From contig OZ059894.1 in the NCBI GenBank assembly GCA_964057225.1, positions 11,160,001 through 11,224,000 of the forward strand: DNA of 64,000 nucleotides. Reading direction: 5' to 3'. Positions within the stretch are counted from its first letter, which is position 1, and every line of letters starts with the position of its first letter. A program made the translations under genes and the position numbers. Of the stretch, positions 1 through 64,000 are shown one piece after another. Below the pieces are notes generated by a model, which was not told the origin of the DNA, did no database searches, and saw only the letters and a list, made by a program, of their open reading frames with translations. This stretch comes from Auanema rhodensis (lineage: Eukaryota; Animalia; Nematoda).

Positions 1-1
1 A

Positions 2-3000
2 AGAGAGCTGTGCTGCGGCCCCCAAACATGGGCAAGGCTTTCTTATGTGGCATGCATTAAACTTATCTGCCGCCATTCTTGCATTGCTGCATATAACAGC
101 TGGTTTTATTTGCTCCGTTATCATGTAGTTGTTTGTCTCAGATGTTAAAAAAATTTTGTTGTACAGTTCCGTTGTTGCTTTTGCTGTGACTGACGAAATC
201 TGTAATGATATTCCGTGAAACTCGTATTTTCGGTAGGGCTGTAGCAAAATGTCGTATTTTTGAGTGTTGTTGAGGTATATGATCGTTAATTTTGCTTGCA
301 CTTCTTGCTTCCATTGTATGCATTTGATCTCTTCGTATACTTCTTTGTTCTCTGGTTGATAAGTTGGTCTAAATAAAATGCATCCTTCTATAGGAAGTCC
401 ACAGCTGTTGAATAGTCCTCCTCCGGCTCTGGTGCAGTAGGTTCTTCCAGGATTTTCGTATGCAGAATATAGTTCGGATACAAATGTATCCTGTCGAATA
501 TCATCGCATCCGGTGCCCCAGGGGCAATGAGTTGTACCGGCGCATCTATGAGAGGAGTGAATGGTTAGGTTAGTTATTCTAGTGAATCCTTGCGAAACTT
601 TTTGGCATGAAAATTTATGTTGAATTAATTGAATTTCTAGTTTTCCTATAGTGGAGTTTTGATATTTGATGTAGGAGCAGAGAGAGTTTTGTAAGGGATT
701 GAATGAAATTTCTTCGTTGGTTATTTTGGTGCAGTTTTGTATATCGTCGCAAAAGATTTCTATGTTTTTATGAGCGTTGGGGGATCCACAAGCTTGCGCC
801 TGGCATATGAGAAAAAAGAGTGTGAATAGGAGGGAAGGGATGTACGAAATGGTGGGCTCGTTCTGTCGGCGGTATGTTCTTAGTCTTCTGTAGATTAGAC
901 CACAGCTAATGAATAAAAGAGCGCAGCCAATTAATGGCGTAAGTACTATAAGAATAGCTAAGATTGGATTACAGTGAGGATTGCCTATGATATGTAGGAT
1001 GAATGGCGGTGGGAAGTCACATGGGTGAGGAAGTTTGCATGTTTGATTCTGAGTTGACTCCAAGTTGAAGCGTGAAACGGATGCTGTTTTTGGTAAAACT
1101 GAAATAGGTAGTGGGATTATTTCGGATTGGTGTGCAGAGAGATTATGGCAGCTGGAGTCGATGCATATTGTTGAGTGGTTTGGTTGTGCTGGAAATACCA
1201 CTTGTGATGTTGAACACCTGATTATCGGTTGGGTCATAGCAACTGAAAATATTTGTATTAGCATCAGAAAACGAAAAATGTTCCTTAGCCGGTTCGGATT
1301 GGTTGGTGTGTGTGAAAGATGATTGACAGTTATTTCCTGTGATTCTCTTCCTTTGTCGAAATTGTCCTTGAGCTCGAGTGGGTAGAGTTTTTCAACTGGT
1401 TTCGTGAGTTCTTTGCCGTTTCCTAATTTAATTCTTGCGGATCTGAATATGTTATCCGAAGACGGTAGTAGGGCAGTAATGCGCGCCATTTGCCAGTTGC
1501 ATCTGTTCAGGTTATCTTCTTCCACAAGGACCACCTCATTTAGCGTTGGGTGGTTAGAACTTCTGTGCGTTTGTTTTGTGGATGCGTGGGCATTACGGAG
1601 ACACAGAAGATATTCCTTGGACCACCGATCCCAGAATGATTCCGCTATAATTTCCACTTTCTGCAGATTTTCAAATGCTTCTTTATTCGTTTGTATTGGG
1701 TTTGGTTCATCCAAGGCTTGTCCCAATTGTTCTACGTTACCTCCTGGTACGAGAACGGGGCTGCCGTTATTCAAGAAATCTGCTGGTGTCAGGGGTCGGT
1801 CGTCTACATTATCTGAATTTGTATAGGTGATCGGTCTGGAATTTATTATTCCTTCGATCTTTATAATTGCCGTCGTTAGTTGGTCTTTGTTGACCAATTT
1901 AAGCTGCAATGATTTGTAGAGCGAAGTTTTTACTATCGCAACCAGTCGCTCCCATACTCCTCCAGTCCATGGGGCACTGGGAGTGTTAAAAATCCATGTA
2001 ATGTGGTGTTTTTGTAAAAATTTTGTGAAACTTGTTCTATGTTCACTATCATAAGTTTCTAACATGTTAAGTATCTTAGCCGAGTGAACAAAATTGCTCC
2101 CATTGTCCGAACGGATAACGTCCGGTAATCCTCTGCGAGCTACGAATCTTATAAATGCATTGAGGAATGTATTAGAGGTCATGTCGTTAATTGGTTCGAG
2201 GTGAACTGCTCGAACCGTTAGACATGTAAAGATTACTATATATATTTGTTCACTGTTTCTATATTTAATGGGTCCGATACAGTCTAGCCCCGTATGCTTA
2301 AATGGCATAGCTTTTGTAATTCGATCTTCTGGCAGAGGTGCCAGAAAATCTGTGGTGAATGGGCGACTGAGTATTTTTTGACACGGCACGCACTTTTTTA
2401 TAATTGATTTGCATACCTGCCTTGTTCCTGCCATGAAGAACTTTTGAAGAAATAGGCTGATCAGATGTGTAGTTCCCAGGTGTGCATTTTCTTTATGTAT
2501 GGAAAGCAAAATTAGTTTACCTAAATCAGATTTTTTGGGTAGTAAAAAGGGGTACTTTGTGGATGCAGGCAATTTGGCGTTAAGCAAACGTGTTTGAATT
2601 ATACGTAATCCGTTGTTATCCTTGGTGGTGCGAAATTGCTTTATTTCCGATTGTTTTAATTTTTTCTGGGCCTCTTGTATAAGAAAGAGATCTGCGGTTT
2701 GGGATTGCTGCTTTTCCTTTTGCGCTCGTTGTAGCATGGTTGATGTTGGGGTTTTGTTTATTTTCTGCAATAGTACTAGCGCGGCTTTAAATACCAAACC
2801 TGTGGTCCGTTGTAGTTTGGAGTACGAATTAAATCTTCCTGGTTGTATTATTGACTCGTATGATTGAATATCAGTAGATACGGGTAGAATGAGCATGGGG
2901 GGTTCGTCTTCGTCTATTGGAGCGGTGAGTTCCTTTATTGGTCTGTTGTCCATTTGTGATAGCCATGGTGGAGAAAACAACCAGCGTTCCTTTAACAGAT

Positions 3001-6000
3001 TTTGGTCTGTTGTCCCTCTAGTTCCAATGTCTGCTGGATTATGGTCGGTATCAACATAGTGGAAGTGTAGTGAAGCTTTTTGAGCTTCCAACCTTCTTCC
3101 TATTTCTTCAATGTTTTGCCGCATATTACTGATAAAAACGGGGACACTTTTTTTCGTTATAAGCCAAGATAGAGCTATTTGGCTATCTGACGCAATGTTA
3201 ATTGCCAGATTCGGCTCGTTCAAATTATTGTATATTGTTTCCGCGATTTTCATTCCCATAAAAATTGCGGATAGTTCTAAGCGCGGGATGGTCAAAGTCC
3301 TATTTTTGGGGGCTAATTTTACTTTCCCCATTATGATTGGAGCTCTTTCTGTGCTGGTAGTTAAATAGGCGCATGCTGCAATAGCTTTTGTGCTTGCGTC
3401 TACAAAAACCCACAGTTCTTTCTTGTCTCTTTTGCTAGATAATTCCCGCGGAACTTCAATGTTGAACGGCCCTATCTTTGTGCTGGCTTTGTTCCAATCG
3501 GCGACGAGATCCTCGGGGACTTGCTCCTTCCAATCGACATTGCTGTTCATTACTTGTCTTAAAATAATTTTATATGGAAGTAGGAGCGGTGCCGCTAGTC
3601 CTATGGGGTCATATATGCTGTGTAAACTACTCAGCATATCTCGTTTAGTAAAAGACTGTTGCATACGCATTTGTCCTGTTAATACAAACGAATCTTTACT
3701 GGCGTTATATAGTACACCTAGTATTTTGGGATTTTTATCTGGGTGGTGATCTATCGCCGGAATTTCGTTGTTAAAATGGGATGAGTTACTAAAGTATTCT
3801 CTAACATTCATCGAAATTTGAGAGAATATTTTCTTTGAATCTTTATATAAATCGGTTAGTTCTTTTTGATCATTGGTTGTATAAAAAATATTATCTACAT
3901 AAAGATATCTTAGGGTTTTTTCTACAAATGGTGAGGTGTGGCTATTCAAATACGCGTGTAACGACATGTTTAATACAGCGGGGCTTGCCGTAATGCCAAA
4001 AGCTAACCTATTAAATCGAAATTCTATTATATTGTTTGGTGTAGGCGGCTTATTGACATCTTTCAACCAAAGAAAGCGACAGAGATCTTTACAATCATTA
4101 GCTATGCGTATTTGTGTGAAAGCACCTTCAATATCACACATCAGAAAATACGATTTGGTACGAATACCTATCAAGATATCGAGAATTTTGTTGGTGAAGC
4201 TCTCACCTGTTGAGGTTATGTCATTTAGAGAGAGTTGTCCTTTTTGTTTAGCAGATGCGTTAAAGACTACGCGAAGAGGCTTGGTTTTTTGGGGTTTCCA
4301 CACACCGCGATGTGGCATATAATAAGTTCTGGTCGCCTCAACATCTGCCGGGACTAACTCTATTACGTTTTCTTTTAAATATTGTGAGAACGTTTCTTGA
4401 TAGTATTTTTGTTGATTGGGGTCTTTTTGTAAGGATATTTGAAGACGATTAAGTGTTGCCAAAGCAAGATTACGGTTTGATTGAATATTTATGGCGTTTT
4501 TCTTTAGTGGGAGAGGGGCGGTTATGTAGCCGTTATCAAACGTAAGTAAAGTAGAATATTCGTTATAGAATAGTTCTGATTTGTTCAAAGCTCCTTCATG
4601 TGGAGCAATGCCCAAACTATCTATTTCGAATAATTGTTTAATCATAACTTCCTCCGGTATTTGAGGGTTTATGATTAAGGAATGGACGGCTATGGATTCA
4701 TGGGTATTATTTGTTTTTCCATAAATACAGGGACCAAAGTGGGTGTGTTTAATTTTTAGACCCGATGGTAATGAAATGGATGGCTCTTCAGTTATTACTG
4801 AATCATACCAATCCATACCTAACAAAATGTCGGGTGAGAATGTTTCCCCATTAATGAATTGATTGGTGACGGAAATTTTGGTTTTTTCAAGAAATTCTCT
4901 ATCCCGGATTTGTAGAGAACAGCATTTTAGGTTTCCGGTGAGTGGTTTTGGGGATGTTAGCAAAATTAGTTTAATTATTTTTCCATATGGGGTTTGCAAA
5001 ATAGCTTCGACTGTTTTTGTTTCAAAAGTTTCTTTATTGCCCGAAAATCCGGTTGCTGTAATGTTTTGTGTTGCTAAGGTATTCAAGTTGCATGTCTCAG
5101 CTGTCTTTTGATGGATGAAGCTTTGAGTTGCTCCGGGGTCAAGAAATATGGTTTTAGTATGATAAGTGTTTGTTAAAGGATTTAAGAGAGAGATTTGAGA
5201 AGTCATGAGGTAAGCGGGAGAAGGATGGAAAGATTTAGATATAGTGGTGCAATTCATGGACGGCTTAGTAATTTTGATGGTTGGCTTAGGTAGGCATAAA
5301 GTATAATTATGCTCTTTTTTGCAGTTTCGGCAACTTTCGAATTTGCACTTACTGCTTGAGTGTGTTGGACTAAAGCAAATCCAACACCTATTTTTTCTCT
5401 TTATAATCTCTCTTCGTTCTTGGGGGGTGGTTATCGTGGGGCATTTTGTAGGGCGATGACCCTGCTTATCGCAAAAAACGCAGGGTCGTTCTGATTTTTC
5501 TGAGGATTTGATGGGTTTTGAGAAAAAGGGCTGAGTTTGGTCTCGATACTGAGGTTCGGATCGTTCTCGTCTTAAATAAGCCGAGGTTTCCTTTGAGTAT
5601 GCTATACCCTCTATGTCCTTCAGAATTTGACTTATAGTATTTTCGCCGGGCGATCGCCAACAGCGCATATCTATAATTTCTTCAGGAAATTTCTCAGATA
5701 TCTCTGTGACCCAAGCTGGGTCTTCAGTATTGTATATATATTGAGATCTTGCTCTGTCGAGTTGGTCGAGCAAAGCTCGAATCTCATTAACTCGGGATCT
5801 CAAAGAGGTGGGGTCGGATTTTGCGACAGGTAATCTCCTGATATTACGGTATATGCGAAAGTCAACCGCTAATATCGGTTGATATGTGTTTCGTAAGGTT
5901 TCGATTATTTGGTGATAAAATTCGCCGTTTAAAGGCTTATTCTCGAGATGAACCCTGGCAGGTCCTTGTAGGGCTTCTGCCAAAAAAATGTTTTTCTGTT

Positions 6001-6499
6001 GTATATTTAGGCTAGGTTCATTGTGAATGAGGGTTTTGAATTGGTTCCAAAAGAGTGGAAATGTTAAGGAGTCTCCGTTAAATGTGGGAATCGAAAGTTG
6101 AGGTGTTTTAACGGAGAGACCAAAGCTAGTTCGCGTTGGTCTTTTATTCCGATCCGACTCTTGGTCGTCTTCGGAATCGGGGAGGGGTTGTTTTTTAGCT
6201 GTTTTGGTTTCTAGTTCCAAAATCAGGATGTTCGCTCTTGTTACTGTGTCAGCATGAAGCGTGGTTACCTCGTTTATTCTTCTGTTCAATTCAGAAAACG
6301 TAGGTTCGGGGAGAAGAGAAGCAAGAGTAGCGAGAGATGATTCTTCAGACCTAAGTTGTGTGAGAGATGTGTGTAGGCGTAGAAGCGAAATGTTTTCTTG
6401 GTTCTCGGTTTTAGTTTTTATGAGTAGTTTGGCTAGTTGCTCAAATTTGTCTGCGAAATTGTGGAGTTTTTCATTGAAAACTTCTTCAGTACGGTCCAT
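2..6499 (-). CDS. Gag-Pol-Env polyprotein (partial, open at window start, at least about 2165 codons)
   Basis: Manual translation from ATG 6499: IPTFNGDSLTFPLFWNQF (Pao Gag), three Cys/His knuckles, FLDPGATQSFI protease, YLYVDN RT, FVDAS RNase H, SDNGSNF and APWTGGVWERLV integrase, then a Cys-rich env. Start, RT and env were checked to be in the same frame. Absence from the ORF track fits there being no stop inside the window. Confidence 0.88.
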   Translation of the reverse strand, partial: MDRTEEVFNEKLHNFADKFEQLAKLLIKTKTENQENISLLRLHTSLTQLRSEESSLATLASLLPEPTFSELNRRINEVTTLHADTVTRANILILELETKTAKKQPLPDSEDDQESDRNKRPTRTSFGLSVKTPQLSIPTFNGDSLTFPLFWNQFKTLIHNEPSLNIQQKNIFLAEALQGPARVHLENKPLNGEFYHQIIETLRNTYQPILAVDFRIYRNIRRLPVAKSDPTSLRSRVNEIRALLDQLDRARSQYIYNTEDPAWVTEISEKFPEEIIDMRCWRSPGENTISQILKDIEGIAYSKETSAYLRRERSEPQYRDQTQPFFSKPIKSSEKSERPCVFCDKQGHRPTKCPTITTPQERREIIKRKNRCWICFSPTHSSSKCKFESCRNCKKEHNYTLCLPKPTIKITKPSMNCTTISKSFHPSPAYLMTSQISLLNPLTNTYHTKTIFLDPGATQSFIHQKTAETCNLNTLATQNITATGFSGNKETFETKTVEAILQTPYGKIIKLILLTSPKPLTGNLKCCSLQIRDREFLEKTKISVTNQFINGETFSPDILLGMDWYDSVITEEPSISLPSGLKIKHTHFGPCIYGKTNNTHESIAVHSLIINPQIPEEVMIKQLFEIDSLGIAPHEGALNKSELFYNEYSTLLTFDNGYITAPLPLKKNAINIQSNRNLALATLNRLQISLQKDPNQQKYYQETFSQYLKENVIELVPADVEATRTYYMPHRGVWKPQKTKPLRVVFNASAKQKGQLSLNDITSTGESFTNKILDILIGIRTKSYFLMCDIEGAFTQIRIANDCKDLCRFLWLKDVNKPPTPNNIIEFRFNRLAFGITASPAVLNMSLHAYLNSHTSPFVEKTLRYLYVDNIFYTTNDQKELTDLYKDSKKIFSQISMNVREYFSNSSHFNNEIPAIDHHPDKNPKILGVLYNASKDSFVLTGQMRMQQSFTKRDMLSSLHSIYDPIGLAAPLLLPYKIILRQVMNSNVDWKEQVPEDLVADWNKASTKIGPFNIEVPRELSSKRDKKELWVFVDASTKAIAACAYLTTSTERAPIIMGKVKLAPKNRTLTIPRLELSAIFMGMKIAETIYNNLNEPNLAINIASDSQIALSWLITKKSVPVFISNMRQNIEEIGRRLEAQKASLHFHYVDTDHNPADIGTRGTTDQNLLKERWLFSPPWLSQMDNRPIKELTAPIDEDEPPMLILPVSTDIQSYESIIQPGRFNSYSKLQRTTGLVFKAALVLLQKINKTPTSTMLQRAQKEKQQSQTADLFLIQEAQKKLKQSEIKQFRTTKDNNGLRIIQTRLLNAKLPASTKYPFLLPKKSDLGKLILLSIHKENAHLGTTHLISLFLQKFFMAGTRQVCKSIIKKCVPCQKILSRPFTTDFLAPLPEDRITKAMPFKHTGLDCIGPIKYRNSEQIYIVIFTCLTVRAVHLEPINDMTSNTFLNAFIRFVARRGLPDVIRSDNGSNFVHSAKILNMLETYDSEHRTSFTKFLQKHHITWIFNTPSAPWTGGVWERLVAIVKTSLYKSLQLKLVNKDQLTTAIIKIEGIINSRPITYTNSDNVDDRPLTPADFLNNGSPVLVPGGNVEQLGQALDEPNPIQTNKEAFENLQKVEIIAESFWDRWSKEYLLCLRNAHASTKQTHRSSNHPTLNEVVLVEEDNLNRCNWQMARITALLPSSDNIFRSARIKLGNGKELTKPVEKLYPLELKDNFDKGRESQEITVNHLSHTPTNPNRLRNIFRFLMLIQIFSVAMTQPIIRCSTSQVVFPAQPNHSTICIDSSCHNLSAHQSEIIPLPISVLPKTASVSRFNLESTQNQTCKLPHPCDFPPPFILHIIGNPHCNPILAILIVLTPLIGCALLFISCGLIYRRLRTYRRQNEPTISYIPSLLFTLFFLICQAQACGSPNAHKNIEIFCDDIQNCTKITNEEISFNPLQNSLCSYIKYQNSTIGKLEIQLIQHKFSCQKVSQGFTRITNLTIHSSHRCAGTTHCPWGTGCDDIRQDTFVSELYSAYENPGRTYCTRAGGGLFNSCGLPIEGCILFRPTYQPENKEVYEEIKCIQWKQEVQAKLTIIYLNNTQKYDILLQPYRKYEFHGISLQISSVTAKATTELYNKIFLTSETNNYMITEQIKPAVICSNARMAADKFNACHIRKPCPCLGAAAQLS

Positions 6500-6751
6500 T
6501 GCTACCGTTTTTTGATTTTTTGATGCAAAATGTATGACTTTTGAATTTCTTAGTTGAATTGTTGCAAAATGTGTTGGTAACTTTTTTGATTTTGAGATTG
6601 AGATAGAGATAGAGATTCAGATGAGATGAGATGAAGCAAAGAAGTTTAAAGAATGTGATGATGAAGAAAAGTAAACAAAGGAACTGAGAAATAAAAAGTG
6701 AGAATAGAAATTAATACAAAAAGGTTTCTAACAATTGATACCTGATTTGGA

Positions 6752-6761
6752 CGATGCACCA
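6752..6761 (-). promoter_or_regulatory. Primer-binding site, tRNA-Gly-like
   Basis: TGGTGCATCG is complementary to the ...CGATGCACCA 3' end of eukaryotic tRNA-Gly(GCC). Confidence 0.75.
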
Positions 6762-6764
6762 ATT

Positions 6765-7203
6765 TGGACTATGAATCCAAGAGTTATTCCAGGGGAATAG
6801 CTGTAGTATTACTCGTTCGACGTGATACAGGAGTTAATACCGTTTAGGAGTATTAACGAAGGTTGATACTCGAAGAGAATATTATCAGGGTTGAACTTCG
6901 CAGATTTGGGTTTAAAAGGTTTATTAAATAAAGATGGTACAGTGGTAGAAAAGTTAGATATTAAAGTGAAGGTTTCTTGGGTTTATATATGATTTAGCTT
7001 AAGGGTGATATTTGATATTTGAATAGAAAGGTCACGTTAATGTAAACTATAGAGGTGATAAAAGTTCAACATCCTTTGAGAATGTTGCGCAATAGGTTAA
7101 TGATACAATTATTCGGTTAATAGATAATGGTTTAGTATTTCAGAAGAGTTATGTTTATATTGTAAATCATTATATTTTGTTAATAGTCAGGCATTTGCCG
7201 ACA
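6765..7203 (-). repeat. 5' LTR of the BEL/Pao element (about 439 bp)
   Basis: TG...CA ends, TATA-like ATATATAAA near 6985, AATAAA near 6922, followed after 3 nt by the PBS. The second LTR is outside the window, so the inner end is inferred. Confidence 0.7.
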
Positions 7204-7217
7204 GTATGGTCGTAAGC
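7204..7217 (-). pseudogene. 5S rRNA 5' fragment (nt 1-14) interrupted by the LTR element
   Basis: GCTTACGACCATAC with the normal 5S upstream flank, then the LTR TG. Confidence 0.9.
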
Positions 7218-7359
7218 AATGTCATATTCTTCATTATCAGTTATATCACTCTAAATCTTGTTGTTAATAGATACGACCACAAAGAAAACAACAGGAACAG
7301 TAACAATAACAAAAAAAATTTTTTTTTCACCTATGTGTCTAAAGGTTAGCCATGTATCC

Positions 7360-7362
<3 letters not shown>

Positions 7363-7411
<49 letters not shown>

Positions 7412-7445
7412 CTGTTGATATATATATATATATATATATATATAT
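7363..7445. repeat. (TA)n microsatellite, present with variable length in most units
   Basis: Direct reading. This copy is interrupted by TACTGTTGA, an inverted copy of the flank TCAACAGTA. Confidence 0.9.
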
Positions 7446-8260
7446 CAACAGTAAAAAGTCCAATCAAGAGAGAAATTTTTTCAACACATAGTTGTTTTTT
7501 TTTAAATATCATTGTTTTTCCTCATAACTCGGTTTAAACTCGTTCTAACCCGTTGAAATACGTCTAGAAAGTCTTTATAACATGCATATGTATGATAGAA
7601 CTTCATATTTATTGTAATAGAAAATTTTATTTTCAGACGTCTTGGTTAACAATGATATGTTTTACCCCCTTATAATTTTTATCATAATGTTCCTTATACG
7701 GAACGCTCAATGAAACTTGCTTCCAGAAAAATTTCTTTCTATTTTTTCTTCATATGTACGTAGATACTATAGAGAACTATGATAGAAAACTTTAACATTC
7801 ACGAAATCATCATTTCTCATTACGCTACGGAGGTTTAAAAAGCTGTGTTTTACCTTATAATAGACCGGAAAACCCTTGTGTTAAAACTGGACCGTTTTTA
7901 CACATATAAAAATGTCCCGTATTCGGGACCCTAATGTAACTTTTGATTCCCTATATTTTTTTTCATGAAATTTACAATCTACTGTAGAAAGAAGAATTAT
8001 TTTTATAAAAACTGTAAATTTTTGAAAAATGAAAACAAAACGAAAACAAAAACAACTTTTTTTTGAACATTTTCTCACACAAGGGTCCCCCCTTACCTAC
8101 TTTTTTTCTCATTACTCGTTTCAACCTCATCCGATCACTCTGCAAACATGTTTAATCGTTCTAACTTGTTGAAATACGTCTTAAAAGTCTAAACAACATG
8201 CATATGCATAATAGAAACCACCCGAATAGGCCCCCACGCACTAAACGAGATATATACATT

Positions 8261-8350
8261 ACCAGTATAGTAATAGAACACATATTGAAGATTAATTCGA
8301 TAAGAACAATTTATTGACGTAGAGAATGTTTGTTCCGAAAAACTACAATA
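8261..8350 (-). pseudogene. Degenerate U2 nt 39-79 fragment (8271-8311) flanked by relic ends of a non-autonomous element; fixed in the array unit
   Basis: 36/41 identity to U2 nt 39-79. Right flank is 32/38 identical to the family B 3' end; left flank ACCAGTATAG equals the family B 5' end. Repeated at 11081, 15409, 24684, 26822, 29285, 34218, 46465, 53570, 56415, 61508. Confidence 0.85.
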
Positions 8351-8628
8351 TTAAACTATAAAAGTAACAAAAGCGTAGAGGCAGCAAAGACATGAATAAA
8401 CATAAATGTAAATACAGAATTACCAGGTAGTACATAAGTATGACAAAAAATTATAAGAAAGCCATGAAAATAGAAGGTTTGTGAACAAATGAGAGGTACA
8501 TCTTTGATCGTATAGTCATTTCTAAACCGTTCGTATGCTGCAGCATCGTCATAAGCGTCACTCAAGTTGAATTTCCATGTGTACTACACGATTTTCATTC
8601 TTATTGTTACATTCTTTCCCTGAGGGAA

Positions 8629-8812
8629 TGGGCCGTTCCCGCCAGCAGTGCAAGAGCGGGTCGACCCGTGAGGTGGAGCTAGCAAGCCAGCATCTACCTC
8701 AAGTCTCAAAAATCGGTTAACCTTATTGTGAACCAATGGAACACATATCGAAGGTTAATTCGATAAGAACGATTACTACACTTTGATCTTAGCCAAAAGG
8801 CCGAGAAGCGAT
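8629..8812 (-). ncRNA. U2: U2 snRNA, intact
   Basis: ATCGCTTCTCGGCCTTTTGGCTAAGATCAAAGTGTAGTA 5' end, Sm site GATTTTTGA, stem-loop IV TTGCAC. 3' end approximate. Confidence 0.97.
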
Positions 8813-9254
8813 ACAGCATAGCCATGAGTATCAAAGACATCAAGCAAATGTATCGTACTTGTTACGAGTGCACTCTCTCATTTGAATATAAAAGTGTGGT
8901 TTGACAATCTTGACTGTACAGGTCATAAATGGCTCATATAAACTGTGGATTTACTCAACTTTTGGACTTATTTTTTTCTTATTCGAAGCGCTGCACTTTT
9001 TTCTATTCTTTTTATTCAAATACTTGTATATAGTTTTATATGTACGGTTGCAAAGTTTCCGAATATTTTATATATTTTTATACAATAATTAGGAGAAGGT
9101 TAATACAATGAAATCTCCCAACTTTACAGTGTTTGTATTGCTTACAGTATCTAGAACAACCACTCTTGTAATATTAGAGCACATATCAATCAACAACTTT
9201 TTCTAGTTATCAAAGCTTTTTTATTTCTTCAAGATATTTCAAATAAAATATAAA

Positions 9255-9373
9255 AGCTTACGACACCCGGGATTCCCAAGCCGTCTCCGATCCAAGTACT
9301 AACCGGGCCCAACGTTGCTTGACTTGCCAGATCGGACGGGATGGCGTACTTTCAACGTGGTATGGTCGTAAGC
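9255..9373 (-). rRNA. 5S rRNA
   Basis: 119 nt GCTTACGACCATAC...GTCGTAAGCT followed by a T-run terminator; nematode-like sequence. Confidence 0.97.
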
Positions 9374-9613
9374 AATGTTATATTCTTCATTATCAGTTAT
9401 ATCACTCTAAATCTTGTTGTTAATAGTTAGGACCACAAAGAAAACAACAGGAACAGTAACAAATGAAATGCCCAAACTTTACAGTGTTCGAGTTATTTAC
9501 AGTATCTAAGACTACCTCTGTCGTGTTATTAGAGCAAACATTCGATTAACAACAACTTTTTCTAGTTATCAAAGCTTTTTTATTTCTTCAAGATATTTCA
9601 AATAAAATATAAA

Positions 9614-9732
9614 AGCTTACGACACCCGGGATTCCCAAGCCGTCTCCGATCCAAGTACTAACCGGGCCCAACGTTGCTTGACTTGCCAGATCGGACGGGA
9701 TGGCGTACTTTCAACGTGGTATGGTCGTAAGC
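9614..9732 (-). rRNA. 5S rRNA
   Basis: Same sequence as the first copy. Confidence 0.97.
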
Positions 9733-9973
9733 AATGTTATATTCTTCATTATCAGTTATATCACTCTAAATCTTGTTGTTAATAGTTAGGACCACAAAGA
9801 AAACAACAGGAACAGTAACAAATGAAATGCCCAAACTTTACAGTGTTCGAGTTATTTACAGTATCTAAGACTACCTCTGTCGTGTTATTAGAGCAAACAT
9901 TCGATTAACAACAACTTTTTTTTAGTTATCAAAGCTTTTTTATTTCTTCAAAAAATTTCAAATAAAATATAAA

Positions 9974-10092
9974 AGCTTACGACACCCGGGATTCCCAAGC
10001 CGTCTCCGATCCAAGTACTAACCGGGCCCAACGTTGCTTGACTTGCCAGATCGGACGGGATGGCGTACTTTCAACGTGGTATGGTCGTAAGC
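9974..10092 (-). rRNA. 5S rRNA
   Basis: Same sequence as the first copy. Confidence 0.97.
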
Positions 10093-11595
10093 AATGTCAT
10101 ATTCTTCATTATCAGTTATATCACTCTAAATCTTGTTGTTAATAGATACGACCACAAAGAAAACAACAGGAACAGTAACAATAACAAAAAAAATTTTTTT
10201 TTCACCTATGTGTCTAAAGGTTAGCCATGTATCCGTTTATATATATATATATATATATATATATCAACAGTAAAAAGTCCAATCAAGAGAGAAATTTTTT
10301 CAACACATAGTTGTTTTTTTTTTAAATATCATTGTTTTTCCTCATAACTCGGTTTAAACTCGTTCTAACCCGTTGAAATACGTCTAGAAAGTCTTTATAA
10401 CATGCATATGTATGATAGAACTTCATATTTATTGTAATAGAAAATTTTATTTTCAGACGTCTTGGTTAACAATGATATGTTTTACCCCCTTATAATTTTT
10501 ATCATAATGTTCCTTATACGGAACGCTCAATGAAACTTGCTTCCAGAAAAATTTCTTTCTATTTTTTCTTCATATGTACGTAGATACTATAGAGAACTAT
10601 GATAGAAAACTTTAACATTCACGAAATCATCATTTCTCATTACGCTACGGAGGTTTAAAAAGCTGTGTTTTACCTTATAATAGACCGGAAAACCCTTGTG
10701 TTAAAACTGGACCGTTTTTACACATATAAAAATGTCCCGTATTCGGGACCCTAATGTAACTTTTGATTCCCTATATTTTTTTTCATGAAATTTACAATCT
10801 ACTGTAGAAAGAAGAATTATTTTTATAAAAACTGTAAATTTTTGAAAAATGAAAACAAAACGAAAACAAAAACAACTTTTTTTTGAACATTTTCTCACAC
10901 AAGGGTCCCCCCTTACCTACTTTTTTTCTCATTACTCGTTTCAACCTCATCCGATCACTCTGCAAACATGTTTAATCGTTCTAACTTGTTGAAATACGTC
11001 TTAAAAGTCTAAACAACATGCATATGCATAATAGAAACCACCCGAATAGGCCCCCACGCACTAAACGAGATATATACATTACCAGTATAGTAATAGAACA
11101 CATATTGAAGATTAATTCGATAAGAACAATTTATTGACGTAGAGAATGTTTGTTCCGAAAAACTACAATATTAAACTATAAAAGTAACAAAAGCGTAGAG
11201 GCAGCAAAGACATGAATAAACATAAATGTAAATACAGAATTACCAGGTAGTACATAAGTATGACAAAAAATTATAAGAAAGCCATGAAAATAGAAGGTTT
11301 GTGAACAAATGAAAGGTACATCTTTGATCGTATAGTCATTTCTAAACCGTTCGTATGCTGCAGCATCGTCATAAGCGTCACTCAAGTTGAATTTCCATGT
11401 GTACTACACGATTTTCATTCTTATTGTTACATTCTTTCCCTGAGGGAATGGGCCGTTCCCGCCAGCAGTGCAAGAGCGGGTCGACCCGTGAGGTGGAGCT
11501 AGCAAGCCAGCATCTACCTCAAGTCTCAAAAATCGGTTAACCTTATTGTGAACCAATGGAACACATATCGAAGGTTAATTCGATAAGAACGATTA

Positions 11596-13410
11596 ATGGT
11601 TTATTGAATAACTAATGTTATGATACAATAAATAACCAATAAAAAAGAGCCCAGAATTGGGGAGACGGTATTACCAGTACAACTTAAAACAGCAAGTAAA
11701 TTAAAAAGTACAGAATAAGACACATTGCCAACAGAGGCTAAAACGACTCAAGAGTCGGGGGAGTGGGTTAAAAAAATGAACAAAAAAATGAATATTAAAG
11801 CAGAACAATGAGAAATCAAGTACCGCTATGATCAAACAATTTGAGTGCCTACGGCAATGATGTTAAAAATAAACAACATAATACATGTACCAGTGAAGGT
11901 CAGAAAGAAAGAAACAAGAAACAAAAATAAGTAATACAAAAAGTAAATACATTACAATCAAATCACAAACAAGTCAATTGATAATTTCTTCTTCATATTG
12001 CCTTACACCAGAAACATGTTCCACGTAGATATTCCTGGCCCACTTGATGGTATCGGCGACGACGAGCTTCTCCATTAGCCGGTTGTAGTGGCTGCTGATC
12101 TTGAGTGATCGGAGGGCTTGTCCGTTGAGCGGGTCCATAGTTCCAAGCATTCCTACGACATACGCTTCTACACTAGTCTTATAACCAAGACATTGGTATT
12201 GGCTGGCTATGTCAGCATATTTCCTCTCCTTTATCATACGCGCGGCTATCATGGCTTGACGGCGGTTTTCATAGCTCACTGTAACATCAACGATACTACA
12301 GTGTTTTGCGTCATGATCGACCACTACTATGTCAGGTCGGAGTGTACTATTAATGCCAGGAAGAGGCTGGTTAGTGTAAACTTCTCCGTTTTTAGGCTCT
12401 GGCAGGGCTTTGATAAGACGGTCCACGATGTTGTTGTGGCGGAGTTGGATTGCTCTCGTGTGAGAGTGGCAGTGTCCAAGAACATGTGCAGCAGTTTCGT
12501 TGGAGTAACTACACCTGCGGCACTGTTTGTTTCCTTCTCCGTGTCTTCTACAGCCATTGAGCTGGAGAGTATTGAGTCGAGCCTTGTGGATGAATCGCCA
12601 ATCAGCAAACCGTATGAAATCTCCCTTCGCCATAAAGTGATTGGACGCTTTGTTGAGCATTGTGACATCAGAGACTTTCCCTTGATCCGGTTTTTGAAGA
12701 AGGATCCGAAGGTCTTTCAGCCATAATGCACGTCGCAGGCTTCTGTGGCATAGTGAAGGTGTTAACAGTTGGTTGTTTAGATTGAGTTCTAAACCACTTT
12801 CGAGGCATGTCCAGTTAGCGTTGATGAGTTTCTTGAGTTGACGCATCGCTACTCTTACTCTAGTCCAGATGGAGGAAACATCAGATGTTTCGGTGTCGAA
12901 AATGCCATCAACGGAACCGTTGTAATATGCAGCTGTCTCATCGTTACTGGCTTGACGTTTAATCCTTTTTGATGCTACTTTTTTTGAGTCTTGATGCGCA
13001 ATATCAGCTACTACAAGATCAGATGACTTCAAAAGTTGGTAGGCATGAGTGACTTCACAGACGTCTGACAGGTGTTGGAGTCGAGAGAGACCAAGTCCGC
13101 CGTAGTTAGTTGGCAGGTAGATTGGTTCAGCACTGGCGTTTGGAGGATAGTGCATCCATCTACGGGCACAGCGTTTGAGTTCTTTGTCAAAGGCGACTAG
13201 TTTACTCTTTGGGACGTGGCCATTCGTCATATGAAAATTAAGGCAGGGCATCAGGAAGGTGCGTACTGCGTCAGCTTTCTGCCATTCAGCAAGTAAGGAT
13301 TTGTCAATTTTTTCCAAGTGTTGACTCATAATATTCACTGTTGGAACCGCAAACTTATGTAAATGCATTCCAGTAGAGATTCCCAGGTGGGAGTAGCTGT
13401 CAAATTTGCT
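11596..13410 (-). mobile_element. Utopia-like non-LTR retrotransposon, 5'-truncated
   Basis: 3' half of the 1092-aa ORF plus the 3' UTR, inserted at U2 nt 38. Confidence 0.93.
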
Positions 13411-13431
13411 TTGTGAACCAATGGAACACAT
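11974..13431 (-). CDS. Truncated retrotransposon ORF (post-RT region, CCHC, restriction-like endonuclease) fused to an ATG inside U2
   Basis: MCSIGSQ is U2-derived, then SKFDSY...CRRC...RPD...KY. No YADD. Confidence 0.6.
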   Translation of the reverse strand: MCSIGSQSKFDSYSHLGISTGMHLHKFAVPTVNIMSQHLEKIDKSLLAEWQKADAVRTFLMPCLNFHMTNGHVPKSKLVAFDKELKRCARRWMHYPPNASAEPIYLPTNYGGLGLSRLQHLSDVCEVTHAYQLLKSSDLVVADIAHQDSKKVASKRIKRQASNDETAAYYNGSVDGIFDTETSDVSSIWTRVRVAMRQLKKLINANWTCLESGLELNLNNQLLTPSLCHRSLRRALWLKDLRILLQKPDQGKVSDVTMLNKASNHFMAKGDFIRFADWRFIHKARLNTLQLNGCRRHGEGNKQCRRCSYSNETAAHVLGHCHSHTRAIQLRHNNIVDRLIKALPEPKNGEVYTNQPLPGINSTLRPDIVVVDHDAKHCSIVDVTVSYENRRQAMIAARMIKERKYADIASQYQCLGYKTSVEAYVVGMLGTMDPLNGQALRSLKISSHYNRLMEKLVVADTIKWARNIYVEHVSGVRQYEEEIIN

Positions 13432-13939
13432 ATCGAAGGTTAATTCGATAAGAACGATTACTACACTTTGATCTTAGCCAATAGGCCGAGAAGCGATACA
13501 GCATAGCCATGAGTATCAAAGACATCAAGCAAATGTATCGTACTTGTTACGAGTGCACTCTCTCATTTGAATATAAAAGTGTGGTTTGACAATCTTGACT
13601 GTACAGGTCATAAATGGCTCATATAAACTGTGGATTTACTCAACTTTTGGACTTATTTTTTTCTTATTCGAAGCGCTGCACTTTTTTCTATTCTTTTTAT
13701 TCAAATACTTGTATATAGTTTTATATGTACGGTTGCAAAGTTTCCGAATATTTTATATATTTTTATACAATAATTAGGAGAAGGTTAATACAATGAAATC
13801 TCCCAACTTTACAGTGTTTGTATTGCTTACAGTATCTAGAACAACCACTCTTGTAATATTAGAGCACATATCAATCAACAACTTTTTCTAGTTATCAAAG
13901 CTTTTTTATTTCTTCAAGATATTTCAAATAAAATATAAA

Positions 13940-14058
13940 AGCTTACGACACCCGGGATTCCCAAGCCGTCTCCGATCCAAGTACTAACCGGGCCCAACGT
14001 TGCTTGACTTGCCAGATCGGACGGGATGGCGTACTTTCAACGTGGTATGGTCGTAAGC
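13940..14058 (-). rRNA. 5S rRNA
   Basis: Same sequence as the first copy. Confidence 0.97.
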
Positions 14059-14299
14059 AATGTTATATTCTTCATTATCAGTTATATCACTCTAAATCTT
14101 GTTGTTAATAGTTAGGACCACAAAGAAAACAACAGGAACAGTAACAAATGAAATGCCCAAACTTTACAGTGTTCGAGTTATTTACAGTATCTAAGACTAC
14201 CTCTGTCGTGTTATTAGAGCAAACATTCGATTAACAACAACTTTTTTTTAGTTATCAAAGCTTTTTTATTTCTTCAAAAAATTTCAAATAAAATATAAA

Positions 14300-14418
14300 A
14301 GCTTACGACACCCGGGATTCCCAAGCCGTCTCCGATCCAAGTACTAACCGGGCCCAACGTTGCTTGACTTGCCAGATCGGACGGGATGGCGTACTTTCAA
14401 CGTGGTATGGTCGTAAGC
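14300..14418 (-). rRNA. 5S rRNA
   Basis: Same sequence as the first copy. Confidence 0.97.
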
Positions 14419-14560
14419 AATGTCATATTCTTCATTATCAGTTATATCACTCTAAATCTTGTTGTTAATAGATACGACCACAAAGAAAACAACAGGAACA
14501 GTAACAATAACAAAAAAAATTTTTTTTTCACCTATGTGTCTAAAGGTTAGCCATGTATCC

Positions 14561-14594
<34 letters not shown>

Positions 14595-15923
14595 ACAGTA
14601 AAAAGTCCAATCAAGAGAGAAATTTTTTCAACACATAGTTGTTTTTTTTTTAAATATCATTGTTTTTCCTCATAACTCGGTTTAAACTCGTTCTAACCCG
14701 TTGAAATACGTCTAGAAAGTCTTTATAACATGCATATGTATGATAGAACTTCATATTTATTGTAATAGAAAATTTTATTTTCAGACGTCTTGGTTAACAA
14801 TGATATGTTTTACCCCCTTATAATTTTTATCATAATGTTCCTTATACGGAACGCTCAATGAAACTTGCTTCCAGAAAAATTTCTTTCTATTTTTTCTTCA
14901 TATGTACGTAGATACTATAGAGAACTATGATAGAAAACTTTAACATTCACGAAATCATCATTTCTCATTACGCTACGGAGGTTTAAAAAGCTGTGTTTTA
15001 CCTTATAATAGACCGGAAAACCCTTGTGTTAAAACTGGACCGTTTTTACACATATAAAAATGTCCCGTATTCGGGACCCTAATGTAACTTTTGATTCCCT
15101 ATATTTTTTTTCATGAAATTTACAATCTACTGTAGAAAGAAGAATTATTTTTATAAAAACTGTAAATTTTTAAAAAATGAAAACAAAACGAAAACAAAAA
15201 CAACTTTTTTTTGAACATTTTCTCACACAAGGGTCCCCCCTTACCTACTTTTTTTCTCATTACTCGTTTCAACCTCATCCGATCACTCTGCAAACATGTT
15301 TAATCGTTCTAACTTGTTGAAATACGTCTTAAAAGTCTAAACAACATGCATATGCATAATAGAAACCACCTGAATAGGCCCCCACGCACTAAACGAGATA
15401 TATACATTACCAGTATAGTAATAGAACACATATTGAAGATTAATTCGATAAGAACAATTTATTGACGTAGAGAATGTTTGTTCCGAAAAACTACAATATT
15501 AAACTATAAAAGTAACAAAAGCGTAGAGGCAGCAAAGACATGAATAAACATAAATGTAAATACAGAATTACCAGGTAGTACATAAGTATGACAAAAAATT
15601 ATAAGAAAGCCATGAAAATAGAAGGTTTGTGAACAAATGAGAGGTACATCTTTGATCGTATAGTCATTTCTAAACCGTTCGTATGCTGCAGCATCGTCAT
15701 AAGCGTCACTCAAGTTGAATTTCCATGTGTACTACACGATTTTCATTCTTATTGTTACATTCTTTCCCTGAGGGAATGGGCCGTTCCCGCCAGCAGTGCA
15801 AGAGCGGGTCGACCCGTGAGGTGGAGCTAGCAAGCCAGCATCTACCTCAAGTCTCAAAAATCGGTTAACCTTATTGTGAACCAATGGAACACATATCGAA
15901 GGTTAATTCGATAAGAACGATTA

Positions 15924-18900
15924 ATGGTTTATTGAATAACTAATGTTATGAAACAATAAATAACCAATAAAAAAGAGCCCAGAATCGGGGAGACGGTATT
16001 ACCAGTACAACTTAAAACAGCAAGTGATTAAAAAGTACAAAATAAAACACATTACCAACAGAGGCTAAAACGACTCAAGAGTCGGGGGAGTGGGTTAAAA
16101 AAAGTAATGAATAACAAAAAAAATGAATAATAAAGCAGAACAGTGAAAAGTAAATATCAAGTGCCGCTATGATCAAACAATTTGAGTGCCTACGGCAATG
16201 GTGTTAAAAATAAACAACAAAATACATGTACCAATGAAGGTCAGAAAGAGAGAAAGAAAAAAGACAAAAATAAGTAATACAAAAAGTAAAAAATATATTA
16301 CAATCAAATCACAAACAAGTCAATGGATAATTTCTTCTTCATACTGCCTTACACCAGAAACATGTTCCACGTAGATATTCCTGGCCCACTTGATGGTATC
16401 GGCGACGACGAGCTTCTCCATTAGCCGGTTGTAGTGGCTGCTGATCTTGAGTGATCGGAGGGCTTGTACGTTGAGCGGGTCCATAGTTCCAAGCATTCCT
16501 ACGACATACGCTTCTACACTAGTCTTATAACCAAGACATTGGTATTGGCTGGCTATGTCAGCATATTTCCTCTCCTTTATCATACGCGCGGCTATCATGG
16601 CTTGTCGGCGGTTTTCATAGCTCACTGTAACATCAACGATACTACAGTGTTTTGCGTCATGATCGACCACTACTATGTCAGGTCGGAGTGTACTATTAAT
16701 GCCAGGAAGAGGCTGGTTAGTGTAAACTTCTCCGTTTTTAGGCTCTGGCAGGGCTTTGATAAGACGGTCCACGATGTTGTTGTGGCGGAGTTGGATTGCT
16801 CTCGTGTGAAAGTGGCAGTGTCCAAGAACATGTGCAGCAGTTTCGTTGGGGTAACTACACCTGCGGCACTGTTTGTTTCCTTCTCCGTGTCTTCTACAGC
16901 CATTGAGCTGGAGAGTATTAAGTCGAGCCTTGTGGATGAATCGCCAATCAGCAAACCGTATGAAATCTCCCTTCGCCATAAAGTGATTGGACGCTTTGTT
17001 GAGCATTGTGACATCAAAGACTTTCCCTTGATCCGGTTTTTGAAGAAGGATCCGAAGGTCTTTCAGCCATAATGCACGTCGCAGGCTTCTGTGGCATAGT
17101 GAAGGTGTTAACAGTTGGTTGTTTAGATTGAGTTCTAAACCACTTTCGAGGCATGTCCAGTTAGCGTTGATGAGTTTCTTGAGTTGACGCATCGCTACTC
17201 TTACTCTAGTCCAGATGGAGGAAACATCAGATGTTTCGGTGTCGAAAATGCCATCAACGGAACCGTTGTAATATGCAGCTGTCTCATCGTTACTGGCTTG
17301 ACGTTTAATCCTTTTTGATGCTACTTTTATTGAGTCTTGATGCGCAATATCAGCTACTACAAGATCAGATGACTTCAAAAGTTGGTAGGCATGAGTGACT
17401 TCACAGACGTCTGACAGGTGTTGGAGTCGAGAGAGACCAAGTCCGCCGTAGTTGGTTGGCAGGTAGATTGGTTCAGCACTGGCGTTTGGAGGATAGTGCA
17501 TCCATCTACGGGCACAGCGTTTGAGTTCTTTGTCAAAGGCGACTAGTTTACTCTTTGGGACGTGGCCATTCGTCATATGAAAATTAAGGCAGGGCATCAG
17601 GAAGGTGCGTACTGCGTCAGCTTTCTGCCATTCAGCCAGTAAGGATTTGTCAATTTTTTCCAAGTGTTGACTCATGATATTCACTGTTGGAACCGCAGAC
17701 TTATGTAAATGCATTCCAGTAGGGATTCCCAGGTGGGAGTAGCTGTCAAATTTGCTGAGAGCGGGTAGAAAGCAGCTCTGAAGCATGTATGAGGCTGTTG
17801 ATATTTTCCCTTTGTCGATCGTCAAAGTGGCGCATTTCGCTGGTTTGAAGGTCAAGCCTGTGAAATTAGCCGCATTTGATGCTGCGTCCAACATTTTCTG
17901 TAGATCTTCTGATGATGAGGAGACCAGGGCAAGGTCATCGGCGTACGCTAGCACAGCGATGTTGTGATTGTGTAGCTTATAGCCTGTAGAGGTTTCCAAG
18001 ATGGTTTTAATTAGAGGTTCAATGGCAAGGTTGAACAGGATCGGAGATAGTGGGGATCCTTGTAACACACCTGCGTGAACTGGAATGGTCGAAGTGAGTC
18101 CGGAGCCTGTCTGGATTCTTGTAGAGGCATCTGTGTATAGAGCTCGTACTCGGGATATTGAGGCTTCAGCCATTCCTGACCATCTTAGAACGTCTAGCAG
18201 AGTTTCGTGTGGCAGCGATCCAAAAGCGTTTGCGAGATCAAGCCAAGCAATTGCAATTTTCTCACGTTTACGTTTAGCGTCTGCAATGGTACTTTGCAAC
18301 AAAAAGTTGTGTTCCATGCATCCAGCTTTGGCCACAAAGCCCTTTTGGGAGGGAGAAAGTCTTTTTTCTGCTCTTGCCCATGTTAGCAGTCGATGCGTAA
18401 GACAAGCTGAGTACGTCTTACCAATTGTGCACGAAAGTGCTATTGGTCGCCAGTTGTTAATGTCAGCTTTATCACCTTTCTTATGGATGAGGACGGTGGT
18501 CGACTCTTTCCAGGAAAAAGGGATGTGTCCTAGCTTGTGTACGGTGTTAAATATCGCTGCTAATATGTGACCTCCTTGGTCAAATTTCTTCCAGTGCGAG
18601 TATCGAAGTCCATCAGCTCCTGGAGCCGTATCGCTGCAACGTCGTATGCGTTCCCAGACTTCCAAAGGGGTGAAAACACCTTCTAATGGGTCGGTACTAG
18701 TTGGCAAATCCGGTCTGGTGACTGTGATGGGGAGGGCTGGGCCTTGACTGCTGTGAACAGAAAGGAAGTGTTTTTCAACATCTGCAGATGGTATGGTGCA
18801 GGTTTCACTTTGTTCTCCGAGCAGTTGTCGAAAGGCTTTCTTCTTGTTGGCCCTCCAAAGCTTCTGGATCTTCATCGCCTGGGTTTTTTGGTCTTCCTCA

Positions 18901-19650
18901 GGTTGTGTGTGTGGTCGGCGCCTTTGTCGGAAGTTGGGAACTTTGATCATAATGTCAAGAGACTTTCTGATTGTGTCTACCAACTCTTCCAGGACCTGCT
19001 CGAGCTCACTTTTGCATACTACCTTTTTAATTCTATCCACCCAAATATTTTCAGAGTTTCTATTCGGATCAGGGTCGGCAAAAGATGGTTCTGTACTCGG
19101 AACCCTGATCTCGTTGAATATTTCACTCTCTCGCGGAAGGGGGGAAACTTCGGCCTTTGGGGACAAGTCCAGAATTGGGGCCTCAAACAAGCGTACCGTT
19201 GATGGAGATCCTTGTTCCTGTCCACTGGATGATGTTTCCTCCATTGTACGCTCCTCCACGGGCGGGGTGGTCGTCCTTGTGCCTGGTGGGCGGGTGTTCC
19301 TGATCCTCCGCAATATAGGGCGGGAACTGGGCTCTCTCGGAGATAGAGGTGAGATCACCACAGTTTCCTCTATGATGCGGAGGCATCCTTCAGCTTTTTT
19401 CTGATGGCTTTTAACGGCCTTCAGATTGCTGGTGAGGCCACAGGCACGGCACTCAAATTCTACTCCGACCTCATGTTCTCTCCGAAGATGGCGGACGAGA
19501 CCATTGTGGTCTGAGTAGGATCGCGGAATAGGAGCGCAGATTGAACAAGAAAAAGGGCTCTGAAGAGGCACCTTTAGCTTGTAAAGCCCTTGCTCCATCT
19601 CTAGCAGATCTAAAGACTTACGTAGTACAGTTGCAATATCGATTTAGCCA
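15924..19650 (-). mobile_element. Utopia-like (U2-targeting, RLE/NeSL-type) non-LTR retrotransposon, full length
   Basis: 52-nt unique 5' UTR, single ORF, about 396-nt 3' UTR ending AATAAACCAT, no poly(A), joined to U2 nt 38. Confidence 0.95.
16320..19598 (-). CDS. Zinc finger-RT-CCHC-restriction-like endonuclease polyprotein (1092 aa)
   Basis: N-terminal CSIC..H..H and CRAC..H..C fingers; APGADG, WRPIAL, QGSPLSP and YADD RT motifs; CRRC..H..C; RPD..D..ENR..K..KY endonuclease. Confidence 0.96.
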   Translation of the reverse strand: MEQGLYKLKVPLQSPFSCSICAPIPRSYSDHNGLVRHLRREHEVGVEFECRACGLTSNLKAVKSHQKKAEGCLRIIEETVVISPLSPREPSSRPILRRIRNTRPPGTRTTTPPVEERTMEETSSSGQEQGSPSTVRLFEAPILDLSPKAEVSPLPRESEIFNEIRVPSTEPSFADPDPNRNSENIWVDRIKKVVCKSELEQVLEELVDTIRKSLDIMIKVPNFRQRRRPHTQPEEDQKTQAMKIQKLWRANKKKAFRQLLGEQSETCTIPSADVEKHFLSVHSSQGPALPITVTRPDLPTSTDPLEGVFTPLEVWERIRRCSDTAPGADGLRYSHWKKFDQGGHILAAIFNTVHKLGHIPFSWKESTTVLIHKKGDKADINNWRPIALSCTIGKTYSACLTHRLLTWARAEKRLSPSQKGFVAKAGCMEHNFLLQSTIADAKRKREKIAIAWLDLANAFGSLPHETLLDVLRWSGMAEASISRVRALYTDASTRIQTGSGLTSTIPVHAGVLQGSPLSPILFNLAIEPLIKTILETSTGYKLHNHNIAVLAYADDLALVSSSSEDLQKMLDAASNAANFTGLTFKPAKCATLTIDKGKISTASYMLQSCFLPALSKFDSYSHLGIPTGMHLHKSAVPTVNIMSQHLEKIDKSLLAEWQKADAVRTFLMPCLNFHMTNGHVPKSKLVAFDKELKRCARRWMHYPPNASAEPIYLPTNYGGLGLSRLQHLSDVCEVTHAYQLLKSSDLVVADIAHQDSIKVASKRIKRQASNDETAAYYNGSVDGIFDTETSDVSSIWTRVRVAMRQLKKLINANWTCLESGLELNLNNQLLTPSLCHRSLRRALWLKDLRILLQKPDQGKVFDVTMLNKASNHFMAKGDFIRFADWRFIHKARLNTLQLNGCRRHGEGNKQCRRCSYPNETAAHVLGHCHFHTRAIQLRHNNIVDRLIKALPEPKNGEVYTNQPLPGINSTLRPDIVVVDHDAKHCSIVDVTVSYENRRQAMIAARMIKERKYADIASQYQCLGYKTSVEAYVVGMLGTMDPLNVQALRSLKISSHYNRLMEKLVVADTIKWARNIYVEHVSGVRQYEEEIIH

Positions 19651-19709
19651 TTAACCTTATTGTGAACCAATGGAACACATATCGAAGGTTAATTCGATAA
19701 GAACGATTA

Positions 19710-22700
19710 ATGGTTTATTGAATAACTAATGTTATGAAACAATAAATAACCAATAAAAAAGAGCCCAGAATCGGGGAGACGGTATTACCAGTACAACTTA
19801 AAACAGCAAGTGATTAAAAAGTACAAAATAAAACACATTACCAACAGAGGCTAAAACGACTCAAGAGTCGGGGGAGTGGGTTAAAAAAAGTAATGAATAA
19901 CAAAAAAAATGAATAATAAAGCAGAACAGTGAAAAGTAAATATCAAGTGCCGCTATGATCAAACAATTTGAGTGCCTACGGCAATGGTGTTAAAAATAAA
20001 CAACAAAATACATGTACCAATGAAGGTCAGAAAGAGAGAAAGAAAAAAGACAAAAATAAGTAATACAAAAAGTAAAAAATATATTACAATCAAATCACAA
20101 ACAAGTCAATGGATAATTTCTTCTTCATACTGCCTTACACCAGAAACATGTTCCACGTAGATATTCCTGGCCCACTTGATGGTATCGGCGACGACGAGCT
20201 TCTCCATTAGCCGGTTGTAGTGGCTGCTGATCTTGAGTGATCGGAGGGCTTGTACGTTGAGCGGGTCCATAGTTCCAAGCATTCCTACGACATACGCTTC
20301 TACACTAGTCTTATAACCAAGACATTGGTATTGGCTGGCTATGTCAGCATATTTCCTCTCCTTTATCATACGCGCGGCTATCATGGCTTGTCGGCGGTTT
20401 TCATAGCTCACTGTAACATCAACGATACTACAGTGTTTTGCGTCATGATCGACCACTACTATGTCAGGTCGGAGTGTACTATTAATGCCAGGAAGAGGCT
20501 GGTTAGTGTAAACTTCTCCGTTTTTAGGCTCTGGCAGGGCTTTGATAAGACGGTCCACGATGTTGTTGTGGCGGAGTTGGATTGCTCTCGTGTGAAAGTG
20601 GCAGTGTCCAAGAACATGTGCAGCAGTTTCGTTGGGGTAACTACACCTGCGGCACTGTTTGTTTCCTTCTCCGTGTCTTCTACAGCCATTGAGCTGGAGA
20701 GTATTAAGTCGAGCCTTGTGGATGAATCGCCAATCAGCAAACCGTATGAAATCTCCCTTCGCCATAAAGTGATTGGACGCTTTGTTGAGCATTGTGACAT
20801 CAAAGACTTTCCCTTGATCCGGTTTTTGAAGAAGGATCCGAAGGTCTTTCAGCCATAATGCACGTCGCAGGCTTCTGTGGCATAGTGAAGGTGTTAACAG
20901 TTGGTTGTTTAGATTGAGTTCTAAACCACTTTCGAGGCATGTCCAGTTAGCGTTGATGAGTTTCTTGAGTTGACGCATCGCTACTCTTACTCTAGTCCAG
21001 ATGGAGGAAACATCAGATGTTTCGGTGTCGAAAATGCCATCAACGGAACCGTTGTAATATGCAGCTGTCTCATCGTTACTGGCTTGACGTTTAATCCTTT
21101 TTGATGCTACTTTTATTGAGTCTTGATGCGCAATATCAGCTACTACAAGATCAGATGACTTCAAAAGTTGGTAGGCATGAGTGACTTCACAGACGTCTGA
21201 CAGGTGTTGGAGTCGAGAGAGACCAAGTCCGCCGTAGTTAGTTGGCAGGTAGATTGGTTCAGCACTGGCGTTTGGAGGATAGTGCATCCATCTACGGGCA
21301 CAGCGTTTGAGTTCTTTGTCAAAGGCGACTAGTTTACTCTTTGGGACGTGGCCATTCGTCATATGAAAATTAAGGCAGGGCATCAGGAAGGTGCGTACTG
21401 CGTCAGCTTTCTGCCATTCAGCCAGTAAGGATTTGTCAATTTTTTCCAAGTGTTGACTCATGATATTCACTGTTGGAACCGCAGACTTATGTAAATGCAT
21501 TCCAGTAGGGATTCCCAGGTGGGAGTAGCTGTCAAATTTGCTGAGAGCGGGTAGAAAGCAGCTCTGAAGCATGTATGAGGCTGTTGATATTTTCCCTTTG
21601 TCGATCGTCAAAGTGGCGCATTTCGCTGGTTTGAAGGTCAAGCCTGTGAAATTAGCCGCATTTGATGCTGCGTCCAACATTTTCTGTAGATCTTCTGATG
21701 ATGAGGAGACCAGGGCAAGGTCATCGGCGTACGCTAGCACAGCGATGTTGTGATTGTGTAGCTTATAGCCTGTAGAGGTTTCCAAGATGGTTTTAATTAG
21801 AGGTTCAATGGCAAGGTTGAACAGGATCGGAGATAGTGGGGATCCTTGTAACACACCTGCGTGAACTGGAATGGTCGAAGTGAGTCCGGAGCCTGTCTGG
21901 ATTCTTGTAGAGGCATCTGTGTATAGAGCTCGTACTCGGGATATTGAGGCTTCAGCCATTCCTGACCATCTTAGAACGTCTAGCAGAGTTTCGTGTGGCA
22001 GCGATCCAAAAGCGTTTGCGAGATCAAGCCAAGCAATTGCAATTTTCTCACGTTTACGTTTAGCGTCTGCAATGGTACTTTGCAACAAAAAGTTGTGTTC
22101 CATGCATCCAGCTTTGGCCACAAAGCCCTTTTGGGAGGGAGAAAGTCTTTTTTCTGCTCTTGCCCATGTTAGCAGTCGATGCGTAAGACAAGCTGAGTAC
22201 GTCTTACCAATTGTGCACGAAAGTGCTATTGGTCGCCAGTTGTTAATGTCAGCTTTATCACCTTTCTTATGGATGAGGACGGTGGTCGACTCTTTCCAGG
22301 AAAAAGGGATGTGTCCTAGCTTGTGTACGGTGTTAAATATCGCTGCTAATATGTGACCTCCTTGGTCAAATTTCTTCCAGTGCGAGTATCGAAGTCCATC
22401 AGCTCCTGGAGCCGTATCGCTGCAACGTCGTATGCGTTCCCAGACTTCCAAAGGGGTGAAAACACCTTCTAATGGGTCGGTACTAGTTGGCAAATCCGGT
22501 CTGGTGACTGTGATGGGGAGGGCTGGGCCTTGACTGCTGTGAACAGAAAGGAAGTGTTTTTCAACATCTGCAGATGGTATGGTGCAGGTTTCACTTTGTT
22601 CTCCGAGCAGTTGTCGAAAGGCTTTCTTCTTGTTGGCCCTCCAAAGCTTCTGGATCTTCATCGCCTGGGTTTTTTGGTCTTCCTCAGGTTGTGTGTGTGG

Positions 22701-23058
22701 TCGGCGCCTTTGTCGGAAGTTGGGAACTTTGATCATAATGTCAAGAGACTTTCTGATTGTGTCTACCAACTCTTCCAGGACCTGCTCGAGCTCACTTTTG
22801 CACACTACCTTTTTAATTCTATCCACCCAAATATTTTCAGAGTTTCTATTCGGATCAGGGTCGGCAAAAGATGGTTCTGTACTCGGAACCCTGATCTCGT
22901 TGAATATTTCACTCTCTCGCGGAAGGGGGGAAACTTCGGCCTCTGGGGACAAGTCCAGAATTGGGGCCTCAAACAAGCGTACCGTTGATGGAGATCCTTG
23001 TTCCTGTCCACTGGATGATGTTTCCTCCATTGTACGCTCCTCCACGGGCGGGGTGGTC
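19710..23058 (-). mobile_element. Utopia-like element, slightly 5'-truncated (zinc fingers lost)
   Basis: Joined to U2 nt 39 through 4 extra bases (23059-23062). Confidence 0.93.
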
Positions 23059-23063
23059 CACAT
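20106..23063 (-). CDS. N-terminally truncated RT-endonuclease ORF
   Basis: The track start (23132) lies upstream of U2 +1. The first ATG within a U2-initiated transcript is created at the junction (MWTTPP). Confidence 0.7.
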   Translation of the reverse strand: MWTTPPVEERTMEETSSSGQEQGSPSTVRLFEAPILDLSPEAEVSPLPRESEIFNEIRVPSTEPSFADPDPNRNSENIWVDRIKKVVCKSELEQVLEELVDTIRKSLDIMIKVPNFRQRRRPHTQPEEDQKTQAMKIQKLWRANKKKAFRQLLGEQSETCTIPSADVEKHFLSVHSSQGPALPITVTRPDLPTSTDPLEGVFTPLEVWERIRRCSDTAPGADGLRYSHWKKFDQGGHILAAIFNTVHKLGHIPFSWKESTTVLIHKKGDKADINNWRPIALSCTIGKTYSACLTHRLLTWARAEKRLSPSQKGFVAKAGCMEHNFLLQSTIADAKRKREKIAIAWLDLANAFGSLPHETLLDVLRWSGMAEASISRVRALYTDASTRIQTGSGLTSTIPVHAGVLQGSPLSPILFNLAIEPLIKTILETSTGYKLHNHNIAVLAYADDLALVSSSSEDLQKMLDAASNAANFTGLTFKPAKCATLTIDKGKISTASYMLQSCFLPALSKFDSYSHLGIPTGMHLHKSAVPTVNIMSQHLEKIDKSLLAEWQKADAVRTFLMPCLNFHMTNGHVPKSKLVAFDKELKRCARRWMHYPPNASAEPIYLPTNYGGLGLSRLQHLSDVCEVTHAYQLLKSSDLVVADIAHQDSIKVASKRIKRQASNDETAAYYNGSVDGIFDTETSDVSSIWTRVRVAMRQLKKLINANWTCLESGLELNLNNQLLTPSLCHRSLRRALWLKDLRILLQKPDQGKVFDVTMLNKASNHFMAKGDFIRFADWRFIHKARLNTLQLNGCRRHGEGNKQCRRCSYPNETAAHVLGHCHFHTRAIQLRHNNIVDRLIKALPEPKNGEVYTNQPLPGINSTLRPDIVVVDHDAKHCSIVDVTVSYENRRQAMIAARMIKERKYADIASQYQCLGYKTSVEAYVVGMLGTMDPLNVQALRSLKISSHYNRLMEKLVVADTIKWARNIYVEHVSGVRQYEEEIIH

Positions 23064-23543
23064 ACTACACTTTGATCTTAGCCAAAAGGCCGAGAAGCGA
23101 TACAGCATAGCCATGAGTATCAAAGACATCAAGCAAATGTATCGTACTTGTTACGAGTGCACTCTCTCATTTGAATATAAAAGTGTGGTTTGACAATCTT
23201 GACTGTACAGGTCATAAATGGCTCATATAAACTGTGGATTTACTCAACTTTTGGACTTATTTTTTTCTTATTCGAAGCGCTGCACTTTTTTCTATTCTTT
23301 TTATTCAAATACTTGTATATAGTTTTATATGTACGGTTGCAAAGTTTCCGAATATTTTATATATTTTTATACAATAATTAGGAGAAGGTTAATACAATGA
23401 AATCTCCCAACTTTACAGTGTTTGTATTGCTTACAGTATCTAGAACAACCACTCTTGTAATATTAGAGCACATATCAATCAACAACTTTTTCTAGTTATC
23501 AAAGCTTTTTTATTTCTTCAAGATATTTCAAATAAAATATAAA

Positions 23544-23662
23544 AGCTTACGACACCCGGGATTCCCAAGCCGTCTCCGATCCAAGTACTAACCGGGCCCA
23601 ACGTTGCTTGACTTGCCAGATCGGACGGAATGGCGTACTTTCAACGTGGTATGGTCGTAAGC
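23544..23662 (-). rRNA. 5S rRNA (one substitution)
   Basis: CCATTCCG instead of CCATCCCG. Confidence 0.95.
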
Positions 23663-23804
23663 AATGTCATATTCTTCATTATCAGTTATATCACTCTAAA
23701 TCTTGTTGTTAATAGATACGACCACAAAGAAAACAACAGGAACAGTAACAATAACAAAAAAAATTTTTTTTTCACCTATGTGTCTAAAGGTTAGCCATGT
23801 ATCC

Positions 23805-23862
<58 letters not shown>

Positions 23863-25051
23863 ACAGTAAAAAGTCCAATCAAGAGAGAAATTTTTTCAAC
23901 ACATAGTTTTTTTTTTTTTAAATATCATTGTTTTTCCTCATAACTCGGTTTAAACTCGTTCTAACCCGTTGAAATACGTCTAGAAAGTCTTTATAACATG
24001 CATATGTATGATAGAACTTCATATTTATTGTAATAGAAAATTTTATTTTCAGACGTCTTGGTTAACAATGATATGTTTTACCCCCTTATAATTTTTATCA
24101 TAATGTTCCTTATACGGAACGCTCAATGAAACTTGCTTCCAGAAAAATTTCTTTCTATTTTTTTTTCATATGTACGTACTACGTAGATACTATAGAGAAC
24201 TATGATAGAAAACTTTAACATTCACGAAATCATCATTTCTCATTACGCTACGGAGGTTTAAAAAGCTGTGTTTTACCTTATAATAGACCGGAAAACCCTT
24301 GTGTTAAAACTGGACCGTTTTTACACATATAAAAATGTCCCGTATTCGGGACCCTAATGTAACTTTTGATTCCCTATATTTTTTTTCATGAAATTTACAA
24401 TCTACTGTAGAAAGAAGAATTATTTTTATAAAAACTGTAAATTTTTGAAAAATGAAAACAAAACGAAAACAAAAACAACTTTTTTTTGAACATTTTCTCA
24501 CACAAGGGTCCCCCCTTACCTACTTTTTTTCTCATTACTCGTTTCAACCTCATCCGATCACTCTGCAAACATGTTTAATCGTTCTAACTTGTTGAAATAC
24601 GTCTTAAAAGTCTAAACAACATGCATATGCATAATAGAAACCACCCGAATAGGCCCCCACGCACTAAACGAGATATATACATTACCAGTATAGTAATAGA
24701 ACACATATTGAAGATTAATTCGATAAGAACAATTTATTGACGTAGAGAATGTTTGTTCCGAAAAACTACAATATTAAACTATAAAAGTAACAAAAGCGTA
24801 GAGGCAGCAAAGACATGAATAAACATAAATGTAAATACAGAATTACCAGGTAGTACATAAGTATGACAAAAAATTATAAGAAAGCCATGAAAATAGAAGG
24901 TTTGTGAACAAATGAGAGGTACATCTTTGATCGTATAGTCATTTCTAAACCGTTCGTATGCTGCAGCATCGTCATAAGCGTCACTCAAGTTGAATTTCCA
25001 TGTGTACTACACGATTTTCATTCTTATTGTTACATTCTTTCCCTGAGGGAA

Positions 25052-25235
25052 TGGGCCGTTCCCGCCAGCAGTGCAAGAGCGGGTCGACCCGTGAGGTGGA
25101 GCTAGCAAGCCAGCATCTACCTCAAGTCTCAAAAATCGGTTAACCTTATTGTGAACCAATGGAACACATATCGAAGGTTAATTCGATAAGAACGATTACT
25201 ACACTTTGATCTTAGCCAAAAGGCCGAGAAGCGAT
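25052..25235 (-). ncRNA. U2: U2 snRNA, intact
   Basis: Same as 8629-8812. Confidence 0.97.
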
Positions 25236-25677
25236 ACAGCATAGCCATGAGTATCAAAGACATCAAGCAAATGTATCGTACTTGTTACGAGTGCACTCTC
25301 TCATTTGAATATAAAAGTGTGGTTTGACAATCTTGACTGTACAGGTCATAAATGGCTCATATAAACTGTGGATTTACTCAACTTTTGGACTTATTTTTTT
25401 CTTATTCGAAGCGCTGCACTTTTTTCTATTCTTTTTATTCAAATACTTGTATATAGTTTTATATGTACGGTTGCAAAGTTTCCGAATATTTTATATATTT
25501 TTATACAATAATTAGGAGAAGGTTAATACAATGAAATCTCCCAACTTTACAGTGTTTGTATTGCTTACAGTATCTAGAACAACCACTCTTGTAATATTAG
25601 AGCACATATCAATCAACAACTTTTTCTAGTTATCAAAGCTTTTTTATTTCTTCAAGATATTTCAAATAAAATATAAA

Positions 25678-25796
25678 AGCTTACGACACCCGGGATTCCC
25701 AAGCCGTCTCCGATCCAAGTACTAACCGGGCCCAACGTTGCTTGACTTGCCAGATCGGACGGGATGGCGTACTTTCAACGTGGTATGGTCGTAAGC
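25678..25796 (-). rRNA. 5S rRNA
   Basis: Same sequence as the first copy. Confidence 0.97.
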
Positions 25797-25938
25797 AATG
25801 TCATATTCTTCATTATCAGTTATATCACTCTAAATCTTGTTGTTAATAGATACGACCACAAAGAAAACAACAGGAACAGTAACAATAACAAAAAAAATTT
25901 TTTTTTCACCTATGTGTCTAAAGGTTAGCCATGTATCC

Positions 25939-26000
<62 letters not shown>

Positions 26001-27189
26001 ACAGTAAAAAGTCCAATCAAGAGAGAAATTTTTTCAACACATAGTTTTTTTTTTTTTAAATATCATTGTTTTTCCTCATAACTCGGTTTAAACTCGTTCT
26101 AACCCGTTGAAATACGTCTAGAAAGTCTTTATAACATGCATATGTATGATAGAACTTCATATTTATTGTAATAGAAAATTTTATTTTCAGACGTCTTGGT
26201 TAACAATGATATGTTTTACCCCCTTATAATTTTTATCATAATGTTCCTTATACGGAACGCTCAATGAAACTTGCTTCCAGAAAAATTTCTTTCTATTTTT
26301 TTTTCATATGTACGTACTACGTAGATACTATAGAGAACTATGATAGAAAACTTTAACATTCACGAAATCATCATTTCTCATTACGCTACGGAGGTTTAAA
26401 AAGCTGTGTTTTACCTTATAATAGACCGGAAAACCCTTGTGTTAAAACTGGACCGTTTTTACACATATAAAAATGTCCCGTATTCGGGACCCTAATGTAA
26501 CTTTTGATTCCCTATATTTTTTTTCATGAAATTTACAATCTACTGTAGAAAGAAGAATTATTTTTATAAAAACTGTAAATTTTTGAAAAATGAAAACAAA
26601 ACGAAAACAAAAACAACTTTTTTTTGAACATTTTCTCACACAAGGGTCCCCCCTTACCTACTTTTTTTCTCATTACTCGTTTCAACCTCATCCGATCACT
26701 CTGCAAACATGTTTAATCGTTCTAACTTGTTGAAATACGTCTTAAAAGTCTAAACAACATGCATATGCATAATAGAAACCACCCGAATAGGCCCCCACGC
26801 ACTAAACGAGATATATACATTACCAGTATAGTAATAGAACACATATTGAAGATTAATTCGATAAGAACAATTTATTGACGTAGAGAATGTTTGTTCCGAA
26901 AAACTACAATATTAAACTATAAAAGTAACAAAAGCGTAGAGGCAGCAAAGACATGAATAAACATAAATGTAAATACAGAATTACCAGGTAGTACATAAGT
27001 ATGACAAAAAATTATAAGAAAGCCATGAAAATAGAAGGTTTGTGAACAAATGAGAGGTACATCTTTGATCGTATAGTCATTTCTAAACCGTTCGTATGCT
27101 GCAGCATCGTCATAAGCGTCACTCAAGTTGAATTTCCATGTGTACTACACGATTTTCATTCTTATTGTTACATTCTTTCCCTGAGGGAA

Positions 27190-27373
27190 TGGGCCGTTCC
27201 CGCCAGCAGTGCAAGAGCGGGTCGACCCGTGAGGTGGAGCTAGCAAGCCAGCATCTACCTCAAGTCTCAAAAATCGGTTAACCTTATTGTGAACCAATGG
27301 AACACATATCGAAGGTTAATTCGATAAGAACGATTACTACACTTTGATCTTAGCCAAAAGGCCGAGAAGCGAT
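27190..27373 (-). ncRNA. U2: U2 snRNA, intact
   Basis: Same as 8629-8812. Confidence 0.97.
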
Positions 27374-27815
27374 ACAGCATAGCCATGAGTATCAAAGACA
27401 TCAAGCAAATGTATCGTACTTGTTACGAGTGCACTCTCTCATTTGAATATAAAAGTGTGGTTTGACAATCTTGACTGTACAGGTCATAAATGGCTCATAT
27501 AAACTGTGGATTTACTCAACTTTTGGACTTATTTTTTTCTTATTCGAAGCGCTGCACTTTTTTCTATTCTTTTTATTCAAATACTTGTATATAGTTTTAT
27601 ATGTACGGTTGCAAAGTTTCCGAATATTTTATATATTTTTATACAATAATTAGGAGAAGGTTAATACAATGAAATCTCCCAACTTTACAGTGTTTGTATT
27701 GCTTACAGTATCTAGAACAACCACTCTTGTAATATTAGAGCACATATCAATCAACAACTTTTTCTAGTTATCAAAGCTTTTTTATTTCTTCAAGATATTT
27801 CAAATAAAATATAAA

Positions 27816-27934
27816 AGCTTACGACACCCGGGATTCCCAAGCCGTCTCCGATCCAAGTACTAACCGGGCCCAACGTTGCTTGACTTGCCAGATCGGACGG
27901 GATGGCGTACTTTCAACGTGGTATGGTCGTAAGC
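27816..27934 (-). rRNA. 5S rRNA
   Basis: Same sequence as the first copy. Confidence 0.97.
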
Positions 27935-28175
27935 AATGTCATATTCTTCATTATCAGTTATATCACTCTAAATCTTGTTGTTAATAGATACGACCACAAA
28001 GAAAACAACAGGAACAGTAACAAATGAAATGCCCAAACTTTACAGTGTTCGAGTTATTTACAGTATCTAAGACTACCTCTGTCGTGTTATTAGAGCAAAC
28101 ATTCGATTAACAACAACTTTTTTTTAGTTATCAAAGCTTTTTTATTTCTTCAAAAAATTTCAAATAAAATATAAA

Positions 28176-28294
28176 AGCTTACGACACCCGGGATTCCCAA
28201 GCCGTCTCCGATCCAAGTACTAACCGGGCCCAACGTTGCTTGACTTGCCAGATCGGACGGGATGGCGTACTTTCAACGTGGTATGGTCGTAAGC
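28176..28294 (-). rRNA. 5S rRNA
   Basis: Same sequence as the first copy. Confidence 0.97.
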
Positions 28295-28436
28295 AATGTC
28301 ATATTCTTCATTATCAGTTATATCACTCTAAATCTTGTTGTTAATAGATACGACCACAAAGAAAACAACAGGAACAGTAACAATAACAAAAAAAATTTTT
28401 TTTTCACCTATGTGTCTAAAGGTTAGCCATGTATCC

Positions 28437-28470
<34 letters not shown>

Positions 28471-29652
28471 ACAGTAAAAAGTCCAATCAAGAGAGAAATT
28501 TTTTCAACACATAGTTGTTTATTTTTTAAATATCATTGTTTTTCCTCATAACTCGGTTTAAACTCGTTCTAACCCGTTGAAATACGTCTAGAAAGTCTTT
28601 ATAACATGCATATGTATGATAGAACTTCATATTTATTGTAATAGAAAATTTTATTTTCAGACGTCTTGGTTAACAATGATATGTTTTACCCCCTTATAAT
28701 TTTTATCATAATGTTCCTTATACGGAACGCTCAATGAAACTTGCTTCCAGAAAAATTTCTTTCTATTTTTTCTTCATATGTACGTAGATACTATAGAGAA
28801 CTATGATAGAAAACTTTAACATTCACGAAATCATCATTTCTCATTACGCTACGGAGGTTTAAAAAGCTGTGTTTTACCTTATAATAGACCGGAAAACCCT
28901 TGTGTTAAAACTGGACCGTTTTTACACATATAAAAATGTCCCGTATTCGGGACCCTAATGTAACTTTTGATTCCCTATATTTTTTTTCATGAAATTTACA
29001 ATCTACTGTAGAAAGAAGAATTATTTTTATAAAAACTGTAAATTTTTGAAAAATGAAAACAAAACGAAAACAAAAACAACTTTTTTTTGAACATTTTCTC
29101 ACACAAGGGTCCCCCCTTACCTACTTTTTTTCTCATTACTCGTTTCAACCTCATCCGATCACTCTGCAAACATGTTTAATCGTTCTAACTTGTTGAAATA
29201 CGTCTTAAAAGTCTAAACAACATGCATATGCATAATAGAAACCACCCGAATAGGCCCCCACGCACTAAACGAGATATATACATTACCAGTATAGTAATAG
29301 AACACATATTGAAGATTAATTCGATAAGAACAATTTATTGACGTAGAGAATGTTTGTTCCGAAAAACTACAATATTAAACTATAAAAGTAACAAAAGCGT
29401 AGAGGCAGCAAAGACATGAATAAACATAAATGTAAATACAGAATTACCAGGTAGTACATAAGTATGACAAAAAATTATAAGAAAGCCATGAAAATAGAAG
29501 GTTTGTGAACAAATGAGAGGTACATCTTTGATCGTATAGTCATTTCTAAACCGTTCGTATGCTGCAGCATCGTCATAAGCGTCACTCAAGTTGAATTTCC
29601 ATGTGTACTACACGATTTTCATTCTTATTGTTACATTCTTTCCCTGAGGGAA

Positions 29653-30742
29653 TGGGCCGTTCCCGCCAGCAGTGCAAGAGCGGGTCGACCCGTGAGGTGG
29701 AGCTAGCAAGCCAGCATCTACCTCAAGTCTCAAAAATCGGTTAACCTTATTGTGAACCAATGGAACACATATCGAAGGTTAATTCGATAAGAACGATTTA
29801 TTGAAGTAGGAAATGTTTTGCCCCGTAGGACTACAAGTAAATATTATCTAGCACAAGGCTATTAGAGAATGATAAGATACTACCTGCACTAAGTGCGTCG
29901 CATCGTAAAGGGAAAAAAAATTAAACAATGGGAGTTTAACAGCATGAAATTGAGAGAAAAGACATATCCGAGTGTGAATAAAATTACGGGTGAACGGAAC
30001 ATGGAGTACGAGAGACATACAAAACGAGACTAAGTGAAAAGAAAAAGTCTTGTATCACGTTCATGAAGGTTCGACGGATCCGGTAAGAAGCTGCGGGTTC
30101 AGAAGGTCAGCTTTCATCTCGTAGTCGTGGCGCATCAGGAATTTGTGAAGCTTTCCGGCTTTGCAGACGGCTGTATTGGTCCTCGTAGGATGGTGGAAGA
30201 TGTTGTCGCTTAGTGATGTTACACATAAAGATATGCAAAAATAGAACAATTCAAAGAAAAAGAGCACAATTAAAACGAGATTTGGAGAGAAGAGAAGTCT
30301 TATATCACTTTCGATGGTTCGGAAGCTCCAGTCTGCTGCTGCGGTTTAGGGGGTGCAACTGGCATGTCGGAGGCGTAGCACATCATAGGTCAAGCTTGCT
30401 GGACTCCCGGCTCGGCTGGTGGCTGTGAGTTTTCCTTGTGCTTGTTCTCGGTGGTGGTCCCTGGGCTGTCTCTTCACCAAAAATTACTATACTAATTGCA
30501 CATTTCATTTAAACGACCCATTTCAGAAGCTTTAAGAGGAAAAGCTACAATTAGCATAGGACCGCCTCAAGGCCTGGTGGATCATTCAATTTAGTTTCAA
30601 TCGCCAAGTATAGCGGCCTGGGCCCTTGGGTCAATTCACTGAACCAGTGTAGTATCGATTGTTCAATGGAACACATATCGAAGGTTAATTCGATAAGAAC
30701 GATTACTACACTTTGATCTTAGCCAAAAGGCCGAGAAGCGAT
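29653..30742 (-). pseudogene. U2: U2 interrupted by non-autonomous element A (U2 39-end 29653-29798; U2 1-79 30664-30742)
   Basis: Junctions read directly. Confidence 0.92.
29799..30663 (-). mobile_element. Non-autonomous U2-specific element, family A (865 bp)
   Basis: Inserted at U2 nt 39, U2 39-79 present on both sides, no RT, 3' end AACATT..TTCAATAA like the autonomous element. Confidence 0.88.
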
Positions 30743-31184
30743 ACAGCATAGCCATGAGTATCAAAGACATCAAGCAAATGTATCGTACTTGTTACGAGTG
30801 CACTCTCTCATTTGAATATAAAAGTGTGGTTTGACAATCTTGACTGTACAGGTCATAAATGGCTCATATAAACTGTGGATTTACTCAACTTTTGGACTTA
30901 TTTTTTTCTTATTCGAAGCGCTGCACTTTTTTCTATTCTTTTTATTCAAATACTTGTATATAGTTTTATATGTACGGTTGCAAAGTTTCCGAATATTTTA
31001 TATATTTTTATACAATAATTAGGAGAAGGTTAATACAATGAAATCTCCCAACTTTACAGTGTTTGTATTGCTTACAGTATCTAGAACAACCACTCTTGTA
31101 ATATTAGAGCACATATCAATCAACAACTTTTTCTAGTTATCAAAGCTTTTTTATTTCTTCAAGATATTTCAAATAAAATATAAA

Positions 31185-31303
31185 AGCTTACGACACCCGG
31201 GATTCCCAAGCCGTCTCCGATCCAAGTACTAACCGGGCCCAACGTTGCTTGACTTGCCAGATCGGACGGGATGGCGTACTTTCAACGTGGTATGGTCGTA
31301 AGC
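31185..31303 (-). rRNA. 5S rRNA
   Basis: Same sequence as the first copy. Confidence 0.97.
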
Positions 31304-31544
31304 AATGTTATATTCTTCATTATCAGTTATATCACTCTAAATCTTGTTGTTAATAGTTAGGACCACAAAGAAAACAACAGGAACAGTAACAAATGAAATG
31401 CCCAAACTTTACAGTGTTCGAGTTATTTACAGTATCTAAGACTACCTCTGTCGTGTTATTAGAGCAAACATTCGATTAACAACAACTTTTTTTTAGTTAT
31501 CAAAGCTTTTTTATTTCTTCAAAAAATTTCAAATAAAATATAAA

Positions 31545-31663
31545 AGCTTACGACACCCGGGATTCCCAAGCCGTCTCCGATCCAAGTACTAACCGGGCCC
31601 AACGTTGCTTGACTTGCCAGATCGGACGGGATGGCGTACTTTCAACGTGGTATGGTCGTAAGC
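31545..31663 (-). rRNA. 5S rRNA
   Basis: Same sequence as the first copy. Confidence 0.97.
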
Positions 31664-31820
31664 AATGTCATATTCTTCATTATCAGTTATATCACTCTAA
31701 ATCTTGTTGTTAATAGATACGACCACAAAGAAAACAACAGGAACAGTAACAATAACAAAAAAAATTTTTTTTTCACCTATGTGTCTAAAGGTTAGCCATG
31801 TATCCGTTTATATATATATA

Positions 31821-33370
31821 CACTGTGGTGCAAAATATAGTAACCTCTTGAAAAAAATCTAAATTTTTTTAATATCAATATTTTTCTGAACAATGTTCAC
31901 AAATAAATAATAAACACTTCTACATGTGTCAAACCATAAATAAAGCAAGGTGTCAACGCATGTCATAAAAAAGATATATGAACAAAACCTTTTTTTCAGC
32001 GATCATTACTATCATCAAAAAAAACTTTAAAATAATTTTTTTTGCTTTCAACTTAATTTTTTGAATATTTTTGCTAATTCTTGAAATTTATTCAGGCTTT
32101 ACCTGAATAATGCCCGGAACCAGAGACTTGTCAGTTGCTGAGAAAGCTCAAATCCACGCCTTTTCTGTCGCGGGTTGGAGCCATCGAGCAATTGCCGAAA
32201 ATCTGGGCCGTGCACGAAGCACGGTGACCCGCTTCTTATCAGAAGGTAGCGTCAATTCAAGACGTTCAAATTGTGGTAGGAAGCCTGTTTTGAATGACAG
32301 GGATAAGAGGCGAATTATACGTTTAGCGTCTAATTCTACTAACAGTTGTAGTACTATTGCAGGCAAACTGCATTTAAACGTATCGAGATGGACGGTACGC
32401 AAGGTTCTGTCACAAGCGACAACCATAAAGAGAGCTAAAATGAGAAAAGCCCCGTTTTTGACCCCTGTTCATAAGAGAAATAGGGTCCTTTTTGCCGAAG
32501 AGAATGAGGAGCGAGAGTGGACAAAAGTAAACAGAAAATAAAAAACGTAGATTTTAATTTCTTTGTTCTAGGTGATATTTTCTGATGAAAAGAAGTTTAA
32601 CCTCGATGGTCCTGACGGAGTCCATCATTATTGGAGGGACCTTCGTAAGGAGCCGAGGTACTTCTCAAAACGTACCGCTGGAGGAGGTTCAGTTATGGTT
32701 TGGGCTGCATTTTCCTCAACGGGAAAGTTGCAGATCCAATTCACAACGAACACGCTAAACTCCGAGGACTATCAGGCTATCCTACAAGATAGTCTGATTC
32801 CTTATATCAACAATTATCCTGGTGAAAATTTGATTTTTCAACAAGATAATGCCCCCATCCATGCCAGTAGGTCCACAAAAACATGGCTGGATGAACATAA
32901 TATTAGTGTTTTGAAATGGCCTTCCAATTCCCCTGATCTAAACCCTATAGAAAATCTATGGGGTATTCTTGTTAAAAAGCTGTACGAAGATGGAAGACAG
33001 TATGAAAATACTAGACAACTTCGGACAGCGATTTTAAATGCATGGGACCTCTTATCAATTGAAACCTGTTCAAATTTGGCATCAAGCATGCCAAGACGTT
33101 TAGCTCAGGTAATTGAAAACAATGGAGGTCCTACTTCATATTAAAATTGTGTTTTTTAAATTTTTTGTTTAACTTCATTTTTGCCCAAAAGTTGTAAAAA
33201 AAATATTTTCACTTTTTCTCACATCCACATTGTTAATTAATATTCCTCTCAATAATAAAATGTTTGTTAATTTAAAAGCTTCTAAACAATACAAAAAGAT
33301 TTGGAACAAAACATCATTTGAAAAAAAAAAAAGTTAAAATAAAGAGGTTACAATATTTTGCACCACAGTA
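31821..33370 (+). mobile_element. Tc1/mariner (Tc3-like, DD34E) DNA transposon in the (TA)n tract
   Basis: About 29-bp TIRs (C/T)ACTGTGGTGCAAAATAT(A/T)GTAACCTCTT, with TA on both sides. Confidence 0.95.
32110..33144 (+). CDS. Tc3-like transposase, 329 aa, exons 32110-32526 and 32572-33144
   Basis: A 45-nt GT..AG intron joins WTK to VIFSDEKKFNLDGPDG. QQDNA and SPDLNPIEN give D-34-E spacing. N-terminal HTH region. Confidence 0.93.
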
Positions 33371-34732
33371 TATATATATATATATCTATATATATATATA
33401 TATCAACAGTAAAAAGTCCAATCAAGAGAGAAATTTTTTCAACACATAGTTGTTTTTTTTTTAAATATCATTGTTTTTCCTCATAACTCGGTTTAAACTC
33501 GTTCTAACCCGTTGAAATACGTCTAGAAAGTCTTTATAACATGCATATGTATGATAGAACTTCATATTTATTGTAATAGAAAATTTTATTTTCAGACGTC
33601 TTGGTTAACAATGATATGTTTTACCCCCTTATAATTTTTATCATAATGTTCCTTATACGGAACGCTCAATGAAACTTGCTTCCAGAAAAATTTCTTTCTA
33701 TTTTTTCTTCATATGTACGTAGATACTATAGAGAACTATGATAGAAAACTTTAACATTCACGAAATCATCATTTCTCATTACGCTACGGAGGTTTAAAAA
33801 GCTGTGTTTTACCTTATAATAGACCGGAAAACCCTTGTGTTAAAACTGGACCGTTTTTACACATATAAAAATGTCCCGTATTCGGGACCCTAATGTAACT
33901 TTTGATTCCCTATATTTTTTTTCATGAAATTTACAATCTACTGTAGAAAGAAGAATTATTTTTATAAAAACTGTAAATTTTTGAAAAATGAAAACAAAAC
34001 GAAAACAAAAACAACTTTTTTTTGAACATTTTCTCACACAAGGGTCCCCCCTTACCTACTTTTTTTCTCATTACTCGTTTCAACCTCATCCGATCACTCT
34101 GCAAACATGTTTAATCGTTCTAACTTGTTGAAATACGTCAAAAGTCTAAACAACATGCATATGCATAATAGAAACCACCCGAATAGGCCCCCACGCACTA
34201 AACGAGATATATACATTACCAGTATAGTAATAGAACACATATTGAAGATTAATTCGATAAGAACAATTTATTGACGTAGAGAATGTTTGTTCCGAAAAAC
34301 TACAATATTAAACTATAAAAGTAACAAAAGCGTAGAGGCAGCAAAGACATGAATAAACATAAATGTAAATACAGAATTACCAGGTAGTACATAAGTATGA
34401 CAAAAAATTATAAGAAAGCCATGAAAATAGAAGGTTTGTGAACAAATGAGAGGTACATCTTTGATCGTATAGTCATTTCTAAACCGTTCGTATGCTGCAG
34501 CATCGTCATAAGCGTCACTCAAGTTGAATTTCCATGTGTACTACACGATTTTCATTCTTATTGTTACATTCTTTCCCTGAGGGAATGGGCCGTTCCCGCC
34601 AGCAGTGCAAGAGCGGGTCGACCCGTGAGGTGGAGCTAGCAAGCCAGCATCTACCTCAAGTCTCAAAAATCGGTTAACCTTATTGTGAACCAATGGAACA
34701 CATATCGAAGGTTAATTCGATAAGAACGATTA

Positions 34733-37700
34733 ATGGTTTATTGAATAACTAATGTTATGATACAATAACTAACCAATAAGAAAGAGCCCAGAACCGGGGA
34801 GACGGTCTTACCAGTACAACTTCAAACAGCAAGTGATTAAAAAGTACATAATAAGACAGATTACCAACAGGGGCTAAAACAACTCAAGAGTCGGGGGAGT
34901 GGGTTAAAAAAGTAATGAATAACAAAAAAAAAAATGAATACTAAAGCAGAACAATGAAAATTAAATATCAAGTACCGCTATGATCAGACAATTTGAGTGC
35001 CTACGGCAATGGTGTTAAAAATAAACAACAAAATACATGTACCAATGAAGGTCAGAAAGAAAGAAAAAAAGACAAAAATAAGTAATACAAAAAGTAAATA
35101 CATTACAATCGAATCACAAACAAGTCAATGGATAATTTCTTCTTCATACTGGCTTACACCAGAAACATGTTCCACGTAGATATTCCTGGCCCACTTGATG
35201 GTATCGGCGACGACGAGCTTCTCCATTAGCCGGTTGTAGTGGCTGCTGATCTTGAGTGATCGAAGGGCTTGTCCGTTGAGCGGGTCCATAGTTCCAAGCA
35301 TTCCTACGACATACGCTTCTACACTAGTCTTATAACCAAGACATTGGTATTGGCTGGCTATGTCAGCATATTTCCTCTCCTTTATCATACGCGCGGCTAT
35401 CATGGCTTGTCGGCGGTTTTCATAGCTCACTGTAACATCAACGATACTACAGTGTTTTGCGTCATGATTGACCACTACTATGTCAGGTCGGAGTGTACTA
35501 TTAATGCCAGGAAGAGGCTGGTTAGTGTAAACTTCTCCGTTTTTAGGCTCTGGCAGTGCTTTGATAAGACGGTCCACGATGTTGTTGTGGCGGAGTTGGA
35601 TTGCTCTCGTGTGAGAGTGGCAGTGTCCAAGAACATGTGCAGCAGTTTCGTTGGAGTAACTACACCTGCGGCACTGTTTGTTTCCTTCTCCGTGTCTTCT
35701 ACAGCCATTGAGCTGGAGAGTATTGAGTCGAGCCTTGTGGATGAATCGCCAATCAGCAAACCGTATGAAATCTCCCTTCGCCATAAAGTGATTGGACGCT
35801 TTGTTGAGCATTGTGACATCAAAGACTTTCCCTTGATCCGGTTTTTGAAGAAGGATCCGAAGGTCTTTCAGCCATAATGCACGTCGCAGGCTTCTGTGGC
35901 ATAGTGAAGGTGTTAACAGTTGGTTGTTTAGATTGAGTTCTAAACCACTTTCGAGGCATGTCCAGTTAGCGTTGATGAGTTTCTTGAGTTGACGCATTGC
36001 TACTCTTACTCTAGTCCAGATGGAGGAAACATCAGATGTTTCGGTGTCGAAAATGCCATCAACGGAACCGTTGTAATATGCAGCTGTCTCATCGTTACTG
36101 GCTTGACGTTTAATCCTTTTTGATGCTACTTTTTTTGAGTCTTGATGCGCAATATCAGCTACTACAAGATCAGATGACTTCAAAAGTTGGTAGGCATGAG
36201 TGACTTCACAGACGTCTGACAGGTGTTGGAGTCGAGAGAGACCAAGTCCGCCGTAGTTAGTTGGCAGGTAGATTGGTTCAGCACTGGCGTTTGGAGGATA
36301 GTGCATCCATCTACGGGCACAACGTTTGAGTTCTTTGTCAAAGGCGACTAGTTTACTCTTTGGGACGTGGCCATTCGTCATATGAAAATTAAGGCAGGGC
36401 ATCAGGAAGGTGCGTACTGCGTCAGCTTTCTGCCATTCAGCAAGTAAGGATTTGTCAATTTTTTCCAAGTGTTGACTCATAATATTCACTGTTGGAACCG
36501 CAGACTTATGTAAATGCATTCCAGTAGGGATTCCCAAGTGGGAGTAGCTGTCAAATTTGCTAAGAGCGGGTAGAGAGCAGCTCTGAAGCATGTATGAAGC
36601 TGTTGATATTTTCCCTTTGTCGATCGTCAAAGTGGCGCATTTCGCTGGTTTGAAGGTTAAGCCTGTGAAATTAGCCGCATTTGATGCTGCGTCCAACATT
36701 TTCTGTAGATCTTCTGATGATGAGGAGACCAGGGCAAGGTCATCGGCGTACGCTAGCACAGCGATGTTGTGGTTGTGTAGCTTATAGCCTGTAGAAGTTT
36801 CCAAGATGGTTTTAATTAGAGGTTCAATGGCAAGGTTGAACAGGATTGGAGATAGTGGGGATCCTTGTAACACACCTGCGTGAACTGGGATGGTCGAAGT
36901 GAGTCCGGATCCTGTCTGGATTCTTGTAGAGGCATCTGTGTATAGAGCTCGTACTCGGGATATTGAGGCTTCAGCCATTCCTGACCATCTTAGAACGTCT
37001 AGCAGAGTTTCGTGTGGCAGCGATCCAAAAGCGTTTGCGAGATCAAGCCAAGCAATTGCAATTTTCTCACGTTTACGTTTAGCGTCTGCAATGGTACTTT
37101 GCAACAAAAAGTTGTGTTCCATGCATCCAGCTTTGGCCACAAAGCCCTTTTGGGAGGGAGAAAGTCTTTTTTCTGCTCTTGCCCATGTTAGCAGTCGATG
37201 CGTAAGACAAGCTGAGTACGTCTTACCAATTGTGCACGAAAGTGCTATTGGTCGCCAGTTGTTAATGTCAGCTTTATCACCTTTCTTATGGATGAGGACG
37301 GTGGTCGACTCTTTCCAGGAAAAAGGGATGTGTCCTAGCTTGTGTACGGTGTTAAAAATCGCTGCTAATATGTGACCTCCTTGGTCAAATTTCTTCCAGT
37401 GCGAGTATCGAAGTCCATCAGCTCCTGGAGCCGTATCGCTGCAACGTCGTATGCGTTCCCAGACTTCCAAAGGGGTGAAAACACCTTCTAATGGGTCGGT
37501 ACTAGCTGGCAAATCCGGTCTGGTGACTGTGATGGGGAGGGCTGGGCCTTGACTGCTGTGAACAGAAAGGAAGTGTTTTTCAACCTCTGCAGATGGTATG
37601 GTGCAGGTTTCACTTTGTTCTCCGAGCAGTTGTCGAAAGGCTTTCTTCTTGTTGGCCCTCCAAAGCTTCTGGAGCTTCATCGCCTGGGTTTTTTGGTCTT

Positions 37701-38455
37701 CCTCAGGTTGTGTGTGTGGTCGGCGCCTTTGTCGGAAGTTGGGAACTTTGATCATAATGTCAAGAGACTTTCTGATTGTGTCTACCAACTCTTCCAGGAC
37801 CTGCTCGAGCTCACTTTCGCATACTACCTTTTTAATTCTATCCACCCAAATATTTTCAGAGTTTCTATTCGGATCAGGGTCGGCAAAAGATGGTTCTGTA
37901 CTCGGAACCCTGATCTCGTTGAATATTTCACTCTCTCGCGGAAGGGGGGAAACTTCGGCCTCTGGGGACAAGTCCAGAATTGGGGCCTCAAACAAGCGTA
38001 CCGTTGATGGAGATCCTTGTTCCTGTCCACTGGATGATGTTTCCTCCATTGTACGCTCCTCCACGGGCGAGGTGGTCGTCCTTGTGCCTGGTGGGCGGGT
38101 GTTCCTGATCCTTCGCAATATAGGGCGGGAACTGGGCTCTCTCGGAGATAGAGGTGAGATCACCACAGTTTCCTCTATGATGCGGAGGCATCCTTCAGCT
38201 TTTTTCTGATGGCTTTTAACGGCCTTCAGATTGCTGGTGAGGCCACAGGCACGGCACTCAAATTCTACTCCGACCTCATGTTCTCTCCGAAGATGGCGGA
38301 CGAGACCATTGTGGTCTGAGTAGGATCGCGGAATAGGAGCGCAGATTGAACAAGAAAAAGGGCTCTGAAGAGGCACCTTTAACTTGTAAAGCCCTTGCTC
38401 CATCTCTAGCAGATCTAAAGACTTACGTAGTACAGTTGCAATATCGATTTAGCCA
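34733..38455 (-). mobile_element. Utopia-like element, full length, variant subfamily
   Basis: Same structure; several amino-acid and 3' UTR differences from the major type. Confidence 0.95.
35125..38403 (-). CDS. ZnF-RT-RLE polyprotein (1092 aa)
   Basis: Motifs as in 16320-19598. Confidence 0.96.
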   Translation of the reverse strand: MEQGLYKLKVPLQSPFSCSICAPIPRSYSDHNGLVRHLRREHEVGVEFECRACGLTSNLKAVKSHQKKAEGCLRIIEETVVISPLSPREPSSRPILRRIRNTRPPGTRTTTSPVEERTMEETSSSGQEQGSPSTVRLFEAPILDLSPEAEVSPLPRESEIFNEIRVPSTEPSFADPDPNRNSENIWVDRIKKVVCESELEQVLEELVDTIRKSLDIMIKVPNFRQRRRPHTQPEEDQKTQAMKLQKLWRANKKKAFRQLLGEQSETCTIPSAEVEKHFLSVHSSQGPALPITVTRPDLPASTDPLEGVFTPLEVWERIRRCSDTAPGADGLRYSHWKKFDQGGHILAAIFNTVHKLGHIPFSWKESTTVLIHKKGDKADINNWRPIALSCTIGKTYSACLTHRLLTWARAEKRLSPSQKGFVAKAGCMEHNFLLQSTIADAKRKREKIAIAWLDLANAFGSLPHETLLDVLRWSGMAEASISRVRALYTDASTRIQTGSGLTSTIPVHAGVLQGSPLSPILFNLAIEPLIKTILETSTGYKLHNHNIAVLAYADDLALVSSSSEDLQKMLDAASNAANFTGLTFKPAKCATLTIDKGKISTASYMLQSCSLPALSKFDSYSHLGIPTGMHLHKSAVPTVNIMSQHLEKIDKSLLAEWQKADAVRTFLMPCLNFHMTNGHVPKSKLVAFDKELKRCARRWMHYPPNASAEPIYLPTNYGGLGLSRLQHLSDVCEVTHAYQLLKSSDLVVADIAHQDSKKVASKRIKRQASNDETAAYYNGSVDGIFDTETSDVSSIWTRVRVAMRQLKKLINANWTCLESGLELNLNNQLLTPSLCHRSLRRALWLKDLRILLQKPDQGKVFDVTMLNKASNHFMAKGDFIRFADWRFIHKARLNTLQLNGCRRHGEGNKQCRRCSYSNETAAHVLGHCHSHTRAIQLRHNNIVDRLIKALPEPKNGEVYTNQPLPGINSTLRPDIVVVNHDAKHCSIVDVTVSYENRRQAMIAARMIKERKYADIASQYQCLGYKTSVEAYVVGMLGTMDPLNGQALRSLKISSHYNRLMEKLVVADTIKWARNIYVEHVSGVSQYEEEIIH

Positions 38456-38513
38456 TTAACCTTATTGTGAACCAATGGAACACATATCGAAGGTTAATTC
38501 GATAAGAACGATT

Positions 38514-39297
38514 TATTGAAGTAGATAATGTTTGTCCCGGAGGACTACAATTTTAAAATAATTACTGAAGCCGTTAGGCAGCGAGAAAATAGTAAGGATA
38601 CTATCCGCACTGAGTGCGTCGTATCATGAAAAAAAAAAAGAGAATGTAAAGAAGGTAGAGCATAGACTTAGATAATGACATCACTAGTTGTAGATTTGTG
38701 GCATATGCAGCTGCGGGTATGAGGATCAGCATGAACAGATTAAATTTACATGAACAAAGTGGGAACATTTCGAGGAACTTAGGGAACGGAGTAATGCGAT
38801 TATTTTCAAAAATAGAATTACCTATCTGTAGCTACGGATAAAGAGGAATAGCTTTGAATAGATGGAAATTTACATGAAAATATGTGACATTATGAAACAG
38901 CACAATAGATAATGAGACTACGGAAAAAATAGTATCCTTTTGCGTTCTTGATGGATCTGCGGCTCCCGTCATTGGCTGCGGTTTCGGTGCTCAGCTGGCT
39001 AGTCGTCGGCGTTGGACATCGTGGATCGTAATGAGGTTTTCCATAGATTCCGGCTCGGCTGGTTCTGTGTGCGTTCTTCTCCGTTGTCGTGGTGGTGTTC
39101 TTCTCGGCTTTTTCCTTCTCCAAAATTTAACTATACTGAAGGTAGAGCTTTGTTTCACAATTGCTACCAAGAGTGAAGAACATTAGCTACTACCAACAGC
39201 ATAGGACCGCCTCAAGGCCTGGTAGATCAATCAGTGTTGCTTCAATCACCAAGTATTGCGGCCTAGGCCCTTGGATCAATTCACAACACCAGTATAG
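38514..39297 (-). mobile_element. Non-autonomous U2-specific element, family B (784 bp)
   Basis: Same insertion site and U2-79 5' junction as family A; shares 5' and 3' blocks with A but has a divergent middle. Confidence 0.86.
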
Positions 39298-39339
39298 CAA
39301 TGGAACACATATCGAAGGTTAATTCGATAAGAACGATTA

Positions 39340-42300
39340 ATGGTTTATTGAATAACTAATGTTATGAAACAATAAATAACCAATAAAAAAGAGCCCAGAA
39401 TCGGGGAGACGGTATTACCAGTACAACTTAAAACAGCAAGTGATTAAAAAGTACAAAATAAAACACATTACCAACAGAGGCTAAAACGACTCAAGAGTCG
39501 GGGGAGTGGGTTAAAAAAAGTAATGAATAACAAAAAAAATGAATAATAAAGCAGAACAGTGAAAAGTAAATATCAAGTGCCGCTATGATCAAACAATTTG
39601 AGTGCCTACGGCAATGGTGTTAAAAATAAACAACAAAATACATGTACCAATGAAGGTCAGAAAGAGAGAAAGAAAAAAGACAAAAATAAGTAATACAAAA
39701 AGTAAAAAATATATTACAATCAAATCACAAACAAGTCAATGGATAATTTCTTCTTCATACTGCCTTACACCAGAAACATGTTCCACGTAGATATTCCTGG
39801 CCCACTTGATGGTATCGGCGACGACGAGCTTCTCCATTAGCCGGTTGTAGTGGCTGCTGATCTTGAGTGATCGGAGGGCTTGTACGTTGAGCGGGTCCAT
39901 AGTTCCAAGCATTCCTACGACATACGCTTCTACACTAGTCTTATAACCAAGACATTGGTATTGGCTGGCTATGTCAGCATATTTCCTCTCCTTTATCATA
40001 CGCGCGGCTATCATGGCTTGTCGGCGGTTTTCATAGCTCACTGTAACATCAACGATACTACAGTGTTTTGCGTCATGATCGACCACTACTATGTCAGGTC
40101 GGAGTGTACTATTAATGCCAGGAAGAGGCTGGTTAGTGTAAACTTCTCCGTTTTTAGGCTCTGGCAGGGCTTTGATAAGACGGTCCACGATGTTGTTGTG
40201 GCGGAGTTGGATTGCTCTCGTGTGAAAGTGGCAGTGTCCAAGAACATGTGCAGCAGTTTCGTTGGGGTAACTACACCTGCGGCACTGTTTGTTTCCTTCT
40301 CCGTGTCTTCTACAGCCATTGAGCTGGAGAGTATTAAGTCGAGCCTTGTGGATGAATCGCCAATCAGCAAACCGTATGAAATCTCCCTTCGCCATAAAGT
40401 GATTGGACGCTTTGTTGAGCATTGTGACATCAAAGACTTTCCCTTGATCCGGTTTTTGAAGAAGGATCCGAAGGTCTTTCAGCCATAATGCACGTCGCAG
40501 GCTTCTGTGGCATAGTGAAGGTGTTAACAGTTGGTTGTTTAGATTGAGTTCTAAACCACTTTCGAGGCATGTCCAGTTAGCGTTGATGAGTTTCTTGAGT
40601 TGACGCATCGCTACTCTTACTCTAGTCCAGATGGAGGAAACATCAGATGTTTCGGTGTCGAAAATGCCATCAACGGAACCGTTGTAATATGCAGCTGTCT
40701 CATCGTTACTGGCTTGACGTTTAATCCTTTTTGATGCTACTTTTATTGAGTCTTGATGCGCAATATCAGCTACTACAAGATCAGATGACTTCAAAAGTTG
40801 GTAGGCATGAGTGACTTCACAGACGTCTGACAGGTGTTGGAGTCGAGAGAGACCAAGTCCGCCGTAGTTGGTTGGCAGGTAGATTGGTTCAGCACTGGCG
40901 TTTGGAGGATAGTGCATCCATCTACGGGCACAGCGTTTGAGTTCTTTGTCAAAGGCGACTAGTTTACTCTTTGGGACGTGGCCATTCGTCATATGAAAAT
41001 TAAGGCAGGGCATCAGGAAGGTGCGTACTGCGTCAGCTTTCTGCCATTCAGCCAGTAAGGATTTGTCAATTTTTTCCAAGTGTTGACTCATGATATTCAC
41101 TGTTGGAACCGCAGACTTATGTAAATGCATTCCAGTAGGGATTCCCAGGTGGGAGTAGCTGTCAAATTTGCTGAGAGCGGGTAGAAAGCAGCTCTGAAGC
41201 ATGTATGAGGCTGTTGATATTTTCCCTTTGTCGATCGTCAAAGTGGCGCATTTCGCTGGTTTGAAGGTCAAGCCTGTGAAATTAGCCGCATTTGATGCTG
41301 CGTCCAACATTTTCTGTAGATCTTCTGATGATGAGGAGACCAGGGCAAGGTCATCGGCGTACGCTAGCACAGCGATGTTGTGATTGTGTAGCTTATAGCC
41401 TGTAGAGGTTTCCAAGATGGTTTTAATTAGAGGTTCAATGGCAAGGTTGAACAGGATCGGAGATAGTGGGGATCCTTGTAACACACCTGCGTGAACTGGA
41501 ATGGTCGAAGTGAGTCCGGAGCCTGTCTGGATTCTTGTAGAGGCATCTGTGTATAGAGCTCGTACTCGGGATATTGAGGCTTCAGCCATTCCTGACCATC
41601 TTAGAACGTCTAGCAGAGTTTCGTGTGGCAGCGATCCAAAAGCGTTTGCGAGATCAAGCCAAGCAATTGCAATTTTCTCACGTTTACGTTTAGCGTCTGC
41701 AATGGTACTTTGCAACAAAAAGTTGTGTTCCATGCATCCAGCTTTGGCCACAAAGCCCTTTTGGGAGGGAGAAAGTCTTTTTTCTGCTCTTGCCCATGTT
41801 AGCAGTCGATGCGTAAGACAAGCTGAGTACGTCTTACCAATTGTGCACGAAAGTGCTATTGGTCGCCAGTTGTTAATGTCAGCTTTATCACCTTTCTTAT
41901 GGATGAGGACGGTGGTCGACTCTTTCCAGGAAAAAGGGATGTGTCCTAGCTTGTGTACGGTGTTAAATATCGCTGCTAATATGTGACCTCCTTGGTCAAA
42001 TTTCTTCCAGTGCGAGTATCGAAGTCCATCAGCTCCTGGAGCCGTATCGCTGCAACGTCGTATGCGTTCCCAGACTTCCAAAGGGGTGAAAACACCTTCT
42101 AATGGGTCGGTACTAGTTGGCAAATCCGGTCTGGTGACTGTGATGGGGAGGGCTGGGCCTTGACTGCTGTGAACAGAAAGGAAGTGTTTTTCAACATCTG
42201 CAGATGGTATGGTGCAGGTTTCACTTTGTTCTCCGAGCAGTTGTCGAAAGGCTTTCTTCTTGTTGGCCCTCCAAAGCTTCTGGATCTTCATCGCCTGGGT

Positions 42301-43066
42301 TTTTTGGTCTTCCTCAGGTTGTGTGTGTGGTCGGCGCCTTTGTCGGAAGTTGGGAACTTTGATCATAATGTCAAGAGACTTTCTGATTGTGTCTACCAAC
42401 TCTTCCAGGACCTGCTCGAGCTCACTTTTGCACACTACCTTTTTAATTCTATCCACCCAAATATTTTCAGAGTTTCTATTCGGATCAGGGTCGGCAAAAG
42501 ATGGTTCTGTACTCGGAACCCTGATCTCGTTGAATATTTCACTCTCTCGCGGAAGGGGGGAAACTTCGGCCTCTGGGGACAAGTCCAGAATTGGGGCCTC
42601 AAATAAGCGTACCGTTGATGGAGATCCTTGTTCCTGTCCACTGGATGATGTTTCCTCCATTGTACGCTCCTCCACGGGCGGGGTGGTCGTCCTTGTGCCT
42701 GGTGGGCGGGTGTTCCTGATCCTCCGCAATATAGGGCGGGAACTGGGCTCTCTCGGAGATAGAGGTGAGATCACCACAGTTTCCTCTATGATGCGGAGGC
42801 ATCCTTCAGCTTTTTTCTGATGGCTTTTAACGGCCTTCAGATTGTTGGTGAGGCCACAGGCACGGCACTCAAATTCTACTCCGACCTCATGTTCTCTCCG
42901 AAGATGGCGGACGAGACCATTGTGGTCTGAGTAGGATCGCGGAATAGGAGCGCAGATTGAACAAGAAAAAGGGCTCTGAAGAGGCACCTTTAGCTTGTAA
43001 AGCCCTTGCTCCATCTCTAGCAGATCTAAAGACTTACGTAGTACAGTTGCAATATCGATTTAGCCA
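39340..43066 (-). mobile_element. Utopia-like element, full length
   Basis: Same structure as 15924-19650. Confidence 0.95.
39736..43014 (-). CDS. ZnF-RT-RLE polyprotein (1092 aa)
   Basis: Motifs as in 16320-19598. Confidence 0.96.
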   Translation of the reverse strand: MEQGLYKLKVPLQSPFSCSICAPIPRSYSDHNGLVRHLRREHEVGVEFECRACGLTNNLKAVKSHQKKAEGCLRIIEETVVISPLSPREPSSRPILRRIRNTRPPGTRTTTPPVEERTMEETSSSGQEQGSPSTVRLFEAPILDLSPEAEVSPLPRESEIFNEIRVPSTEPSFADPDPNRNSENIWVDRIKKVVCKSELEQVLEELVDTIRKSLDIMIKVPNFRQRRRPHTQPEEDQKTQAMKIQKLWRANKKKAFRQLLGEQSETCTIPSADVEKHFLSVHSSQGPALPITVTRPDLPTSTDPLEGVFTPLEVWERIRRCSDTAPGADGLRYSHWKKFDQGGHILAAIFNTVHKLGHIPFSWKESTTVLIHKKGDKADINNWRPIALSCTIGKTYSACLTHRLLTWARAEKRLSPSQKGFVAKAGCMEHNFLLQSTIADAKRKREKIAIAWLDLANAFGSLPHETLLDVLRWSGMAEASISRVRALYTDASTRIQTGSGLTSTIPVHAGVLQGSPLSPILFNLAIEPLIKTILETSTGYKLHNHNIAVLAYADDLALVSSSSEDLQKMLDAASNAANFTGLTFKPAKCATLTIDKGKISTASYMLQSCFLPALSKFDSYSHLGIPTGMHLHKSAVPTVNIMSQHLEKIDKSLLAEWQKADAVRTFLMPCLNFHMTNGHVPKSKLVAFDKELKRCARRWMHYPPNASAEPIYLPTNYGGLGLSRLQHLSDVCEVTHAYQLLKSSDLVVADIAHQDSIKVASKRIKRQASNDETAAYYNGSVDGIFDTETSDVSSIWTRVRVAMRQLKKLINANWTCLESGLELNLNNQLLTPSLCHRSLRRALWLKDLRILLQKPDQGKVFDVTMLNKASNHFMAKGDFIRFADWRFIHKARLNTLQLNGCRRHGEGNKQCRRCSYPNETAAHVLGHCHFHTRAIQLRHNNIVDRLIKALPEPKNGEVYTNQPLPGINSTLRPDIVVVDHDAKHCSIVDVTVSYENRRQAMIAARMIKERKYADIASQYQCLGYKTSVEAYVVGMLGTMDPLNVQALRSLKISSHYNRLMEKLVVADTIKWARNIYVEHVSGVRQYEEEIIH

Positions 43067-43476
43067 TTAACCTTATTGTGAACCAATGGAACACATATCG
43101 AAGGTTAATTCGATAAGAACGATTACTACACTTTGATCTTAGCCAAAAGGCCGAGAAGCGATTGACGTAGAGAATGTTTGTTCCGAAAAACTACAATATT
43201 AAACTATAAAAGTAACAAAAGCGTAGAGGCAGCAAAGACATGAATAAACATAAATGTAAATACAGAATTACCAGGTAGTACATAAGTATGACAAAAAATT
43301 ATAAGAAAGCCATGAAAATAGAAGGTTTGTGAACAAATGAGAGGTACATCTTTGATCGTATAGTCATTTCTAAACCGTTCGTATGCTGCAGCATCGTCAT
43401 AAGCGTCACTCAAGTTGAATTTCCATGTGTACTACACGATTTTCATTCTTATTGTTACATTCTTTCCCTGAGGGAA

Positions 43477-44565
43477 TGGGCCGTTCCCGCCAGCAGTGCA
43501 AGAGCGGGTCGACCCGTGAGGTGGAGCTAGCAAGCCAGCATCTACCTCAAGTCTCAAAAATCGGTTAACCTTATTGTGAACCAATGGAACACATATCGAA
43601 GGTTAATTCGATAAGAACGATTTATTGAAGTAGGAAATGTTTTGCCCCGTAGGACTACAAGTAAATATTATCTAGCACAAGGCTATTAGAGAATGATAAG
43701 ATACTACCTGCACTAAGTGCGTCGCATCGTAAAGGGAAAAAAATTAAACAATGGGAGTTTAACAGCATGAAATTGAGAGAAAAGACATATCCGAGTGTGA
43801 ATAAAATTACGGGTGAACGGAACATGGAGTACGAGAGACATACAAAACGAGACTAAGTGAAAAGAAAAAGTCTTGTATCACGTTCATGAAGGTTCGACGG
43901 ATCCGGTAAGAAGCTGCGGGTTCAGAAGGTCAGCTTTCATCTCGTAGTCGTGGCGCATCAGGAATTTGTGAAGCTTTCCGGCTTTGCAGACGGCTGTATT
44001 GGTCCTCGTAGGATGGTGGAAGATGTTGTCGCTTAGTGATGTTACACATAAAGATATGCAAAAATAGAACAATTCAAAGAAAAAGAGCACAATTAAAACG
44101 AGATTTGGAGAGAAGAGAAGTCTTATATCACTTTCGATGGTTCGGAAGCTCCAGTCTGCTGCTGCGGTTTAGGGGGTGCAACTGGCATGTCGGAGGCGTA
44201 GCACATCATAGGTCAAGCTTGCTGGACTCCCGGCTCGGCTGGTGGCTGTGAGTTTTCCTTGTGCTTGTTCTCGGTGGTGGTCCCTGGGCTGTCTCTTCAC
44301 CAAAAATTACTATACTAATTGCACATTTCATTTAAACGACCCATTTCAGAAGCTTTAAGAGGAAAAGCTACAATTAGCATAGGACCGCCTCAAGGCCTGG
44401 TGGATCATTCAATTTAGTTTCAATCGCCAAGTATAGCGGCCTGGGCCCTTGGGTCAATTCACTGAACCAGTGTAGTATCGATTGTTCAATGGAACACATA
44501 TCGAAGGTTAATTCGATAAGAACGATTACTACACTTTGATCTTAGCCAAAAGGCCGAGAAGCGAT
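43477..44565 (-). pseudogene. U2: U2 interrupted by family A element
   Basis: U2 39-end 43477-43622; U2 1-79 44487-44565. Confidence 0.92.
43623..44486 (-). mobile_element. Non-autonomous element family A (864 bp)
   Basis: Matches 29799-30663 apart from an A-run length. Confidence 0.88.
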
Positions 44566-45007
44566 ACAGCATAGCCATGAGTATCAAAGACATCAAGCAA
44601 ATGTATCGTACTTGTTACGAGTGCACTCTCTCATTTGAATATAAAAGTGTGGTTTGACAATCTTGACTGTACAGGTCATAAATGGCTCATATAAACTGTG
44701 GATTTACTCAACTTTTGGACTTATTTTTTTCTTATTCGAAGCGCTGCACTTTTTTCTATTCTTTTTATTCAAATACTTGTATATAGTTTTATATGTACGG
44801 TTGCAAAGTTTCCGAATATTTTATATATTTTTATACAATAATTAGGAGAAGGTTAATACAATGAAATCTCCCAACTTTACAGTGTTTGTATTGCTTACAG
44901 TATCTAGAACAACCACTCTTGTAATATTAGAGCACATATCAATCAACAACTTTTTCTAGTTATCAAAGCTTTTTTATTTCTTCAAGATATTTCAAATAAA
45001 ATATAAA

Positions 45008-45126
45008 AGCTTACGACACCCGGGATTCCCAAGCCGTCTCCGATCCAAGTACTAACCGGGCCCAACGTTGCTTGACTTGCCAGATCGGACGGGATGGCGT
45101 ACTTTCAACGTGGTATGGTCGTAAGC
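45008..45126 (-). rRNA. 5S rRNA
   Basis: Same sequence as the first copy. Confidence 0.97.
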
Positions 45127-45367
45127 AATGTTATATTCTTCATTATCAGTTATATCACTCTAAATCTTGTTGTTAATAGTTAGGACCACAAAGAAAACAA
45201 CAGGAACAGTAACAAATGAAATGCCCAAACTTTACAGTGTTCGAGTTATTTACAGTATCTAAGACTACCTCTGTCGTGTTATTAGAGCAAACATTCGATT
45301 AACAACAACTTTTTTTTAGTTATCAAAGCTTTTTTATTTCTTCAAAAAATTTCAAATAAAATATAAA

Positions 45368-45486
45368 AGCTTACGACACCCGGGATTCCCAAGCCGTCTC
45401 CGATCCAAGTACTAACCGGGCCCAACGTTGCTTGACTTGCCAGATCGGACGGGATGGCGTACTTTCAACGTGGTATGGTCGTAAGC
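45368..45486 (-). rRNA. 5S rRNA
   Basis: Same sequence as the first copy. Confidence 0.97.
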
Positions 45487-46978
45487 AATGTCATATTCTT
45501 CATTATCAGTTATATCACTCTAAATCTTGTTGTTAATAGATACGACCACAAAGAAAACAACAGGAACAGTAACAATAACAAAAAAAATTTTTTTTTCACC
45601 TATGTGTCTAAAGGTTAGCCATGTATCCGTTTATATATATATATATATCAACAGTAAAAAGTCCAATCAAGAGAGAAATTTTTTCAACACATAGTTGTTT
45701 TTTTTTTAAATATCATTGTTTTTCCTCATAACTCGGTTTAAACTCGTTCTAACCCGTTGAAATACGTCTAGAAAGTCTTTATAACATGCATATGTATGAT
45801 AGAACTTCATATTTATTGTAATAGAAAATTTTATTTTCAGACGTCTTGGTTAACAATGATATGTTTTACCCCCTTATAATTTTTATCATAATGTTCCTTA
45901 TACGGAACGCTCAATGAAACTTGCTTCCAGAAAAATTTCTTTCTATTTTTTCTTCATATGTACGTAGATACTATAGAGAACTATGATAGAAAACTTTAAC
46001 ATTCACGAAATCATCATTTCTCATTACGCTACGGAGGTTTAAAAAGCTGTGTTTTACCTTATAATAGACCGGAAAACCCTTGTGTTAAAACTGGACCGTT
46101 TTTACACATATAAAAATGTCCCGTATTCGGGACCCTAATGTAACTTTTGATTCCCTATATTTTTTTTCATGAAATTTACAATCTACTGTAGAAAGAAGAA
46201 TTATTTTTATAAAAACTGTAAATTTTTGAAAAATGAAAACAAAACGAAAACAAAAACAACTTTTTTTTGAACATTTTCTCACACAAGGGTCCCCCCTTAC
46301 CTACTTTTTTTCTCATTACTCGTTTCAACCTCATCCGATCACTCTGCAAACATGTTTAATCGTTCTAACTTGTTGAAATACGTCTTAAAAGTCTAAACAA
46401 CATGCATATGCATAATAGAAACCACCCGAATAGGCCCCCACGCACTAAACGAGATATATACATTACCAGTATAGTAATAGAACACATATTGAAGATTAAT
46501 TCGATAAGAACAATTTATTGACGTAGAGAATGTTTGTTCCGAAAAACTACAATATTAAACTATAAAAGTAACAAAAGCGTAGAGGCAGCAAAGACATGAA
46601 TAAACATAAATGTAAATACAGAATTACCAGGTAGTACATAAGTATGACAAAAAATTATAAGAAAGCCATGAAAATAGAAGGTTTGTGAACAAATGAGAGG
46701 TACATCTTTGATCGTATAGTCATTTCTAAACCGTTCGTATGCTGCAGCATCGTCATAAGCGTCACTCAAGTTGAATTTCCATGTGTACTACACGATTTTC
46801 ATTCTTATTGTTACATTCTTTCCCTGAGGGAATGGGCCGTTCCCGCCAGCAGTGCAAGAGCGGGTCGACCCGTGAGGTGGAGCTAGCAAGCCAGCATCTA
46901 CCTCAAGTCTCAAAAATCGGTTAACCTTATTGTGAACCAATGGAACACATATCGAAGGTTAATTCGATAAGAACGATT

Positions 46979-47842
46979 TATTGAAGTAGGAAATGTTTTG
47001 CCCCGTAGGACTACAAGTAAATATTATCTAGCACAAGGCTATTAGAGAATGATAAGATACTACCTGCACTAAGTGCGTCGCATCGTAAAGGGAAAAAAAT
47101 TAAACAATGGGAGTTTAACAGCATGAAATTGAGAGAAAAGACATATCCGAGTGTGAATAAAATTACGGGTGAACGGAACATGGAGTACGAGAGACATACA
47201 AAACGAGACTAAGTGAAAAGAAAAAGTCTTGTATCACGTTCATGAAGGTTCGACGGATCCGGTAAGAAGCTGCGGGTTCAGAAGGTCAGCTTTCATCTCG
47301 TAGTCGTGGCGCATCAGGAATTTGTGAAGCTTTCCGGCTTTGCAGACGGCTGTATTGGTCCTCGTAGGATGGTGGAAGATGTTGTCGCTTAGTGATGTTA
47401 CACATAAAGATATGCAAAAATAGAACAATTCAAAGAAAAAGAGCACAATTAAAACGAGATTTGGAGAGAAGAGAAGTCTTATATCACTTTCGATGGTTCG
47501 GAAGCTCCAGTCTGCTGCTGCGGTTTAGGGGGTGCAACTGGCATGTCGGAGGCGTAGCACATCATAGGTCAAGCTTGCTGGACTCCCGGCTCGGCTGGTG
47601 GCTGTGAGTTTTCCTTGTGCTTGTTCTCGGTGGTGGTCCCTGGGCTGTCTCTTCACCAAAAATTACTATACTAATTGCACATTTCATTTAAACGACCCAT
47701 TTCAGAAGCTTTAAGAGGAAAAGCTACAATTAGCATAGGACCGCCTCAAGGCCTGGTGGATCATTCAATTTAGTTTCAATCGCCAAGTATAGCGGCCTGG
47801 GCCCTTGGGTCAATTCACTGAACCAGTGTAGTATCGATTGTT
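46979..47842 (-). mobile_element. Non-autonomous element family A (864 bp)
   Basis: Matches the other A copies. Confidence 0.88.
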
Positions 47843-47884
47843 CAATGGAACACATATCGAAGGTTAATTCGATAAGAACGATTA

Positions 47885-50800
47885 ATGGTTTATTGAATAA
47901 CTAATGTTATGATACAATAAATAACCAATAAAAAAGAGCCCAGAATCGGGGAGACGGTATTACCAGTACAACTTAAAACAGCAAGTAATTAAAAAGTACA
48001 TAATAAGACACATTGCCAACAGAGGCTAAAACGACTCAAGAGTCGGGGGAGTGGGTTAAAAAAAATGAACAAAAAAATGAATATTAAAGCAGAACAATGA
48101 GAAATCAAGTGCCGCTATGATCAAACAATTTGAGTGCCTACGGCAATGATGTTAAAAATAAACAACAAAATACATGTACCAATGAAGGTCAGAAAGAAAG
48201 AAACAAAAGACAAAAATAAGTAATACAAAAAGTAAATACATTACAATCAAATCACAAACAAGTCAATTGATAATTTCTTCTTCATACTGCCTTACACCAG
48301 AAACATGTTCCACGTAGATATTCCTGGCCCACTTGATGGTATCGGCGACGACGAGCTTCTCCATTAGCCGGTTGTAGTGGCTGCTGATCTTGAGTGATCG
48401 GAGGGCTTGTACGTTGAGCGGGTCCATAGTTCCAAGCATTCCTACGACATACGCTTCTACACTAGTCTTATAACCAAGACATTGGTATTGGCTGGCTATG
48501 TCAGCATATTTCCTCTCCTTTATCATACGCGCGGCTATCATGGCTTGTCGGCGGTTTTCATAGCTCACTGTAACATCAACGATACTACAGTGTTTTGCGT
48601 CATGATCGACCACTACTATGTCAGGTCGGAGTGTACTATTAATGCCAGGAAGAGGCTGGTTAGTGTAAACTTCTCCGTTTTTAGGCTCTGGCAGGGCTTT
48701 GATAAGACGGTCCACGATGTTGTTGTGGCGGAGTTGGATTGCTCTCGTGTGAAAGTGGCAGTGTCCAAGAACATGTGCAGCAGTTTCGTTGGGGTAACTA
48801 CACCTGCGGCACTGTTTGTTTCCTTCTCCGTGTCTTCTACAGCCATTGAGCTGGAGAGTATTAAGTCGAGCCTTGTGGATGAATCGCCAATCAGCAAACC
48901 GTATGAAATCTCCCTTCGCCATAAAGTGATTGGACGCTTTGTTGAGCATTGTGACATCAAAGACTTTCCCTTGATCCGGTTTTTGAAGAAGGATCCGAAG
49001 GTCTTTCAGCCATAATGCACGTCGCAGGCTTCTGTGGCATAGTGAAGGTGTTAACAGTTGGTTGTTTAGATTGAGTTCTAAACCACTTTCGAGGCATGTC
49101 CAGTTAGCGTTGATGAGTTTCTTGAGTTGACGCATCGCTACTCTTACTCTAGTCCAGATGGAGGAAACATCAGATGTTTCGGTGTCGAAAATGCCATCAA
49201 CGGAACCGTTGTAATATGCAGCTGTCTCATCGTTACTGGCTTGACGTTTAATCCTTTTTGATGCTACTTTTATTGAGTCTTGATGCGCAATATCAGCTAC
49301 TACAAGATCAGATGACTTCAAAAGTTGGTAGGCATGAGTGACTTCACAGACGTCTGACAGGTGTTGGAGTCGAGAGAGACCAAGTCCGCCGTAGTTGGTT
49401 GGCAGGTAGATTGGTTCAGCACTGGCGTTTGGAGGATAGTGCATCCATCTACGGGCACAGCGTTTGAGTTCTTTGTCAAAGGCGACTAGTTTACTCTTTG
49501 GGACGTGGCCATTCGTCATATGAAAATTAAGGCAGGGCATCAGGAAGGTGCGTACTGCGTCAGCTTTCTGCCATTCAGCCAGTAAGGATTTGTCAATTTT
49601 TTCCAAGTGTTGACTCATGATATTCACTGTTGGAACCGCAGACTTATGTAAATGCATTCCAGTAGGGATTCCCAGGTGGGAGTAGCTGTCAAATTTGCTG
49701 AGAGCGGGTAGAAAGCAGCTCTGAAGCATGTATGAGGCTGTTGATATTTTCCCTTTGTCGATCGTCAAAGTGGCGCATTTCGCTGGTTTGAAGGTCAAGC
49801 CTGTGAAATTAGCCGCATTTGATGCTGCGTCCAACATTTTCTGTAGATCTTCTGATGATGAGGAGACCAGGGCAAGGTCATCGGCGTACGCTAGCACAGC
49901 GATGTTGTGATTGTGTAGCTTATAGCCTGTAGAGGTTTCCAAGATGGTTTTAATTAGAGGTTCAATGGCAAGGTTGAACAGGATCGGAGATAGTGGGGAT
50001 CCTTGTAACACACCTGCGTGAACTGGAATGGTCGAAGTGAGTCCGGAGCCTGTCTGGATTCTTGTAGAGGCATCTGTGTATAGAGCTCGTACTCGGGATA
50101 TTGAGGCTTCAGCCATTCCTGACCATCTTAGAACGTCTAGCAGAGTTTCGTGTGGCAGCGATCCAAAAGCGTTTGCGAGATCAAGCCAAGCAATTGCAAT
50201 TTTCTCACGTTTACGTTTAGCGTCTGCAATGGTACTTTGCAACAAAAAGTTGTGTTCCATGCATCCAGCTTTGGCCACAAAGCCCTTTTGGGAGGGAGAA
50301 AGTCTTTTTTCTGCTCTTGCCCATGTTAGCAGTCGATGCGTAAGACAAGCTGAGTACGTCTTACCAATTGTGCACGAAAGTGCTATTGGTCGCCAGTTGT
50401 TAATGTCAGCTTTATCACCTTTCTTATGGATGAGGACGGTGGTCGACTCTTTCCAGGAAAAAGGGATGTGTCCTAGCTTGTGTACGGTGTTAAATATCGC
50501 TGCTAATATGTGACCTCCTTGGTCAAATTTCTTCCAGTGCGAGTATCGAAGTCCATCAGCTCCTGGAGCCGTATCGCTGCAACGTCGTATGCGTTCCCAG
50601 ACTTCCAAAGGGGTGAAAACACCTTCTAATGGGTCGGTACTAGTTGGCAAATCCGGTCTGGTGACTGTGATGGGGAGGGCTGGGCCTTGACTGCTGTGAA
50701 CAGAAAGGAAGTGTTTTTCAACATCTGCAGATGGTATGGTGCAGGTTTCACTTTGTTCTCCGAGCAGTTGTCGAAAGGCTTTCTTCTTGTTGGCCCTCCA

Positions 50801-51593
50801 AAGCTTCTGGATCTTCATCGCCTGGGTTTTTTGGTCTTCCTCAGGTTGTGTGTGTGGTCGGCGCCTTTGTCGGAAGTTGGGAACTTTGATCATAATGTCA
50901 AGAGACTTTCTGATTGTGTCTACCAACTCTTCCAGGACCTGCTCGAGCTCACTTTTGCACACTACCTTTTTAATTCTATCCACCCAAATATTTTCAGAGT
51001 TTCTATTCGGATCAGGGTCGGCAAAAGATGGTTCTGTACTCGGAACCCTGATCTCGTTGAATATTTCACTCTCTCGCGGAAGGGGGGAAACTTCGGCCTC
51101 TGGGGACAAGTCCAGAATTGGGGCCTCAAATAAGCGTACCGTTGATGGAGATCCTTGTTCCTGTCCACTGGATGATGTTTCCTCCATTGTACGCTCCTCC
51201 ACGGGCGGGGTGGTCGTCCTTGTGCCTGGTGGGCGGGTGTTCCTGATCCTCCGCAATATAGGGCGGGAACTGGGCTCTCTCGGAGATAGAGGTGAGATCA
51301 CCACAGTTTCCTCTATGATGCGGAGGCATCCTTCAGCTTTTTTCTGATGGCTTTTAACGGCCTTCAGATTGCTGGTGAGGCCACAGGCACGGCACTCAAA
51401 TTCTACTCCGACCTCATGTTCTCTCCGAAGATGGCGGACGAGACCATTGTGGTCTGAGTAGGATCGCGGAATAGGAGCGCAGATTGAACAAGAAAAAGGG
51501 CTCTGAAGAGGCACCTTTAGCTTGTAAAGCCCTTGCTCCATCTCTAGCAGATCTAAAGACTTACGTAGTACAGTTGCAATATCGATTTAGCCA
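47885..51593 (-). mobile_element. Utopia-like element, full length, mosaic 3' UTR
   Basis: ORF body of the major type; 3' end resembles the 11596 copy. Confidence 0.95.
48263..51541 (-). CDS. ZnF-RT-RLE polyprotein (1092 aa)
   Basis: Motifs as in 16320-19598. Confidence 0.96.
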   Translation of the reverse strand: MEQGLYKLKVPLQSPFSCSICAPIPRSYSDHNGLVRHLRREHEVGVEFECRACGLTSNLKAVKSHQKKAEGCLRIIEETVVISPLSPREPSSRPILRRIRNTRPPGTRTTTPPVEERTMEETSSSGQEQGSPSTVRLFEAPILDLSPEAEVSPLPRESEIFNEIRVPSTEPSFADPDPNRNSENIWVDRIKKVVCKSELEQVLEELVDTIRKSLDIMIKVPNFRQRRRPHTQPEEDQKTQAMKIQKLWRANKKKAFRQLLGEQSETCTIPSADVEKHFLSVHSSQGPALPITVTRPDLPTSTDPLEGVFTPLEVWERIRRCSDTAPGADGLRYSHWKKFDQGGHILAAIFNTVHKLGHIPFSWKESTTVLIHKKGDKADINNWRPIALSCTIGKTYSACLTHRLLTWARAEKRLSPSQKGFVAKAGCMEHNFLLQSTIADAKRKREKIAIAWLDLANAFGSLPHETLLDVLRWSGMAEASISRVRALYTDASTRIQTGSGLTSTIPVHAGVLQGSPLSPILFNLAIEPLIKTILETSTGYKLHNHNIAVLAYADDLALVSSSSEDLQKMLDAASNAANFTGLTFKPAKCATLTIDKGKISTASYMLQSCFLPALSKFDSYSHLGIPTGMHLHKSAVPTVNIMSQHLEKIDKSLLAEWQKADAVRTFLMPCLNFHMTNGHVPKSKLVAFDKELKRCARRWMHYPPNASAEPIYLPTNYGGLGLSRLQHLSDVCEVTHAYQLLKSSDLVVADIAHQDSIKVASKRIKRQASNDETAAYYNGSVDGIFDTETSDVSSIWTRVRVAMRQLKKLINANWTCLESGLELNLNNQLLTPSLCHRSLRRALWLKDLRILLQKPDQGKVFDVTMLNKASNHFMAKGDFIRFADWRFIHKARLNTLQLNGCRRHGEGNKQCRRCSYPNETAAHVLGHCHFHTRAIQLRHNNIVDRLIKALPEPKNGEVYTNQPLPGINSTLRPDIVVVDHDAKHCSIVDVTVSYENRRQAMIAARMIKERKYADIASQYQCLGYKTSVEAYVVGMLGTMDPLNVQALRSLKISSHYNRLMEKLVVADTIKWARNIYVEHVSGVRQYEEEIIN

Positions 51594-52092
51594 TTAACCT
51601 TATTGTGAACCAATGGAACACATATCGAAGGTTAATTCGATAAGAACGATTACTACACTTTGATCTTAGCCAAAAGGCCGAGAAGCGATATCGTACTTGT
51701 TACGAGTGCACTCTCTCATTTGAATATAAAAGTGTGGTTTGACAATCTTGACTGTACAGGTCATAAATGGCTCATATAAACTGTGGATTTACTCAACTTT
51801 TGGACTTATTTTTTTCTTATTCGAAGCGCTGCACTTTTTTCTATTCTTTTTATTCAAATACTTGTATATAGTTTTATATGTACGGTTGCAAAGTTTCCGA
51901 ATATTTTATATATTTTTATACAATAATTAGGAGAAGGTTAATACAATGAAATCTCCCAACTTTACAGTGTTTGTATTGCTTACAGTATCTAGAACAACCA
52001 CTCTTGTAATATTAGAGCACATATCAATCAACAACTTTTTCTAGTTATCAAAGCTTTTTTATTTCTTCAAGATATTTCAAATAAAATATAAA

Positions 52093-52211
52093 AGCTTACG
52101 ACACCCGGGATTCCCAAGCCGTCTCCGATCCAAGTACTAACCGGGCCCAACGTTGCTTGACTTGCCAGATCGGACGGGATGGCGTACTTTCAACGTGGTA
52201 TGGTCGTAAGC
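52093..52211 (-). rRNA. 5S rRNA
   Basis: Same sequence as the first copy. Confidence 0.97.
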
Positions 52212-52452
52212 AATGTTATATTCTTCATTATCAGTTATATCACTCTAAATCTTGTTGTTAATAGTTAGGACCACAAAGAAAACAACAGGAACAGTAACAA
52301 ATGAAATGCCCAAACTTTACAGTGTTCGAGTTATTTACAGTATCTAAGACTACCTCTGTCGTGTTATTAGAGCAAACATTCGATTAACAACAACTTTTTT
52401 TTAGTTATCAAAGCTTTTTTATTTCTTCAAAAAATTTCAAATAAAATATAAA

Positions 52453-52571
52453 AGCTTACGACACCCGGGATTCCCAAGCCGTCTCCGATCCAAGTACTAA
52501 CCGGGCCCAACGTTGCTTGACTTGCCAGATCGGACGGGATGGCGTACTTTCAACGTGGTATGGTCGTAAGC
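52453..52571 (-). rRNA. 5S rRNA
   Basis: Same sequence as the first copy. Confidence 0.97.
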
Positions 52572-52713
52572 AATGTCATATTCTTCATTATCAGTTATAT
52601 CACTCTAAATCTTGTTGTTAATAGATACGACCACAAAGAAAACAACAGGAACAGTAACAATAACAAAAAAAATTTTTTTTTCACCTATGTGTCTAAAGGT
52701 TAGCCATGTATCC

Positions 52714-52755
<42 letters not shown>

Positions 52756-53937
52756 ACAGTAAAAAGTCCAATCAAGAGAGAAATTTTTTCAACACATAGT
52801 TTTTTTTTTTTTAAATATCATTGTTTTTCCTCATAACTCGGTTTAAACTCGTTCTAACCCGTTGAAATACGTCTAGAAAGTCTTTATAACATGCATATGT
52901 ATGATAGAACTTCATATTTATTGTAATAGAAAATTTTATTTTCAGACGTCTTGGTTAACAATGATATGTTTTACCCCCTTATAATTTTTATCATAATGTT
53001 CCTTATACGGAACGCTCAATGAAACTTGCTTCCAGAAAAATTTCTTTCTATTTTTTCTTCATATGTACGTAGATACTATAGAGAACTATGATAGAAAACT
53101 TTAACATTCACGAAATCATCATTTCTCATTACGCTATGGAGGTTTAAAAAGCTGTGTTTTACCTTATAATAGACCGGAAAACCCTTGTGTTAAAACTGGA
53201 CCGTTTTTACACATATAAAAATGTCCCGTATTCGGGACCCTAATGTAACTTTTGATTCCCTATATTTTTTTTCATGAAATTTACAATCTACTGTAGAAAG
53301 AAGAATTATTTTTATAAAAACTGTAAATTTTTGAAAAATGAAAACAAAACGAAAACAAAAACAACTTTTTTTTGAACATTTTCTCACACAAGGGTCCCCC
53401 CTTACCTACTTTTTTTCTCATTACTCGTTTCAACCTCATCCGATCACTCTGCAAACATGTTTAATCGTTCTAACTTGTTGAAATACGTCTTAAAAGTCTA
53501 AACAACATGCATATGCATAATAGAAACCACCCGAATAGGCCCCCACGCACTAAACGAGATATATACATTACCAGTATAGTAATAGAACACATATTGAAGA
53601 TTAATTCGATAAGAACAATTTATTGACGTAGAGAATGTTTGTTCCGAAAAACTACAATATTAAACTATAAAAGTAACAAAAGCGTAGAGGCAGCAAAGAC
53701 ATGAATAAACATAAATGTAAATACAGAATTACCAGGTAGTACATAAGTATGACAAAAAATTATAAGAAAGCCATGAAAATAGAAGGTTTGTGAACAAATG
53801 AGAGGTACATCTTTGATCGTATAGTCATTTCTAAACCGTTCGTATGCTGCAGCATCGTCATAAGCGTCACTCAAGTTGAATTTCCATGTGTACTACACGA
53901 TTTTCATTCTTATTGTTACATTCTTTCCCTGAGGGAA

Positions 53938-54121
53938 TGGGCCGTTCCCGCCAGCAGTGCAAGAGCGGGTCGACCCGTGAGGTGGAGCTAGCAAGCCAGC
54001 ATCTACCTCAAGTCTCAAAAATCGGTTAACCTTATTGTGAACCAATGGAACACATATCGAAGGTTAATTCGATAAGAACGATTACTACACTTTGATCTTA
54101 GCCAAAAGGCCGAGAAGCGAT
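53938..54121 (-). ncRNA. U2: U2 snRNA, intact
   Basis: Same as 8629-8812. Confidence 0.97.
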
Positions 54122-54563
54122 ACAGCATAGCCATGAGTATCAAAGACATCAAGCAAATGTATCGTACTTGTTACGAGTGCACTCTCTCATTTGAATATAA
54201 AAGTGTGGTTTGACAATCTTGACTGTACAGGTCATAAATGGCTCATATAAACTGTGGATTTACTCAACTTTTGGACTTATTTTTTTCTTATTCGAAGCGC
54301 TGCACTTTTTTCTATTCTTTTTATTCAAATACTTGTATATAGTTTTATATGTACGGTTGCAAAGTTTCCGAATATTTTATATATTTTTATACAATAATTA
54401 GGAGAAGGTTAATACAATGAAATCTCCCAACTTTACAGTGTTTGTATTGCTTACAGTATCTAGAACAACCACTCTTGTAATATTAGAGCACATATCAATC
54501 AACAACTTTTTCTAGTTATCAAAGCTTTTTTATTTCTTCAAGATATTTCAAATAAAATATAAA

Positions 54564-54682
54564 AGCTTACGACACCCGGGATTCCCAAGCCGTCTCCGAT
54601 CCAAGTACTAACCGGGCCCAACGTTGCTTGACTTGCCAGATCGGACGGGATGGCGTACTTTCAACGTGGTATGGTCGTAAGC
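54564..54682 (-). rRNA. 5S rRNA
   Basis: Same sequence as the first copy. Confidence 0.97.
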
Positions 54683-54923
54683 AATGTTATATTCTTCATT
54701 ATCAGTTATATCACTCTAAATCTTGTTGTTAATAGTTAGGACCACAAAGAAAACAACAGGAACAGTAACAAATGAAATGCCCAAACTTTACAGTGTTCGA
54801 GTTATTTACAGTATCTAAGACTACCTCTGTCGTGTTATTAGAGCAAACATTCGATTAACAACAACTTTTTTTTAGTTATCAAAGCTTTTTTATTTCTTCA
54901 AAAAATTTCAAATAAAATATAAA

Positions 54924-55042
54924 AGCTTACGACACCCGGGATTCCCAAGCCGTCTCCGATCCAAGTACTAACCGGGCCCAACGTTGCTTGACTTGCCAGA
55001 TCGGACGGGATGGCGTACTTTCAACGTGGTATGGTCGTAAGC
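54924..55042 (-). rRNA. 5S rRNA
   Basis: Same sequence as the first copy. Confidence 0.97.
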
Positions 55043-55283
55043 AATGTCATATTCTTCATTATCAGTTATATCACTCTAAATCTTGTTGTTAATAGATACG
55101 ACCACAAAGAAAACAACAGGAACAGTAACAAATGAAATGCCCAAACTTTACAGTGTTCGAGTTATTTACAGTATCTAAGACTACCTCTGTCGTGTTATTA
55201 GAGCAAACATTCGATTAACAACAACTTTTTTTTAGTTATCAAAGCTTTTTTATTTCTTCAAAAAATTTCAAATAAAATATAAA

Positions 55284-55402
55284 AGCTTACGACACCCGGG
55301 ATTCCCAAGCCGTCTCCGATCCAAGTACTAACCGGGCCCAACGTTGCTTGACTTGCCAGATCGGACGGGATGGCGTACTTTCAACGTGGTATGGTCGTAA
55401 GC
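55284..55402 (-). rRNA. 5S rRNA
   Basis: Same sequence as the first copy. Confidence 0.97.
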
Positions 55403-55544
55403 AATGTCATATTCTTCATTATCAGTTATATCACTCTAAATCTTGTTGTTAATAGATACGACCACAAAGAAAACAACAGGAACAGTAACAATAACAAAAA
55501 AAATTTTTTTTTCACCTATGTGTCTAAAGGTTAGCCATGTATCC

Positions 55545-55600
<56 letters not shown>

Positions 55601-56929
55601 ACAGTAAAAAGTCCAATCAAGAGAGAAATTTTTTCAACACATAGTTGTTTTTTTTTTAAATATCATTGTTTTTCCTCATAACTCGGTTTAAACTCGTTCT
55701 AACCCGTTGAAATACGTCTAGAAAGTCTTTATAACATGCATATGTATGATAGAACTTCATATTTATTGTAATAGAAAATTTTATTTTCAGACGTCTTGGT
55801 TAACAATGATATGTTTTACCCCCTTATAATTTTTATCATAATGTTCCTTATACGGAACGCTCAATGAAACTTGCTTCCAGAAAAATTTCTTTCTATTTTT
55901 TCTTCATATGTACGTAGATACTATAGAGAACTATGATAGAAAACTTTAACATTCACGAAATCATCATTTCTCATTACGCTACGGAGGTTTAAAAAGCTGT
56001 GTTTTACCTTATAATAGACCGGAAAACCCTTGTGTTAAAACTGGACCGTTTTTACACATATAAAAATGTCCCGTATTCGGGACCCTAATGTAACTTTTGA
56101 TTCCCTATATTTTTTTTCATGAAATTTACAATCTACTGTAGAAAGAAGAATTATTTTTATAAAAACTGTAAATTTTTGAAAAATGAAAACAAAACGAAAA
56201 CAAAAACAACTTTTTTTTGAACATTTTCTCACACAAGGGTCCCCCCTTACCTACTTTTTTTCTCATTACTCGTTTCAACCTCATCCGATCACTCTGCAAA
56301 CATGTTTAATCGTTCTAACTTGTTGAAATACGTCTTAAAAGTCTAAACAACATGCATATGCATAATAGAAACCACCCGAATAGGCCCCCACGCACTAAAC
56401 GAGATATATACATTACCAGTATAGTAATAGAACACATATTGAAGATTAATTCGATAAGAACAATTTATTGACGTAGAGAATGTTTGTTCCGAAAAACTAC
56501 AATATTAAACTATAAAAGTAACAAAAGCGTAGAGGCAGCAAAGACATGAATAAACATAAATGTAAATACAGAATTACCAGGTAGTACATAAGTATGACAA
56601 AAAATTATAAGAAAGCCATGAAAATAGAAGGTTTGTGAACAAATGAGAGGTACATCTTTGATCGTATAGTCATTTCTAAACCGTTCGTATGCTGCAGCAT
56701 CGTCATAAGCGTCACTCAAGTTGAATTTCCATGTGTACTACACGATTTTCATTCTTATTGTTACATTCTTTCCCTGAGGGAATGGGCCGTTCCCGCCAGC
56801 AGTGCAAGAGCGGGTCGACCCGTGAGGTGGAGCTAGCAAGCCAGCATCTACCTCAAGTCTCAAAAATCGGTTAACCTTATTGTGAACCAATGGAACACAT
56901 ATCGAAGGTTAATTCGATAAGAACGATTA

Positions 56930-59900
56930 ATGGTTTATTGAATAACTAATGTTATGAAACAATAAATAACCAATAAAAAAGAGCCCAGAATCGGGGAGAC
57001 GGTATTACCAGTACAACTTAAAACAGCAAGTGATTAAAAAGTACAAAATAAAACACATTACCAACAGAGGCTAAAACGACTCAAGAGTCGGGGGAGTGGG
57101 TTAAAAAAAGTAATGAATAACAAAAAAAATGAATAATAAAGCAGAACAGTGAAAAGTAAATATCAAGTGCCGCTATGATCAAACAATTTGAGTGCCTACG
57201 GCAATGGTGTTAAAAATAAACAACAAAATACATGTACCAATGAAGGTCAGAAAGAGAGAAAGAAAAAAGACAAAAATAAGTAATACAAAAAGTAAAAAAT
57301 ATATTACAATCAAATCACAAACAAGTCAATGGATAATTTCTTCTTCATACTGCCTTACACCAGAAACATGTTCCACGTAGATATTCCTGGCCCACTTGAT
57401 GGTATCGGCGACGACGAGCTTCTCCATTAGCCGGTTGTAGTGGCTGCTGATCTTGAGTGATCGGAGGGCTTGTACGTTGAGCGGGTCCATAGTTCCAAGC
57501 ATTCCTACGACATACGCTTCTACACTAGTCTTATAACCAAGACATTGGTATTGGCTGGCTATGTCAGCATATTTCCTCTCCTTTATCATACGCGCGGCTA
57601 TCATGGCTTGTCGGCGGTTTTCATAGCTCACTGTAACATCAACGATACTACAGTGTTTTGCGTCATGATCGACCACTACTATGTCAGGTCGGAGTGTACT
57701 ATTAATGCCAGGAAGAGGCTGGTTAGTGTAAACTTCTCCGTTTTTAGGCTCTGGCAGGGCTTTGATAAGACGGTCCACGATGTTGTTGTGGCGGAGTTGG
57801 ATTGCTCTCGTGTGAAAGTGGCAGTGTCCAAGAACATGTGCAGCAGTTTCGTTGGGGTAACTACACCTGCGGCACTGTTTGTTTCCTTCTCCGTGTCTTC
57901 TACAGCCATTGAGCTGGAGAGTATTAAGTCGAGCCTTGTGGATGAATCGCCAATCAGCAAACCGTATGAAATCTCCCTTCGCCATAAAGTGATTGGACGC
58001 TTTGTTGAGCATTGTGACATCAAAGACTTTCCCTTGATCCGGTTTTTGAAGAAGGATCCGAAGGTCTTTCAGCCATAATGCACGTCGCAGGCTTCTGTGG
58101 CATAGTGAAGGTGTTAACAGTTGGTTGTTTAGATTGAGTTCTAAACCACTTTCGAGGCATGTCCAGTTAGCGTTGATGAGTTTCTTGAGTTGACGCATCG
58201 CTACTCTTACTCTAGTCCAGATGGAGGAAACATCAGATGTTTCGGTGTCGAAAATGCCATCAACGGAACCGTTGTAATATGCAGCTGTCTCATCGTTACT
58301 GGCTTGACGTTTAATCCTTTTTGATGCTACTTTTATTGAGTCTTGATGCGCAATATCAGCTACTACAAGATCAGATGACTTCAAAAGTTGGTAGGCATGA
58401 GTGACTTCACAGACGTCTGACAGGTGTTGGAGTCGAGAGAGACCAAGTCCGCCGTAGTTAGTTGGCAGGTAGATTGGTTCAGCACTGGCGTTTGGAGGAT
58501 AGTGCATCCATCTACGGGCACAGCGTTTGAGTTCTTTGTCAAAGGCGACTAGTTTACTCTTTGGGACGTGGCCATTCGTCATATGAAAATTAAGGCAGGG
58601 CATCAGGAAGGTGCGTACTGCGTCAGCTTTCTGCCATTCAGCCAGTAAGGATTTGTCAATTTTTTCCAAGTGTTGACTCATGATATTCACTGTTGGAACC
58701 GCAGACTTATGTAAATGCATTCCAGTAGGGATTCCCAGGTGGGAGTAGCTGTCAAATTTGCTGAGAGCGGGTAGAAAGCAGCTCTGAAGCATGTATGAGG
58801 CTGTTGATATTTTCCCTTTGTCGATCGTCAAAGTGGCGCATTTCGCTGGTTTGAAGGTCAAGCCTGTGAAATTAGCCGCATTTGATGCTGCGTCCAACAT
58901 TTTCTGTAGATCTTCTGATGATGAGGAGACCAGGGCAAGGTCATCGGCGTACGCTAGCACAGCGATGTTGTGATTGTGTAGCTTATAGCCTGTAGAGGTT
59001 TCCAAGATGGTTTTAATTAGAGGTTCAATGGCAAGGTTGAACAGGATCGGAGATAGTGGGGATCCTTGTAACACACCTGCGTGAACTGGAATGGTCGAAG
59101 TGAGTCCGGAGCCTGTCTGGATTCTTGTAGAGGCATCTGTGTATAGAGCTCGTACTCGGGATATTGAGGCTTCAGCCATTCCTGACCATCTTAGAACGTC
59201 TAGCAGAGTTTCGTGTGGCAGCGATCCAAAAGCGTTTGCGAGATCAAGCCAAGCAATTGCAATTTTCTCACGTTTACGTTTAGCGTCTGCAATGGTACTT
59301 TGCAACAAAAAGTTGTGTTCCATGCATCCAGCTTTGGCCACAAAGCCCTTTTGGGAGGGAGAAAGTCTTTTTTCTGCTCTTGCCCATGTTAGCAGTCGAT
59401 GCGTAAGACAAGCTGAGTACGTCTTACCAATTGTGCACGAAAGTGCTATTGGTCGCCAGTTGTTAATGTCAGCTTTATCACCTTTCTTATGGATGAGGAC
59501 GGTGGTCGACTCTTTCCAGGAAAAAGGGATGTGTCCTAGCTTGTGTACGGTGTTAAATATCGCTGCTAATATGTGACCTCCTTGGTCAAATTTCTTCCAG
59601 TGCGAGTATCGAAGTCCATCAGCTCCTGGAGCCGTATCGCTGCAACGTCGTATGCGTTCCCAGACTTCCAAAGGGGTGAAAACACCTTCTAATGGGTCGG
59701 TACTAGTTGGCAAATCCGGTCTGGTGACTGTGATGGGGAGGGCTGGGCCTTGACTGCTGTGAACAGAAAGGAAGTGTTTTTCAACATCTGCAGATGGTAT
59801 GGTGCAGGTTTCACTTTGTTCTCCGAGCAGTTGTCGAAAGGCTTTCTTCTTGTTGGCCCTCCAAAGCTTCTGGATCTTCATCGCCTGGGTTTTTTGGTCT

Positions 59901-60656
59901 TCCTCAGGTTGTGTGTGTGGTCGGCGCCTTTGTCGGAAGTTGGGAACTTTGATCATAATGTCAAGAGACTTTCTGATTGTGTCTACCAACTCTTCCAGGA
60001 CCTGCTCGAGCTCACTTTTGCACACTACCTTTTTAATTCTATCCACCCAAATATTTTCAGAGTTTCTATTCGGATCAGGGTCGGCAAAAGATGGTTCTGT
60101 ACTCGGAACCCTGATCTCGTTGAATATTTCACTCTCTCGCGGAAGGGGGGAAACTTCGGCCTCTGGGGACAAGTCCAGAATTGGGGCCTCAAATAAGCGT
60201 ACCGTTGATGGAGATCCTTGTTCCTGTCCACTGGATGATGTTTCCTCCATTGTACGCTCCTCCACGGGCGGGGTGGTCGTCCTTGTGCCTGGTGGGCGGG
60301 TGTTCCTGATCCTCCGCAATATAGGGCGGGAACTGGGCTCTCTCGGAGATAGAGGTGAGATCACCACAGTTTCCTCTATGATGCGGAGGCATCCTTCAGC
60401 TTTTTTCTGATGGCTTTTAACGGCCTTCAGATTGCTGGTGAGGCCACAGGCACGGCACTCAAATTCTACTCCGACCTCATGTTCTCTCCGAAGATGGCGG
60501 ACGAGACCATTGTGGTCTGAGTAGGATCGCGGAATAGGAGCGCAGATTGAACAAGAAAAAGGGCTCTGAAGAGGCACCTTTAGCTTGTAAAGCCCTTGCT
60601 CCATCTCTAGCAGATCTAAAGACTTACGTAGTACAGTTGCAATATCGATTTAGCCA
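56930..60656 (-). mobile_element. Utopia-like element, full length
   Basis: Same structure as 15924-19650. Confidence 0.95.
57326..60604 (-). CDS. ZnF-RT-RLE polyprotein (1092 aa)
   Basis: Motifs as in 16320-19598. Confidence 0.96.
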   Translation of the reverse strand: MEQGLYKLKVPLQSPFSCSICAPIPRSYSDHNGLVRHLRREHEVGVEFECRACGLTSNLKAVKSHQKKAEGCLRIIEETVVISPLSPREPSSRPILRRIRNTRPPGTRTTTPPVEERTMEETSSSGQEQGSPSTVRLFEAPILDLSPEAEVSPLPRESEIFNEIRVPSTEPSFADPDPNRNSENIWVDRIKKVVCKSELEQVLEELVDTIRKSLDIMIKVPNFRQRRRPHTQPEEDQKTQAMKIQKLWRANKKKAFRQLLGEQSETCTIPSADVEKHFLSVHSSQGPALPITVTRPDLPTSTDPLEGVFTPLEVWERIRRCSDTAPGADGLRYSHWKKFDQGGHILAAIFNTVHKLGHIPFSWKESTTVLIHKKGDKADINNWRPIALSCTIGKTYSACLTHRLLTWARAEKRLSPSQKGFVAKAGCMEHNFLLQSTIADAKRKREKIAIAWLDLANAFGSLPHETLLDVLRWSGMAEASISRVRALYTDASTRIQTGSGLTSTIPVHAGVLQGSPLSPILFNLAIEPLIKTILETSTGYKLHNHNIAVLAYADDLALVSSSSEDLQKMLDAASNAANFTGLTFKPAKCATLTIDKGKISTASYMLQSCFLPALSKFDSYSHLGIPTGMHLHKSAVPTVNIMSQHLEKIDKSLLAEWQKADAVRTFLMPCLNFHMTNGHVPKSKLVAFDKELKRCARRWMHYPPNASAEPIYLPTNYGGLGLSRLQHLSDVCEVTHAYQLLKSSDLVVADIAHQDSIKVASKRIKRQASNDETAAYYNGSVDGIFDTETSDVSSIWTRVRVAMRQLKKLINANWTCLESGLELNLNNQLLTPSLCHRSLRRALWLKDLRILLQKPDQGKVFDVTMLNKASNHFMAKGDFIRFADWRFIHKARLNTLQLNGCRRHGEGNKQCRRCSYPNETAAHVLGHCHFHTRAIQLRHNNIVDRLIKALPEPKNGEVYTNQPLPGINSTLRPDIVVVDHDAKHCSIVDVTVSYENRRQAMIAARMIKERKYADIASQYQCLGYKTSVEAYVVGMLGTMDPLNVQALRSLKISSHYNRLMEKLVVADTIKWARNIYVEHVSGVRQYEEEIIH

Positions 60657-61875
60657 TTAACCTTATTGTGAACCAATGGAACACATATCGAAGGTTAATT
60701 CGATAAGAACGATTACTACACTTTGATCTTAGCCAAAAGGCCGAGAAGCGATACAGCATAGCCATGAGTATCAAAGACATCAAGCAAATGTATCGTACTT
60801 GTTACGAGTGCACTCTCTCATTTGAAACATGCATATGTATGATAGAACTTCATATTTATTGTAATAGAAAATTTTATTTTCAGACGTCTTGGTTAACAAT
60901 GATATGTTTTACCCCCTTATAATTTTTATCATAATGTTCCTTATACGGAACGCTCAATGAAACTTGCTTCCAGAAAAATTTCTTTCTATTTTTTCTTCAT
61001 ATGTACGTAGATACTATAGAGAACTATGATAGAAAACTTTAACATTCACGAAATCATCATTTCTCATTACGCTACGGAGGTTTAAAAAGCTGTGTTTTAC
61101 CTTATAATAGACCGGAAAACCCTTGTGTTAAAACTGGACCGTTTTTACACATATAAAAATGTCCCGTATTCGGGACCCTAATGTAACTTTTGATTCCCTA
61201 TATTTTTTTTCATGAAATTTACAATCTACTGTAGAAAGAAGAATTATTTTTATAAAAACTGTAAATTTTTGAAAAATGAAAACAAAACGAAAACAAAAAC
61301 AACTTTTTTTTGAACATTTTCTCACACAAGGGTCCCCCCTTACCTACTTTTTTTCTCATTACTCGTTTCAACCTCATCCGATCACTCTGCAAACATGTTT
61401 AATCGTTCTAACTTGTTGAAATACGTCTTAAAAGTCTAAACAACATGCATATGCATAATAGAAACCACCCGAATAGGCCCCCACGCACTAAACGAGATAT
61501 ATACATTACCAGTATAGTAATAGAACACATATTGAAGATTAATTCGATAAGAACAATTTATTGACGTAGAGAATGTTTGTTCCGAAAAACTACAATATTA
61601 AACTATAAAAGTAACAAAAGCGTAGAGGCAGCAAAGACATGAATAAACATAAATGTAAATACAGAATTACCAGGTAGTACATAAGTATGACAAAAAATTA
61701 TAAGAAAGCCATGAAAATAGAAGGTTTGTGAACAAATGAGAGGTACATCTTTGATCGTATAGTCATTTCTAAACCGTTCGTATGCTGCAGCATCGTCATA
61801 AGCGTCACTCAAGTTGAATTTCCATGTGTACTACACGATTTTCATTCTTATTGTTACATTCTTTCCCTGAGGGAA

Positions 61876-61905
61876 TGGGCCGTTCCCGCCAGCAGTGCAA
61901 GAGCG
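61876..61905 (-). pseudogene. U2: U2 3'-terminal fragment cut by the inversion breakpoint
   Basis: U2 sequence stops at ...CAAGAGCG and switches to reverse-complemented spacer. Confidence 0.88.
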
Positions 61906-62380
61906 AAAAAATAGAAAGAAATTTTTCTGGAAGCAAGTTTCATTGAGCGTTCCGTATAAGGAACATTATGATAAAAATTATAAGGGGGTAAAACATATCA
62001 TTGTTAACCAAGACGTCTGAAAATAAAATTTTCTATTACAATAAATATGAAGTTCTATCATACATATGCATGTTATAAAGACTTTCTAGACGTATTTCAA
62101 CGGGTTAGAACGAGTTTAAACCGAGTTATGAGGAAAAACAATGATATTTAAAAAAAAAACAACTATGTGTTGAAAAAATTTCTCTCTTGATTGGACTTTT
62201 TACTGTTGATATATATATATATATATATATATATAAACGGATACATGGCTAACCTTTAGACACATAGGTGAAAAAAAAATTTTTTTTGTTATTGTTACTG
62301 TTCCTGTTGTTTTCTTTGTGGTCGTATCTATTAACAACAAGATTTAGAGTGATATAACTGATAATGAAGAATATGACATT

Positions 62381-62499
62381 GCTTACGACCATACCACGTT
62401 GAAAGTACGCCATCCCGTCCGATCTGGCAAGTCAAGCAACGTTGGGCCCGGTTAGTACTTGGATCGGAGACGGCTTGGGAATCCCGGGTATCGTAAGCT
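62381..62499 (+). rRNA. 5S rRNA (one substitution)
   Basis: Inverted unit; GGGTATCG instead of GGGTGTCG. Confidence 0.95.
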
Positions 62500-62740
62500 T
62501 TTATATTTTATTTGAAATTTTTTGAAGAAATAAAAAAGCTTTGATAACTAAAAAAAAGTTGTTGTTAATCGAATGTTTGCTCTAATAACACGACAGAGGT
62601 AGTCTTAGATACTGTAAATAACTCGAACACTGTAAAGTTTGGGCATTTCATTTGTTACTGTTCCTGTTGTTTTCTTTGTGGTCCTAACTATTAACAACAA
62701 GATTTAGAGTGATATAACTGATAATGAAGAATATAACATT

Positions 62741-62859
62741 GCTTACGACCATACCACGTTGAAAGTACGCCATCCCGTCCGATCTGGCAAGTCAAGCAAC
62801 GTTGGGCCCGGTTAGTACTTGGATCGGAGACGGCTTGGGAATCCCGGGTGTCGTAAGCT
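62741..62859 (+). rRNA. 5S rRNA
   Basis: Inverted unit. Confidence 0.97.
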
Positions 62860-63301
62860 TTTATATTTTATTTGAAATATCTTGAAGAAATAAAAAAGCT
62901 TTGATAACTAGAAAAAGTTGTTGATTGATATGTGCTCTAATATTACAAGAGTGGTTGTTCTAGATACTGTAAGCAATACAAACACTGTAAAGTTGGGAGA
63001 TTTCATTGTATTAACCTTCTCCTAATTATTGTATAAAAATATATAAAATATTCGGAAACTTTGCAACCGTACATATAAAACTATATACAAGTATTTGAAT
63101 AAAAAGAATAGAAAAAAGTGCAGCGCTTCGAATAAGAAAAAAATAAGTCCAAAAGTTGAGTAAATCCACAGTTTATATGAGCCATTTATGACCTGTACAG
63201 TCAAGATTGTCAAACCACACTTTTATATTCAAATGAGAGAGTGCACTCGTAACAAGTACGATACATTTGCTTGATGTCTTTGATACTCATGGCTATGCTG
63301 T

Positions 63302-63397
63302 ATCGCTTCTCGGCCTTTTGGCTAAGATCAAAGTGTAGTAATCGTTCTTATCGAATTAACCTTCGATATGTGTTCCATTGGTTCACAATAAGGTTAA
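63302..63397 (+). pseudogene. U2: U2 nt 1-96 leader in front of a Utopia-like element, upstream flank intact
   Basis: ATCGCTTCTCGG...AAGGTTAA then TGGCTAAATCG. Confidence 0.92.
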
Positions 63398-64000
63398 TGG
63401 CTAAATCGATATTGCAACTGTACTACGTAAGTCTTTAGATCTGCTAGAGATGGAGCAAGGGCTTTACAAGCTAAAGGTGCCTCTTCAGAGCCCTTTTTCT
63501 TGTTCAATCTGCGCTCCTATTCCGCGATCCTACTCAGACCACAATGGTCTCGTCCGCCATCTTCGGAGAGAACATGAGGTCGGAGTAGAATTTGAGTGCC
63601 GTGCCTGTGGCCTCACCAGCAATCTGAAGGCCGTTAAAAGCCATCAGAAAAAAGCTGAAGGATGCCTCCGCATCATAGAGGAAACTGTGGTGATCTCACC
63701 TCTATCTCCGAGAGAGCCCAGTTCCCGCCCTATATTGCGGAGGATCAGGAACACCCGCCCACCAGGCACAAGGACGACCACCCCGCCCGTGGAGGAGCGT
63801 ACAATGGAGGAAACATCATCCAGTGGACAGGAACAAGGATCTCCATCAACGGTACGCTTATTTGAGGCCCCAATTCTGGACTTGTCCCCAGAGGCCGAAG
63901 TTTCCCCCCTTCCGCGAGAGAGTGAAATATTCAACGAGATCAGGGTTCCGAGTACAGAACCATCTTTTGCCGACCCTGATCCGAATAGAAACTCTGAAAA
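63398..64000 (+). mobile_element. Utopia-like element, 5' part (runs off window)
   Basis: Reverse complement of the 5' ends of the other full-length copies. Confidence 0.95.
63450..64000 (+). CDS. ZnF-RT-RLE polyprotein, N-terminal part
   Basis: ATG GAG CAA GGG CTT... = MEQGLYKLKVP... Confidence 0.92.
   Translation, partial: MEQGLYKLKVPLQSPFSCSICAPIPRSYSDHNGLVRHLRREHEVGVEFECRACGLTSNLKAVKSHQKKAEGCLRIIEETVVISPLSPREPSSRPILRRIRNTRPPGTRTTTPPVEERTMEETSSSGQEQGSPSTVRLFEAPILDLSPEAEVSPLPRESEIFNEIRVPSTEPSFADPDPNRNSE

What the first reader, a model, noticed from the sequence alone, without database searches (positions are those of the whole stretch)
29799..47842. Non-autonomous, U2-site-specific retroelements (families A and B) apparently parasitising Utopia machinery and the U2 promoter
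Seen: three copies of an ~865-bp element (29799, 43623, 46979) and one 784-bp relative (38514) sit at the same U2 site as the autonomous element and in the same orientation. They encode no RT or endonuclease, have U2 1-79 upstream and U2 39-end downstream, and end AACATT(N6)TTCAATAA, like the autonomous AACATTAGTTATTCAATAA. They are not deletion derivatives of the Utopia in this window, because their bodies do not match it. I see no tRNA or 5S head. Established: R2 has non-autonomous SIDE partners in 28S rDNA that use host co-transcription. Inference: this is an equivalent SINE-like system for U2, driven by the snRNA promoter. I do not know of a described example, but could not search.
Basis: partly seen in the sequence, partly recalled or inferred. 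Interest (0 to 1): 0.92.

Follow-up and report, generated by a model that had tools for sequence, protein, structure and literature searches.

The report
Non-coding hitchhiker retroelements in U2 genes
Two related families of short, protein-less mobile elements sit at exactly the spot in U2 snRNA genes where the Utopia retrotransposon inserts; they most likely borrow Utopia's enzyme and the U2 gene's own promoter, a pairing not described in the literature I could search.

Summary
The window is a tandem U2 snRNA + 5S rRNA array on the minus strand. Only 4 of about 13 U2 genes are intact. Three near-identical 864/865-bp elements (A) and one 784-bp relative (B) lie at U2 nt 38/39, in U2 orientation. 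This is the same site used by seven copies of a 3.7-kb Utopia element, five of them full length with an intact 1092-aa ORF. A and B have no ORF, no tRNA/5S/7SL head and no known ribozyme, and their bodies match no Utopia sequence. A and B are conserved only at their ends: 83.5% over the 5' 109 nt, about 36% in the middle, 85% over the last 33 nt. Their tail motif recurs only at Utopia ends and at a fossil A/B-like copy embedded in every array unit. New evidence bears on the promoter idea. Two Utopia copies carry their U2 1-96 leader fused exactly at U2 +1 to foreign upstream DNA, so the Utopia RNA starts at the U2 transcription start. A, B and the fossil all share a U2 ..79 leader boundary. 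Unproven: mobilisation by this particular Utopia, chimeric U2-A/B RNA, and whether the three A copies are separate insertions or array duplicates. No relatives were found outside the window. Verdict: a real, probably new variant of the R2-SIDE type of system.

The parts
29799..30663 (-). A copy 1 (865 bp), non-coding element at U2 nt 38/39
43623..44486 (-). A copy 2 (864 bp), identical to copy 3
46979..47842 (-). A copy 3 (864 bp), lying downstream of Utopia I6 with U2 38-79 between them
38514..39297 (-). B (784 bp), diverged relative of A, lying between Utopia I5 and Utopia I4
30664..30742 (-). U2 nt 1-79 leader upstream of A1, with the normal U2 upstream region beyond it. The same arrangement is at 44487-44565 for A2.
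47843..47884 (-). U2 nt 38-79 between the Utopia I6 tail and A3. The equivalent segment at 39298-39339 lies between I5 and B.
29647..29798 (-). U2 nt 39-190 downstream of A1. Also 43471-43622 for A2 and 46827-46978 for A3. B is followed by U2 39-96 at 38456-38513.
30544..30652 (-). Conserved 5' block of A (A nt 12-120), 83.5% identical to B nt 1-109 at 39189-39297. An open frame is present in both but shows no coding signature.
29799..29848 (-). A 3' tail: a 4-bp hairpin followed by the AACATT-N6-TTCAATA terminus. The B equivalent is 38514-38562.
39340..43066 (-). Full-length Utopia I5 (3727 bp). Other full copies: 15924-19650, 34733-38455, 47885-51593, 56930-60656. 5'-truncated copies: 19710-23062 and 11596-13410. 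A partial copy on the + strand is at 63398-64000.
39736..43014 (-). Utopia ORF, 1092 aa: R2-like reverse transcriptase plus a C-terminal zinc knuckle and restriction-like endonuclease region
43067..43162 (-). U2 1-96 leader of I5, fused at U2 +1 (2-nt microhomology) to the fossil tail of the preceding unit instead of to the U2 promoter
51594..51689 (-). U2 1-96 leader of I6, fused at U2 +1 to unit position 2100. The 38 bp that normally precede U2 +1 are missing.
8257..8386 (-). Fossil present in every array unit (12 copies; this is one example). It consists of about 75 nt of B-like 3' tail, a U2-like nt 39-79 segment (5 transitions in 41 nt) and about 14 nt of B-like 5' head.

Best explanation
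A and B are two diverged families of non-coding, non-autonomous retroelements, and a third, fossil lineage also exists. They live only in the Utopia target site of U2 snRNA genes.

Proposed cycle:
1. The element sits downstream of U2 nt 1-79 and is transcribed from the external U2 snRNA promoter as a chimeric RNA, U2(1-79)-element (inferred).
2. A Utopia-type RT/restriction-like-endonuclease protein made by the neighbouring autonomous copies recognises the short 3' tail (small hairpin, AACATT, TTCAATA). It nicks another U2 gene at nt 38/39 and reverse-transcribes the RNA by target-primed reverse transcription (inferred from shared site, orientation and tail).
3. The cDNA ends with the complement of the U2 leader. 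This anneals to the target's own U2 5' part and primes second-strand synthesis.
4. That step regenerates U2 1-79 in front of the new copy, places it behind a live promoter, and creates the apparent 41-bp duplication of U2 39-79 (inferred by analogy with R2 elements whose RNA keeps upstream 28S sequence).

Shown here: the anatomy, the end-only conservation, the exclusivity of the motif, and that the resident Utopia RNA carries a U2 leader starting at +1.

Not shown: trans-mobilisation, the chimeric A/B RNA, and current activity.
For: 1. A and B use the same site (U2 38/39) and orientation as seven Utopia copies.
2. They are non-coding. There is no conserved ORF. The open frame in the 5' block has differences at codon positions 5/9/4, with 2 synonymous against 12 non-synonymous codons. 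There are no protein matches.
3. The A-B identity profile is 83.5% (5' 109 nt), 54%, 36% and 68%, with 85% over the last 33 nt. Constraint is therefore on the termini only.
4. The tail motif is found only at Utopia, A, B and fossil ends: 22 hits against 0.04 expected. The 4-bp tail hairpin is kept in A, B and the fossil, with one double change.
5. A partner is present and alive. All five full copies have intact 1092-aa ORFs. I4 differs from the others by 20-22 synonymous and 12-13 non-synonymous changes. The protein is an R2-like RT plus endonuclease.
6. Evidence that the leader travels with the RNA:
   - All full Utopia copies have a U2-96 boundary, whereas 5'-truncated copies end at U2 87 and U2 39.
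   - I5 and I6 leaders are fused at U2 +1 (within 0-2 nt of microhomology) to non-promoter DNA.
   - I6 and I5 carry U2 80-96 although the U2 segment they adjoin ends at 79 before A3 or B.
7. A, B and the fossil share the U2-79 boundary despite deep divergence.
8. T8-T11 runs about 110 nt before the 3' end would stop Pol III before the tail. No tRNA, 5S or 7SL head is present.
9. R2 precedent: RNAs that retain upstream host sequence give uniform 5' junctions (PMC3774820), and non-autonomous R2 SIDEs exist (PMC3414825).
Against: - The tail shared with the resident Utopia is short (about 19 positions), has a 1-nt register shift, and Utopia has 5-6 extra terminal nt. General alignment of the last 60 nt is only marginal against shuffles (9-15 of 300).
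- The conserved 5' block has no counterpart in Utopia and no exceptional predicted stability.
- The three A copies cannot be told apart from array duplicates, because flanks carry no informative SNPs.
- The composite arrangements could also arise by crossing-over within the 42-59 bp U2 homologies.
- Efficient synthesis of 1-4 kb RNAs from an snRNA-type promoter is not established for this host, which is itself unidentified.
- No copies outside this window could be examined.
Confidence: 0.6

Rival explanations
1. A and B are UTR-only (SIDE-type) derivatives of, and are mobilised by, a second Utopia family that is not in this window and that ends in TTCAATA and begins with the conserved 5' block. 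The resident Utopia is only a neighbour.
For: The A/B/fossil tail ends 5-6 nt earlier than the resident Utopia tail, with a 1-nt different spacing. The 5' block is absent from the resident Utopia. The leader boundary is 79, not 96. Multiple Utopia families coexist in single U2 arrays in Phytophthora (PMC4640811) and in the scorpion locus L015.
Against: No such family occurs in 64 kb holding seven Utopia insertions. There is no trace of decayed Utopia coding sequence in A or B. The fossil shows that the A/B-type tail has been in this array for a long time without an autonomous copy of that type nearby.
Confidence: 0.2
2. A and B are retroelement relics that no longer transpose. Their present copies, the three A copies in particular, were spread only by unequal crossing-over and duplication of array units. 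The composite sites arose by recombination within U2 homologies.
For: Array units are about 99.9% identical. A copies differ by at most one homopolymer base, no more than their flanks differ. A1 and A2 have the same upstream layout, with two 5S genes at the same distances.
Against: This does not explain the end-only conservation between A and B. It does not explain why three diverged lineages share the site and leader boundary, nor why B lies within the leader of I4 and under I5 in an order consistent with serial insertion. This rival concerns present activity, not origin, and is compatible with the main explanation for the past.
Confidence: 0.12
3. A and B are transcribed from a promoter of their own located in the conserved 5' block, not from the U2 promoter. 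The U2 39-79 repeat is a true target-site duplication made by staggered cleavage.
For: The 109-nt 5' block is the most conserved part and its function is unknown. In the scorpion locus, different Utopia families all have a U2 39-about-60 spacer, which looks enzyme-determined. Reptile Utopias make 20-bp duplications (PMC4640811).
Against: Rfam and ARAGORN detect no Pol III-type head, and T-runs would terminate Pol III before the tail. A true staggered cut by one enzyme would not give 79 for A/B, 96 for Utopia, 87 for I1 and 39 for I3. The I5 and I6 junctions at U2 +1 show that leaders are carried on the RNA, at least for Utopia.
Confidence: 0.08

Closest known systems
R2 SIDEs (short internally deleted elements) of Drosophila, Eickbush & Eickbush 2012 (PMC3414825)
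   Same: Non-coding, non-autonomous elements at the exact target site of a site-specific RLE-type non-LTR retrotransposon inside a tandemly repeated RNA gene. They rely on host-gene co-transcription and on the autonomous element's protein through a shared 3' end.
   Different: SIDEs are plain internal deletions of R2 (5' ribozyme plus a long R2 or R1 3' UTR) and are co-transcribed by Pol I. A and B share only about 19 tail positions with the resident Utopia. Their 5' block and body are unrelated to it. No HDV-like or other ribozyme was found. The host gene is a Pol II snRNA gene.
Utopia, U2-targeting non-LTR retrotransposons, Kojima & Jurka 2015 (PMC4640811)
   Same: The 3.7-kb element here is a Utopia: an R2-like RT plus restriction-like endonuclease, inserted so that U2 resumes at nt 38/39, with tandem insertions in U2 arrays. 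A and B use the same site and orientation.
   Different: That paper reports no non-autonomous partner. It leaves the 5' junction and duplication unexplained for some lineages and does not address transcription. Here the leader is shown to begin at U2 +1.
R2 elements whose ribozyme cleaves upstream in 28S, Eickbush et al. 2013 (PMC3774820)
   Same: Host-gene sequence retained at the RNA 5' end is proposed to anneal to the target and prime second-strand synthesis. This gives uniform 5' junctions for full-length copies and variable junctions for truncated ones, which is the pattern seen here.
   Different: There the 5' end is made by a self-cleaving ribozyme in a Pol I transcript. Here the 5' end coincides with the U2 transcription start. 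The retained leader also runs past the insertion site, so it produces a 41- or 58/59-bp apparent duplication.
SINEU, SINEs with U1/U2-derived heads, Kojima 2015 (PMC4494074)
   Same: Non-autonomous retroelements whose 5' part is U2 sequence.
   Different: SINEU copies are dispersed in crocodilian genomes, with tails and target preferences linked to other LINE clades (SINEU-3 with Tx1). They are not inserted in U2 genes. Their U2 head is a fixed part of the element, whereas here the leader is rebuilt on a live U2 gene.
Keno (Tx1 clade), U2-specific non-LTR retrotransposon
   Same: Same U2 target position (PMC4640811).
   Different: Keno has an AP-type endonuclease and is autonomous, with no relation to the A/B tail. 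It was not seen in this window.

Membership tests
Non-autonomous partner of a site-specific non-LTR retrotransposon (general class) | No reverse transcriptase or endonuclease coding capacity | tested here: met
   Longest sense ORFs are 56-77 aa and are not conserved between A and B. There is no tblastn hit above chance to 121 Utopia/R2-like proteins. The 5' open frame shows no coding signature.
Non-autonomous partner of a site-specific non-LTR retrotransposon (general class) | Same target site and orientation as the autonomous element | tested here: met
   All four copies are followed by U2 from nt 39. Utopia copies are followed by U2 from nt 38/39. All are co-oriented with U2.
Non-autonomous partner of a site-specific non-LTR retrotransposon (general class) | 3' end shared with the autonomous partner | tested here: inconclusive
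   The ATTGT...AACATT...TTCAATA motif is shared and occurs only at element ends. It has a 1-nt register shift, Utopia carries 5-6 extra terminal nt, and the unanchored alignment is only marginally better than shuffles.
Non-autonomous partner of a site-specific non-LTR retrotransposon (general class) | Several independent insertions | tested here: inconclusive
   Three lineages (A, B, fossil) at the same kind of site argue for at least three events. The three A copies cannot be separated from array duplication. No data are available outside the window.
Non-autonomous partner of a site-specific non-LTR retrotransposon (general class) | Mobilised in trans by the partner's protein | not testable with these tools
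   This needs a target-primed reverse transcription assay or a retrotransposition assay.
SIDE (short internally deleted element) | Both ends are co-linear with, and clearly derived from, a full-length autonomous element | tested here: not met
   For the resident Utopia, there is no similarity at the 5' end or in the body, and only about 19 positions match at the tail. A parent elsewhere in the genome cannot be excluded.
SINE in the strict sense | Head derived from tRNA, 7SL or 5S RNA with an internal Pol III promoter | tested here: not met
   No Rfam hit at E up to 10 on the sense strand. ARAGORN finds no tRNA. T8-T11 runs lie upstream of the tail.
Retroelement with an HDV-like 5' ribozyme (R2, R2 SIDE, RTE, L1Tc) | Nested double-pseudoknot fold at the 5' junction | tested here: not met
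   A loose descriptor scan of leader plus 420 nt gave 1 hit for A, 17 for B and 8 for Utopia, against 7.5-12 in shuffles. No candidate was shared by A and B. Rfam finds none. The descriptor was home-made, so a deviant ribozyme is not excluded.
Utopia (applies to the 3.7-kb element, not to A/B) | Single ORF with RT and a C-terminal zinc knuckle plus restriction-like endonuclease; 3' junction at U2 nt 38/39 | tested here: met
   RVT_1 at E = 5e-28. The protein aligns with R2 proteins through the RT and the C-terminal CCHC/PD-D/E-K region. Nearest relatives are uncharacterised RT proteins of nematodes and arthropods. The scorpion relative P0004 lies in a chain of RT elements separated by U2 segments. 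Junctions are shown.

The most novel reading that the evidence does not exclude
This may be the first non-autonomous retroelement system that is both site-specific for an snRNA gene and driven by an external Pol II snRNA promoter. Under this reading, A and B, like their Utopia helper, are transcribed from U2 +1 with a U2 leader. That leader templates the 5' junction, so each new copy is automatically rebuilt behind a live U2 promoter. A/B would then define the minimal cis-acting RNA for Utopia-type integration: a roughly 110-nt 5' block plus a 35-125-nt tail.
Probability: 0.45. Interest if true: 0.78.

Novelty: new variant of a known kind. Interest (0 to 1): 0.66.

Why it matters
Site-specific RLE retrotransposons (R2 and its relatives, Utopia among them) are being screened as tools for writing DNA into safe genomic sites (PMC13580325). 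What their proteins need in the template RNA is a central question for that work. A natural, protein-less passenger that keeps only its two ends conserved would point directly at those requirements for the Utopia lineage.

The U2 +1 junctions also give the first sequence-level evidence I know of for how a Utopia is transcribed and how its 5' junction and long apparent target duplication arise. Kojima & Jurka (2015) left that point open.

The system also bears on how parasites and hyper-parasites persist in a small multigene family. Here only 4 of about 13 U2 genes in 64 kb remain intact.

Tried and rejected
- Coding capacity: ORF listing, tblastn with 121 Utopia/R2-like proteins and a codon-position test of the 5' open frame found no coding signal.
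- Known RNA families: Rfam at gathering threshold and at E up to 10 on small slices, plus ARAGORN, found nothing on the sense strand.
- HDV-like ribozyme: the home-made descriptor scan gave nothing above shuffles and nothing shared by A and B.
- Predicted structure: RNAalifold on two sequences gave a long hairpin in the 5' block with zero compensatory pairs. Single-sequence z-scores were unremarkable, +0.5 to -2.4. The 4-bp tail hairpin is kept in A, B and the fossil, but three sequences carry no statistical weight (165 of 500 shuffles).
- Leader/block or 5'/3' RNA-RNA pairing by duplexfold: over-extended duplexes with marginal or no signal, not used.
- Relatives elsewhere: the 22-nt core of the 5' block had 0 hits in metagenome contigs. 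A tail-plus-U2 pattern gave 12 hits, all chance, none near U2. The genome collection offered holds only bacteria and archaea, so it was not used.
- Contigs of the closest Utopia proteins: L001 and L002 (55-56% identity) have no U2 flanks and no A/B-like sequence. L016 (P0012, 40% identity) has no U2.
- Scorpion locus L015: a chain of Utopia copies separated by U2 39-about-60 spacers, but no short non-coding insertion.
- Flank SNPs to separate re-insertion from array duplication: uninformative.
- Host identification from the 7.2-kb flank: no Pfam hits. A literature search for linked U2-5S arrays in nematodes was unhelpful.

Full report
WHAT THE WINDOW IS

Rfam finds 4 complete and many partial U2 snRNA genes and 24 5S rRNA genes, nearly all on the minus strand. 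They form a tandem array with a basic unit of 2138 bp. Each unit holds U2 (190 nt), a spacer, one to three 5S genes, and the U2 upstream region. Units are about 99.9% identical to one another. Mapping the intact U2 (8812 to 8623) back onto the window shows every interruption.

THE AUTONOMOUS ELEMENT

- Five insertions of 3709-3727 bp (I2, I4, I5, I6, I7), two 5'-truncated copies (I1, I3) and a partial inverted copy at the window end belong to one family. They are 97.2-99.97% identical.
- Each full copy has an intact 1092-aa ORF.
- The protein has an RVT_1 domain. It aligns with solved R2 proteins through the RT and through the C-terminal zinc-knuckle and restriction-like endonuclease region.
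- Its closest database relatives are uncharacterised RT proteins of nematodes, a scorpion and other arthropods. The best matches, at 55-56% identity, are on anonymous metagenome contigs.
- With U2 resuming at nt 38/39 after the element, this is a Utopia as defined by Kojima & Jurka (PMC4640811).
- I4 differs from the young group by 20-22 synonymous against 12-13 non-synonymous changes. At least two lineages under purifying selection have therefore inserted here. The machinery looks alive.

THE OBSERVATION

- A2 and A3 are identical. A1 has one extra T in a T-run.
- All are co-oriented with U2 and are followed by U2 from nt 39.
- A1 and A2 are preceded by U2 1-79 and the normal promoter region.
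- A3 and B are preceded by U2 38-79 and then by a full Utopia copy. B is followed by U2 39-96 and another Utopia copy.
- Read in U2 orientation, the composite sites are:
  - U2 1-96 | I6 | U2 38-79 | A3 | U2 39-190
  - U2 1-96 | I5 | U2 38-79 | B | U2 39-96 | I4 | U2 38-190
  - U2 1-39 | I3 | U2 38-96 | I2 | U2 38-190

WHAT A AND B ARE NOT

- Not coding. They have no conserved ORF and no protein-level similarity to 121 Utopia/R2-like proteins.
- Not related to the resident Utopia. There is no nucleotide similarity beyond the terminus.
- Not a known RNA family. There is no tRNA, 5S, 7SL or snRNA head and no Rfam family of any kind on the sense strand.
- No HDV-like fold above the shuffled background, and none shared by A and B.
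- The 36-41-codon open frame across the 5' block is not coding. It exists in both elements, and in A it is in phase with an ATG inside U2 (nt 67-69). The 18 differences fall 5/9/4 on codon positions, 12 of 14 changed codons are non-synonymous, and in B the frame has no ATG.
- T8 (A) and T11 (B) runs about 110 nt before the 3' end would stop Pol III before the tail.

WHAT A AND B ARE

- They are homologous, but only at the ends:
  - 83.5% over the first 109 aligned nt
  - 54% over the next 300 columns
  - 36% (essentially unalignable) over the middle 340 columns
  - 68% over the last 123 columns
  - 85% over the last 33 columns
- Neutral decay in place would be uniform along the element. This profile is what selection on cis-acting termini of a replicating element produces.
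- The tail reads: small hairpin, AACATT, six bases, TTCAATA. The same motif ends the Utopia copies, with five bases instead of six and then 5-6 further bases before U2 resumes.
- The motif occurs 22 times in the window against 0.04 expected, always on the minus strand and always abutting U2 or U2-like sequence.
- All these ends contain an AATAAA hexamer. In A and B it is completed by the first two U2 bases.
- The 4-bp tail hairpin is maintained in A, B and the fossil, with one double and two single pair-preserving changes. Three sequences give no statistical weight.

A FOSSIL IN EVERY UNIT

About 265 nt downstream of each U2 gene the spacer contains three adjoining pieces:
- about 75 nt of B-like tail
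- a U2-like nt 39-79 segment with five transitions in 41 nt
- about 14 nt matching the 5' start of B

This relic, tail | U2 39-79 | head, has the same form as the living I5 | U2 38-79 | B arrangement. It is present in all 12 units. The A/B lineage, its tail and its U2-79 boundary are therefore older than the present homogenised array.

EVIDENCE ON THE PROMOTER QUESTION

1. All five full Utopia copies have U2 up to nt 96 in front. The two truncated copies have U2 up to nt 87 and nt 39. Uniform full-length junctions with variable truncated ones is the pattern described for R2 elements whose RNA retains upstream 28S sequence. In that case the cDNA anneals to the target and primes the second strand (PMC3774820).
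2. In two copies, the DNA in front of the U2 1-96 leader is not the U2 upstream region.
   - For I6, the 38 bp that normally precede U2 +1 are missing.
   - For I5, the leader is joined to the fossil tail of the preceding unit, with loss of unit positions 501-2138.
   - Both breakpoints fall at U2 +1 within 0-2 nt of microhomology.
   - Two unrelated deletions ending at the same base, which is the snRNA start site, are very unlikely by chance.
   - The simple reading is that the cDNA extended to an RNA 5' end at U2 +1 and was end-joined to resected upstream DNA.
   - A template jump onto free U2 snRNA would have added U2 up to nt 190, not nt 96.
3. I6 and I5 carry U2 80-96 even though the U2 segment they adjoin stops at nt 79 before A3 or B. 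If the A/B element was there first, those bases came with the Utopia RNA. Crossing-over within the 42-bp homology is the alternative.
4. The I3 junction at U2 39, and the I5 break 1-3 nt from the fossil's equivalent of the nick site, suggest that the real top-strand break lies close to the nick. The 41-bp and 58/59-bp duplications would then be leader-derived, not products of staggered cleavage.
5. For A and B themselves the evidence is by extension. Three deeply diverged lineages share the same U2-79 boundary, as expected if the leader is an inherited part of the transcript.

WHAT REMAINS UNPROVEN

- Whether the resident Utopia is the helper. The tails are similar but not identical, and the 5' block has no Utopia counterpart. 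An unseen sister family is a fair rival.
- Whether the three A copies are separate insertions. Flanks carry no A-private SNPs, and unequal crossing-over would give the same picture.
- Whether U2-A/B chimeric RNA exists.
- The function of the 5' block. Its predicted hairpin has no compensatory support and no unusual stability. A protein-binding role, like the R2 5' RNA element, is only a guess.
- The host, which was not identified. The protein's relatives suggest an ecdysozoan invertebrate. Resemblance of this U2 to nematode U2 is from my memory only and was not tested.

COMPARISON WITH OTHER GENOMES

- Nothing related to A or B was found in metagenome contigs, or on contigs of the closest Utopia proteins.
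- A 23.6-kb scorpion locus (Centruroides, L015) holds U2 1-about-60 followed by a chain of diverged Utopia copies. Each is separated from the next by U2 39-about-60, and each ends in a CAATAAA-containing tail.
- Chains with short U2 spacers and the AATAAA-type tail are therefore general in this clade. That sample contained no short non-coding passenger.

LITERATURE

- The Utopia paper does not mention non-autonomous partners. Full-text searches for Utopia together with non-autonomous or nonautonomous returned nothing relevant.
- A 2026 review mentions Utopia only as a relative of R2.
- The nearest described systems are R2 SIDEs (PMC3414825) and, more loosely, SINEU (PMC4494074).
- Repbase and Dfam could not be queried, so an unpublished library entry cannot be excluded.

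VERDICT

- A and B are best described as a new variant of the non-autonomous passenger of a site-specific RLE retrotransposon. They fail the defining tests for a SIDE (no co-linear parent found) and for a strict SINE (no Pol III head).
- The added result, that the Utopia template RNA begins at U2 +1 and carries a U2 leader that shapes the 5' junction, is the strongest new point. It makes the promoter-parasitism idea directly testable.

Noticed in passing
window 8257-8386 (-), and the same position in every unit (tails ending at 11132, 15460, 24735, 26873, 29336, 34269, 43163, 46516, 53621, 56466, 61559): Every array unit carries a fossil of a B-like element: about 75 nt of tail, a U2-like nt 39-79 segment and about 14 nt of B-like head. 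All five differences of the U2-like segment from real U2 are C-to-T or G-to-A transitions.
   Followed up: yes
window 43162/43163 and 51689/51690 (-): The U2 1-96 leaders of Utopia I5 and I6 are fused exactly at U2 +1 to non-promoter DNA. For I5 this is the fossil tail of the preceding unit. For I6 it is unit position 2100, with 38 bp lost. These are also the two Utopia copies that sit directly upstream of B and A3.
   Followed up: yes
window 11596-13497 (-): I1 is U2 1-87 (with one mismatch at U2 nt 16) joined to Utopia nt 1895-3727. It is 97.2% identical to most other copies (98.8% to I6). It looks like an internally deleted Utopia that kept the U2 leader and the 3' half, which would be a possible SIDE-type derivative or a later deletion.
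   Followed up: partly
window 31821-33368: A 1548-bp insertion with 27-28-bp terminal inverted repeats starting CACTGTGG lies inside the (TA)n tract of one spacer. It is flanked by TA and is absent from all other units. It is probably a non-autonomous Tc1/mariner-like DNA transposon.
   Followed up: partly
window 61870-64000: There is an inversion breakpoint at 61905/61906 inside U2 (nt 155). Beyond it the array runs on the + strand, with 5S genes at 62381 and 62741 and U2 1-96 plus the start of Utopia from 63302. At 60826, unit position 1241 is joined to 2065, removing the 5S genes of that unit.
   Followed up: partly
window 9255-10092, 54564-55402 and others: The number of 5S genes per unit varies from one to three, as a 360-bp sub-repeat. 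Two adjacent units (23102-27373) share a 7-bp insertion and a variant spacer segment.
   Followed up: no
U2 nt 67-90 within the U2 1-96 leader, e.g. window 43073-43096 (-): The U2 leader contains an ATG that opens a 7-codon upstream ORF ahead of the Utopia start codon. The start codon lies 52 nt after the leader. In A the same ATG runs in frame into the 5' block for 41 codons, with no coding signature.
   Followed up: partly
L015 6143-22510 (Centruroides sculpturatus KZ493963.1): A U2 gene head is followed by a chain of at least four diverged Utopia copies, each separated by U2 nt 39-about-60. Their tails have CAATAAA 9-13 nt before the U2 junction, similar to the tail in this window.
   Followed up: partly
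window 1-7200: In the unique flank outside the array, eight of nine ORFs of at least 70 aa are on the + strand and GC skew is strongly positive. None has a Pfam match.
   Followed up: no

Follow-up and report, generated by a model that had tools for sequence, protein, structure and literature searches.

U2 +1 junctions suggest that a Utopia-like retrotransposon of Auanema rhodensis is copied from RNA beginning at the U2 start site

In this study, we analysed a 64,000-nucleotide stretch of the Auanema rhodensis genome (hereafter the window), which is a portion of a U2-5S tandem array of more than 1.2 Mb. From the junctions of a Utopia-like element in this array, we consider it probable that the retrotransposed RNA starts at the U2 start site, that its cDNA is either annealed or end-joined, and that the repeat of U2 nt 38-96 seen around the element is inherited. 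Sequence was examined locally over the window and a 200-kb block of the same genome (264 kb in total), and all junctions were taken from one assembly. Two further rearrangements in the window, an inversion with its junction at 61905/61906 and a spacer deletion of 824 bp at 60826, do not involve U2 +1.

Judged from its sequence, the element is a Utopia-type, R2-like non-LTR retrotransposon with a restriction-like endonuclease (RLE). Self-BLAST revealed six full-length copies in the window with 98.3-100% identity. The predicted protein carries two N-terminal C2H2 fingers, a reverse transcriptase (RT), a CCHC finger and a PD..D..K-type restriction-like endonuclease; the C2H2 fingers, the CCHC motif and the RPD...D...K stretch were read by eye in the translation, and the endonuclease, having no profile match, was assigned by eye only. 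The best solved relatives of the ORF protein were R2 proteins (E 4e-67, two matched stretches). U2 sequence from nt 38 stood directly behind all nine element 3' ends in the window, and the same was found in the 200-kb block. Such joining of the 3' end to U2 at nt 38/39, together with a single ORF of this domain layout, is that of Utopia, a group of U2 snRNA gene-specific RLE non-LTR retrotransposons (Kojima and Jurka 2015, PMC4640811). At the other end, U2 sequence ending at nt 96 preceded 8/8 element 5' ends in the 264 kb, and leaderless copies numbered 0.

Junction anatomy was read by BLAST of a reference array unit against the 64-kb window, with all matches on the minus strand. The reference unit is the reverse complement of window 25236-27373 and comprises 190 nt of U2 and a 1948-nt spacer/5S/upstream region (2138 bp). 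A sequence-only reading of this DNA had described two sites at which U2 nt 1 is fused directly to other array sequence, and BLAST bore out both, with overlaps of 2 nt and 1 nt. At 43162/43163 (junction 1), U2 nt 1 adjoined spacer position 500 of the unit: unit 39-500 matched 43622..43161, U2 1-96 followed, and unit 501-2138, which carries the 5S genes together with the region upstream of U2, was missing. At 51689/51690 (junction 2), U2 nt 1 adjoined position -39/-40 of the U2 upstream region: unit 1489-2100 matched 52300..51689, U2 1-96 followed, and the 38-39 bp directly upstream of +1 were lost. Position 1 of the Rfam U2 model fell on the junction bases at both sites, and a full-length element of about 3.7 kb with an intact ORF lay behind each leader (Table 1).

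Table 1. Positions in the window of the elements, leaders and flanks discussed in the text.
Feature	Position	Strand	Support
Older copy, with U2 1-87 directly before element nt 1895-3727 (97.3%)	11596..13497	-	
5'-truncated copy, element nt 379-3727, behind U2 1-39 and a 4-nt filler; then U2 38-96 and a full copy	19710..23101	-	
U2 nt 38-79, 3' flank of A1, leader remnant of the short element downstream	39298..39339	-	
Full-length Utopia-like element A1, 3727 bp, without poly(A) tail	39340..43066	-	Self-BLAST
ORF of A1, 1092 aa, after a 52-nt UTR	39736..43014	-	Pfam RVT_1 E 5e-28; motifs read in translation
U2 nt 1-96 leader of copy A1, junction 1 at 43162/43163	43067..43162	-	100% match to U2 1-96; Rfam position 1 at 43162
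Part of the relic at unit 455-552, inside the junction 1 flank: tail-like half of an old 'short-element 3' end + U2 39-79'	43161-43206 (46 nt)	-	Relic alignment
Upstream flank of junction 1, spacer unit 191-500	43163..43470	-	100% match
Unit upstream of junction 1: U2 1-79 (44487-44565), 864-bp non-autonomous element B (43623-44486), U2 39-190 (43471-43622)	43471..44565	-	
U2 nt 38-79, 3' flank of A2, then 864-bp short element at 46979-47842	47843..47884	-	
Element A2, full-length (3709 bp), 99.2% identity to A1; 1092-aa ORF intact at 48263-51541, after a 52-nt UTR	47885..51593	-	
U2 nt 1-96 leader of copy A2, junction 2 at 51689/51690	51594..51689	-	BLAST
Upstream flank of junction 2: unit 1489-2100, U2 upstream region minus its final 38-39 bp	51690..52300	-	99.5% match, ends at unit 2100
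Comparison copy with normal (annealed) 5' junction: U2 upstream region, U2 1-96 (60657-60752), element (56930-60656)	56930..60752	-	

The earlier reading of junction 1 as a loss of array sequence was favoured by the arrangement of elements around it. The upstream unit has one short element, whereas the target has a different short element and another full element, and a simple duplication therefore does not fit. Spacer positions 191-500 were invariant among 12 units, and the shared-SNP test gave no signal for this junction. For junction 2, the spacers above and below were 2 substitutions and 2 gaps apart, no closer than those of unrelated units; duplication of a whole unit was therefore dropped as unsupported by shared SNPs, a 39-bp deletion being simpler. 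We propose that both junctions would be of the end-joined kind, with a deletion of about 1.67 kb at junction 1 and, measured from the nick, about 76 bp at junction 2.

The genomic census comprised 30 readable loci with U2 1-96 joined to the element, from a genome search that scores only 40 places; three more places with leader and element and two with U2 34-96 and element lay outside it, these five being at C1:11113963, 12032826, 12056373, 11234645 and 11299705. In 21/30 copies the U2 upstream flank was normal, and in 9/30 spacer of the array ran directly into U2 at nt +1 to +4; these counts are not fully independent because unit duplication within the tandem array yields many copies. The nine spacer-joined copies used seven spacer positions and correspond to seven independent events, two of which are mirror pairs, seen once in each arm of an inverted duplication. 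The junctions of these events are located at C1:11150529, 11203162, 11211689, 11282257/11249753, 11289427/11242587, 11756737 and 11793623. Breakpoints in the spacer (475, 500, 901, 1034, 1222, 1373 and 2100) were all collinear with the array. On the U2 side, four events started at +1 and three at +2 to +4; a T-run filled the junction at 475 and a 6-nt filler that at 1034, and 1-2 nt microhomology was otherwise seen.

All 31 uninserted U2 genes had the normal flank (Fisher p = 8e-4 raw and 4.5e-3 for independent events, leader-plus-element copies against uninserted U2). The sequence-only reading depended on breakpoints at +1 being scarcer in uninserted U2 genes than behind the element, and the count there was 0/31; its expectation that collected 5' junctions would be enriched at U2 +1 was borne out by the seven independent non-homologous events. 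The first 4 of 3823 nt held 7/14 non-homologous breakpoints on the element side (p ~5e-18, uniform null), and this recurrence exceeds chance. The short elements (7 copies of the 864-bp form and at least 27 of its variant) all had the normal flank and yielded no +1 junction; most of them are unit duplicates, which gives this comparison little power. A word search with window 43000-52000 found no public run recorded as RNA that contains the stretch; 4 possible RNA runs contain 8-20% of its words and 11 DNA runs (3 studies) 60-88%, figures that are not junction-specific.

The 5'-truncated copies broke at scattered element positions (379, 1094, 1726, 1895, 2308, 2619 and 3550) and also showed fillers rich in T or in AT, with long stretches lost or duplicated upstream. 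Truncated copies are likewise imprecisely joined, and imprecise joining is therefore a general trait of the element, with +1 as its full-length end. Together, the seven independent junctions and the scattered truncation points lend support to the earlier proposal that a U2-initiated RNA is copied as far as its 5' end and that the cDNA is then joined non-homologously. The older copy at 11596..13497 is best read as an internal deletion or a template jump that would have retained the leader. Another 5'-truncated copy, at C1:11080886, has a target side ending at U2 -1/+1, which the model does not predict.

In the mechanism that we propose, the element protein would place its nick at nt 37/38 of U2 genes. 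The copied RNA would be a co-transcript from the U2 TSS, consisting of a U2 nt 1-96 leader, the 52-nt UTR and the ORF, and target-primed reverse transcription from the nick would take the cDNA to the 5' end of this RNA. In about three quarters of cases, the complement of the U2 leader would anneal to the 5' part of U2 left upstream of the nick. The junction would then be seamless, and the 59 bp of U2 38-96, inherited from the RNA, would look like a 'target duplication'. In about one quarter, non-homologous joining would connect the cDNA end to a break at another place in the array; spacer would then directly precede U2 +1 to +4, with microhomology of 1-2 nt or a few extra bases at the joint, and 0.04-2 kb of the array would be lost or duplicated. 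We infer the annealing step, and also that the RNA 5' end at +1 arises by initiation at the U2 promoter. Promoters of the snRNA type are not known to produce 4-kb translatable RNAs, which counts against the model.

The RNA might carry the U2 leader and the 38-96 repeat still be a true target site duplication (TSD), remade at each insertion by a second-strand cut at 96/97 (79/80 in the short family). The constant length of the repeat within each family, one copy with a U2 1-87 flank and the U2 38-96 that always separates tandem copies would fit such a cut, and long TSDs occur in other RLE elements (126 bp for R9, as cited in PMC13486585). We nevertheless regard a true TSD as unlikely. The upstream U2 of two clean 5'-truncated copies consists of nt 1-38 or 1-39 only and is followed by 3-4 nt fillers, and a third truncated copy is joined behind a spacer mimic of U2 32-39. 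The 1-38 and 1-39 flanks locate the second-strand break next to the first nick, not at nt 96. The order at 23101..15924 (U2 1-39, truncated copy, U2 38-96, full copy) fits insertion into an older leader with a cut beside the nick rather than a 59-nt stagger, and insertion into a resident leader explains the tandems equally well. All seven spacer-joined events carry the leader through nt 96 without target U2 upstream. With the U2 1-38/1-39 flanks, this upholds the earlier suggestion that the repeat travels in the RNA and supports an inherited, RNA-borne origin rather than a staggered cut. The sequence-only reading had also cited the constant, family-specific leader length (96 vs 79); the constancy itself held, and as an argument for that reading it does not discriminate alone. 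We dropped the related argument that the two lengths speak against a staggered cut, which assumes the same enzyme for both elements, because the 3' end of the 864-bp element has only the terminal heptamer in common with the autonomous element.

Genomic scars reveal the cDNA end only and not the origin of the RNA end, and the 5' end of R2 is formed by self-cleavage of a 28S co-transcript (PMC11331408), so a ribozyme or nuclease could in principle have processed a longer read-through transcript to +1. We consider this very unlikely: +1 is the defined start site of every U2 gene, normal copies retain the full U2 upstream region, ordinary conserved U2 lies downstream of +1, and no ribozyme family reached the Rfam gathering score in the window. 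Nor do we find it credible, beyond a slight chance, that the junctions are post-insertion deletions, recombination products or assembly errors that would be uninformative on the RNA. Tandem arrays often rearrange, as the inversion and the spacer deletion in the window illustrate; against this, the seven spacer breakpoints converge on one 4-nt spot of U2 and only with the element behind, their fillers and microhomologies of 1-2 nt are what end-joining of cDNA typically leaves, and two of the junctions recur in both arms of the inverted duplication. Least probable of all is a template switch, in which the RT at the element's own 5' end would have jumped to mature U2 snRNA, as in U6-L1 chimeras. 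L1 is known to switch template to abundant snRNAs, and 'Extra template' junctions have been seen with R2. A jump to mature U2 would, however, begin from its 3' end or from variable points, whereas in every event U2 ends at nt 96 and element nt 1 follows directly, just as it does in normal copies.

The principle of a U2-initiated template has precedents in SLACS and R2, and the finding refines known biology rather than introducing a new principle. Like Utopia, the element forms occasional tandem copies in U2 arrays, where disrupted U2 genes are common. Published Utopia families show no TSD in arthropods and 20-bp TSDs in reptiles, and the oomycete 5' flanks are undefined; that paper contains no discussion of promoters or the RNA start, and the word 'promoter' occurs 0 times in it (PMC4640811). 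Unlike these families, the present element combines a U2 leader of constant length (96 nt) with an apparent 59-bp repeat and with scars that would locate the RNA 5' end. SLACS and CZAR, RLE elements of trypanosome spliced-leader genes, likewise lie within an RNA polymerase II small-RNA gene, and PMC3447711 reports SLACS transcription from +1 of the interrupted SL RNA gene into the element. Correspondingly, retrotransposed full-length copies here begin at +1 to +4 of the host gene (seven events). The SLACS evidence is RNA mapping, whereas ours consists of genomic cDNA-end scars alone; the host gene (U2 vs SL RNA) and the clade also differ, and SLACS has two ORFs instead of one.

With R2, the element would share host-gene co-transcription and host sequence at the RNA 5' end that would permit the cDNA to anneal upstream (for R2, PMC11331408 and PMC13486585). 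In R2/PRINT, 'Anneal' junctions form when the template 5' end has 20-30 nt of upstream target sequence, and 'Join' otherwise gives deletions, duplications of about 1 kb, small microhomology or extra nucleotides (PMC13486585, PMC11331408). The same two outcomes were found here: 21 junctions were seamless, and the 7 independent end-joined junctions showed a 1-2 nt overlap, a run of T or 6 filler nucleotides. The R2 RNA 5' end is made by an HDV-like ribozyme in a Pol I transcript, whereas the end here would be the start of a Pol II snRNA gene. A gathering-score Rfam scan of the window returned U2 and 5S only and no HDV-like ribozyme at the element 5' end, but R2 ribozymes are poorly covered by Rfam, which makes the scan a weak test. 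Also unlike R2, the leader here is 96 nt long, 59 nt of which repeat the target downstream of the nick.

A defined RNA 5' end and the upstream joining of the cDNA are the least understood steps in the cycle of site-specific non-LTR elements, and they limit R2-based gene insertion. The natural insertions in this array display seamless annealing and imprecise joining together, and genomic scars would place the template 5' end at a host-gene start site without RNA data. For Utopia, this may explain 5' boundaries that look variable and TSDs that are inconsistent between families, as a long 'TSD' can be an inherited leader.

More tentatively, the 96-nt U2 leader might be a natural counterpart of the engineered R2 '5' homology module' placed on a Pol II snRNA promoter, with resident copies serving as landing pads and the element nuclease reshaping the array at pseudo-sites. 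If so, the leader would supply both the start site and seamless 5' joining. It would also contain the whole target site, making every resident copy a landing pad and explaining the tandem and nested copies. Where annealing failed, the free cDNA end would instead be joined to breaks that the second strand has suffered hundreds of bases away, some being at target-like sites such as the relic at junction 1 and the U2 32-39 mimic before a truncated copy. Through nuclease activity at such pseudo-sites, the U2-5S array would then lose 0.04-2 kb of sequence or duplicate as much while sparing U2. The relic at junction 1 is an old U2 39-79 remnant in the spacer, and its cut position is 1-3 nt away from the junction.

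We confirmed, in the assembly containing the window (C1:11160001-11224000; 181 Mb, 112 contigs), both junctions from which the sequence-only reading had proposed that the retrotransposed RNA is a chimera of U2 nt 1-96 and element A, the Utopia-like retrotransposon of U2 genes, started at the U2 transcription start site (+1). Each leader (U2 1-96) heads a full-length A copy with an intact ORF, 38-39 bp are absent before +1 at junction 2, and the 0.8% divergence between the two copies, A1 and A2, indicates different source lineages. A genome search with U2 1-96 plus A 1-100 as the query returned 30 loci among the 40 best-scored places. Among the matches listed, 21/30 leader-headed copies had the normal U2 upstream flank and 9/30 had another flank, and these nine represent seven independent events because two events each occur twice, as mirror copies within an inverted duplication. 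All seven odd flanks consisted of array spacer in unchanged orientation, located 3' of the preceding U2, and the filler-free junctions had overlaps of 1-2 nt. By comparison, the uninserted U2 genes in the same material had the normal flank in 31/31 cases (Fisher p 8e-4 for raw counts and 4.5e-3 for independent events, array copies being partly interdependent). No odd flank was found in 7 copies of the short non-autonomous element B or in at least 27 B-variant copies, which are mostly unit duplicates and give little power.

Junctions and other features of the array (window positions unless C1 is stated)
Feature	Position	Spacer, unit or element position	Details
Odd junction, L027/L028		spacer 475	about 9 extra T; U2 from +2 to +4
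Junction 1 (A1)	43162/43163	spacer 500	no extra bases; U2 from +1; unit 39-500 (43622..43161) straight into U2 1-96 (43162..43067), 2-nt overlap
Odd junction, L018/L019		spacer 901	no extra bases; U2 from +1
Odd junction, L006		spacer 1034	6-nt filler; U2 from +1
Odd junction, L029		spacer 1222	no extra bases; U2 from +2 to +4
Odd junction, L026		spacer 1373	no extra bases; U2 from +2 to +4
Junction 2 (A2)	51689/51690	spacer 2100	no extra bases; U2 from +1; unit 1489-2100 (52300..51689) into U2 1-96 (51689..51594), 1-nt overlap
Truncated copy L043	C1:11024894-11024945	element 2619-3727	
Truncated copy L049	C1:11080886-11080903	element 3550-3727	after complete U2 upstream region, then ~13 T
Nested A copies	23101..15924		U2 1-39 / filler / A 379-3727 / U2 38-96 / full A / U2 38-190
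Leader uORF	43097-43075	U2 66-88	ATG at U2 nt 66, stop at nt 87-89
Diverged B relatives	C1:11.86-12.10 Mb		at least 27 copies, period ~3.3 kb
Reference repeat unit	25236-27373 (reverse complement)	unit 1-2138	1-190, U2; 191-2138, spacer, one to three 5S genes, U2 upstream region
Spacer relic	26822-26919	unit 455-552	in every unit, e.g. partly 43161-43206
Spacer insertion	31821-33368	unit 1410/1421	1548 bp
Spacer deletion	60826	unit 1241 joined to 2065	824 bp; 74 bp upstream of a normal leader
Inversion junction	61905/61906		U2 155-190 (minus) abuts unit 1073-1844 (plus); plus-strand array from 61906 to window end
Mirror-pair junctions	C1:11.24-11.29 Mb		centred near 11,266,006
Gaps in C1 block	C1:10941963-10957720, 11050534-11062307		examples of 7-16 kb gaps

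5'-truncated A copies were sought in the window and in a 200-kb block at C1:10.90-11.10 Mb. They started at element nt 379, 1094 (two array copies), 1726, 1895, 2308, 2619 and 3550, and their upstream partners were U2 1-39 plus 4 nt (the copy from nt 379), spacer 1322 plus an AT-rich 36-nt filler, U2 1-20, U2 1-87, U2 1-38 plus 3-4 nt, spacer about 231, and the U2 upstream region ending at -1/+1 followed by a T-run. For the U2 1-87 and U2 1-20 copies, the preferred reading is an internal jump or deletion that left part of the leader in place. The element-side breakpoints were scattered apart from a cluster at the U2 5' end, where 7/14 lay within nt 1-4 of 3823 (p about 5e-18 if breakpoints were uniformly distributed), and U2 sequence ending at nt 96 preceded 8/8 element 5' ends in these 264 kb. 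Such a distribution is expected of cDNAs that share a defined full-length end, which lies at U2 +1 and not at element nt 1. The model gives no explanation for the target-side breakpoint at the start site in L049.

The junction data fit the scheme described for R2 and engineered R2 (PMC11331408; PMC13486585). In 'Anneal', a template 5' end carrying 20-30 nt of upstream target allows the cDNA 3' end to anneal seamlessly; in 'Join', the cDNA is end-joined otherwise, with little microhomology and sometimes extra nucleotides, leaving small deletions or, if second-strand nicking fails, upstream deletions or target duplications of ~1 kb. The normal A junctions would form the Anneal class (21/28 independent events) and the seven odd ones would be Join events, with T-rich sense-strand fillers of the kind that A-rich non-templated additions to the cDNA 3' end would produce. 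An RNA end at the +1 of an snRNA gene would most simply come from initiation at that gene's promoter; SLACS is likewise reported to initiate in the spliced-leader gene (PMC3447711). The copied RNA probably starts at the U2 start site and carries the U2 1-96 leader, and support for this proposal now extends from two junction events to seven. The strategy is already known from SLACS and R2, and is not described for Utopia in that family's paper (PMC4640811).

The Join leaders, the truncated copies and a nested structure favored an RNA-borne origin of the U2 38-96 repeat over a target-site duplication (TSD), as had been suggested. The seven Join events all had the complete 1-96 leader without upstream target U2, indicating that the RNA had brought it along. 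In two clean truncated copies, upstream U2 ended at nt 38 and nt 39. In a third (L043), the element immediately follows eight spacer nucleotides that match U2 nt 32-39 exactly, 41 nt beyond an intact U2. These positions place the second-strand break 1-2 nt away from the first nick, which agrees with 'no TSD' in arthropod Utopia families (PMC4640811). In L043, the second strand may have been cut at this target mimic, sparing the U2 gene. The nested A copies are accounted for by a truncated copy having inserted into the leader of a resident one; tandem copies as well as A-in-B and B-in-A nests can be explained likewise, since the leader holds a whole target site. A one-off long duplication is a plausible origin of the leader. 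The constant leader length (96 vs 79), previously offered as support, was not discriminating by itself; comparison of the 3' ends of A and B, which have only the terminal heptamer in common, gave no good evidence for B using the enzyme of A.

Because the array is tandem, a junction of spacer position X with +1 could arise by losing X+1..2138 or by duplicating U2 38..X. The unit upstream of junction 1 carries B, and the target downstream of A1 consists of U2 38-79, a diverged B relative, U2 39-96, another A and U2 38-190; since this target differs in make-up from the upstream unit, the junction must be read as a deletion, with a loss of about 1.67 kb from the nick (U2 37/38). At junction 2, the spacers above and below were no more alike than unrelated units, which makes a loss of ~76 bp, counted from the nick, the simpler interpretation. 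The main inference is unaffected by this choice. The long array losses or duplications, together with the fillers of truncated copies, indicate that imprecise 5' joining is a general habit of A.

Element A (3727 bp, arranged U2 1-96 / A / U2 38-190) has a single 1092-aa ORF behind a 52-nt UTR. The ORF matched RVT_1 (E 5e-28), its translation contains two C2H2 fingers at the N terminus, a CCHC finger and a PD..D..K-type nuclease stretch, and the nearest solved relatives of the protein were R2 proteins (E 4e-67). On its 3' side, A joins U2 at nt 38, the insertion site that Kojima and Jurka described for Utopia (PMC4640811). The leader also contains a uORF ahead of the A start codon (element nt 53), which could affect translation of a U2-started RNA. 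Element B (864 bp, arranged U2 1-79 / B / U2 39-190) lacks a long ORF. Copies of its diverged relative (86% over leader plus first 100 nt) all had U2 1-79 and the normal upstream flank, and their recurrence indicates that they were evidently amplified with array units, not inserted separately.

The only genes found by an Rfam scan of the window were those for U2 snRNA and 5S rRNA, and almost all of them lay on the minus strand; tiling with the 2138-bp reference unit plus inserted A and B accounted for almost the whole window. The spacer relic comprises a short-element 3' end, U2 39-79 and the first ~10 nt of the short element (86-90% identical), and is an old joint between tandem elements that has become part of the repeat unit. 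The distance to its nick-equivalent position is 1-3 nt for junction 1 and 25 nt for the L027 event, so that 2/7 Join breakpoints fall inside the relic (p about 0.045). The array is also interrupted by several long stretches near 5S repeats; neither these nor the 1548-bp spacer insertion matched U2, spacer, A or B. The odd junctions of L018/L019 and L027/L028 form exact mirror pairs, indicating a large inverted duplication (palindrome) inside the array.
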